Positions 1 through 38,427 of a stretch of 38,427 nucleotides of DNA are shown in pieces (the stretch's first letter is position 1; each line of letters opens with the position of its first letter). This DNA comes from an uncultured Candidatus Saccharibacteria bacterium (GTDB lineage Bacteria; Patescibacteriota; Andersenbacteria; UBA10190). A model generated the notes under the pieces. The model did no database searches, had not been told where the DNA came from, and saw nothing but the letters and a program-made list of their open reading frames with translations. The stretch covers positions 1 through 38,427 of the forward strand of contig CAYPSL010000002.1 of NCBI GenBank assembly GCA_964413615.1, read 5' to 3'. Made by a program: the position numbers and the translations under genes.

Positions 1-300
1 AATAATATAGGTAATGTATAAGACAGAAATACTTAAAAATAGCGTGAGGGGGAGACGTTTCTCTCCCCAAGTAGGAGCGGTGATGCTTGCTGCGGCTAGC
101 CATTGAGTTGTAATTCCTGGGTGTGCTTGTTGGTATAAGCTTTTTAAATCTCCCTTCGTGAGCCCTTCAACAAAGTTTTGAGTATTTCGTTCCCATTGCG
201 GCTCGTCAGGAGAGGTGAATGCGTCTAATAGGAAAACCCGCGGAGCAAAAGTGACGACAGCGAGGAGGATATATGCAAAAATGACCCATTCTTTCTTCAT
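1..300 (-). CDS. N-terminal 100 codons of a polytopic GT-C/GT39-like (PMT/ArnT-type) membrane glycosyltransferase; runs off the window start and is absent from the ORF track
   Basis: Manual reverse-strand translation from ATG at 300..298 gives MKKEWVIFAYILLAVVTFAPRVFLLDAFTSPDEPQWERNTQNFVEGLTKGDLKSLYQQAHPGITTQWLAAASI..., open to position 1. One TM is followed by a loop with a DE pair. It is co-linear with the N-terminus of the 12091..13638 product (PR..D.F..DE..W..R...L..GD...HP.IT). Confidence 0.55.
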   Translation of the reverse strand, partial: MKKEWVIFAYILLAVVTFAPRVFLLDAFTSPDEPQWERNTQNFVEGLTKGDLKSLYQQAHPGITTQWLAAASITAPTWGEKRLPLTLFLSISVLYITYII

Positions 301-303
301 GTT

Positions 304-315
304 TTAGTAGTATAT
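304..315 (-). promoter_or_regulatory. Candidate -10 element (TATACT, 314->309) inside the 12-mer ATATACTACTAA, 8 nt upstream of the ATG at 300
   Basis: The reverse complement of 301..316 reads GATATACTACTAAAAC followed directly by ATG. The identical 12-mer recurs at 7518..7529 (+) upstream of another gene. No convincing -35. Confidence 0.3.
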
Positions 316-323
316 CATGGCAC

Positions 324-353
324 TCGACAAGTAAACCTTCGTTGAGGCATACT
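324..353 (+). promoter_or_regulatory. Candidate sigma70-like promoter: TCGACA (324..329), 18-nt spacer, CATACT (348..353), ending 7 nt before the ATG at 361
   Basis: Read directly from the 60-nt divergent intergenic region. The geometry would place the transcription start at or next to the start codon (leaderless-like). Confidence 0.35.
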
Positions 354-360
354 GTCTTTT

Positions 361-1083
361 ATGGATGTACGAGAAGCTTACGCGCATTATTTATCTACTC
401 ACTTTGGGCGAGCGGGCCGTCAAGATGACGACAACTTTTTATTTCAAGAGCGGTACTTTAGAAAGAACTATTTGCCATTTTTACCAAAAGATAAAAAAGC
501 TCGAATTATTGATTTAGGTACCGGTTTAGGGCATGTGCTTTTCTTTCTAAAGCGCGCTGGCTATAACGATATTCTGGGGGTTGATGTTGGGCATGAGGTT
601 ATTGAGTTTTGCCGTTCGCATAAGTTTCCGGTAGTTGAAGAGGAAATTGTTACTTGGCTTAAGCAGAATAAGGAGTCCGCAGATGCGCTCGTGCTCAATG
701 ACGTGTTAGAGCATCAAACGAAACCGGAAATGTGGGCAATGCTTGAAGCGATGCGTGATGCATTAAAACCGGGAGGAGTTGTTCTTATTAAGGTGCCTAA
801 TATGGGGAACCCGTTACTTGGAAACGATAGTAGGTATCTTGATATTACTCATCAGAACGGATTTAACGAAAATAGCCTGCGGCAGGCATTGTTCATGGCA
901 AAGTATTCAAAAGTTCACGTTAGTGGGCCCGATATTTACGTAACAAAAAATCCAATAGTGAACGGTATATGCAGGGTGTTGGCTAGTATTCTTGATGGAA
1001 TCTTTTATGCCATTTTTCGATTTTATGGGCGTACGGAGACAAAAATATTCCGTAAAAATATTCTTGCTATTGCGCAAAAATGA
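361..1083 (+). CDS. Class I SAM-dependent methyltransferase (small, about 240 aa)
   Basis: SAM motif I IIDLGTGLGH, then LVLNDVLEH and LKPGGVVLIKVPN. ATG at 361, TGA stop at 1081..1083. C-terminal amphipathic/hydrophobic stretch IVNGICRVLASILDGIFYAIFRFY. Confidence 0.8.
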   Translation: MDVREAYAHYLSTHFGRAGRQDDDNFLFQERYFRKNYLPFLPKDKKARIIDLGTGLGHVLFFLKRAGYNDILGVDVGHEVIEFCRSHKFPVVEEEIVTWLKQNKESADALVLNDVLEHQTKPEMWAMLEAMRDALKPGGVVLIKVPNMGNPLLGNDSRYLDITHQNGFNENSLRQALFMAKYSKVHVSGPDIYVTKNPIVNGICRVLASILDGIFYAIFRFYGRTETKIFRKNILAIAQK

Positions 1084-1101
1084 CCCCTCGGGTCATTTTT
1101 T
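1076..1101. terminator. Candidate bidirectional intrinsic terminator: AAAAA-TGACCC-CTC-GGGTCA-TTTTTT
   Basis: 6-bp GC-containing stem (1081..1086 pairs with 1090..1095) with a 3-nt loop, flanked by A5 and T6 so the stem can extend to 11 bp. The TGA stop of the + gene and the TCA (= TGA) stop of the - gene both lie inside the stem arms. The stem is short, so strength is uncertain. Confidence 0.45.
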
Positions 1102-2283
1102 GATAGCGGCCTCGTAGGCTCGAGTAATTCGCTCCGCCACTGCGTCCCAGGAGTAGTCTTTTACTGCCTTTTCTCTCACGCTGTTTGCGAGCTCTTTCCG
1201 TCGGGAGTCGTTATTCAAAAGCTCTATCATTGCCTTTGCCAGGCCTTGGGGATTATTAAAGTCATATACGTATACCCCTAAATTACCGAGCACTTCTCTA
1301 TTCATAATAGTATCGAATGCTATGGTGGGCAGCCCTGTTGCCATGTAGTTATAAATTTTTCCATTCGCTTCGGTCTGAGACCTTTTTGGGGCTACTGCAA
1401 TATCGCCTAAACGAAGGTATGCAGGAGCGTCTTCATACATAACTCTTCCAGTAACTTTTACAGAAGAGGTAAGCCCCATATCTTCTACTCGTTTACGATA
1501 ATGTTCTTCGTTTGGGTACCCCATAAGAAGAAGAAAGGCATCAGAGACTTCTTGTAGCACAAGAGGGAAGGCTTCTAGGAGGATGTCGACACCTTTATGG
1601 GGGGATAGACCGCCTAGGTATACGATAACTTTTTTCCCGTCAGGCACTCCAAGCTTGTGGGCGAGTTTAACGTCTCGTTCCCCTGGAGTAAACATTTGCG
1701 TGCTGACTCCATCGTATGCCATAAATATTTTTTCTACTGGAATTAAAAATTTATTCTCCGATTCCTCGCGCATTTCAGTTGATTGTACAAGTACCGCGTC
1801 GGCCATATGGTCGATGTACGTTTCGATGGCATACCACATATTCGTAAGCCAGGTTGTTTTCACGAGCGGAAAGTTATGTGCAATAAGTTCCCCGGTTAAG
1901 CTTCCTTGCATGTCGAATACCATAGGAATATTGAGGATTTTTTTTAGGATCCACCCCAGCACTGCCCCTTCATGAAGATGGGCATGAATGATATCAGGCT
2001 TGAATTGTAGCGCCGCTTTCCATGCAGTAATAAGGAGAAGGGGGTCAACATAGAACTTATGCCATGAAGGCCCGGGACCTAGCTTCTTGTACCATGGTAC
2101 GCGAACACTGCGCGTAATATGGAGGCCTGGCAAATCTCTTCCGAGATGATAGGTGACTATTTGGACTTTATATCCCTTGCGCTGAAGGGCGTATGCTTGT
2201 TCGGCTATATGCATATGGCATCCTCGATCCGCGAAGAAGGGGGTAGGGGCTAGCACAAGAATTTTACGAATAGGTTTGGTCAT
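1093..2283 (-). CDS. GT-B fold glycosyltransferase, family 4-like
   Basis: 396 aa. N-terminal ILVLAPTPFFADRGCHMHI. C-terminal Rossmann half VIVYLGGLSPHKGVDILLEAF ... GKIYNYMATGLPTIAFD. The second Glu of the EX7E motif is not obvious. Confidence 0.8.
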   Translation of the reverse strand: MTKPIRKILVLAPTPFFADRGCHMHIAEQAYALQRKGYKVQIVTYHLGRDLPGLHITRSVRVPWYKKLGPGPSWHKFYVDPLLLITAWKAALQFKPDIIHAHLHEGAVLGWILKKILNIPMVFDMQGSLTGELIAHNFPLVKTTWLTNMWYAIETYIDHMADAVLVQSTEMREESENKFLIPVEKIFMAYDGVSTQMFTPGERDVKLAHKLGVPDGKKVIVYLGGLSPHKGVDILLEAFPLVLQEVSDAFLLLMGYPNEEHYRKRVEDMGLTSSVKVTGRVMYEDAPAYLRLGDIAVAPKRSQTEANGKIYNYMATGLPTIAFDTIMNREVLGNLGVYVYDFNNPQGLAKAMIELLNNDSRRKELANSVREKAVKDYSWDAVAERITRAYEAAIKK

Positions 2284-2293
2284 TTCTTATACG

Positions 2294-3916
2294 TTACTCT
2301 ATATGGCTCACATCGTATATTTCTACGCGAGGACCCGCAATATGCCAAAGTTGAGGATCGATGCGGTATACAAGCTTTCCGCGCGCTCGAATATCATCAT
2401 AGAAAGCTCGATAGGAAGCTGTTGCTTCGGGGTATAGCCGAGAAGATGTTTGGTCGAAATAACGATCAACAATGCGACTATCCATTGCGATATATTGAAC
2501 ATTTTTTTCTTTTACCCAGTAGGAGATGCTTTTTGCTCTATCGTGGGAAACTTCGGGATCTTTTGCATTTAAATTTGCATATACTTCATCGATTCGTACA
2601 GTTTTATAATTAGTATCATTCCAATCAATAAGCTTAATGGGCGTGTGCTGGAGAATAGTACTTCCATGGGGGATGTGTTCTTTTGCGAAAGCAACTGCAT
2701 TGCTATGGGTCGATCCTCCTGCGTAAGCAATGTCAAACCCTATCGCTAGAACAATATTTTGCAGTACTACAAAAGAAATTCCAGCAATTATAAAGCAATG
2801 AACGATAAAACTATTTGGTTTTTTCAATTGAGAAATATGAAACACTGCCCATGCGGCAAGAAGTGATACAAGGGGAGCTAGCGGCAGTAATCGCTTTATT
2901 GCATACAGCGGCAGTCTTCCAATAATTGCAATATACATAATGAGGATAGCAGCTCCTATGATGGTAATGAATTGCCAGTTGCGCTTATAGATAGCAATAC
3001 ATACCCCTATAATAGCTAGGGTCACAATATAGGGGCTAAACTCCCACCAGACGCCAGATACGGTAAATGGAAGGCCCCAATCAGGAGAAAATGTTGTAAG
3101 TGGCCAAAAAAAGTCTGGGCGAGTATACCCTAAATCTCCACCGGCTCCGCGAAGTTGTAGTTGCTTGTATATTTCAGTGCTTTCTTTCCATTTAATCACT
3201 GTATAAGGAGTTGCCACTATAAAGGCTAGCGGAATGATAAGGAGTCCAAGTAGTATTTTGCGTGAGAATATTTCTCGTAATGCAAATGCTTTGTGTTGCA
3301 TGATAGTTGCAGCATGCGCAAGAAGTAGAACAATGCCAACGGTAAGGCCAGTATAATGAGTTGCACCAGAAAGTCCGGTAAATATTCCTGTAAGAATATA
3401 CCATTGCAATCTTCCTGTTTGTGCCAGGCGTATTGCTGCCCAAACCGCCAGTGTTGTTGCAAGGGTTAAGGGGATGTCTACATGGGTATAGTGGGAATAT
3501 TTTACGTGAAGAGGAAGGAATGCAAAAAATAGCGCGGCAATAAGCCCAAGTTTTGGATTGCGCAATTCTTTTCCAATTCGATATACGACATATACTGTTG
3601 CGGTGCCAAAAAGTGCTGTTACTATTCGCGCTATAAGCGTATAGGTGTCTACTGATGTGTCTGGGCTAGGGTATGGCGCTCCAAAAAGCGCCGCAGGAAC
3701 AAACGCTACCCCGAGAATGTAATGATACAGGTGGGGGTAATAAGACCCCTTGGGGTATAAGAGAGGTTCTTGTTTTCCTTGTGCGAGGCGAACCGATGGG
3801 GTTATTACTTTATTTTCATCGGTATAGATTTGGTGGTTAATACCCCATAGCCTCACCGCAAGCGCTACGGCCAAGAGGGCAAGCATGCTGTAGCCTATAA
3901 GGGATTGGTGTTTCAC
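2294..3916 (-). CDS. Polytopic GT-C glycosyltransferase, GT39 / PMT-ArnT-like (polyprenyl-phosphate-sugar dependent)
   Basis: 540 aa with many hydrophobic spans. TM1 is followed by the loop IYTDENKV (DE pair), then PHLYHYILG, and a soluble C-terminal domain of about 130 aa. The start is either GTG at 3916 or ATG at 3886 (MLALLAV...). Confidence 0.7.
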   Translation of the reverse strand: MKHQSLIGYSMLALLAVALAVRLWGINHQIYTDENKVITPSVRLAQGKQEPLLYPKGSYYPHLYHYILGVAFVPAALFGAPYPSPDTSVDTYTLIARIVTALFGTATVYVVYRIGKELRNPKLGLIAALFFAFLPLHVKYSHYTHVDIPLTLATTLAVWAAIRLAQTGRLQWYILTGIFTGLSGATHYTGLTVGIVLLLAHAATIMQHKAFALREIFSRKILLGLLIIPLAFIVATPYTVIKWKESTEIYKQLQLRGAGGDLGYTRPDFFWPLTTFSPDWGLPFTVSGVWWEFSPYIVTLAIIGVCIAIYKRNWQFITIIGAAILIMYIAIIGRLPLYAIKRLLPLAPLVSLLAAWAVFHISQLKKPNSFIVHCFIIAGISFVVLQNIVLAIGFDIAYAGGSTHSNAVAFAKEHIPHGSTILQHTPIKLIDWNDTNYKTVRIDEVYANLNAKDPEVSHDRAKSISYWVKEKNVQYIAMDSRIVDRYFDQTSSRLYPEATASYRAFYDDIRARGKLVYRIDPQLWHIAGPRVEIYDVSHIE

Positions 3917-3994
3917 TGTTCAACTATATCAAATAGTAGGGGTTGGTGGTATTTCCTTTTTGAGTCTGCCATACTTGCGTATAAGAGGCTTTTT

Positions 3995-4711
3995 ATGATT
4001 ACACCAGAGAGAACCATTATTTTAATCCCGACATATAACGAGGCTGATAATATACGAATCACGCTTCAGAGGATTTACGATATTGACCCTTCTTTTCATG
4101 TTCTTGTATTGGATGATAATTCTCCTGATGGTACCGCTGCAGTTGTTCGAGATGTTAGGAAAAATTATCCTACTATTGATGTGCTGGTTCGTACGAGCAA
4201 CCGAGGATTTGCGCAATCATATATAGATGGATTTAATCTTGTGAGCGCGGGTACGGAATATGACGCAGTTATTACCATGGACGCTGACTTTTCTCATGAG
4301 CCAAAAGAATTGCCTGCTCTATTGCAACTACTCAATAATGGAGCAGATATTGCGATTGGTTCTCGGTATGCGAGAAAGCAGGCATTCCCTCATATTTCCT
4401 TATGGCGTCGAATCATGAGCCGATTTGCAAACTTTTATGTACGCACAGTATTGGGACTGCCAATTACTGACTGCACCGCCGGCTTTATTGCTATGCGCAC
4501 AGATGCATTGCGAAAATTAAGTATGAAGCGGGTGCGTACGGAAGGGTATGGGTTTTTATTTCAATTAAAGTACCGCGCATATAAAAGCGGGTTTCGGATG
4601 GCCGAGCACCCTGTCGCATGGCCAGAGCGCCATCAGGGGAGTTCTAAAATGAATATAAAACGAATCTTCGAATCCTTCCTTTTGCCTTGGAAGATTAAAT
4701 TTGGCTCGTAG
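3995..4711 (+). CDS. Polyprenyl-phosphate sugar synthase, GT2 Dpm1/Ppm1-type (polyprenol monophosphomannose synthase-like)
   Basis: The track ORF (3905) is trimmed to ATG 3995, with AAGAGG a few nt upstream; the longer version would overlap the divergent gene. Motifs ILIPTYNEADNI, VLVLDDNSPDGT, TMDADFSH, IGSRY. About 238 aa with no TM segment. Confidence 0.8.
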   Translation: MITPERTIILIPTYNEADNIRITLQRIYDIDPSFHVLVLDDNSPDGTAAVVRDVRKNYPTIDVLVRTSNRGFAQSYIDGFNLVSAGTEYDAVITMDADFSHEPKELPALLQLLNNGADIAIGSRYARKQAFPHISLWRRIMSRFANFYVRTVLGLPITDCTAGFIAMRTDALRKLSMKRVRTEGYGFLFQLKYRAYKSGFRMAEHPVAWPERHQGSSKMNIKRIFESFLLPWKIKFGS

Positions 4712-4713
4712 AC

Positions 4714-6018
4714 TTACCCTTCAACGATTTCGAAGCGGGGGAGTGGGACAATGAATTTTCCGCCAGATTGCAGGTATTCTTGTTCTCTGTTTTTAAACTC
4801 AGACAAGAAGTGCCAAGGTAAAACAAGGAAATAATCAGGTTTTGCTGCTCGAGCGTCTTCTTCTGAAATAATAGGGATGAGTGTTCCGACTGTTTTCTTG
4901 CCCCATTTATCGGGGTTTCGCTCAGCTGCTGCGGTAATAACGGTATAATCAAGTTCAAAGTATTGAAGCAATGTATTACCTTTAGTTGAAGCTCCGTATA
5001 CGTATACAGTTTTTCCGTTTTCAACTTCTTTCTTGATAAATGAAGTTACCTTTTCTTTAATCGTTTCAACCTCTCTTGCAAAATCCAAGTAAGGGGCTAG
5101 AGTGTCGAGCTGCATGGTCTTCTCTTGGTTCTGCAGGGCTTCTATGCGTTCTGTTGCTCCAGGAATAGGCTTTATGGCCGTATTGTCTTCGTGCGTTATG
5201 TATGTTCGGTAGCTTCCTCCGTTTACATCATTTAGCTCAACATCAATTACTTTTAGCCCATGGCGAGAAAGCAGGTTTTCTAGGGATAGAAGGGAGTAGT
5301 ACTCTAAGTGTTCGTGGCAGATGTTATCAAAAATATTATCAAGAAGCATGCTCGGCAGGTAAGCCATTTGAATAATCCATAAGCCATCTTTTGCTAAGCA
5401 GCTGGCAATATCTGCAACGAACGCATTGGGGTCTTCAAGATCATAAAACATTGCAATGCTGGTAATAATTTTTGCTTGTTTTCCGTTTGTTTTTTCTAAA
5501 AATGGCTGCGCGGAAAAGAAGTCATTGATAACAGTAATATTTGGATCCTCTGCATAGGGCATAAGATTTGTTGCTGGCTCAAAGCCGATGCGGTGTATGT
5601 CTGATCGGTTATAGGATTTGAGGAGAGTGTTGTCGTTACTGCCCGTATCAATGACATAATCGCCAGATTGTAGGTCTGCTATTTTTGATGCTTTTGCTGT
5701 AATGTCTGCAAGCGCATCGCGCATAGTCTGGTTTATTCCTGATCTATACCAGTAGTTTCTGTAGAGCGCCGGTTGATCTGCTGTATGTTTGAGCTGCAAT
5801 AGTCCACAACCGCCCTCTGCTGCATTGCAGATGACTAATTCGAGCGGAGCGCTTGCATTTTCTGCCATACTATCGACAAAATCAGAAATATATTGATTGC
5901 CGAGAGATAAAACGGGCGCTAATGCATCATTTTTGCATACTCGGCAATGGGTTACGGCGCGCGCTTCTTGCGTTTTGGAAGAAGTTTGTACGTCTGTATT
6001 GTTCTTTTCAGTAGGCAT
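4714..6018 (-). CDS. Zinc-ribbon SAM methyltransferase of the TylCIII / NDP-hexose C-methyltransferase-like family
   Basis: 434 aa. N-terminal Cys pairs CRVCKN ... CNAAEGGCG, then YRNYWYRSG, SAM motif YVIDTGSNDNTLL and HEHLEYYS. C-terminal Rossmann-like domain VYVYGASTKGNTLLQY ... DYFLVLPWHF. Confidence 0.7.
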   Translation of the reverse strand: MPTEKNNTDVQTSSKTQEARAVTHCRVCKNDALAPVLSLGNQYISDFVDSMAENASAPLELVICNAAEGGCGLLQLKHTADQPALYRNYWYRSGINQTMRDALADITAKASKIADLQSGDYVIDTGSNDNTLLKSYNRSDIHRIGFEPATNLMPYAEDPNITVINDFFSAQPFLEKTNGKQAKIITSIAMFYDLEDPNAFVADIASCLAKDGLWIIQMAYLPSMLLDNIFDNICHEHLEYYSLLSLENLLSRHGLKVIDVELNDVNGGSYRTYITHEDNTAIKPIPGATERIEALQNQEKTMQLDTLAPYLDFAREVETIKEKVTSFIKKEVENGKTVYVYGASTKGNTLLQYFELDYTVITAAAERNPDKWGKKTVGTLIPIISEEDARAAKPDYFLVLPWHFLSEFKNREQEYLQSGGKFIVPLPRFEIVEG

Positions 6019-6041
6019 TGTATATTGCTTTTAAGTATTTC

Positions 6042-6713
6042 ATGAATATTAAAACAGAGCAAATTTGGGACGAGGTGTGGCAAACGGCAGCTGCTGGGAG
6101 TTTTATTACGCGCCTTCGGCTTATGTATAATCGAATGTTGGGAAAGCTAATTTTGCCTCATGTGGATAGTCAGGGCCGTTCTCTTGAGTTGGGATGCGGA
6201 ACAGCGCAGCTTACCTTGATGGTTGCGCCCCATATCAAGGAAGCAGTGGGACTAGATATTTCTTCGGAAGGGCTAGCTATTGCTGCTCGTGAGCAAGAAC
6301 GGCTTCGGGTTACAAATGCACGGTTTGTAAAAGCGGATGTAAACGACGTACCCTTTGAGCATGAGTTTGATGTAGTGTGGAGTGCGGGATTGATCGAGCA
6401 TTTTTTTGATCGCGATATTGATATCGTAAAACAGCATATACGAGCAGTAAAAAGGGGTGGGGTAGTTGTCATGAGTGTCCCGTACGCATATTCGCTTCAT
6501 AGTTTGCATTATGCGGTAACGCGCCCGGCTATCATGAGACGTTTTTGGCCGTGGAGCCAAGAGAGAAATTTTCAAAAGTTTTACTCAAAGAAGGCATTAC
6601 GATTGCTAGCACGAAAAATAGGCCTTCCTTATAAAGTATATTTTTTGCCTCCGTGGCCGATTGGGTTATTGCTTGGAATTATTGTTATTCAGATTTTGAA
6701 AAATAAAGACTAA
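6042..6713 (+). CDS. Class I SAM-dependent methyltransferase with hydrophobic C-terminal tail
   Basis: The track start is TTG 6018; ATG 6042 (MNIKTEQIW) is preferred. Motifs LELGCGTAQLT, FDVVWSAGLIEHF, VKRGGVVVMSVP. C-terminal PPWPIGLLLGIIVIQIL. Confidence 0.75.
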   Translation: MNIKTEQIWDEVWQTAAAGSFITRLRLMYNRMLGKLILPHVDSQGRSLELGCGTAQLTLMVAPHIKEAVGLDISSEGLAIAAREQERLRVTNARFVKADVNDVPFEHEFDVVWSAGLIEHFFDRDIDIVKQHIRAVKRGGVVVMSVPYAYSLHSLHYAVTRPAIMRRFWPWSQERNFQKFYSKKALRLLARKIGLPYKVYFLPPWPIGLLLGIIVIQILKNKD

Positions 6714-6774
6714 ATAAGCTCTTTGGCGGAAGGGCTCTTTACTGCATTCTTGCTCATACGGTACTGTTAGTTCT

Positions 6775-7479
6775 ATGAATGAGCGTGGAGTACAACCTCG
6801 AGTTGTTATATTAATGCCTTCGTATCGAGCGGGTAGGAGAGTAGTTGATACGTATAATAAGATTCCGAAAGACGCAGTTTCTGAAATAATCATTGTAGAC
6901 GATGCATCTCCTGACGATACATTTGAATATGCAAAAACATTGCCTGCAATAGTGTTTCGTAATGAAAAAAATAAGGGATATGGAGGGAATATGAAATTTT
7001 TGCTCCAAAAGGGCCTTGAGACTGGGGGAGATGTTTTTATTGAATTGCATGCGGATGGTCAGTATGATCCTTCGGTCATACCTCAAGCAGTTGCTGCATT
7101 AAGCCCAACTGATGGGATGCTACTAGGGTCTCGCGTGATGACCTCGAAAAATGCATTGAATAATGGAATGCCGTTTATTAAGTATGTAATGAATAGGGTT
7201 CTTACCATGATTGCAAATATGGTACTTGGAAGTAGTCTTACAGAATTTCATTCTGGTTTTCGTGTGTATACACGTCCTTTTTTGGAAAAGGTTGATGTAA
7301 TGAAAAATTCTAATGATCACTTGTTTAGTTTTGAAACAATTGTGCAGGCGCTGCGCAATGGATTTACTGTTCGCGAAATACCCGTTGTTTGTACGTATGA
7401 GCCAGGCGTAACGCAAATGAATTTAAAAAAAGGCATCAAATATACGATCGAAATGTTGACCACCCTTGCTCGATTATAG
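6775..7479 (+). CDS. GT2 family glycosyltransferase (GT-A fold)
   Basis: 234 aa. VVILMPSYRAG, IIIVDDASPDDT, ELHADGQYDP. Confidence 0.7.
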   Translation: MNERGVQPRVVILMPSYRAGRRVVDTYNKIPKDAVSEIIIVDDASPDDTFEYAKTLPAIVFRNEKNKGYGGNMKFLLQKGLETGGDVFIELHADGQYDPSVIPQAVAALSPTDGMLLGSRVMTSKNALNNGMPFIKYVMNRVLTMIANMVLGSSLTEFHSGFRVYTRPFLEKVDVMKNSNDHLFSFETIVQALRNGFTVREIPVVCTYEPGVTQMNLKKGIKYTIEMLTTLARL

Positions 7480-7517
7480 GTAGCTTTTCAACTGTACGCT
7501 TTTTGTGTAGTGTCTAT

Positions 7518-7529
7518 ATATACTACTAA
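7518..7529 (+). promoter_or_regulatory. Candidate -10 element (TATACT 7519..7524) inside the 12-mer ATATACTACTAA, 21 nt upstream of the ATG at 7546
   Basis: Same 12-mer as 304..315 (-). It lies in the 66-nt gap after the 6775..7479 gene. No good -35 seen. Confidence 0.3.
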
Positions 7530-7545
7530 CCAATGTTCTAAAACT

Positions 7546-8778
7546 ATGCGTATAACAGCTTGTAGGATATGTAATGGACGAAATATTGTTTCTGTGTTGG
7601 ATCTGGGGATGATGCCTGCGCCGAATCGATTTCCTGAGACGGTAAAAGACTTTCAGTCTGAAGAAATGTTTCCGCTCCGGTTTTGTCGTTGTGAAGATTG
7701 CGGTTTGGCGATGATTGATGAGGTTGTTGCGCCAGAAAAGCTTTTTTCTACGTATCACTATTTAACCGCGGCATCTAGCCCTTTGGTTACCCACTTTCGA
7801 GCATTGGCTGAAGAGGTTCAAGAAAATTTTCGTTTAACAAAAAAATCAAAAGTTCTTGATATTGGCGCAAACGATGGCACGCTTTTGCTTGAGTTTCAGA
7901 AACATGGCACCAAAACGCTTGGCATTGATCCAGTAAAAAATGTTGCGCTGATTGCTGAAACTAAGGGGGTGCACGTGTTGCCAGAGTTTTTCTCTCATTC
8001 GTTAGCAAAAAAAGTAAAGAAAAAAGAAGGGCAGTTCGATATTATTACGGCTACAAATGTATTTGCTCATACGCACGATATTCATGATTTTACCAATGGG
8101 GTTAAAGAGTTGCTTGCTCCAAACGGCGTATTTATCGTAGAGTTTGCCCATTTGCTGGAAATGTTCGAACATAAATTCTTCGACGTAATTTATCATGAGC
8201 ATTTGTCATTTTACGCACTGCAGCCCTTGGTTCAATTCTTCGAAGGACATGGAATGAAAATATTTGATGCAAAAAAGATTTTAACCCAAGGAGGTTCACT
8301 CAGAATTTATGTAACCCATGAAAAAAGTAAAAAGCATGATATTTCTCCAGCAATAGCCAAGATCTTAAAAGAGGAGAAAAAACACGGACTCGATAAAAGG
8401 GAATCGTTTGAGAAATTTGCTGATTATGTGCGAGGGTACCAATCATCGCTACGGACTTTGTTGCAAAAACTTAAAATAAAAGGGAAGAAAATTGTAGGCG
8501 TGGGTGCTCCTGCAAAAGGGGTTATATTGCTTAACTATTGTAGGATTGATGGGGATATTATCGATTATTTGGTAGATAGCACTCCCCTGAAGCAACATAG
8601 ATTTCTTCCAGGAGTTCATATTCCTGTGTTTTCTGAGGAGAAATTAGCGGAAGAAAAAATAGATTACTTCGTGATACTCGCGCATAATTTTCAGGATGAA
8701 ATTATTCAAAAGCTTTCCCCGTATCGAGAGCGAGGAGCAAAAATTATCTTGCCATTCCCCAAAATTCATACTATATGA
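7546..8778 (+). CDS. Second zinc-ribbon SAM methyltransferase of the TylCIII / NDP-hexose C-methyltransferase-like family
   Basis: The track start is GTG 7510; ATG 7546 (MRITACRICNG) is preferred. Cys pairs CRICNG ... CEDCGL, then YHYLTAASSPL, VLDIGANDGTLL, YHEHLSFY, IVGVGAPAKGVILLNY ... DYFVILAHNF. Confidence 0.75.
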   Translation: MRITACRICNGRNIVSVLDLGMMPAPNRFPETVKDFQSEEMFPLRFCRCEDCGLAMIDEVVAPEKLFSTYHYLTAASSPLVTHFRALAEEVQENFRLTKKSKVLDIGANDGTLLLEFQKHGTKTLGIDPVKNVALIAETKGVHVLPEFFSHSLAKKVKKKEGQFDIITATNVFAHTHDIHDFTNGVKELLAPNGVFIVEFAHLLEMFEHKFFDVIYHEHLSFYALQPLVQFFEGHGMKIFDAKKILTQGGSLRIYVTHEKSKKHDISPAIAKILKEEKKHGLDKRESFEKFADYVRGYQSSLRTLLQKLKIKGKKIVGVGAPAKGVILLNYCRIDGDIIDYLVDSTPLKQHRFLPGVHIPVFSEEKLAEEKIDYFVILAHNFQDEIIQKLSPYRERGAKIILPFPKIHTI

Positions 8779-9698
8779 ATCTTCCATACTCCCGAGTGCT
8801 CATAACTGGTTGCACGGGATTTATTGGTGCTAGGTTAGCTACTGCTCTTATTAAAAAGGGAATAGATGTTCATGGATTGGGGTTGCCTGGCGGTAAGGGT
8901 GGTAATCTTTTGAACGAGGGTCGTATGCATGAGGGTACTATCACTGATAAGCCTTTTATTGCTTCTCTCATGAAAGAAGTAAAGCCCGAGGTAGTATTTC
9001 ATTTGGCTGCATATGGTACGTTCGGGCATGAGAAAGATGTGCAGCGGATGATAGAGGTAAACATTGGTGGGACTAAAAATATACTTGATGCCAGTATTGA
9101 TGCTGGGGTTACTGCGTTTGTTATGGCTGCTTCTGCAAAGGAGTATGCAACTGGCCGCGTTCCTCATGTAGAGGAAGAAAGGCTCTCTCCTTGGGATGAT
9201 TATGCCGCAACAAAAGCTGCTGCAGAATATTTTTGTCAGTTATTTGCATGGCGAAACCATATTTCAACGACTGCTCTTCGCCTGTCTCCCGTGTATGGTC
9301 CGGGAGATTCAGTATCTCGATTTATTCCCGTTGCTATTGCTTCTGCGCTGTCAGGTAAGCCGTTTACTATCTCTTCTGGGGCACTAGTTAGAAACTTTAC
9401 CTATATTGATGATGTTGTTGATGCGTTTATTCAAGCTTCGCTTCGTACGGGCAGCGAATACGAAGCTTGCAACATAGCTTCTCCAGGCACATATTCTTTT
9501 GAGGATGTTCTATCTGCGGTAGAAGATGCTACTGGTAAAGCTATTACCCGGGTACAGTCTGAACGGCAATCATTAACAGATGATTCTTGGTTGCTTCGGG
9601 CAGATAAGGCAAGGGATCTTCTAGGCTGGGAGGCAAAAATATCTTTACGTGAAGGAGTGGATCGAACGGTCAAGTGGTATACTGAAACACAATTATGA
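8775..9698 (+). CDS. NAD(P)-dependent sugar epimerase/dehydratase (extended SDR)
   Basis: 307 aa. VLITGCTGFIGARL (GxxGxxG) and YAATKAAAE (YxxxK). ATGA overlaps at both ends. Confidence 0.85.
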   Translation: MNLPYSRVLITGCTGFIGARLATALIKKGIDVHGLGLPGGKGGNLLNEGRMHEGTITDKPFIASLMKEVKPEVVFHLAAYGTFGHEKDVQRMIEVNIGGTKNILDASIDAGVTAFVMAASAKEYATGRVPHVEEERLSPWDDYAATKAAAEYFCQLFAWRNHISTTALRLSPVYGPGDSVSRFIPVAIASALSGKPFTISSGALVRNFTYIDDVVDAFIQASLRTGSEYEACNIASPGTYSFEDVLSAVEDATGKAITRVQSERQSLTDDSWLLRADKARDLLGWEAKISLREGVDRTVKWYTETQL

Positions 9699-11302
9699 CA
9701 GAAGCACTATTGCAATCTGCAAAAAAGGGATTTGTTTCTTTTGCACAGAAACTTATGGAGCCGAAGGTGATGGGCATTATTTTAGAGCTCTGCGTTATAG
9801 TAGCGCTCGTTGCTGCTGTCGCGGGCGAGAGAACTATTATTGCAACCCAGCGACGAATTATGCCAGCTGGAGACGTGTTTAATTTCCAAAGCATCGCTCG
9901 TAATATTCGTTATTTGGATTATCCAATGCAAGAAAAACGTTTGCCTGGATTTCCGATAGCAATTTTAATTGGCACAGAGCTTGGATTCGATCCAACGCTC
10001 ACTGGCATTGCTATCAGTATTATTGCCTCTGCAGGGACTACGGTAATTTTATATTTATTGGGGCGCCATTTTAAATGGCCCATTTTTCCCTTAGCCGCAG
10101 CACTACTTCTTACCAGCGTTGCGCCACTCCTTACTATTAATGGGGTTCGGCCGCTTTCGGATAGTTATTTTCTGTTTTTGATTGTCTTTTCGGTGTACAT
10201 GGTCACTGTGGTTCTTCCTACAAAGGCCTGGGCTCTATGGACGGGCTTTGTATTGGCTTTTATGGTGTTTACTCGATACGAGGGTGGCCCTACTGCAGTG
10301 CTATTGCTGCTCCTTCTTCGCTTTAAAATGCCTTGGAGGCTTGTATTGTATGCATGCTTGCCCTTAGCTGTGGGAACTTTGCTTTGGATACCAGTGCTTC
10401 ATCATATTAATGGATCGCTCAGTGAGTTTGGGTATGCAAGGGATGCAAAAGAAGTTGCAAGCCTTGAGACGTTACCTCAGGATTATTTCCGCATTGTTGC
10501 AAGTTCGGGTTTTGGAAACGCTTGGGTAATTGCAGATGCTTGGTCAGAAGATAAGCAAATAAGCGAAGAGGCAAAGAAGTTACCAGAGTCTTTGGGTTGG
10601 TGGCTGAGCGCATTAGCGTCTTTTGGGTTTATTTGGATTATCGTTTCTTTACGCAAGGAAGCGGTACCGCTGTTTGTTGCATTTATTCTATATCCCGTGT
10701 TACCTGCTTGGTGGTTTACCTATAGCAGGTATGTAGCTCCTATGAGCGCCTTTTATTTCTTTTGTATGGCAGGGGGAGCTGTGGGTGTTTGGCAAATAAT
10801 TCAATTTTTATTTAAAAGAGCTCCCGCATTTACTAGGGGCATAGCAGCGGTATTGCTAAGCATCCTTCTTGTTCTCGCAATTTTTGATGTCGCGCCTCTT
10901 TTATACAAGGAAGGGGTTTCTCGGGGATTGGAAAACAATGGAAGGGGATATTCCTTATATAGCGCTCTTCAGTCATTACGTCATAAGTCTAATCGCGTTG
11001 CGGTATCGGCTGACTACCTTATGGCATACATGATGTTTGGAAGCGTCGATAGTCCTAAGGACGGATTAAACGCTGGAAGAGGAATTTATTTTTCGGCAAA
11101 GCCTGAAGCTACTTCCGAAGAGCTCGCAGCATATATGAAAGATAAAAAAATAGATGTTTTAGTTGATAGTGGAGAGCAAGAAGTAAAAGATCTCGTTACA
11201 TATCTAAAAGCGCATGATGGGATTACAAAATCGGAAGTCTTTACCTGGCCACGCCAAGATGGGGATATTGATACTACGTACATTCATCATATTAAGAATT
11301 AG
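9695..11302 (+). CDS. Polytopic membrane protein, GT-C-like candidate
   Basis: 535 aa with many hydrophobic spans. First loop MPAGDVFNFQSIARNI (acidic residue followed by aromatics). Soluble C-terminal domain of about 110 aa. Family not assignable by eye. Confidence 0.5.
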   Translation: MTEALLQSAKKGFVSFAQKLMEPKVMGIILELCVIVALVAAVAGERTIIATQRRIMPAGDVFNFQSIARNIRYLDYPMQEKRLPGFPIAILIGTELGFDPTLTGIAISIIASAGTTVILYLLGRHFKWPIFPLAAALLLTSVAPLLTINGVRPLSDSYFLFLIVFSVYMVTVVLPTKAWALWTGFVLAFMVFTRYEGGPTAVLLLLLLRFKMPWRLVLYACLPLAVGTLLWIPVLHHINGSLSEFGYARDAKEVASLETLPQDYFRIVASSGFGNAWVIADAWSEDKQISEEAKKLPESLGWWLSALASFGFIWIIVSLRKEAVPLFVAFILYPVLPAWWFTYSRYVAPMSAFYFFCMAGGAVGVWQIIQFLFKRAPAFTRGIAAVLLSILLVLAIFDVAPLLYKEGVSRGLENNGRGYSLYSALQSLRHKSNRVAVSADYLMAYMMFGSVDSPKDGLNAGRGIYFSAKPEATSEELAAYMKDKKIDVLVDSGEQEVKDLVTYLKAHDGITKSEVFTWPRQDGDIDTTYIHHIKN

Positions 11303-11308
11303 GTTGTT

Positions 11309-12094
11309 ATGTATAGCGGAGAGCGAATATTACCAAAAAAGATTTTTAATGTTACGTATCAACAAAGCTTGAAAGCGTACGAATTTGCCTCAGAGTATTG
11401 TTATGGTAAGACAGTTCTTGATGTAGCTTCTGGGGAAGGGTATGGAACTTCTTTGCTGGGGAAAAAAGCTTCTCGTGCTATAGGGCTTGATTATAACAAG
11501 GATGCTATTTTACAAGCTAGGAAAAATTACGGAAATACCAATACGGCTTTTGTGCAGGGGGATCTTTTAAATGCCCCAAAAGTATTACGGGAAGAAAGAT
11601 TTGATGTAGTCTGTTGTTTTCAAACTATTGAGCATGTTCGGGATCATGATGTATTTTTGCGATCATTGATGAATGTTACTAAGCCCGGGGGAATAATTTT
11701 AGTCAGTACGCCAAATACTGAAGTTTTCCCAAGTTTCAATCCCTATCATGTTCATGAGGTTGATTGTAAAGAAATAAAAGATTTATTTGGCAGAAACTTC
11801 AAGGATTTTACTCTGTATGGAGTGTTTGGGGATGATGTAGTTATGCAGTATCGCAAAAGTAAGCAGAAAATATCAGATGCTATTTTACAGTTAGATGTAC
11901 TTCGTGCGCGCACGTGGCTTCCTAGGCCGATTCTTATGGGAGTGTATGCTTTTGTGTCATATTTTATGATTAAAAAAATAAGTTTTTTGAAACATTCTAA
12001 GGAAGTTAGCAATATTACTACGAAAAACTTTTATATTGATGAGAATAATGTAGAAAAGGCATTGGATTTTATTGTTATTGCAAAGAACATATGA
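11309..12094 (+). CDS. Class I SAM-dependent methyltransferase with hydrophobic segment after the catalytic domain
   Basis: VLDVASGEGYGT, FDVVCCFQTIEHV, TKPGGIILVSTPN. Later hydrophobic stretch PILMGVYAFVSYFMI. Confidence 0.8.
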   Translation: MYSGERILPKKIFNVTYQQSLKAYEFASEYCYGKTVLDVASGEGYGTSLLGKKASRAIGLDYNKDAILQARKNYGNTNTAFVQGDLLNAPKVLREERFDVVCCFQTIEHVRDHDVFLRSLMNVTKPGGIILVSTPNTEVFPSFNPYHVHEVDCKEIKDLFGRNFKDFTLYGVFGDDVVMQYRKSKQKISDAILQLDVLRARTWLPRPILMGVYAFVSYFMIKKISFLKHSKEVSNITTKNFYIDENNVEKALDFIVIAKNI

Positions 12095-13638
12095 AGAATG
12101 CTCGGCTAGTACAGCTAGTATTTATAGCAGCAATATTTCTTCCTAGGCTTCTAGTCGCTGATGATTTTTTTATTCAAGACGAACAGCCTTGGATAGATAG
12201 GTCGCAGGCATATGTTGATTCGTTGTTCGCGGGGGATTTTGCCGGAGCGGTTCGATATCCACTTTCTAATCATCCGGCAATCACTCTCATGACTACTGTT
12301 GGGCCAGTTATGAATTTTTATGGATCATATCATGGTCTTTCGGGTACCTACGAAGGGTGGCCTACTGACAATAAGCGCGAGGCTGCAGTTTGGGCGCGGT
12401 ATGTTTGGGGTATTGTATGCAGCTGTGTTTTAGTTCTATTGGCAATTGTTGTCTCTAGGATACAGTTTTTTCATGATAAAAAATGGGCAGCTGGATTAGT
12501 GGTAGTTCTTCTTGGCTTAGAGCCATGGATTTGGGGAATTTCAAGGTCAGTAAGTGTTGATGTCCTTATGGCAATTGGGGTTGTAGGAATGCTCTGCTCC
12601 GCAATAATTGCTTATGAACAAAAAAGTATGAAGTGGACAGTATATTCTGGGGCATGGTTTGCTCTGGCCTTTATTTCTAAATCACCAGCGCTTATTACGG
12701 CTCCTCTTGCACTTATTTTAGCTAGTTATATTCCCAAGGGAAATATCAAAGACCAAATTATCCGTATGATTGCATGGATTTTGGGAGCGTTTATTACGGC
12801 TTGCGTTATGTGGCCTCCTTTTGTTCTACATCCCATTACTAGGCTTACAGACGTGCTTGCTCGCGCAGAATTACACTCAACTGTTCAAGAAATATATAAT
12901 TGGCCAGGCGCACACCCCCCATTATTTATTTTTACTCTATCTGCATTCGCTACAATCGGCTGTATCTTGTATATCGTGAGTCGTATAAGGGATATTCGCA
13001 GGCAAGGATGGAAAATCTTCGCACCTGATGTATTACTTATTGCTGGAGTATGGCATGGGGTTCTATTGCTTTATTTGAATGGCGATCATGCTCGAAAAAA
13101 TTTGCCCGTGTTGGCATTATTTGCTTTTGTTGGTGCTTGGGGTTGGGTTTGGTTTATTGGACATCGAAATGTTTCGAAAACAATACTGGTGGGCGGACTC
13201 TTGGTGCTTCAGGGGATTTTTGTTTGGCCCTACTTTCCTCATGTGATCACTTCTTATAATGCTTTATTTCCGTCTTCTAACGGAAAGAGATTGCTTGTCG
13301 ATGTGGGGAATGGTTCGCGACTTATCGCTGATTATATTAATAGTCGTGCCGAAGGATCCGTATACTCTATTCCAATGGACAGTTTAGTCGCCCCTTACCT
13401 AGATGGAAACAAAAGGGATGCTATACGTGGATTTCCTTCGGGGGGAATGCTTATCAATATGGATAAGGATGTAACAGATATTGTTATACCGGCTAGTCTT
13501 CCAGCGCGCATCTCGTTCGACGTTGAAGGCAAGCGTCTTCTTGAGGAGCTATCTCAAAAGAGCCCAAAGGCAATACTTTCCATACGGGATGTTCCTATGT
13601 TTTTGATATATAGTATAGATGATGAAGACCGTATATAA
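12091..13638 (+). CDS. Polytopic GT-C glycosyltransferase, GT39/PMT-ArnT-like; paralogue of the partial gene at 1..300
   Basis: 515 aa. TM1 is followed by FFIQDEQPWIDRSQAYVDSLFAGDF...SNHPAITLM (DE pair), then multiple TM spans and a soluble C-terminal domain of about 130 aa. Confidence 0.6.
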   Translation: MKNARLVQLVFIAAIFLPRLLVADDFFIQDEQPWIDRSQAYVDSLFAGDFAGAVRYPLSNHPAITLMTTVGPVMNFYGSYHGLSGTYEGWPTDNKREAAVWARYVWGIVCSCVLVLLAIVVSRIQFFHDKKWAAGLVVVLLGLEPWIWGISRSVSVDVLMAIGVVGMLCSAIIAYEQKSMKWTVYSGAWFALAFISKSPALITAPLALILASYIPKGNIKDQIIRMIAWILGAFITACVMWPPFVLHPITRLTDVLARAELHSTVQEIYNWPGAHPPLFIFTLSAFATIGCILYIVSRIRDIRRQGWKIFAPDVLLIAGVWHGVLLLYLNGDHARKNLPVLALFAFVGAWGWVWFIGHRNVSKTILVGGLLVLQGIFVWPYFPHVITSYNALFPSSNGKRLLVDVGNGSRLIADYINSRAEGSVYSIPMDSLVAPYLDGNKRDAIRGFPSGGMLINMDKDVTDIVIPASLPARISFDVEGKRLLEELSQKSPKAILSIRDVPMFLIYSIDDEDRI

Positions 13639-15667
13639 GCAGCACATTGCGGCGATTGCCCTTTTTTCTTTTCTTGCCATATTAATGACGTATCCTGTTA
13701 TACGTTTTTTGGGGACGCATGTCGCAGGGTCTGGTGGGGACCCCTGGCAGACTATGTGGCGAATGGAGGTAAAGTCTTCGGGTGGTTTCTCGGCATTTAT
13801 GCGGGATGTGCTGGGGGTAGGTGAGCCTCAGCTTGCAAACCTTTCAACATGGCCCTGGGCGCCATTTCACGCATTTCTTGGGCAGCCATATACCTATAAT
13901 ATAGTTTGGTTACTATCTTTTATCCTCGCTGGGTATGGTATGGCTCTTTTTGTGCAAACGCTTACGAGAGGAAAAAGTATATGGAGCCCTGCTCCCATAT
14001 TGGCGGGAATAGCATATATGTTTATGCCATATCACGTTGCGCATGCACTAGGGCACTTTGGGGCAATGCAGGGGCAATGGATCCCCTTTATAGCCTCCGC
14101 AGCGCTTGTATTTGTTCGTACCTGGAATATTCGCATGGCAATTCTTCTAGGTGGACTATTAACATTGCAGGCTTGGACTGAACATCATTATATCGTATGG
14201 CTATTTTTATTTGGTCTTATTGCTGTTTTTGTATATAGAAAAGAGTTGTATGCGCCGGCAAAGGAGCACGTGCGTGCCGTATGTGTACTAATTTTGATAA
14301 CTGGTTTGGGTGTTGTGCTGCCCTTTGTGCCAACAATTCGTTTGGCTACTCAAAAAAGCGAGGCGCTCAACTTAGGGGTTATACAAACTATTCGTTTTTC
14401 TGCAGATTTGTTCTCTTTTATAACCCCTGCGCCATTTCACCCTATATGGGGGAGCGCTTCTTATGAGTTCTTCGGACAGTACTTTACGGGAAATATTGCT
14501 GAATCCGTACAATACTTGGGAATTGTTGTGTTGTTACCGATCCTCTTTTTTTCTAAGCATATTCCAATAAAGCAGAAAAGGCTTTGGGTGACAGTTGCGT
14601 TATTTTTTGGAATTATGAGTCTTGGTCCTGTGCTGCATATGTTTGGCAATGAGTTTAATATGCCGCTTCCGTATGCAATTCTCGTAAACGCACCCGTTTT
14701 TTCTGCCATTCGAGTTATAGCCCGATCCGGTGTTATGGTTGGGTTTGCAACGGTAGTTTTATTTGGTTGGGTTATTGCAACAAATAAATTACCCCAAAAG
14801 GCCACATTGTTGATAGGCGTACTCTTGCTTGCGGAGTTTGCTTTTTTCCCTTTTCCTATGCAATCAACAACATTATCTCCAGCATACGAGGCGTTGCAGG
14901 GTGTACGGGAGTCTAGAATTATAGAGTTGCCAGCCGCCACAAACTATACCGCAGCCTCACGGTCTTTGTATGCGAGCGCATTTCATAAGAAAGAAGTTTT
15001 TGGAAACATTGCCCTAGAGAGAGGAAAGGCTCCTGATGAGTTTGATCTTGAGAGGTCTGTTCCGGCTATTCGCCAATTACTATTTCTTCGCACAACTGAT
15101 TTGTCGGAAATGCGCAAAGAGTTTTTTGGACAAGATATATCAGAAACTCTTCCTGATGCCATGCAGTGGCTCGATATTGGGGCTATTGTTGTGCATGCCG
15201 ATTCTCTTTCTGAGCTACAAAATCTTTCCATTTTAGAGTTTCTTGAAGATGTGTCGGCTTTTAATCGACAATCATTCGGAGATACGGATGTGTATACAAG
15301 GAAGATTGGCGAAGCAGCAAAAAAAACTGACGGAATGTTCTTGATTCGAGGTGACGGATGGGATAATGTTGGATTCGACCCAAAGCGAGAAAGTGTTTTT
15401 GCGGAAATCCCTTCAATGGCATCGGTAAAAATTGTAAATATGTTTTCAGGCCCTCGTATAGTTACTCTTTCATTTGATCTGCCAGATGAATCGCAACGCA
15501 ATATGCTTGTCCTGAAAGACCAAAATGGAAATACTATGGACCCAGAACTACAAGGGAGTCGCTTGCTGTACAGCTTTCCTATCCCTGCTGGGGAATTTGA
15601 GGTTTCTTTCTCAAATGCGGGTTCCCGGAGTATCATTATTCAAAATCCGCTTTTAAGCGGCATATAG
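13619..15667 (+). CDS. Large polytopic membrane protein with C-terminal soluble domain; GT-C-like candidate
   Basis: 682 aa. The N-terminal 430 aa or so is polytopic, with first loop GSGGDPWQTMW. The C-terminal 230 aa or so is hydrophilic. It overlaps the upstream gene by 20 nt. Confidence 0.45.
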   Translation: MMKTVYKQHIAAIALFSFLAILMTYPVIRFLGTHVAGSGGDPWQTMWRMEVKSSGGFSAFMRDVLGVGEPQLANLSTWPWAPFHAFLGQPYTYNIVWLLSFILAGYGMALFVQTLTRGKSIWSPAPILAGIAYMFMPYHVAHALGHFGAMQGQWIPFIASAALVFVRTWNIRMAILLGGLLTLQAWTEHHYIVWLFLFGLIAVFVYRKELYAPAKEHVRAVCVLILITGLGVVLPFVPTIRLATQKSEALNLGVIQTIRFSADLFSFITPAPFHPIWGSASYEFFGQYFTGNIAESVQYLGIVVLLPILFFSKHIPIKQKRLWVTVALFFGIMSLGPVLHMFGNEFNMPLPYAILVNAPVFSAIRVIARSGVMVGFATVVLFGWVIATNKLPQKATLLIGVLLLAEFAFFPFPMQSTTLSPAYEALQGVRESRIIELPAATNYTAASRSLYASAFHKKEVFGNIALERGKAPDEFDLERSVPAIRQLLFLRTTDLSEMRKEFFGQDISETLPDAMQWLDIGAIVVHADSLSELQNLSILEFLEDVSAFNRQSFGDTDVYTRKIGEAAKKTDGMFLIRGDGWDNVGFDPKRESVFAEIPSMASVKIVNMFSGPRIVTLSFDLPDESQRNMLVLKDQNGNTMDPELQGSRLLYSFPIPAGEFEVSFSNAGSRSIIIQNPLLSGI

Positions 15668-15677
15668 GTCATACAAT

Positions 15678-16838
15678 ATGCATATTTTGATTATTAATTT
15701 TGAATATCCGCCATTGGGCGGAGGGGGTGGGGTTGCAACTGCAGATATTGCAGGAGAATTAGCAAAGCGACACACTGTGCATGTTCTTACGACGGCTTTT
15801 CCGACACTACCTCGCTTTGAAGTTGTTGATGGAGTGCACATTCATCGAGTTCCTGTGCTTGGGAGATTTTCTTTGCCTACCGCGTCTTTCTTTTCGTTAA
15901 TCACATTTGCTCCAGTTGCGTTTTTTGCGGGAGTGTTCATGATGAAAAAAATATCTTTCGATATTATCTATACACAGTTCGTTATTCCATCGGGGTTGCC
16001 TGCTGCGTTATTATCAAAATTGTTTTCGGTTCCTTTTGTTCTGACATTTATTGGAGGAGATATCTACGATCCTTCAAAGGGAATTTCTCCTCATCGGCAT
16101 GCTCTTTTTCGAATGATTATTCGATGGATTGCAGCTCGGGCAACTGTTCGCACGGCAATTTCTCATGATACAAAAACTCGAACAATAGAGCTGCATGGAG
16201 TAAAAAAGGATATTCAAGTAGTTCCTATTGGTTTGAAGAGATTTATTCCACAAGAAGCTACTCGCAAAGAACTGAAATTTTCCGATAAGGATATAGTATG
16301 CGTGTCTATTGGAAGGCTTGTTCCTCGAAAGGGGTATGACGTATTGCTTACTGCATGGAAGGATATACCAGAAGCAAAGCTTGTCATTATTGGTAATGGG
16401 CCATTAAAGGCAGAGCTTTCGCATATGATTAAGAAATATGGTCTTTCCCATAGAGTGCAATTGCTCGGACAGGTTGAAGAAGAGAGAAAGGCTCAATTGC
16501 TACGCATAGCAGATATATACGTTTCTGCTGCTCAGCATGAAGGATTTGGAATTGTCTTTTTGGAGGCAATGAACGCCGGACTCGCAATTGTGGCTGCGAA
16601 TGATGGTGGGCAGCGAGATTTTTTGGAGAATGGAGAAAATGCAATTTTAATTGCTCCGCATGATGCTCGCGCTCTTGTTCGCGCAGTACAAACTCTTATT
16701 AACGATATTCACTTGCGCCACAAGATGGGTACAAAAAACAAGAAAGATGTAGAGAACTATTATATTGACCGTACCGCTGCTCGCATTGAGGAGATTTTAA
16801 TTCGAGCGCATAAGAAATTCTATGAACGTAATAATTGA
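15678..16838 (+). CDS. GT4 family glycosyltransferase
   Basis: 386 aa. ILIINFEYPPLGGGGGVATADIAGELAKRH. EX7E motif EGFGIVFLEAMNAG. Confidence 0.85.
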   Translation: MHILIINFEYPPLGGGGGVATADIAGELAKRHTVHVLTTAFPTLPRFEVVDGVHIHRVPVLGRFSLPTASFFSLITFAPVAFFAGVFMMKKISFDIIYTQFVIPSGLPAALLSKLFSVPFVLTFIGGDIYDPSKGISPHRHALFRMIIRWIAARATVRTAISHDTKTRTIELHGVKKDIQVVPIGLKRFIPQEATRKELKFSDKDIVCVSIGRLVPRKGYDVLLTAWKDIPEAKLVIIGNGPLKAELSHMIKKYGLSHRVQLLGQVEEERKAQLLRIADIYVSAAQHEGFGIVFLEAMNAGLAIVAANDGGQRDFLENGENAILIAPHDARALVRAVQTLINDIHLRHKMGTKNKKDVENYYIDRTAARIEEILIRAHKKFYERNN

Positions 16839-17943
16839 GGCAAGAGCGCTTTCTGCTACGAGCGGTGGAGTAAAATCATATGCCCGTGAGCTCATTACTC
16901 ATTTGCTTGCTGCGCATTCTCAAGAATCCTTCGAACTGATCTACGGCTCAGAAGGCGTTTCCGGATCATTTTCTTCAGCAAAAGAAACCGTTCTCCCTTT
17001 GCCTTCTGAATTATTATTGCCTTATTGGCTATCTGCTACAGTTGGACAATATGTAAAAACAAAAAACCCCTCCGTGGTCCACTATACAAAGGCTGCTATT
17101 CCTTTGCGTAGCACAGGTATCCCAACAGTAGTTACTATCTATGACATTATTCCTGAGTTTCTTCCTGAAACCCAATCTTTTTTGCGAAGAATGTATTGGC
17201 CATCTGTTCTGCGGCACGCATCTAATCATGCGGACCACGTTATAACTATTTCTGAGCAAAGCAAGCGCGATATTATTCAATATTATAAAATTCCCGAAGA
17301 TAAAATAACTGTTACGCCTCTTGCTGTTAATAGTTCGCATTTTTATCCTCGTCCTAGAAAGAATGGGGTGAAGCCATATATTTTATTTGTTGGAACGAGG
17401 GATCAACGGAAGAATATTTCATCACTTATTCGAGCATTTGCCTTACTTTCGAAAGAAATTCCTCATCAGTTAGTGATTGCTGGCAGGTCTGCGCATAAGC
17501 ATGATGAGTCGGACCGTATAGCGCAAGAGCTTAATATTGAAAATCGTGTGGAGTTTCGAGAGTACGTTCCGTACGAAGACTTGCCACAGCTTTACTCAGA
17601 TGCAGATCTTTTTGTGTGGCCGTCTATTTATGAAGGGTGGGGCTTTCCTCCACAAGAAGCTATGGCATGCGGAACGCCCGTTATTGTAAGTAATGGAGGG
17701 TCGCTTCCGGAGGTTGTGAGCGATGCGGGTATTATCGTTCCATTTTCTACATCAGATTTACATGGGCGTATGAATGATGATTCTTTTATTCAGATGCTTA
17801 CGATTCGCATGCGAGAAGTGTTAGAAGATGCCAATCTTGCTAATAAGCTTCGTGCTGATGGATTGTTGCAGTCAAAAAAGTTTTCCTGGCAGGGTGTTGC
17901 GGAAAAGACTTGGGATGTATATAGGCGTGTAAGCGTTCTATGA
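16822..17943 (+). CDS. GT4 family glycosyltransferase
   Basis: 373 aa. YILFVGTRDQRKN. EX7E motif EGWGFPPQEAMACGTPVIVS. Confidence 0.85.
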   Translation: MNVIIEARALSATSGGVKSYARELITHLLAAHSQESFELIYGSEGVSGSFSSAKETVLPLPSELLLPYWLSATVGQYVKTKNPSVVHYTKAAIPLRSTGIPTVVTIYDIIPEFLPETQSFLRRMYWPSVLRHASNHADHVITISEQSKRDIIQYYKIPEDKITVTPLAVNSSHFYPRPRKNGVKPYILFVGTRDQRKNISSLIRAFALLSKEIPHQLVIAGRSAHKHDESDRIAQELNIENRVEFREYVPYEDLPQLYSDADLFVWPSIYEGWGFPPQEAMACGTPVIVSNGGSLPEVVSDAGIIVPFSTSDLHGRMNDDSFIQMLTIRMREVLEDANLANKLRADGLLQSKKFSWQGVAEKTWDVYRRVSVL

Positions 17944-19061
17944 AGGCTCATGTGGGAATTATTACGAATGCCGCTGCTCATTCCGGTGTTGGTGTGCGTG
18001 CGTATGAGATAGCGCGTCGTATAGGAAAGTCTGGCGATATCTCCAGCCCGCTTATTATGCTAAATGGCGAGAAAAATTCTTTAGAGATATCCGGAAATAC
18101 CGTAAAAACAATTTCACGATGGCCTGGAATATTTGGATCAAAGAGTGTTTCTTGGATTCGTCTTGCTCGGCATCTGCCGGATTTTGATGTATATGATATT
18201 TCAAATCAAACGCTTTCTTTTATTGCTAAAAGAAAGCGGCCATCTGTTATTACCGTGCATGATATTATCGAGCTGACAAACCCGCAAGATCAGAATGCGC
18301 GACTCCTGAACACATATCTTCTCGGAGGTATCACGGCGGCTAATCGTATTATTGCAGTTTCTGAATATACAAAGCGATCACTCATGAGTTATTTTCGTAT
18401 ACCGGAAGCCTCTATCACTGTTATTCATAATGGCGTAGGGGCTGAATATAAAAGAATTTTAAATTTTCGTTCTACGATAGGGTATCGTCAGCTTGTTCGG
18501 GAATGGGGAATAGGGGGTAAAGGCCCTATTATTGCTTCTGTTGGATCGGAGCATCCTCGAAAAAACATAAAGACAATTCTTCGGGTTGTTGCCTCTCTAA
18601 AAAAAGAATTCCCCGATATTCTCCTTGTAAAAGTGGGGAACCCTGGGATTCTTTCGGGAAGAGTAGAAGTGCTTAAGCTTATTGATGAGTTGGGATTGCG
18701 GGATAATGTGAAGCTTGTGAGCAATGTTTCAGCAGAAAGAATTAATGAGCTATACAACATCGCGACTTGCCTGCTATTCCCTTCTCGGCACGAAGGGTTT
18801 GGGCTCCCTCCCCTTGAAGCAATGGCTTCTGGGTGCCCTGTTGTGTGTTCAAATGCTACATCTCTTCCTGAAATAGTTGGGGATGCGGCCGTTCTCCATG
18901 ACCCAGATGACGTTACCGGTTTTACGGAGAGTATCTCTAAGTTTGCGAATAATGATGCATATGCAAAGGGGTATAGCAATAAAGGAATAGAGCAATCAAG
19001 AAAATTTTCATGGGATGCAGCTGCAAGTGCTACCGAGAATGTATACAGGAGCTTACTTTAA
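17940..19061 (+). CDS. GT4 family glycosyltransferase
   Basis: 373 aa. [15 protein letters not shown]7E motif [20 protein letters not shown]. Confidence 0.85.
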
Positions 19062-21344
19062 TATAATGTTCCTCTTTAGGAAAAAAGCGGCAAAGACGAA
19101 TGTCGATAAACTTATAATTGCGCCAATGAAAATCCCGGGCGGAGTGTAGGTAATGGAAACTTCTTTATCTAGCGCGGCGGGTAATTCTGCGCCCACAAGG
19201 CTAGCGTCTGGATTTATTTTGCCATAGCTTGAATGCCAACCTTTTGCATAGTTTGTGTTTATGGTGATGACCGTATTGTTTTCAGATGAATAAGAAAATT
19301 TTATCGTATTAGGTGACCATGATAGAAGTTTTACTGAAGTATTCTCGCTAGAGGATAGGTATGCAGGCGCTATTGTTCCCGCAGCGGTTGTAATTACGCT
19401 ATTTTTAGGCCCTAAAACTGCGCAAAAAGATGATGTACCATATCCTTTTAGGATAGCTCCATAGGAACGAGGAACGTCCCGACCCTGATGCCTAAATTCA
19501 TACATTTCAGATAAATGCGAGATTGGCGCTGATGTCCGCGGAATATTTTCGGTGATCGGAGGGATAACAAAGCCTTGCTCAGCGATAGGGTATGCAAGAC
19601 TTATAAGGTCAATAGAAATAAAGCCCAATAGAATCAATAAGGCTCCTGCGTGGTATGGGGATCGTAAAGAAAGAACCCTTTTTACTCCAAAGCCGGCCAA
19701 TATGCCTCCACAGAGAATGGAGAATAGAACAAGTCTTGATATGTTCGATCGGGGAATAAAGGGCAAATAAGCAAGTACTGGTGCGAGCAATGGCCCAATT
19801 GAAGACATGATAAGTGTTATAACCATGCCAAGAATAAGAACACGAACGATTTTGGATTGCTTCGCATAAGAAATACCAAGAAGAGCGCACGCGAATGTTC
19901 CATACCCGATATATGCCCCATATTCGTGCCATAGGCTCAGTTGATTTTTAAGAACAAACACCCCTTGCATGTATCGACCGAAAAATATATCCCAAAATCT
20001 TGCATAGGTATAAGTTGATCCAACAAATGCCTGATCTGGAAATTGCTTTAACCAAAAGAGGGTAGGAATTAATTGGAAGCTTCCGAGACCAATCATCCAA
20101 GTTCCTGCAAAAAGTGATATTAAACACGCTTTCTTTCTATTATTTGCAAGCCCTATAAAGGCACCAAATGCGAGTGCGGTGTAGCTTAAAATGTAAATTC
20201 CACCTTGAAGCAGCGCCAAGGTAAGAAATATTCCGCAAAGAAATGCCCATTTTGAGTAGGCAGGTCTTGGCGCCCTGTAGGCTGTTAGCCAAGCAAAAAG
20301 TGCCCATGGTATCCACATAAATGCAAAAATAATCGTTGTGTGACCCTCTGCTGTTTTTAGTAGTAACGCGCTACTAAAAAGGACAATGATTGCTGAAAGT
20401 AAGGCCGCGAGTGGGGGGAGTTGTAATGTTTTTGCAAGCCGCGCAACCCCAAGGCCTGTAATAATAAAACACAATATAATTGATATGCCTGTCCCCATTT
20501 CTTCTCCTAGGAGGAATTGAAGAAGGAAATAAGGGGTAACAAGGGAAAATTCTGGATCGCCAAGTCCCGCAGCTCCTCCGCAAATATATGGATTCCAGAA
20601 AGGTATTTGATGGTACTCTTTGATTGTTGCGCTATAAATATGCGCAAGAGAGTAGCGATAATCCCAATCGTTGATTCCCCATTGGCCCCCGTGAGAAATA
20701 TAGGGATATAGCGTTGCTATGGAGCACAGAATAATAATCCCATATACAATGAGCCACTTAAAAGATATGCGAATGGGTAGATTGTGGAGTAGCACAAAAG
20801 ATATTCCCAAGAAAGTCCCAATTATTATTCCTATAGTTGCGCCCAGACTAATTGGTTCTTTGTATATAATGGAAAGCACGATTGGTGCCTGAAGAGAATC
20901 TTCTGGCATTGCATTGGAGAGAAGCGCTATTTTTTCTTTGTGCGACGGAGAAATTACAAGCTCGAAGGATTCATTCTTGGGAAAGAGTCCAGGAGTAAAC
21001 AACATTTGGATTGCAGGTGCTCCGGATTGAGGGAAGTGTGTGTGCTGCCAATACTTTTTTGCAATAATGGCTCCTTTAGAGTTGCGTATGTGTGCATTTA
21101 TGAGTGTTTCGGCACTTGCTTCATCGGCAGCATATACAATAATGCCTTTTGGCTGCTTTTCTGGGTAAGGAAACTTGATTACTAGTGGAGCTTCTTTTGA
21201 TATAGAAAGAGGCGTAGTTGGCGCATGGAGCTCCTGAAATGTTTGGGGGTCATATTCTCCAAGCGTAGTATAAAATACCCACCCTATCGCAAATATGGCT
21301 GTGCTTATAAGGATTGTAGAGATGATGCTCTTTGGGCGTTGCAT
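19053..21344 (-). CDS. Very large polytopic membrane protein, YfhO-like GT-C candidate
   Basis: 763 aa. An N-terminal TM is followed by about 150 aa of soluble sequence and then many TM spans. The loop [35 protein letters not shown] resembles, from memory, the conserved ..PLWNPY..GG. loop of YfhO-type proteins. C-terminal soluble domain. Confidence 0.5.
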
Positions 21345-21370
21345 ATACTTAAAAGTATACCTGAAGTATA
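21344..21370. promoter_or_regulatory. Inverted repeat TATACTT-AA-AAGTATA (21344..21359) plus a third AAGTATA (21364..21370) in a divergent intergenic region; opposing -10-like hexamers or an operator
   Basis: Read directly from the sequence. TATACT lies on the + strand at 21344..21349. TATACT lies on the - strand at 21359->21354, 9 nt before the ATG at 21344, and again at 21370->21365. Confidence 0.3.
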
Positions 21371-21416
21371 TAGGGAGTTTTTCATAAATCTGCTACGCTT
21401 TATACGTATCTATATT

Positions 21417-22637
21417 ATGGCAAAAATCCTGTTTTTATCTGCTCAGTATCCCCCTGAGTCTAAGGGGGGAGGGGAAATATCTACCCATATTATTGCGCAA
21501 GGGCTAACGAAGCTCGGGCATACTGTCGATGTTATTACGGATGGGCCAAGCGACGCTGTGCGTGAAGTTGACGGTATTCATGTGCGCTCATTGCCGCTTG
21601 GATTAAAAATGAAGCCCCTATTTGAACGATTTCACAGTATTAGTTCGTCAGTAATATTGTCTCGAGCGGTTCGGGATTTTGCTTCTTACGATATTATCCA
21701 TGCTCATGACTTTCGTAGTGCGCTCATGCTTTCACGCTTTCGTCTTCCTAATATGGTAGTTACTGCTCGTGATTATGCTCAAATAGCGGGATGTACTAAT
21801 AATATTCAGGCCAATGGTAATATCGACCCGGGTTGCCAAGGCATGCACGAACTATTTCATTGTCATCGTATTGCAGAGGCGTCAATTATTCGAAAGCCGT
21901 TTCGTATGTGGCAATATATGTACAATAAGGAATATCGCAAACAAGCGTTTGCGTCTTTCCCGAAGCAGATATTTATTTCAGGGGCTCAGAAGGACAGTAT
22001 CGCGAAATATCCAGATATTTCTTCGCAGCGTACCGCAGTTATTTATAACCCCATTTCAGAAGATTTTTTATCAGAACCTCTCAAAAAGGGGGTAAATGGT
22101 AATGTGCTGTATGCTGGAAGGGTAGAAATGTATAAGGGGGTTCTCCTTTTATTGCGCGCATGGCGCACTATTGCCGCAAGTTCTCGACAGGCTCATCTAT
22201 ATATCGCGGGTGATGGAGCACAGAGAGAAGAGTATGAACGCCTAGTCGCAACCTGGGGGCTTCAGTATAGAGTTACTTTTATTCCCCATGTTCCGTACCA
22301 TCGATTACAGGCAATGATTAATGAATGTGAAATATTTGTTGCACCGCATCTCTGGGTTGAGCCATTCGGAAGGACTGTTATTGAGGGAATGGCTCGAGGC
22401 AAACTTGTGATATCTTCAAATGTAGGTGGCCCAGCGGAAATTATTACTCATGGAAAAACAGGGCTTTTATTTGAGCGAAATTCACTTTCGGGCTTAGAGG
22501 AAGCTCTTCGAACGGCACTTGCAATGGGGCATTATGATAAAAAGGAAATAGGAATTGCTGCGCGCGATTTTGTGCGTGACACGTTACGTCCAGAGCAAAT
22601 TGCCCAACAGCACGTAGAATTTTACGAAGATATTTGA
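21417..22637 (+). CDS. GT4 family glycosyltransferase
   Basis: The track ORF (21225) is trimmed to ATG 21417 (MAKILFLSAQYPPESKGGGEIS), because the extension overlaps the divergent gene. EX7E-like motif EPFGRTVIEGMARG. 406 aa. Confidence 0.85.
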   Translation: MAKILFLSAQYPPESKGGGEISTHIIAQGLTKLGHTVDVITDGPSDAVREVDGIHVRSLPLGLKMKPLFERFHSISSSVILSRAVRDFASYDIIHAHDFRSALMLSRFRLPNMVVTARDYAQIAGCTNNIQANGNIDPGCQGMHELFHCHRIAEASIIRKPFRMWQYMYNKEYRKQAFASFPKQIFISGAQKDSIAKYPDISSQRTAVIYNPISEDFLSEPLKKGVNGNVLYAGRVEMYKGVLLLLRAWRTIAASSRQAHLYIAGDGAQREEYERLVATWGLQYRVTFIPHVPYHRLQAMINECEIFVAPHLWVEPFGRTVIEGMARGKLVISSNVGGPAEIITHGKTGLLFERNSLSGLEEALRTALAMGHYDKKEIGIAARDFVRDTLRPEQIAQQHVEFYEDI

Positions 22638-23677
22638 TCCAACACCATTTTAGGGGTAATTGCTAGCATTGTTTCGTGAGGATTTGTTCCCATGCTTGGC
22701 GCAAGTTCGGTGTTGTATACGGGTATTGTGCCTGGCGCGCGTACTACTACACTACCTTTCCCGCGTGGGCCGGTTTGAATTTCGCTGGTTGGGCCAAAAA
22801 GGCTGATAACTTGTGTGCCGGAGGCTGCTGCAAGATGCATAAGTCCGCTGTCGTTTGAAATAAGAAATTTGCAGTAGCTGAGAAGCGATGCGGTAGTCAT
22901 AAGTGATGCCGAAACTGTTCGGGCTGCGTCGGGAAATTTCTTATGTATAGCTTTTTCTATCTCTCCATTTTGTTCCAGCTCGTTATTATCTCCAAACAGC
23001 AAGATTTTAACATTATTATCTTTCTCAAGAAGAGCTATCGCAACTTCTACGAATCGTTCAAGCGGCCAACGTTTCCAGGTAAAGTTGGGAGCAGATCCTG
23101 CATGGATGCCTATTATTGAAGTATTTGGTTTAAAGTTATACTCATCCAGAATTCTCTTCGCTTCTTTTTTGTTGGTATTTGGAATTTGAATAGAGTAAAA
23201 GGGTACGGGATTTGGATAAATATTTAGTGGATTCAAGAGCTGTAAATTTTGTTCAATATCATGAAGATCTTCATTCTCGTTGATTGCATTCGTAAGAAGA
23301 AAAGATGATTTCGCGTTATTCCCTAATGGATATGCATTTCCAATTCTCATAGGAACGCCAGCGAGATACAGGTATCCAGCGCTCTTCATAAGTTGCCCTG
23401 GCGACAGGACAATGCCATTGCCATACCTACGTTTTCTTAATAGTTGAATGGTAGATATATGCCCCATGATCGAGTTTTTTATCGGCATTTCTAGTACTTC
23501 ATCTATGTATGGCTGGGCTTTTGCGAGCTGCGCGGTACCTCGAGGGGCGACCCATACAGTTACGTGCCAATCGGGGTGCGCATGTTTGAGCGCAGCAATT
23601 GTGGGCAGTTGCATTACGAGATTACCGATACCGGAAAGTGCAAGAAATATGATGCTATTAGGGTTTGAATTCTTCAT
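22622..23677 (-). CDS. GT9 family glycosyltransferase (heptosyltransferase-like)
   Basis: 351 aa. IIFLALSGIGNLVMQLPTIAALKHAHPDWHVTVWV, IGIHAGSAPNFTWKRWPLERF, LISNDSGLMHLAAASGTQVISLFGPT. Confidence 0.8.
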   Translation of the reverse strand: MKNSNPNSIIFLALSGIGNLVMQLPTIAALKHAHPDWHVTVWVAPRGTAQLAKAQPYIDEVLEMPIKNSIMGHISTIQLLRKRRYGNGIVLSPGQLMKSAGYLYLAGVPMRIGNAYPLGNNAKSSFLLTNAINENEDLHDIEQNLQLLNPLNIYPNPVPFYSIQIPNTNKKEAKRILDEYNFKPNTSIIGIHAGSAPNFTWKRWPLERFVEVAIALLEKDNNVKILLFGDNNELEQNGEIEKAIHKKFPDAARTVSASLMTTASLLSYCKFLISNDSGLMHLAAASGTQVISLFGPTSEIQTGPRGKGSVVVRAPGTIPVYNTELAPSMGTNPHETMLAITPKMVLDQISS

Positions 23678-24803
23678 AAAGTGCTAGTAGCTTCTTAATT
23701 GATGTATCCCAAGTAAAATTCTGATGAACATGCTGTTTTCCATATGCGCCGAAGCGTTTTTTGAGCCCCTCTGTTGTATAGAGGGTAATAATGGATTGCA
23801 CTAGTTCATCGTGGGTAGAAAATAGAAGGCCTGCTTGTTCGTGTGGAACAACGTAGGGGATGGCCGATGTGTTTCGAGCAATAACAGGTAAACCCGCAGC
23901 CATAGCTTCTGCAAGCACAATTCCAAAGGCTTCGTAGTAGGAGGCATGAACAAATATATCCGCATGTTGATATGCACAAACTAATTCACTGTCTGACAGT
24001 TTTCATAAAAATCGCACCCGACTCTCAACTCCAAGATGGCGAGCAATTGCAAGTAAGCTGTGGGCGTACCCAAAGTCTTCTCCTGCTATTACCAGATTGA
24101 TATCCGGAATTTTTTTTGCTAAATCGGGAAGGGCTCGAACAATATCCTGTAATCCCTTTGCTCGAGATATGCGGGAAACCGTGAGTAGAATAGTTCCTGA
24201 AATTGATCGCTCTGCAAAAGGATTGTCTGCCAGCGTATTAAAAATCGCAGTGTCTATTCCTGGGGGAATTAACTCAAATCGTTTTACTGGCATGTGGGAA
24301 TCCTCTATTAATTTCTGTTCAAAGGGTGATATTACAACTACGATATCTGCTGCCGCAAAAGTTAACCGCCCTATCGTGTTTTTATACAATTGCCATATTG
24401 ATTTTTTGCGTACCCTGTTTTCGTAATAAATGGGGTGGAATATAAATGGGATATGATTTTTCCTTGCGTATCGCGCAGAAGAATCAGCTGCTTGGTACCA
24501 AAAACCGTAGCTTTCTATAATGTCCGGCTTATGATGATCAATATAATACGATAACGCTTGGAGTCGGGGATATGAAATAAATGGTGTAGAAGAGGTAAAA
24601 AGACGTTGTAGGTATATTGGGTCATCTAAGAGTTCTTCTGGCGGCAAGAGAGTGATAGGGCCATGAGTCCTCATGGCACTTGAGATGACGCGAACATCTC
24701 GACCAGCTTCCACGTTGCGAGTTCGAGTTACTAAGTTTTTTACATATACCTCTGCGCCTCCGCTTGCGGGAGGATAGCGTAAAGTTGTATGGATAATTCT
24801 CAT
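23658..24803 (-). pseudogene. GT4 glycosyltransferase interrupted by a single in-frame TGA (24003..24005); a nonsense allele, sequencing error or recoding site
   Basis: Track ORFs 24003..24803 and 23658..23918 are in the same frame. Manual translation across the gap gives ...VESRVRFL-TGA-KLSDSELVCAYQHADIFVHASYYEAFGIVLAEAMAAGLPVIARN... with no other stop or frameshift. The total of 381 codons is typical for GT4. The EX7E motif (EAFGIVLAE) lies downstream of the TGA. Confidence 0.7.
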
Positions 24804-25573
24804 AGAGCAAGGTATTTTTTTGCCATTTCATATTCATAATACGCCGAAAGGCCACTCCATATAATACCTTGAACACCGTCTAGTATCCCCTTTTTGTATA
24901 TAAGGAGCTTTATGAACTGCTTGGATGCCAGTTTATATGGAAGAAAAGGCGACTTTCTTACTGATTTACCAGACCGATGCACAGAATTTTTTTCCATATC
25001 TTGAGCATCTAGTGTAGTGTATTGATGCATTTTTTTTAAGTAGGATGCTATCGTTTGGTGCGAATAGTGAATAATGGGGGATTCAATTTCTCCGGATATC
25101 CCATCTTTGTACTGCACAACTGTTCCTGTTGAGGCGTATACGAGCTGCTCATGCACATTCTTATCTGTCCAAGAAGCGGTGCCCTTTTTTATAAAACGAG
25201 GGTTGTGACCGGCAAGATGGGGCATTTTTTTGCCAAGAAAAATATCTTCTATTGTAATCCAGTACACGTCCTTATCCATATTTTCGAGTATGCGAATAAG
25301 AGACTCCTGAAGCTCTGGGGAAATACGCTCGTCTGCATCCAGAAAGAAAAGAGCATCGCCAGCTGCCTTTGAAATGCCAAAGTTTTTTTGTTTTCCGTAC
25401 CCTTCCCACGATTTTTCTATAACCTTTGCGCCGTGCTTGATTGCTATTGCCCTTGTTTGATCGACGCTATTTGCATCAATAACAATAACTTCGTATGCAA
25501 ACGATGCGGAAGATATAGCATCTGCAATTACTGCTTCTTCATTCTTTGCGATAATTATAACGGAAAGCTTCAT
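24800..25573 (-). CDS. GT2 family glycosyltransferase
   Basis: 257 aa. LSVIIIAKNEE, VIVIDANSVDQT, FFLDADERI (DxD). Confidence 0.8.
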   Translation of the reverse strand: MKLSVIIIAKNEEAVIADAISSASFAYEVIVIDANSVDQTRAIAIKHGAKVIEKSWEGYGKQKNFGISKAAGDALFFLDADERISPELQESLIRILENMDKDVYWITIEDIFLGKKMPHLAGHNPRFIKKGTASWTDKNVHEQLVYASTGTVVQYKDGISGEIESPIIHYSHQTIASYLKKMHQYTTLDAQDMEKNSVHRSGKSVRKSPFLPYKLASKQFIKLLIYKKGILDGVQGIIWSGLSAYYEYEMAKKYLAL

Positions 25574-25575
25574 AG

Positions 25576-26229
25576 TTACGAGGAAATAATATCTGAAATG
25601 GTTTTAATCTGAATTGGAATCGATGTAATAAAATCTAAATGCGCTTCGAATTCATCCAGGAGAACGGAGTGGGAAAGGGGGGAAAGCTTCTTGGATACCA
25701 TATGGTATGTCTCAATAAGCCACAGGTCTCCAATGAATGCTTTTAGTGCGTGTGTATTTGCCCGTGCCGGAGAAAAATTCCTTTTACTGAAATTAATTGT
25801 TTTTAATCGCATGGAATCTCGGGGTGGAATTGTTTCAAATCCACGAGTAACTCCTCGGGCAGCAGTATAGTATTTAGAAGATTGTTTTACCACTCGATCG
25901 TTGTATGCCCCTCCTGGATATATGAGGGTGGTTGCAGAGAGTATTTTTGATGGTTCTTGTAGCTCTTTTATTAGGGCTTTATCGGCAAGCTCGGTAAGAT
26001 TTGTATGTGTCAAGCTATGTGCCGCGAGCTCATGTCCATCTAGTTTTGCTGCATGCTGCCAATCAGCAAGGGGCGCTAATTTTTCTCCCTCAATGCTGTT
26101 TTGTGGTGGATGTATCGGAATAGCAAAAACAGCTCGCACGTTATATTTTTTCAAAAGAGGGATGATCGCATCATATATAGCTTGGTACCCATCATCAAAA
26201 ACAAGAGTGATTGTACCTCGATTTCTCAT
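25576..26229 (-). CDS. Polysaccharide deacetylase (CE4 / NodB-homology domain)
   Basis: 217 aa. ITLVFDDGY (motif 1), AAHSLTH (H-S/T-x-x-H motif 2), IYPGGAYN. Confidence 0.8.
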   Translation of the reverse strand: MRNRGTITLVFDDGYQAIYDAIIPLLKKYNVRAVFAIPIHPPQNSIEGEKLAPLADWQHAAKLDGHELAAHSLTHTNLTELADKALIKELQEPSKILSATTLIYPGGAYNDRVVKQSSKYYTAARGVTRGFETIPPRDSMRLKTINFSKRNFSPARANTHALKAFIGDLWLIETYHMVSKKLSPLSHSVLLDEFEAHLDFITSIPIQIKTISDIISS

Positions 26230-27401
26230 AGACTTATTATAGAATTAAGAACTTTTTCAGAGGCTGTTCCGTCTGTTGTGGTGATCATTTTCTTTACAGT
26301 AATATTGCGTTCTATGTCTTTGGCATGAGGATTTATTAGCGCGTCTCTTATTGAATTGAGTAATTCTTGATTAGATCGTACTACGTATGTTGCTCCATCG
26401 GAAATAAGATCTTTATAATGTTGCTTGAAGTCTCGGTACACCATTGATCTCCTCCAATTCCACCAATCAAACATCATCCCGTATCGAACATTCACGACGG
26501 GTACGTGAGCAATAAGTGATTCTAGTGCAGTAGTGGATGAGTGATTAATAAGCACCCCCGCATGGGAAAATATGCCCGCAAGAAGAAAAACATCTTCTTC
26601 TGTTGGCACGTATTTAAACGAAGGAATAGTACTATTTTCTCTTCTGCCAGGAGAGAAGCGGACAGTAACGCCATATTGCTCAAAGTTTTTGTAACGCTCT
26701 ATCGATCCTCCTGGATGAACCGAGGCGTACATGTATGGGTTCTTTGGAATACTTCCATTATCAATTCCGCGACGAATTGTTTTTACTAAATATTCCATTG
26801 GGTAAAGTTCGGTAGTTGAAATATGAACGAATGGGCGGGATAAATCTTCGAACCCCAGTGTTTTGTATACGGATTCCTTTGAAGCTATTTTGTCGTGTTG
26901 GGCAAAATAATCAAGCCTTGGCGCGCCAATAACTAAAATATTCTCTTCTGAAATGGAGGGGAGTATCCGTATAAGGTGCGATTTCATCATTTCGTTCCAT
27001 ACGATAAACTTGTCAGCAATAGCAATGGGAATACTAGAAGCGATGAGGCGATCAATTTTCCATACGTTATCCCAGCTAGCAATAAATGTAAGCGTTTTTA
27101 TTCCAAGCTTTTTTGCTATGCGTAGTATTGGCTCGTCTAAAGCGTCATGTCCAACTGTATTAGTAATTACAATATCTGGCTTCACTTCAGTAAAAAGCTT
27201 CTCATAACCCTCGTCTTTCTCGGGGTTTTTATGAAATATAAATTTTGAACCAAAATCAGTAAATATATTCGCAGAATCGGCTGCTCCGGGGCTTAGAATA
27301 TGTACTTCCGATACAATGCCTGATTTTTCTAGGTGGTGGCGTAAGGGTAATACAAGCTCTCGTAGGTGATAACCCGATGGAATAGAAAAAAGAAGTTTCA
27401 T
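26226..27401 (-). CDS. Cytoplasmic protein of unassigned family; possible GT-B-fold sugar or glycerophosphate transferase
   Basis: 391 aa with no TM segment. It has a two-halves Rossmann-like pattern (KLLFSIPSGYHLRELV..., PDIVITNTVGH..., LINHSSTTALESLIAHVPVVNV). It is translationally coupled (ATGA) on both sides within the operon. No diagnostic motif recognised. Confidence 0.35.
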   Translation of the reverse strand: MKLLFSIPSGYHLRELVLPLRHHLEKSGIVSEVHILSPGAADSANIFTDFGSKFIFHKNPEKDEGYEKLFTEVKPDIVITNTVGHDALDEPILRIAKKLGIKTLTFIASWDNVWKIDRLIASSIPIAIADKFIVWNEMMKSHLIRILPSISEENILVIGAPRLDYFAQHDKIASKESVYKTLGFEDLSRPFVHISTTELYPMEYLVKTIRRGIDNGSIPKNPYMYASVHPGGSIERYKNFEQYGVTVRFSPGRRENSTIPSFKYVPTEEDVFLLAGIFSHAGVLINHSSTTALESLIAHVPVVNVRYGMMFDWWNWRRSMVYRDFKQHYKDLISDGATYVVRSNQELLNSIRDALINPHAKDIERNITVKKMITTTDGTASEKVLNSIISL

Positions 27402-29554
27402 ACGCGTGTTCTTCTTGCGACAATAACGCAGATAGTAAGTATAAGCAAGCTACTTGCAGCGCCTACGTATAAGGGGATCGGACGGTATACAAAGCGAACA
27501 ATGCGCTCTCCTGCTGGCACTTCTACTGACCTAAAAAACAAAGGAGATTTTACAATAGAAAGTTCAATATCATTGCTATATGCACGCCAACCAGGATAAA
27601 ACGTATCACGAAGAATCAGCTGGGATGCTTTCTCTCCAAATGTTTCTATAAGTACTTCAGAAGATGAATCGGCAATAATCTTTGCTGTTCCGTTAATTCG
27701 CTCCACGCGTGATTTTGAAGGAAGGGTAGTAACAATAGCGGTGGCGCCTTCTCCGGGAGAAAGGAGTGCCCCTATGGTAAGCTCTTGGGCAAGAGAAGTG
27801 TCTTCTATTGAGTAAGGCTTTGTTGGGTGCAATTTTTCAAGCGCTGCCCCTTGCTCCGCTATATCGAGGGATGCTGGCCATTCGATTCCATGTATTCCGA
27901 ACTGAGAAGAAACCATGGGAACAAGGAGATTTTTTTGCAGTGCTCGAGTTTGATTATTCGCGCGAGAATCGGGATTTGTAAAATACGCACCAGTATCGCC
28001 ACCATCTCGCACTGAATATATTCGAGCATTGCGTGTCGTAACTACTTCGGGCAGCTGTTGCACTGTGGCGGGGATAGAAAGAATGTCTTTCCAGGGAATT
28101 GTGGGTGTGGTAAAGCTAGCAATACATACAAGATCAATAACGGTTAGTAGTAGGATAATCTGCTTCGCATGCCTTGAAGGGATGGCAAAGGAAAGAACGA
28201 GAGCGATAAAAAGCGGTATATATGAAAACGGAGATGCGATAGATACGCTATTTTTCTGGGCAGATGCAAGAAGAAGGACGATTTTTTCCATACCCTTTGA
28301 AGAAACAGTGTTGGTGTTAGATAAAAAAGATACAATATTAGTTCCAAAAAATAATGCAATATTTCCCACAAGCATTGCTCCAACGATGGCAATACATGAC
28401 AGGCGTACAAATTTTTGTATCTGAGAAGTGTTTTTTTGAAGAGCGTCTAACGCCATGCCTGCAAATATAGATGCTGAAAGCGTAGTAAAAAGTAGCCATC
28501 GAGCAGGTGCGGAAAATATCCATAAGGATGGCTCGATTCCAATAATTCGAAAAGGTGAAAGATTCCCTAGCGCCAGCAAAAAAGAGATTCCACCTAGCCA
28601 GGTGAAAAATTTTACCGACAGATCACCCCTGCGACTTCTTTGAAGGAGAAACCACAATGCAAATAAAAGAGGGATAACTCCAATGTATGAGCCATACTCT
28701 ATTTCTAAGCGCTTTCCCCAATAAGTATCGTCATTTCCATAAAATCTTGGGAATATAGTTGTTGGTATATGATACAGGGGGTAACTATGCTGGTTTGCGC
28801 GTATGATATCGAATCCACCGCTTGTACCGCGACTGGAAAGAATGGCAAGTTCCGCTGTTGGAAATAATTGAACGGCAGCAAACAAAAATGTTCCTAGTAA
28901 TATAGGCACAATAATGAACACTGCGTCTTGTATGCGTTTTTGGGGACGAAGATATATTCCGTACGCAAGTGAAATAAGCATAATAAGAAAGGGGATTTGG
29001 ATTTGGCCGATAAGAAAGGGAATCCCAAATAAGGCGATAAGAGTAACAATATCTTTTGCGTTAGTGGTTTTCTTTTGAAAAATGGTATGAACTGCAAGAA
29101 GCTGCCAAGGAAGCCATGCGATGCTTAAAAAAATATTGAGATGTGTAATGTGTTGCCAAACAAACTGAGAAAGCGTGAAAGAGAGCGCAGTAAATAAAGA
29201 GCCATCCTTGGATATCCCAAGACGCCTTGCAAAAAGAAAGATACCTATTGCGCAAGCGCAAACATGAAAAGCGATAACAAGTGGCAAGCCTAGCCAAATT
29301 GGTAAAAATCGAAATAAAAATAATACGGGATAAAAAAAGCCAATTTGAGCAGATGCTATAATGGGGAATCCGAACGATACTGCGCTATCCCATAAAGGTA
29401 ATTCTCCTATAATTTGCTTGTTGCGAAAAAATGTTTCAATTGGAATAAAAACGTCTCGCATGTCTCCTATGGCAAAAAACCTTCCAAATAAAAAAGGAAT
29501 AAGGGGCAATAATACGATGCCACATAGCGCCACTAGCCATGTTTTATTTTTCAT
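27398..29554 (-). CDS. Large polytopic membrane protein, YfhO-like GT-C candidate
   Basis: 718 aa. First loop FAIGDMRDVFIPIETFFRNKQIIGELPLWDSAVSFGFP, then many TM spans, a soluble C-terminal region and a final TM. It sits immediately downstream of a Dpm1/GtrB-type GT2, separated by a 3-nt gap. Confidence 0.55.
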   Translation of the reverse strand: MKNKTWLVALCGIVLLPLIPFLFGRFFAIGDMRDVFIPIETFFRNKQIIGELPLWDSAVSFGFPIIASAQIGFFYPVLFLFRFLPIWLGLPLVIAFHVCACAIGIFLFARRLGISKDGSLFTALSFTLSQFVWQHITHLNIFLSIAWLPWQLLAVHTIFQKKTTNAKDIVTLIALFGIPFLIGQIQIPFLIMLISLAYGIYLRPQKRIQDAVFIIVPILLGTFLFAAVQLFPTAELAILSSRGTSGGFDIIRANQHSYPLYHIPTTIFPRFYGNDDTYWGKRLEIEYGSYIGVIPLLFALWFLLQRSRRGDLSVKFFTWLGGISFLLALGNLSPFRIIGIEPSLWIFSAPARWLLFTTLSASIFAGMALDALQKNTSQIQKFVRLSCIAIVGAMLVGNIALFFGTNIVSFLSNTNTVSSKGMEKIVLLLASAQKNSVSIASPFSYIPLFIALVLSFAIPSRHAKQIILLLTVIDLVCIASFTTPTIPWKDILSIPATVQQLPEVVTTRNARIYSVRDGGDTGAYFTNPDSRANNQTRALQKNLLVPMVSSQFGIHGIEWPASLDIAEQGAALEKLHPTKPYSIEDTSLAQELTIGALLSPGEGATAIVTTLPSKSRVERINGTAKIIADSSSEVLIETFGEKASQLILRDTFYPGWRAYSNDIELSIVKSPLFFRSVEVPAGERIVRFVYRPIPLYVGAASSLLILTICVIVARRTRV

Positions 29555-29557
29555 ATC

Positions 29558-30262
29558 CTAGCCAAACAATCGCAACTTCCAGACAAGCAAGAGCGCCTCT
29601 CGTATAATTGCTTTACTCATCTTTGATTTTCCCTCTCGACGTTCCGTAAAGATAATAGGAACTTCTACAATACGTTTTTTTCTTTTCCACGCCCGGTGAT
29701 TCATTGCAATTTGAAATCCATATCCATCGGCACGCACGTTCTCCATATCGATACTCCTAAGGGTTTCTGCTCGCCACGCCTTAAATCCCCCCGTAGCGTC
29801 TTTAAAGGGCATTCCTGTTACGGTATTTACGTATATATTTCCAATTACGCTTATAAGCAATCGAGAGATTGGCCAATTGATTACGCTTATTCCATGTGAG
29901 TACCTGGATCCAATTGCAAGATCCGTATCTTGAAGCGCATGGAGTAGTCGGGGTATATCGGATGGATCATGGGAAAAATCGGCATCCATTTGAACAATGG
30001 CGTCTGCTCCGTGCCGCAGGGCATACGAAAATCCATCTATATATGCCGGGCCAAGGCCTTGTTTTTCTTTCCTTACGAGCAGGTGAAGGTTTGGGTATGC
30101 GGAAGAGAGGCTATCGACTATATTAGAGGTTCCATCAGGCGAATTATCGTCAACAATAAGTACCTTCATATTCTCTATAGAAAGAGAATATAGGGCCTTT
30201 ATCAGCTGTTCGACATTGCCTTTTTCATTGTACGTAGGAATAACTACCCAGGGTGATTTCAT
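29558..30262 (-). CDS. Polyprenyl-phosphate sugar synthase, GT2 Dpm1/Ppm1-type (second copy)
   Basis: 234 aa. VVIPTYNEKGNV, VLIVDDNSPDGT, QMDADFSH, IGSRY, GKSKMS. No TM segment. Confidence 0.85.
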   Translation of the reverse strand: MKSPWVVIPTYNEKGNVEQLIKALYSLSIENMKVLIVDDNSPDGTSNIVDSLSSAYPNLHLLVRKEKQGLGPAYIDGFSYALRHGADAIVQMDADFSHDPSDIPRLLHALQDTDLAIGSRYSHGISVINWPISRLLISVIGNIYVNTVTGMPFKDATGGFKAWRAETLRSIDMENVRADGYGFQIAMNHRAWKRKKRIVEVPIIFTERREGKSKMSKAIIREALLLVWKLRLFG

Positions 30263-30273
30263 AGGAATGTAGG

Positions 30274-31317
30274 TTAAGTATGCACTATATCTTGTAGAAC
30301 TGTCATTATCTCATCTACGGTGATCGCGGCAAGGCAGCTTTTTGTACTTTGCTTTCCCGGATTATTCCAATCTACATATCCTTGAACTCGCCACTCTTCC
30401 GGGGTCAGATTAATTTTTGTGGAGCCCTCTTTTAGGAATCCGAATACTGGTCCCGTGGGCCCTACTAACGTTGCGTGCTGCCTTGAGACGTCTTGGATGT
30501 ATCGATTTAAAAAGTATGATGGCGCGGCGCGATACAGGGGCTGATCGCACATAAGGGTGATTGTTTGAAGTCCAACTGCAGCAGCAAAATGAAGTGGCCC
30601 AGAAAGTACCCCAATTGCAACATCACAGTATGTAAGCGTCGCAATATTTTCTCGGAGGGTAAGAGGTCTTCCTTCGTAGTCGTGAAGAAATTTTGATCCG
30701 AACCAAATTGGCGAATGCCCATATTGTTTTTTGATGCGCTTCTCTAGTTCTACTAGTTTATTTGGATCCCACCCTCTGGTAGTTCTCCCTTCTATACTTT
30801 CCAATAAAACAATTCTTGGTTTTTGAAAATCTTCCATAACAGACGCTGCCACTTCTAAATCTTTTTTGGTAAGGTAGAGTCTATAGTTTGTATTAGTTTC
30901 TTCCGGCATTCCTATGTGATCATAAAGATGCTTCATGGGGTTTTCGTCCTGAAGAATTCCGATATCAAGCTCCCAAACTGCGTCATAGTTATGGGATTTT
31001 TTTTGTTTCTCGTAATATTTCTTACTCCAAGTTGGAAATGACAAACCCTCTTCTTTGCAGAGCGATCCACTAAGATCGGTTACGTTGTCATGAAAATGCA
31101 CAAGTTGATCAATATGGGGATTCGTCATCATAAGCGAAATAGAAAACCCGCCCTGGTTTCGCTTTCCCCATGCTCCGTATTTATCCTTAAATCCCCAAGC
31201 AGTGACAAGGGTAATGTGACTCTCGGGGTACTTTTTTTTAATTGTTTCAAGAATGGGCGGTACAAAAAACACAAGATCGCCCATATTTCCCACATGGCGA
31301 ATAAGGAATTTCTTCAT
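30274..31317 (-). CDS. Divergent GT9-like glycosyltransferase
   Basis: 347 aa. FLIRHVGNMGDLVFFVPPILETIKKKYPESHITLV matches the N-terminal GT9 pattern. C-terminal AIGVLSGPLHFAAAVGLQTITLM matches ..DSG..HLAAA.G.. but has Leu in place of Asp. Confidence 0.55.
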   Translation of the reverse strand: MKKFLIRHVGNMGDLVFFVPPILETIKKKYPESHITLVTAWGFKDKYGAWGKRNQGGFSISLMMTNPHIDQLVHFHDNVTDLSGSLCKEEGLSFPTWSKKYYEKQKKSHNYDAVWELDIGILQDENPMKHLYDHIGMPEETNTNYRLYLTKKDLEVAASVMEDFQKPRIVLLESIEGRTTRGWDPNKLVELEKRIKKQYGHSPIWFGSKFLHDYEGRPLTLRENIATLTYCDVAIGVLSGPLHFAAAVGLQTITLMCDQPLYRAAPSYFLNRYIQDVSRQHATLVGPTGPVFGFLKEGSTKINLTPEEWRVQGYVDWNNPGKQSTKSCLAAITVDEIMTVLQDIVHT

Positions 31318-32435
31318 ACTGCCATGCGCCTCTTTTTAATATCTACAATAAGCGCCTCCATCCGATTTTTTGAATTAAGATAACTATATTGCTCTAGACG
31401 ATCCTTTGCGGTGCGTACAATATCGCCATAATAAGAAGAGTCAGATAAAAGTTGCTTCCCCTGAAGAACAAGCTGGTCAACTGTGGTTTCTCGTTCTGAT
31501 AGAAGTTTAGGGAACAGGTCGTCCTGTCCATCCGAATTAGCACCTATACTTACAGTTCCAACGGCTGCACAATCTACTTGGACTCTTCCGCGAGTCTGTG
31601 TGTAGTCAGTGTTTATAACTAGCGCTACTTTCGAAAGCATTGCCAGATGTTCTTGCCATGGCTGAAAGGGAATAATGTCGTATGTAGAGCCGCTTAAATT
31701 TGTTACATCTAACTCCATTCCAGGAATTTCTGCCATCTGAATTCTGTAATGTGGAAATATTTTTTGAAGCTTTTTCGCAACTATCTGGCCTTTTGTTATT
31801 TCGTCTCTTCCGGTAACTCCCGCTACAAAAATAATATTACTTTTCTTTTCTCTTGGCTTAAACATAAGCGATGCATAATCCACCGGGTAAGGCTGGGGCA
31901 TATATATAACTTCAGTAGAAGTCATTTTTTTCCATATGGGCAATGTACGTCTTACTATAGTGAGGAACGTATCACACCTTTTCATAAACTCTTGTATTTC
32001 TTTTTTGCTATGGGGAGTTTTTTTCCAATGATCCTGCAGTATTCCATATGGTTGAGTAGGAACGCCAATAACAGCGCATTCTGGGTGATCTTTTCTTAAC
32101 TTGTCTAAAAATGCGACAAGCTCATGCCCATCCTGAATTTGATACACTACAAGCAGTGCATCGAACTGCTTGAGATAAGAGATGTCATAATTGGTATTCC
32201 ATGATCCAAAAAGGCGCTTTTCTACTCGTCGTACAAAGGAGGTAATGGGGTGAACTAATTCTCCGGAAATAAGTGCCGTGAGAGGAATATGCTCTCCCTC
32301 TAGGGCGGAAACGTAACAGCCGAAGCTCGTCGGATCTATTTCCTTAACAGGGTCACACAAATAGTTAGGACGCTCATGTGTATGTCGCCATATTTGTTTT
32401 GTTTTGCTTGAATATTCTATAACTGCAAACTTCAT
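31314..32435 (-). CDS. Cytoplasmic protein of unknown function; weak GT-B-like C-terminal half
   Basis: 373 aa with no TM segment. NIIFVAGVTGRDEITKG ... LVINTDYTQTRGRVQVDCAAVGTVSIGAN is loosely like the C-terminal domain of GT-B enzymes. ATGA coupling on both sides. Confidence 0.3.
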   Translation of the reverse strand: MKFAVIEYSSKTKQIWRHTHERPNYLCDPVKEIDPTSFGCYVSALEGEHIPLTALISGELVHPITSFVRRVEKRLFGSWNTNYDISYLKQFDALLVVYQIQDGHELVAFLDKLRKDHPECAVIGVPTQPYGILQDHWKKTPHSKKEIQEFMKRCDTFLTIVRRTLPIWKKMTSTEVIYMPQPYPVDYASLMFKPREKKSNIIFVAGVTGRDEITKGQIVAKKLQKIFPHYRIQMAEIPGMELDVTNLSGSTYDIIPFQPWQEHLAMLSKVALVINTDYTQTRGRVQVDCAAVGTVSIGANSDGQDDLFPKLLSERETTVDQLVLQGKQLLSDSSYYGDIVRTAKDRLEQYSYLNSKNRMEALIVDIKKRRMAV

Positions 32436-33982
32436 ACCCCTGATGATGATTTTTTAAATCTTTTTTGAAGCATGTCCATAAGCTCATGCATTTCTTCTAT
32501 CTTGAATGCATACGCAAGAGCTAAGTATAGTATACATCCCGTTGAAATAGGGATGAGTATGCTTAATCCATAAGGGAGCCGTATAGTGGAAATTACCCAA
32601 ATTGCCCCTGCGGAACATATGGAAATAGTTATTGTTTTTAGGTAGGAGGGATGAATAAAAATACGATGCGCATATGAGATAAAACGAGTCAAGTATAGGT
32701 AATAGAGTAATGCTGAAGACAATGGAACAAGAGATGATGCCAAGGCCAGCCCCGCAAATCCCATATGCGGCACAAATAAAGCAAAGAGAGAAATCGCCAC
32801 TGCTTGAGATGAAATAGTTATAGCGACAGCAGCCTTCGTCTCCTGAAGTGCAAGCACAGCATGACCCAAGATAGAACTAATCCCTGTAGTTGTCAGACCG
32901 AGCACTAAATAGAGAAGTGCCAGGCTTGTAAACTCAACATCTTGGGAAGAGAATGATCCACGTTCATAGAGAAAAGAAACGATGTCGTGCCTTAAAATAG
33001 CTACCGCTAGAATAAGGGGGAGTGTGGTAAATACAATAAGCCGCATCGAGCTCCCAATAGTATCCCTCATTCCAGATCTATCCTTTAAGCTAGCCTTTTC
33101 CGACAACAGGGGATAGATCACCATTGTTACTGAGTTTAAAAAGATAATTGTAATTAGTTGGGTAATTTTTTCAGCGTATTTTAGGGCGGATAAGCTGCCC
33201 TCAGTAAGAGATGAAACTAATACCCTGTACACGATGCCAGCACCCTGAGTCATTAAAACTGACAAAATAAAAGGGTATACCAACGTCGCAAGACTGCGTA
33301 TGGAGGGGTCTTTTACATTAATAAAAAAACGATATCGCATTCCTTTTCTTGTAAGGCCCCAAGCTAATATCAAAAGCTGAATGAAAGACCCAGCAACAAC
33401 ACCAACTGCGAAGGCATAAATGCCCAACGATTTAACGAGCAATAATATGCTAATAATAGAAATTGCAGGTGAAACTATCCGCAACGATGCTGGGAGGGCA
33501 AATTCCTTGAAGGAGTGCAGCATTGATGTTGCGAACTCAACAAGAAACAGGAAAAAGAACGAGGGAAGAAGTATTCTTAAGAGCGATACGGTAAGTGTGT
33601 ATGTTTCTCCGGTAAATCCCGGTGCAATAATTCTGATAAAGGCTCCAGAGCCTACCCATATAATGATAATGGCAATAATATACGCGAATGCCATTATATT
33701 TACGATATTAAGCCCAAGATCCCAAGCTTCTTTTGTCTTTTTCTGCGCAAGCCTATGAACAAATAATGGAATAAACACTGCGGTAATTGACCCACCCATA
33801 AGGAGCTTACCTAATAATTCCGATGTGGACTGGGCCATAAAAAATGCATCCGTTGTGCCGCTTGCCCCAAAATGATATGCAACAAGAAGCTGAAGAAAGA
33901 ATCCAACAATAGACCCAATAAATGCAGTTAGTCCGATAATTCCTGCTTTTTTTGCAGTGCCACGAAGTTCTTCTTTGCTCAT
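32432..33982 (-). CDS. murJ: MurJ/MviN-family (MOP superfamily) lipid-linked glycan flippase
   Basis: 516 aa and polytopic. N-terminal FFLQLLVAYHFGASGTTDAFFMAQSTSELLGKLLMGGSITAVFIPLF matches the MurJ N-terminal signature. Confidence 0.7.
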   Translation of the reverse strand: MSKEELRGTAKKAGIIGLTAFIGSIVGFFLQLLVAYHFGASGTTDAFFMAQSTSELLGKLLMGGSITAVFIPLFVHRLAQKKTKEAWDLGLNIVNIMAFAYIIAIIIIWVGSGAFIRIIAPGFTGETYTLTVSLLRILLPSFFFLFLVEFATSMLHSFKEFALPASLRIVSPAISIISILLLVKSLGIYAFAVGVVAGSFIQLLILAWGLTRKGMRYRFFINVKDPSIRSLATLVYPFILSVLMTQGAGIVYRVLVSSLTEGSLSALKYAEKITQLITIIFLNSVTMVIYPLLSEKASLKDRSGMRDTIGSSMRLIVFTTLPLILAVAILRHDIVSFLYERGSFSSQDVEFTSLALLYLVLGLTTTGISSILGHAVLALQETKAAVAITISSQAVAISLFALFVPHMGFAGLALASSLVPLSSALLYYLYLTRFISYAHRIFIHPSYLKTITISICSAGAIWVISTIRLPYGLSILIPISTGCILYLALAYAFKIEEMHELMDMLQKRFKKSSSGV

Positions 33983-34806
33983 ATGCCAATTCCGTATCGC
34001 ATTGTATGACTTGCAATATGCATAAGGTCAAGCAATGAAATGCCAAAAAGAATAATAAGAAGGGTTTGCGCAAAAGTATCTTGCAAACCGAGAAAGCGCT
34101 GCAACCGGTCAAGTCCAAATGACGCAAACCATGCGAGAGACGCAACTACGGCAATAATTGCTTTTGGATATGTTAGGGGGCCTGGTATAAACGCAAAGGC
34201 CATACTTATAACAAGTAAGGTGAAAAAAGTAGTTTCTATCTGCATTGAAACAAATCTTTTTTGAATCACCATGGAAAACCAAATACAAATACCGACAATT
34301 GCAAATAATGCTCCGGCAATTCCAATATACCCTCCTGCACTATGCGAAACACTTATTTGATTAGGGTCAATAAGCGCATCCCGCAAAGAAAGGATTTCTT
34401 GTTGCCCCTCAATAGATATAAAGGAGAGAGGGAGCCAAGTAGAGCAAGCAAACAAGCATGCGCCAAAAAAGGATGCAAGATATGTGCGACCAGCAATACG
34501 TAGTGCGATCCAAAAAAAGACCGCCAAGACCAAAAAGGAAACCATAAATATTGCATATGGTATATCTGCGTCGGGGGCGGATATGGAATGAAGCAAGGAA
34601 ATTGCAATAAGAAGCGTAAGGGAGGATACTAGTGGATTTTTTTTCACAAGATTCCATAGCAAAAACCAACTACCAACAATAAAGGAAAGTCCGCCGAGTT
34701 GTTTTGCAAATGTATCCTGCTCATCTACATTAATTATATAAAGTAAAAAGGTAGCTACAATAAACAAAATTCCTGTACCTATTTTTAAAATAGTATTTTT
34801 ATTCAT
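33979..34806 (-). CDS. Polytopic membrane protein, unknown function
   Basis: 275 aa with roughly 8 hydrophobic spans and no recognised motif. ATGA overlap with the downstream MurJ-like gene. Confidence 0.5.
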   Translation of the reverse strand: MNKNTILKIGTGILFIVATFLLYIINVDEQDTFAKQLGGLSFIVGSWFLLWNLVKKNPLVSSLTLLIAISLLHSISAPDADIPYAIFMVSFLVLAVFFWIALRIAGRTYLASFFGACLFACSTWLPLSFISIEGQQEILSLRDALIDPNQISVSHSAGGYIGIAGALFAIVGICIWFSMVIQKRFVSMQIETTFFTLLVISMAFAFIPGPLTYPKAIIAVVASLAWFASFGLDRLQRFLGLQDTFAQTLLIILFGISLLDLMHIASHTMRYGIGI

Positions 34807-34969
34807 ATCGTTTTCTTGCTATGTGTAGAACGCTAAATATACAAGCAAGAGCAATAGTCGCATACAAAGCTTCTGGAGAAAATAGGGCGGGCTGCAAATA
34901 TCGCGCAATACTAATCAAGAGAGCGGAAAAGAAGAATGCCCAAGCAAAGGTGTGTATGGTCTTCTTCAT
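34799..34969 (-). CDS. Possible small two-TM membrane protein (56 aa), below the ORF-track cutoff
   Basis: Manual translation gives MKKTIHTFAWAFFFSALLISIARYLQPALFSPEALYATIALACIFSVLHIARKRYE. Its TAA overlaps the start of the next gene by 8 nt (ATGAATAA). It fills an otherwise unexplained 171-nt gap in a tightly packed operon. Confidence 0.3.
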   Translation of the reverse strand: MKKTIHTFAWAFFFSALLISIARYLQPALFSPEALYATIALACIFSVLHIARKRYE

Positions 34970-34977
34970 AGGCAGCT

Positions 34978-35520
34978 CTAGAGAGGCCGCTCTCTTATAA
35001 TGATGCTCTTTATATAGTTTTTCACTTCTTTCATTGTCGGCATAATTGGCTCAACGGTAGCACGAAATGCGTGAATCCTCCACTTTGTCTCTGCTTGTTC
35101 AGTAGAAAAGAACATAAGATCAACAGATCTATCAACGTCCTGAAGTGCGGAAGTTAAGGGGATTTCAATCTCTTTTGTCTGAAAGCCTTCTGGATCAATT
35201 CCTTTTTCATATAAGCGATAAGGAGTGTAACTTAACCAGAACTCATTTTCCCGAACACCAATATCGAGAGTAGTGGAATCTTCTGGGTTAAATGAAATGG
35301 TAAGGGTTAATTTTTTTGCAAAAACATTTTCGCGTAAAAAAAGATCCGCGTGAGCCATTTCTTCGAGAATGACTATAGAGTCTTCAAACTTGGGGAAGGG
35401 AACACCGTGTATTGATTCTAGGGTTCCCAAGTCTCTCTCTCCTTGTTGAGCGATAGACCATCCAAATATCGCAAGGCAGATACATACGGTGCTAATACAG
35501 ATGCTCCAAAAAATTTTCAT
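34978..35520 (-). CDS. N-terminally anchored or secreted protein, unknown function
   Basis: 180 aa. A single N-terminal hydrophobic segment IFWSICISTVCICLAIFGWSI is followed by a hydrophilic domain. ATGA overlap with the upstream flippase gene. Confidence 0.5.
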   Translation of the reverse strand: MKIFWSICISTVCICLAIFGWSIAQQGERDLGTLESIHGVPFPKFEDSIVILEEMAHADLFLRENVFAKKLTLTISFNPEDSTTLDIGVRENEFWLSYTPYRLYEKGIDPEGFQTKEIEIPLTSALQDVDRSVDLMFFSTEQAETKWRIHAFRATVEPIMPTMKEVKNYIKSIIIRERPL

Positions 35521-36962
35521 ACCACTTTACTTTCTTTTTGCCGAAACGAAGTTATTGTCTCTATGTCTTTCTTTGTTACTTCGCCAAGTATCCAAAGCAT
35601 AGCAATATACACTAGGCCAAGCACTGCATATTGAATGGGGAGCATGAGAGAGCTGGCTTTCCATATATAGGTAGGGGCTACCATTATCGCGCTGGCAATA
35701 ATAATATGGAGCGTACTTTGTATTGGATATGGAATTTTAAACGTTCTAAATGTGTATATTGCAAGAGCTGCAAGACCAGTAAGCGAGGCTACTGTTGTTT
35801 GCCACGCAGCTCCGACTGCTCCAAAGGCAGGAATTGTGATTGTTCCAACTATTGCACTTATGCCTATCATTGCCCCGGTAATGTAAAGGGCTACATGAGC
35901 TTTTCCGGCTCCAGCCACAATATTCGCAAGAAGCAAATAAAACGACAATGCGCCAAGGCCGATCATAAGCACAGTGAGAACGGGAGCTGCTGGGGCATAG
36001 CTTGCAGAGAAGAATAAAATGATAAGCTCCTTGCTCGTGGCAGAAGCGAGAACAACGCTTGGGAGAATAAGGGCTATTAAGTATCGAAGAGCATCGCGAA
36101 TAAAGCCCACCGCCTTGTCATGAGATTCTCCGGGGCGTGTTAATGCTGCCACGCTTGGAAGTAGTACAAACGCGAGCCCTTGGAGAAGCATGTAGGAAAT
36201 TCTAGATAAAGAAACCGCCGCATTGTAATACCCGGCCAAAATATCATCTTTTAAAATAGCCTTTACCATAAATAGATCCAGGCTCATTAATATCTGTAAT
36301 CCAACCAATATGACTGCATAGGTTCCTGCAAACGAAAGAAAGGACTTGAGCGGTATTACGTATGGCTTACTTCCTCCAATTGACCGTGTCCAATACCAAC
36401 CGAATGATGCTGCGATAATTCCACCAACCGCAAAGCCTGCAAGTGCTCCATATAGGCTAAATAGATATATAAGTGAAATTGCTCCTACTAACTTTGCTAC
36501 TGCATACAAGGAAGTAAGCATTGCCTGCTTGGTGAATTGATGCATTCCGCTTAAAAACTGCACATAAATAGGGAATAATCCTTGCAGGAAAATAACTCCA
36601 CCTATAAACATTAAATACGTAGAAAGAGAAGAGTCGTTCAATATATAAGCAATGCCCGGAGCCAAAAGGACTACGGTAGTCGCGAGACACAAACCGATAA
36701 CCATCTGAATTCGAAGGGCTTGTTTTAAGATATATTGCGCATGAGCCGTATTTTGGGCAACAAACTTAGAAACTGCGCTTGGTACCCCAAGGGTAAGTAA
36801 AATCCCAAAAATTGTTTGCACGGATAGAACTACTCCATACACTCCGTATTGCGCAGGGCCCAAAAGGCGCCCAATCCATGGATGAATAATGTATCCCAAA
36901 AAAAGAACTACGGCCTGTGCCAGGGTAAGCGCTATTGCTCCTGTGAGTTTGGATTGCTTCAT
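35517..36962 (-). CDS. Wzx-like oligosaccharide/polysaccharide flippase (MOP superfamily)
   Basis: The track start is TTG 37001; ATG 36962 (MKQSKLTGAIALTLAQ) is preferred because it avoids overlapping the upstream gene. 481 aa and polytopic. GRLLGPAQYGVYGVVLSVQTIFGILLTLGVPSAVSKFVAQ is typical of polysaccharide-biosynthesis flippases. Confidence 0.7.
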   Translation of the reverse strand: MKQSKLTGAIALTLAQAVVLFLGYIIHPWIGRLLGPAQYGVYGVVLSVQTIFGILLTLGVPSAVSKFVAQNTAHAQYILKQALRIQMVIGLCLATTVVLLAPGIAYILNDSSLSTYLMFIGGVIFLQGLFPIYVQFLSGMHQFTKQAMLTSLYAVAKLVGAISLIYLFSLYGALAGFAVGGIIAASFGWYWTRSIGGSKPYVIPLKSFLSFAGTYAVILVGLQILMSLDLFMVKAILKDDILAGYYNAAVSLSRISYMLLQGLAFVLLPSVAALTRPGESHDKAVGFIRDALRYLIALILPSVVLASATSKELIILFFSASYAPAAPVLTVLMIGLGALSFYLLLANIVAGAGKAHVALYITGAMIGISAIVGTITIPAFGAVGAAWQTTVASLTGLAALAIYTFRTFKIPYPIQSTLHIIIASAIMVAPTYIWKASSLMLPIQYAVLGLVYIAMLWILGEVTKKDIETITSFRQKESKVV

Positions 36963-36969
36963 AGATATA

Positions 36970-38406
36970 TTATGGAACAAGTGAGGGGCCGAGCGCCACA
37001 AGATCGATTCCTACAAGTTCTGAATTAGGATTAAGAATAGAAAGCGATACAAAGCCTCTCTCATCAATGTGTACCATGCTTTGAGGTAATTCAACCGTTA
37101 TATCAGAGGAATAGGGAAGGGGTAATACTTCTCCTGAAGAGGTGAGTAGCATTAGGTTTTGTATCGGTTTTATGAGACGGAGCATAAGAGTTACTGTAGT
37201 TTCTGGCCTTCCTACATCGCTTGGGTCCCATAAAACTCTTACATAATCTCCCACATTAAACGAAAGGGGGATAATTGGCGACGCAGTCTCCCTGTATGTA
37301 CTATTTTCCGTTACGAGCGGTTCGGATAAGCGCGGACTTTGAAGGCTCGCTGGCAAGTGCTCAAAAGTATCCATTCCATCTCCGATATCATTGGCAAGTG
37401 TAGTCGATCGCATAAGGAAAGCACATGCTGGCTTTTGAAAACAATTACTGTCGCCTGTATTTTTTACAGCAAATATCGTTGCATCATCAGCAATTGCAAT
37501 CGGATGTAGTAAAGGATTACGAGAAAGCCCTGGTACCGATGTCGTGGAAGTCCCTACTATATATCCAATCGAGTTTCGAGATAGAAGAGGGGCAATTTCG
37601 GGTAAGCTTGCAAGGTTTATTATCTTTTCATAATCAAGCTGACGAATATAGAGGTCTTTTCTTAACGGAGATTGATTTGATTCCTCCATTTGACGCTCAA
37701 GATCGGAAGCAATCCGAGTAAACATTGGCTTGCCGGAAAGAACAAGCCAAGAGGCGCTTCTTCTACTATAATCATCTATCAAAACAGCAGAATTTTCTGA
37801 TTCGGCTTTCAGTTGCTCAATAGCGCCTAGCTGCTCTCCAGTGAGCGTAGAATTTGTTCGCACAGTGTGAGAAAGTGACCCATAGGCGAATTGCGTAGAG
37901 TTAAAAGCAATACTGCACACAGCAAATATTATGCTTCCCTGAGCAAAGATTTTTGCATATCCATGATATGTACGTCCTGCAACAAAAAAGAGCTTTGAAA
38001 TAAAATACGCTCCCGCAACAGAGAGCGGTATCGCTAAATAAAATAATGCCCGAACAGGTGGGATGTCTATCCCAATAGCAGGCCCCTGTGAAAGAAGAAG
38101 AAGCATAAAAATACCCGCAACAAACGAAACGACTTGCCGCCTATGCGCATCTTTTCTTCGAGCCTCAACAAACATAAGAAGCGCCCCAGATATACCTATA
38201 AAAAACCATCCCGCTCCCATAAGTGCAGGGTATTCCATTATTGTCGGGAGGGAGGATAGTAAATGTGGCGTTGTTGTAAATATAGAGGGTATTTTTTCTC
38301 CTAGGCCAAGAGATAACGCAATAGCAAGCGCCACAGCACAGAGTATTCCTAGTGATCCGGAAAGAACCGCGTGGTCTCTTGCTGCAAGAATAATATTAAT
38401 CCGCAT
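36970..38406 (-). CDS. Membrane protein with about 5-6 N-terminal TM spans and a C-terminal extracytoplasmic domain of about 290 aa; unknown function (possibly GT-C related)
   Basis: 478 aa and the first gene of the long minus-strand array. No diagnostic motif recognised. Confidence 0.45.
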   Translation of the reverse strand: MRINIILAARDHAVLSGSLGILCAVALAIALSLGLGEKIPSIFTTTPHLLSSLPTIMEYPALMGAGWFFIGISGALLMFVEARRKDAHRRQVVSFVAGIFMLLLLSQGPAIGIDIPPVRALFYLAIPLSVAGAYFISKLFFVAGRTYHGYAKIFAQGSIIFAVCSIAFNSTQFAYGSLSHTVRTNSTLTGEQLGAIEQLKAESENSAVLIDDYSRRSASWLVLSGKPMFTRIASDLERQMEESNQSPLRKDLYIRQLDYEKIINLASLPEIAPLLSRNSIGYIVGTSTTSVPGLSRNPLLHPIAIADDATIFAVKNTGDSNCFQKPACAFLMRSTTLANDIGDGMDTFEHLPASLQSPRLSEPLVTENSTYRETASPIIPLSFNVGDYVRVLWDPSDVGRPETTVTLMLRLIKPIQNLMLLTSSGEVLPLPYSSDITVELPQSMVHIDERGFVSLSILNPNSELVGIDLVALGPSLVP

Positions 38407-38427
38407 CTTAATTGATTCAGCTATTAT

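Follow-up and report, generated by a model that had tools for sequence, protein, structure and literature searches.

The window analysed here is a whole contig of 38,427 nucleotides from a metagenome-assembled genome of an uncultured, ultra-small bacterium of Candidatus Andersenbacteria (CPR/Patescibacteria), and each of its 33 genes with an assignable function (33/33) is glycan-related. The open reading frames described in an earlier note on this DNA were recovered at the same positions, and its view of the whole window as a GT-C-rich glycan locus is borne out by eight membrane GT-C candidates and by family matches throughout. The inventory also agrees with that note in comprising six GT4 genes (by Pfam), two MOP flippases, five methyltransferases, one CE4 deacetylase and one SDR; four GT2 enzymes are present, three of them DPMS/Ppm1-like. 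Gene spacing defines an 11-gene plus-strand operon (6018–19061), and the ORF coordinates, with 4-nt overlaps, define a 14-gene minus-strand operon in which 22622–23677 is the last gene. Within the window, Pfam gave no match to a priming phosphoglycosyltransferase (WecA/MraY-like or WbaP-like), a Wzy-type polymerase, a GtrA/ArnEF-type small flippase, a nucleotidyltransferase or a clear 4,6-dehydratase.

The seven large proteins previously named as GT-C-like are polytopic by hydropathy, and the acidic motifs quoted for them are all present in the translations, with residue positions checked. Six of the motifs lie ~5–10 residues past TM1, and the seventh, NDWDY, stands behind an N-terminal extension of ~190 amino acids. 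Three of the proteins are PMT_2-like. The product of 2294–3916 (minus strand) exceeds the cut-offs of both PMT_2 (58 bits) and PMT (44 bits) and carries the DE motif IYTDENK at residue 30, after TM1; its gene is paired divergently with the DPMS-like GT2 gene at 3905–4711. The protein encoded by 12091–13638 (plus strand) has the DE motif QDEQPW at residue 29, again after TM1, and only just clears the PMT_2 cut-off of 26.1 bits, with a marginal score of 26.4 bits (E 9e-6). The gene at 1–297 (minus strand) is truncated at the contig end; the 99 N-terminal amino acids that it encodes comprise TM1 and a GT-C-like loop with PDEPQW at residue 30, reach no Pfam family above cut-off, and share TM1 and the DE motif with the N-terminus of 12091–13638 (34% identity over 50 amino acids by BLASTP).

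Two further GT-C-like families, both on the plus strand, have no match in Pfam or NCBIfam. For the protein encoded by 9695–11302, a sequence orphan, the AF2 model (pLDDT 80.6, pTM 0.79) predicts a GT-C fold: the top 22 Foldseek matches in the PDB are all GT-C enzymes, in the order STT3 (5e-8), PglB, ALG9, AftA, ArnT (TM 0.51), AftB and Pmt4. Its motif AGDVFNF stands at residue 58, and Asp60 (PAGDVFNF) is invariant in 16/16 homologues. The second protein (13619–15667) represents an Andersenbacteria-specific family of predicted GT-C-fold glycosyltransferases, whose 169 homologues are without exception nameless or 'hypothetical'. All of the top 24 Foldseek matches of its AF2 model (pLDDT 88.8, pTM 0.85) are GT-C enzymes, led by AftD (3e-7) and followed by EmbB, STT3, PglB and AftA, and the lower-ranked matches are CBM-like. 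At the C-terminus, an extracytoplasmic alpha/beta domain is accompanied by a CBM-like beta-sandwich; extracytoplasmic CBM-like domains are also a feature of Emb and AftD, enzymes that elongate polymers. GGDPWQ at residue 39 is invariant, with D40 present in 30/30 aligned homologues. The family aligns with that of 19053–21344 in hhalign (95% probability, E 2e-8) and is a distant relative of YfhO.

The YfhO-like protein encoded by 19053–21344 (minus strand) bears the ~190-residue N-terminal extension, composed of a TM segment and a variable domain, and probably has its true start near codon 21. Its homologues match PF09586 (YfhO), one of them under the name 'YfhO family protein'. NDWDY, at residue 225, aligns in hhalign with the loop-1 motif of other YfhO-like proteins; within the family D206 and D208 are invariant in 28/28 sequences, as is W207 (the D-W-D of INDWDY). 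The same profile matches 27398–29554 (98% probability, E 6e-14), a minus-strand YfhO-like GT-C gene with GDMRDVF at residue 30 of its product, after TM1, where the GD is kept in 4/4 orthologues. This gene lies directly downstream of the DPMS-like GT2 gene at 29558–30262, an arrangement that is also that of csbB–yfhO. Pfam support for GT-C status is marginal for this protein (YfhO, 29.0 bits against 28.5), as it is for 12091–13638. A further gene, 33979–34806 (minus strand), encodes a degenerate YfhO-like membrane protein with about 8–9 TM segments and no Pfam match. Its relatives measure 424–523 amino acids, and its family profile aligns with that of 19053–21344 (98.8% probability, E 7e-17), the DWD segment remaining unaligned; it lacks the catalytic loop-1 region and is probably non-catalytic.

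At the other contig end, 36970–38427 (minus strand), with its frame open at the window end, encodes the C-terminal ~485 of ~780 amino acids of a polytopic DUF6541-family protein, corresponding to residues ~300–775 of ~775-residue homologues. The N-terminal ~300 amino acids, with a conserved LPTGD loop, fall beyond the contig end. DUF6541 is matched by 7/30 family members, and by the orthologue in the related locus L009, which scores 41 bits where 29 is the cut-off. When the PDB was searched with profiles of this family, no match emerged. Because the family aligns with that of 13619–15667 (hhalign, 60% probability, E 9e-5), the protein, previously listed as a possible eighth GT-C at 36970–38406, is probably a truncated member of the group.

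Eight proteins are shown or strongly indicated to be of GT-C type and would act as glycosyltransferases; Pfam matches, fold searches and profile links agree in placing them there and not among transporters. The loop aspartate is invariant in all four families that can be aligned (9695–11302, 13619–15667, 19053–21344 and 27398–29554). The term 'paralogues', used in the earlier note, is too strong, since an all-versus-all BLASTP of the large membrane proteins revealed almost no similarity. On sequence comparison they form at least three unrelated GT-C groups, not close paralogues. Three of the eight are PMT_2-like and three YfhO-like, one belongs to DUF6541, and the last represents the orphan family.

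Soluble DPMS/Ppm1-like GT2 enzymes, predicted to be polyprenyl-phosphate-sugar synthases, are supported by PDB and NCBIfam comparison, and number three where two had been claimed. The protein encoded by 3905–4711 (plus strand) has no TM domain; its best PDB match is the Dol-P-Man synthase of P. furiosus (5mlz, E 4e-27, over the catalytic domain alone), ArnC and GtrB come next, and its best NCBIfam matches (AglJ, ArnC and PpgS) are all below cut-off. The small enzyme encoded by 6775–7479 (plus strand) matches only 5mlz in the PDB (E 2e-12), with PpgS and dolichyl-P-hexose transferase as best NCBIfam matches, and that of 29558–30262 (minus strand) is 41% identical to 3905–4711. All three genes adjoin GT-C genes or share an operon with them.

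The GT4 genes include one for a cytoplasmic GT-B enzyme (1093–2283, minus strand; Glycos_transf_1, 95 bits, with Glyco_trans_4_4) and three adjoining plus-strand GT4 genes (15678–16838, 16822–17943 and 17940–19061; Glycos_transf_1, 156, 125 and 116 bits), whose order is kept in the related loci L001–L004. A fifth GT4 gene (21225–22637, plus strand; 118 bits) probably starts about 48–65 codons downstream, its relatives aligning only from residues 48–67 on, and the sixth (23661–24803, minus strand) is interrupted by an in-frame TGA at 24003–24005, a premature stop on a conserved Gly codon where orthologues have Gly. Of two supposed GT9-like genes, one is a clear heptosyltransferase-family member (22622–23677, minus strand; Glyco_transf_9, 101 bits), and the other (30274–31317, minus strand) encodes a conserved protein with weak, below-cut-off similarity (18 bits) and orthologues at the same position (51–73% identity). 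The minus strand also encodes a generic GT2 (24800–25573; Glycos_transf_2, 80 bits) and a putative BFO_1060/TagF-like glycosyl- or glycerophosphotransferase (26226–27401), weakly matched by C-terminal Glyphos_transf (29.6 bits) and, below cut-off, by the BFO_1060 family (59 bits). A conserved soluble protein (31314–32435, minus strand; syntenic orthologues, 45–69% identity) has no Pfam, NCBIfam or PDB match and possibly represents a divergent GT-B fold; its hhalign match to a GT4 C-terminal domain is non-significant. A 180-residue protein with one N-terminal TM (34978–35520, minus strand; syntenic orthologues, 34–59% identity) has no Pfam or NCBIfam match.

Sugar modification is represented by two Methyltransf_14 proteins, 27% identical over their full length (BLASTP), which we take from family membership to be MtmC/TcaB9-like NDP-sugar 3-C-methyltransferases. 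That of 7510–8778 (plus strand; 177 bits), MtmC/TcaB9/KijD1-like and predicted to act on an NDP-4-keto-6-deoxyhexose, matches D-mycarose 3-C-methyltransferase at full length (4rv9, E 3e-93; also 5t64 and 3ndi), and that of 4714–6018 (minus strand; 159 bits, also Methyltransf_13) combines zinc-ribbon, SAM and Methyltransf_14 domains. The other SAM-dependent methyltransferases, all on the plus strand, are encoded by 361–1083 (class I; Methyltransf_23/25/31/11), 6018–6713 (Methyltransf_25/11/12), which opens the 11-gene operon, and 11309–12094 (Methyltransf_31/11/25). The extended SDR (8775–9698, plus strand; Epimerase, 149 bits) resembles NDP-sugar 4,6-dehydratases or epimerases, with dTDP-glucose 4,6-dehydratase and LegB as best NCBIfam matches, below cut-off. 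The CE4 polysaccharide deacetylase (25576–26229, minus strand; Polysacc_deac_1, 59 bits) has no predicted TM or signal segment and is therefore presumably cytoplasmic.

In our view the contig is likely to be an envelope-glycan locus of Candidatus Andersenbacteria that is modular and conserved in the lineage, with predicted functions in two compartments. In the cytoplasm, the SDR and the two 3-C-methyltransferases would convert nucleotide sugars to C-methyl-branched deoxysugars, and the three other methyltransferases would supply further methyl groups. The six GT4, one or two GT9, one GT2 and the TagF/BFO_1060-like enzymes would build a lipid-linked oligosaccharide. The CE4 enzyme would de-N-acetylate a sugar, possibly one still attached to lipid, as ArnD does. 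The DPMS/Ppm1-like enzymes would provide monosaccharide donors carried on polyprenyl phosphate, three of them at most. Two flippases are encoded on the minus strand, one Wzx-type (35517–37001; Polysacc_synt, 78 bits; Polysacc_synt_3, 63 bits) and one of the MurJ/MVF family (32432–33982; MurJ, 231 bits). The latter may simply be the lipid II flippase of the cell; in the proposed pathway both would carry lipid-linked intermediates across the membrane. On the outer face, the GT-C enzymes would transfer sugars from polyprenyl-phosphate donors to the growing glycan or the final acceptor. Both product and acceptor are matters of inference.

No characterised polysaccharide locus with the same gene order was found in the literature or databases, and two of the GT-C families lie outside Pfam and NCBIfam. 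The resemblance to LM/LAM assembly suggested earlier holds for architecture only, as an inferred analogy; Pfam assigned nothing in the window to GT87 (PimE/Mpt) or to an Emb/Aft-type family, and no lipid-anchor enzyme was found there. Nor is a single pathway leading to one product borne out. The central block (13619–25573) is kept in many relatives, including L001–L004, and the right block (27398–38427) in at least ten metagenome loci, in both cases with differing neighbours, and a GT2/C-methyltransferase/methyltransferase cassette changes position. These features suggest a modular super-locus, made up of blocks that are each conserved on their own and not of one indivisible pathway. In L009, the locus boundary lies about two genes past the position that matches the window end.

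The six-frame ORF listing of the whole window comprises 33 tightly packed genes with no space for more; scans of the window for tRNAs, Rfam families and tandem repeats were empty, and the GC content is even throughout (41-43%). Eleven genes form an operon on the + strand (6018-19061) and 14 genes one on the - strand (22622-38427), with mostly 4-nt overlaps at the junctions. The window is one complete NCBI contig (38,427 nt), and its ends cut two large membrane-protein genes, 1-297 (-) and 36970-38427 (-). As both contig ends therefore fall inside large genes of the GT-C type (the polytopic membrane glycosyltransferase fold), the locus extends past the window. The six GT4 enzymes, five methyltransferases, CE4 deacetylase and SDR listed in the earlier note are all present according to Pfam, the SDR being of the extended type, and its two MOP flippases correspond to a MurJ (231 bits) and a Wzx-type Polysacc_synt protein. 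One of its two GT9-like enzymes is solid (101 bits, - strand), whereas the other is weak (18 bits). In addition, Pfam identifies four GT2 genes, and 26226-27401 is weakly TagF/BFO_1060-like. No nucleotidyltransferase, priming transferase, Wzy polymerase or GtrA-type flippase was found among the window proteins by Pfam. Profile searches of Pfam and NCBIfam gave no family match for 31314-32435 and 34978-35520; a GT-B assignment of 31314-32435 was rejected, the hhalign result not being significant.

The principal feature of the locus is its set of large polytopic membrane proteins. Seven of these had been proposed to be GT-C-like from the sequence alone, and this is supported by Pfam matches to PMT, PMT_2 and YfhO, by links between homologues and by fold matches. 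All seven complete large membrane proteins contain 8-17 hydrophobic segments by hydropathy. To describe them as paralogues is too strong, since all-versus-all BLASTP revealed hardly any similarity between them; recent paralogues they are not. On the basis of sequence comparison, the eight predicted GT-C-type genes belong to at least three sequence-unrelated groups. For 9695-11302, 13619-15667, 19053-21344 and 36970-38406 nothing more was obtained from Pfam even at E <= 10, and sequence and profile searches of the PDB (19053-21344; alignments A1, A3, A4 and A7) gave no meaningful match; fold comparison alone worked.

A predicted PMT_2-like group comprises 1-297, 2294-3916 and 12091-13638, all of which carry DE motifs. 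Of these, 2294-3916 matches PMT_2 (58.1 bits) and PMT (44.4 bits, over profile positions 3-236 of 245) in Pfam, with its DE motif located in loop 1; against NCBIfam it retrieved only archaeal STT3 and Agl23, far under the cut-off. The PMT_2 match of 12091-13638 is marginal (26.4 versus a gathering cut-off of 26.1 in Pfam), and the partial 1-297 has TM1 and the DE-motif N-terminus in common with it in BLASTP.

The predicted YfhO-like group contains 13619-15667, 19053-21344 and 27398-29554 and probably also 36970-38427. The 169 homologues of 13619-15667 are all unnamed or 'hypothetical' and are nearly all from Andersenbacteria; the protein has no Pfam or NCBIfam match, and YfhO was matched by none of the 30 family members scanned. 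Its family nevertheless aligns with that of 19053-21344 (hhalign probability 95%, E 2e-8), with GGDPWQ placed on INDWDY within one residue. Several of the 40 homologues of 19053-21344 have precomputed YfhO matches and one is named 'YfhO family protein', whereas 19053-21344 itself has no Pfam or NCBIfam match. This family in turn aligns with 27398-29554 (hhalign 98%, E 6e-14; GD on DW), for which YfhO (PF09586) is marginal (29.0 versus a gathering cut-off of 28.5). An exact look-up of the long 19053-21344 ORF found no database entry; the database gene call uses a shorter start (650 aa). In homologues about 745-765 aa are kept, among them an N-terminal TM helix and a domain of ~150 aa that are poorly conserved. 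The longest ORFs of 19053-21344 (-) and 21225-22637 (+) overlap head-to-head by 120 nt, which indicates that at least one start lies further downstream.

The fourth member, 36970-38427, is the C-terminal two-thirds of a protein of ~775-786 aa, and the fragment, which is devoid of the N-terminal half that DUF6541 matches, has no Pfam or NCBIfam match. Its full-length orthologue in L009, a relative's locus, matches DUF6541 (PF20176) with a score of 41.3 versus a cut-off of 29. Within the family, DUF6541 is found at E <= 0.1 in seven of 30 members, and two of the ten tabulated individually exceed the gathering score. The family is co-linear with that of 13619-15667 at an hhalign probability of only 60%, and one member matches the 19053-21344 family HMM (E 6e-6 in a small local database). 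A GT-C identity of 36970-38427 is considered probable.

Fold comparison with solved GT-C structures covers 13619-15667 and 9695-11302 only. The AF2 model of 13619-15667 (pLDDT 88.8, pTM 0.85) has GT-C enzymes as all of its top 24 Foldseek matches in the PDB, led by AftD (3e-7) and followed by EmbB, STT3, PglB and AftA; its C-terminal beta-sandwich gives weaker matches to CBM-type domains. For 9695-11302, which has only 16 homologues and no Pfam or NCBIfam match, the top 22 matches of the model (pLDDT 80.6) are likewise all GT-C: STT3 (5e-8), PglB, ALG9, AftA, ArnT (TM 0.51), AftB and Pmt4. In both models a helical bundle extends to about residue 405-411 and is followed by soluble domains. No hhalign signal was obtained for 9695-11302 against 2294-3916, 12091-13638 or alignment A1, and by these comparisons it would constitute an orphan group by itself.

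The acidic motifs sit where they had been placed in the earlier note, with the qualification that 'after TM1' does not describe 19053-21344, in which an extension of ~190 aa precedes the motif. The loop aspartates are invariant in each of the four families that could be aligned: D40 (13619-15667) in 30 of 30 sequences, D60 (9695-11302) in 16 of 16, D206/W207/D208 (19053-21344) in 28 of 28 and the GD in all four orthologues of 27398-29554. Both D40 and D60 are found in the AF2 models where the first helix after TM1 begins, the position at which the catalytic base of GT-C enzymes such as ArnT, PglB and PMT is expected.

A further protein, 33979-34806 (-; 275 aa, about 8-9 TM helices), is conserved in place between a small 1-TM protein and MurJ, and its family members measure 424-523 aa in most relatives. 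It has no family match of its own. Its family aligns with that of 19053-21344 (hhalign 98.8%, E 7e-17) with the DWD-bearing segment skipped, and it is therefore considered to be a YfhO-like protein minus the catalytic loop, which may act as a non-catalytic partner or scaffold. Its assignment as a Wzy polymerase or as a GtrA flippase found no support; the protein is a truncated derivative of the YfhO-like type. The longer forms in relatives (L009:13671-14945, L018:13358-14929 and others) include the N-terminal beta-rich domain of 19053-21344.

Two Dpm1/Ppm1-type synthases had been claimed, and in fact three of the GT2 enzymes are of the DPMS/Ppm1 type, soluble predicted polyprenyl-P-sugar synthases. 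The best match of 3905-4711 is the catalytic domain of the P. furiosus Dol-P-Man synthase 5mlz (E 4e-27, chain residues 24-240), followed by ArnC and GtrB; 6775-7479 matches 5mlz alone (E 2e-12), and 29558-30262 is 41% identical to 3905-4711. Their best NCBIfam models are AglJ, ArnC, dolichyl-P-hexose transferase and PpgS, all under the cut-off, and none of the three has TM helices. These genes adjoin GT-C genes or share an operon with them, which is circumstantial evidence that the GT-C enzymes use polyprenyl-P-sugar donors.

Sugar tailoring is represented by 7510-8778 (+), which matches the D-mycarose 3-C-methyltransferase MtmC over its full length (E 3e-93), with further matches to KijD1 and TcaB9, and by its paralogue 4714-6018 (-; 27% identity), which has the same three domains. 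Both are predicted to be NDP-hexose 3-C-methyltransferases of the MtmC/TcaB9 type. The full-length match and the three-domain architecture are those of the antibiotic deoxysugar 3-C-methyltransferases (MtmC, TcaB9, KijD1 and TylC3); however, the window copies belong to the cell-surface glycan locus of a CPR bacterium and not to a secondary-metabolite cluster. Few bacterial cell-surface glycans are known to contain C-methyl-branched sugars, and the two enzymes therefore predict an unusual sugar composition.

Comparison with relatives indicates that the locus is modular. The closest locus, L001 (CAZZHI010000003.1), shows 85% protein identity over 13619-15667 and full synteny over 2294-25573. It was deposited as 'uncultured Candidatus Saccharibacteria', every other relative being Candidatus Andersenbacteria (Parcubacteria/Patescibacteria), and its taxonomic label is probably wrong. 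A central block (13619-25573) is found again in L002-L004 (40-57% identity), there with different left neighbours. Those of L004 are a GT2 with DUF2304, another membrane protein (680 aa), a CE4, a PMT_2-GtrA fusion and an HldE-like gene. The 13619-15667 orthologue is adjoined by a small GT2 in L002 and L004. In L004, the relative with 57% identity, the HldE-like gene (PfkB + CTP_transf_like) and the PMT_2-GtrA fusion adjoin the core (L004:1-28, L004:9-1403), and the former could possibly supply ADP-heptose for the GT9 enzymes. At least ten metagenome loci contain the right block (27398-38427). In L009 one further DPMS-like GT2 and a GT4 come before the DUF6541 gene, and the genes beyond these are unrelated, so the locus ends about two genes past the window. 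The left part is accessory, as the 9695-11302 family has 16 homologues versus 169 for 13619-15667. The cassette of DPMS-like GT2, C-methyltransferase and methyltransferase at 3905-6713 adjoins the 30274-31317 orthologue in another relative (L022:18726-21333), which shows rearrangement of blocks within the locus. From gene order and homologue counts, the locus is read as a conserved core plus movable or accessory cassettes.

Among known systems, the mycobacterial arabinogalactan/LAM region, which runs from Rv3779 through aftA-embCAB to aftB with donor synthases of the Ppm1/PpgS type, would be the closest architectural analogue. In both, several GT-C enzymes cluster with cytoplasmic GT-A/GT-B enzymes within about 35 kb, the extracytoplasmic donors are polyprenyl-phosphate sugars (a prediction for the window) and GT-C enzymes have C-terminal carbohydrate-binding domains, AftD and EmbB being nearest to the 13619-15667 model. 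However, the resemblance to AftD, EmbB and AftA exists at the fold level only, the window proteins being outside the Emb, Aft and GT87 families by sequence; the host is a CPR bacterium and not an actinobacterium; YfhO-like and PMT_2-like groups, two MOP-superfamily flippases and 3-C-methyltransferases are present; and genes of the decaprenyl-phosphoribose (DPA) pathway are absent from the window. The location of the synthase-like 29558-30262 beside the YfhO-type 27398-29554 recalls CsbB/GtcA/YfhO of Firmicutes and GtrB/GtrA/GtrC of enterobacteria, but the window GT2 enzymes do not have the C-terminal TM helices of CsbB and GtrB and match the DPMS catalytic domain only, and the GT-C genes far outnumber the donor synthases. 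GtrA (PF04138) was found in none of the window proteins, no unassigned gap is big enough for it, and a three-component Gtr system is thus not complete in the window. At 25576-30262 the proximity of a GT2 synthase (best matches including ArnC), a CE4 and a GT-C resembles the ArnC/ArnD/ArnT arrangement; equivalents of ArnA, ArnB and ArnEF are absent from the window, however, the scores are far under the equivalog cut-offs, and the organism, presumably a monoderm, would have no lipid A. Similarly, 2294-3916, with its PMT/PMT_2 matches and DE motif, is divergently paired with the soluble Ppm1-like 3905-4711 as in actinobacterial Ppm1/Pmt (GT39) O-mannosylation, but a PMT_4TMC domain was not detected in it. 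A Wzx/Wzy locus is represented by the Wzx-type flippase 35517-37001 alone, with no Bac_transf, Glycos_transf_4 (MraY/WecA), Wzy_C or Wzz in the window. The papers searched included none on these proteins, none on the biosynthesis of glycans or on GT-C enzymes in Andersenbacteria and other CPR/Patescibacteria, and none of relevance to DUF6541.

The earlier reading of a GT-C-rich, two-compartment locus holds in the light of the family and fold identities, the conserved loop aspartates, the operons and the synteny. Cytoplasmic build-up, flipping and GT-C extension from polyprenyl-P-sugars is an established logic. In the window, cytoplasmic GT-A/GT-B enzymes would assemble a lipid-linked glycan, drawing on nucleotide sugars of which some carry C-methyl branches; the MOP flippases would carry the intermediates across the membrane; and the DPMS-like enzymes would provide the polyprenyl-P-sugars that the GT-C enzymes transfer on the outer face. 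The modular conservation argues against a single pathway. One linear pathway through the whole window to a single LM/LAM-like lipoglycan, with GT4 enzymes acting on a membrane lipid anchor, a flip and sequential GT-C extension from Ppm1-type donors, is unlikely. It would fit the combination of GT4, Ppm1-like synthases and many GT-C enzymes without a polyprenyl-phosphate priming transferase in the window, and also the nearness of the 13619-15667 model to AftD and EmbB and its CBM-like C-terminal domains; however, the blocks are conserved independently with different neighbours, a cassette moves and the left part is accessory. The GT4 enzymes, present alongside Ppm1-like GT2 enzymes, are generic, the window yields no Pfam match to GT87/DUF2029 (PimE/Mpt), Arabinose_trans, Emb or Aft and no identified lipid-anchor enzyme, and a Wzx-type flippase favours a polyprenyl-PP-linked oligosaccharide.

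The separate conservation of the blocks and the TagF-like gene would agree with independent pairs of donor synthase and GT-C that decorate pre-existing acceptors, a possibility that we take seriously while regarding it as somewhat doubtful. A PMT-like protein with a Ppm1-like GT2 would then O-glycosylate surface proteins (S-layer, pilins), a YfhO-like protein and a CsbB-like GT2 would together decorate either a teichoic-acid-like polymer or peptidoglycan, and the GT4, GT9 and Wzx genes would make a separate polysaccharide. Such pairs can be seen in the divergent arrangement of 3905-4711 and 2294-3916, which mirrors Ppm1/Pmt, in 29558-30262 directly upstream of 27398-29554, as in B. subtilis csbB-yfhO, and in the small GT2 beside the 13619-15667 orthologue of L002 and L004. 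However, eight GT-C genes face three donor synthases, the packing of the genes into two long operons, in which stop and start codons overlap, suggests co-expression toward a common structure, the CBM-like domains of 13619-15667 fit polymer elongation, and the window holds no acceptor protein gene. It is highly improbable that the large membrane proteins are instead transporters, permeases or structural proteins whose acidic motifs are coincidental. Four of them have no family match above the cut-off on their own sequence, the PDB sequence and profile searches were empty, and 33979-34806, the one member without a catalytic loop, may be non-enzymatic; but every significant Foldseek match (E <= 0.001; 24 for 13619-15667 and 17 for 9695-11302) is a GT-C, transporters appear only at a Foldseek probability <0.5 with a TM of about 0.12, and the PMT/PMT_2 and YfhO matches and the invariant loop aspartate point the same way.

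If the two-compartment reading is carried further, Andersenbacteria may build a major, lineage-defining envelope heteropolysaccharide or lipoglycan that is elongated largely outside the membrane by a lineage-specific GT-C battery, including two families new to Pfam, NCBIfam and the PDB at the sequence level, with a catalytically dead YfhO-like partner beside MurJ, 3-C-methyl-branched deoxysugars and possibly heptose. This would be an independently evolved functional analogue of mycobacterial AG/LAM in an ultra-small episymbiont, the variable left cassette giving rise to strain-level surface diversity; we offer it as a speculative proposal that is rather unlikely to hold. New here are the lineage, the gene combination and the two sequence-orphan GT-C families; the pathway logic is known and no principle is overturned. 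CPR envelopes presumably mediate host attachment, and from the locus one would expect an abundant glycan that is assembled extracytoplasmically and is unusual in composition, with C-methyl-branched sugars. Contigs of relatives reach 0.85 Mb, which suggests a genome of around one megabase; for a genome of that size, 40 kb or more given over to one conserved locus with eight GT-C genes is a very large investment. The 9695-11302 and 13619-15667 families are candidates for new CAZy GT-C families, and a conserved core with a variable cassette offers a concrete handle on surface variation in uncultured CPR bacteria.

One GT4 gene, 23661-24803 (-), contains an in-frame TGA at 24003-24005, beyond which the frame continues with intact GT4 motifs to 23661. 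A conserved recoded stop was rejected, as a conserved Gly occupies this position in the L001 and L002 orthologues (RVRIIGKLSD; GGA versus TGA in the window). The TGA therefore represents either a point nonsense change (a pseudogene) or a sequencing or assembly error.
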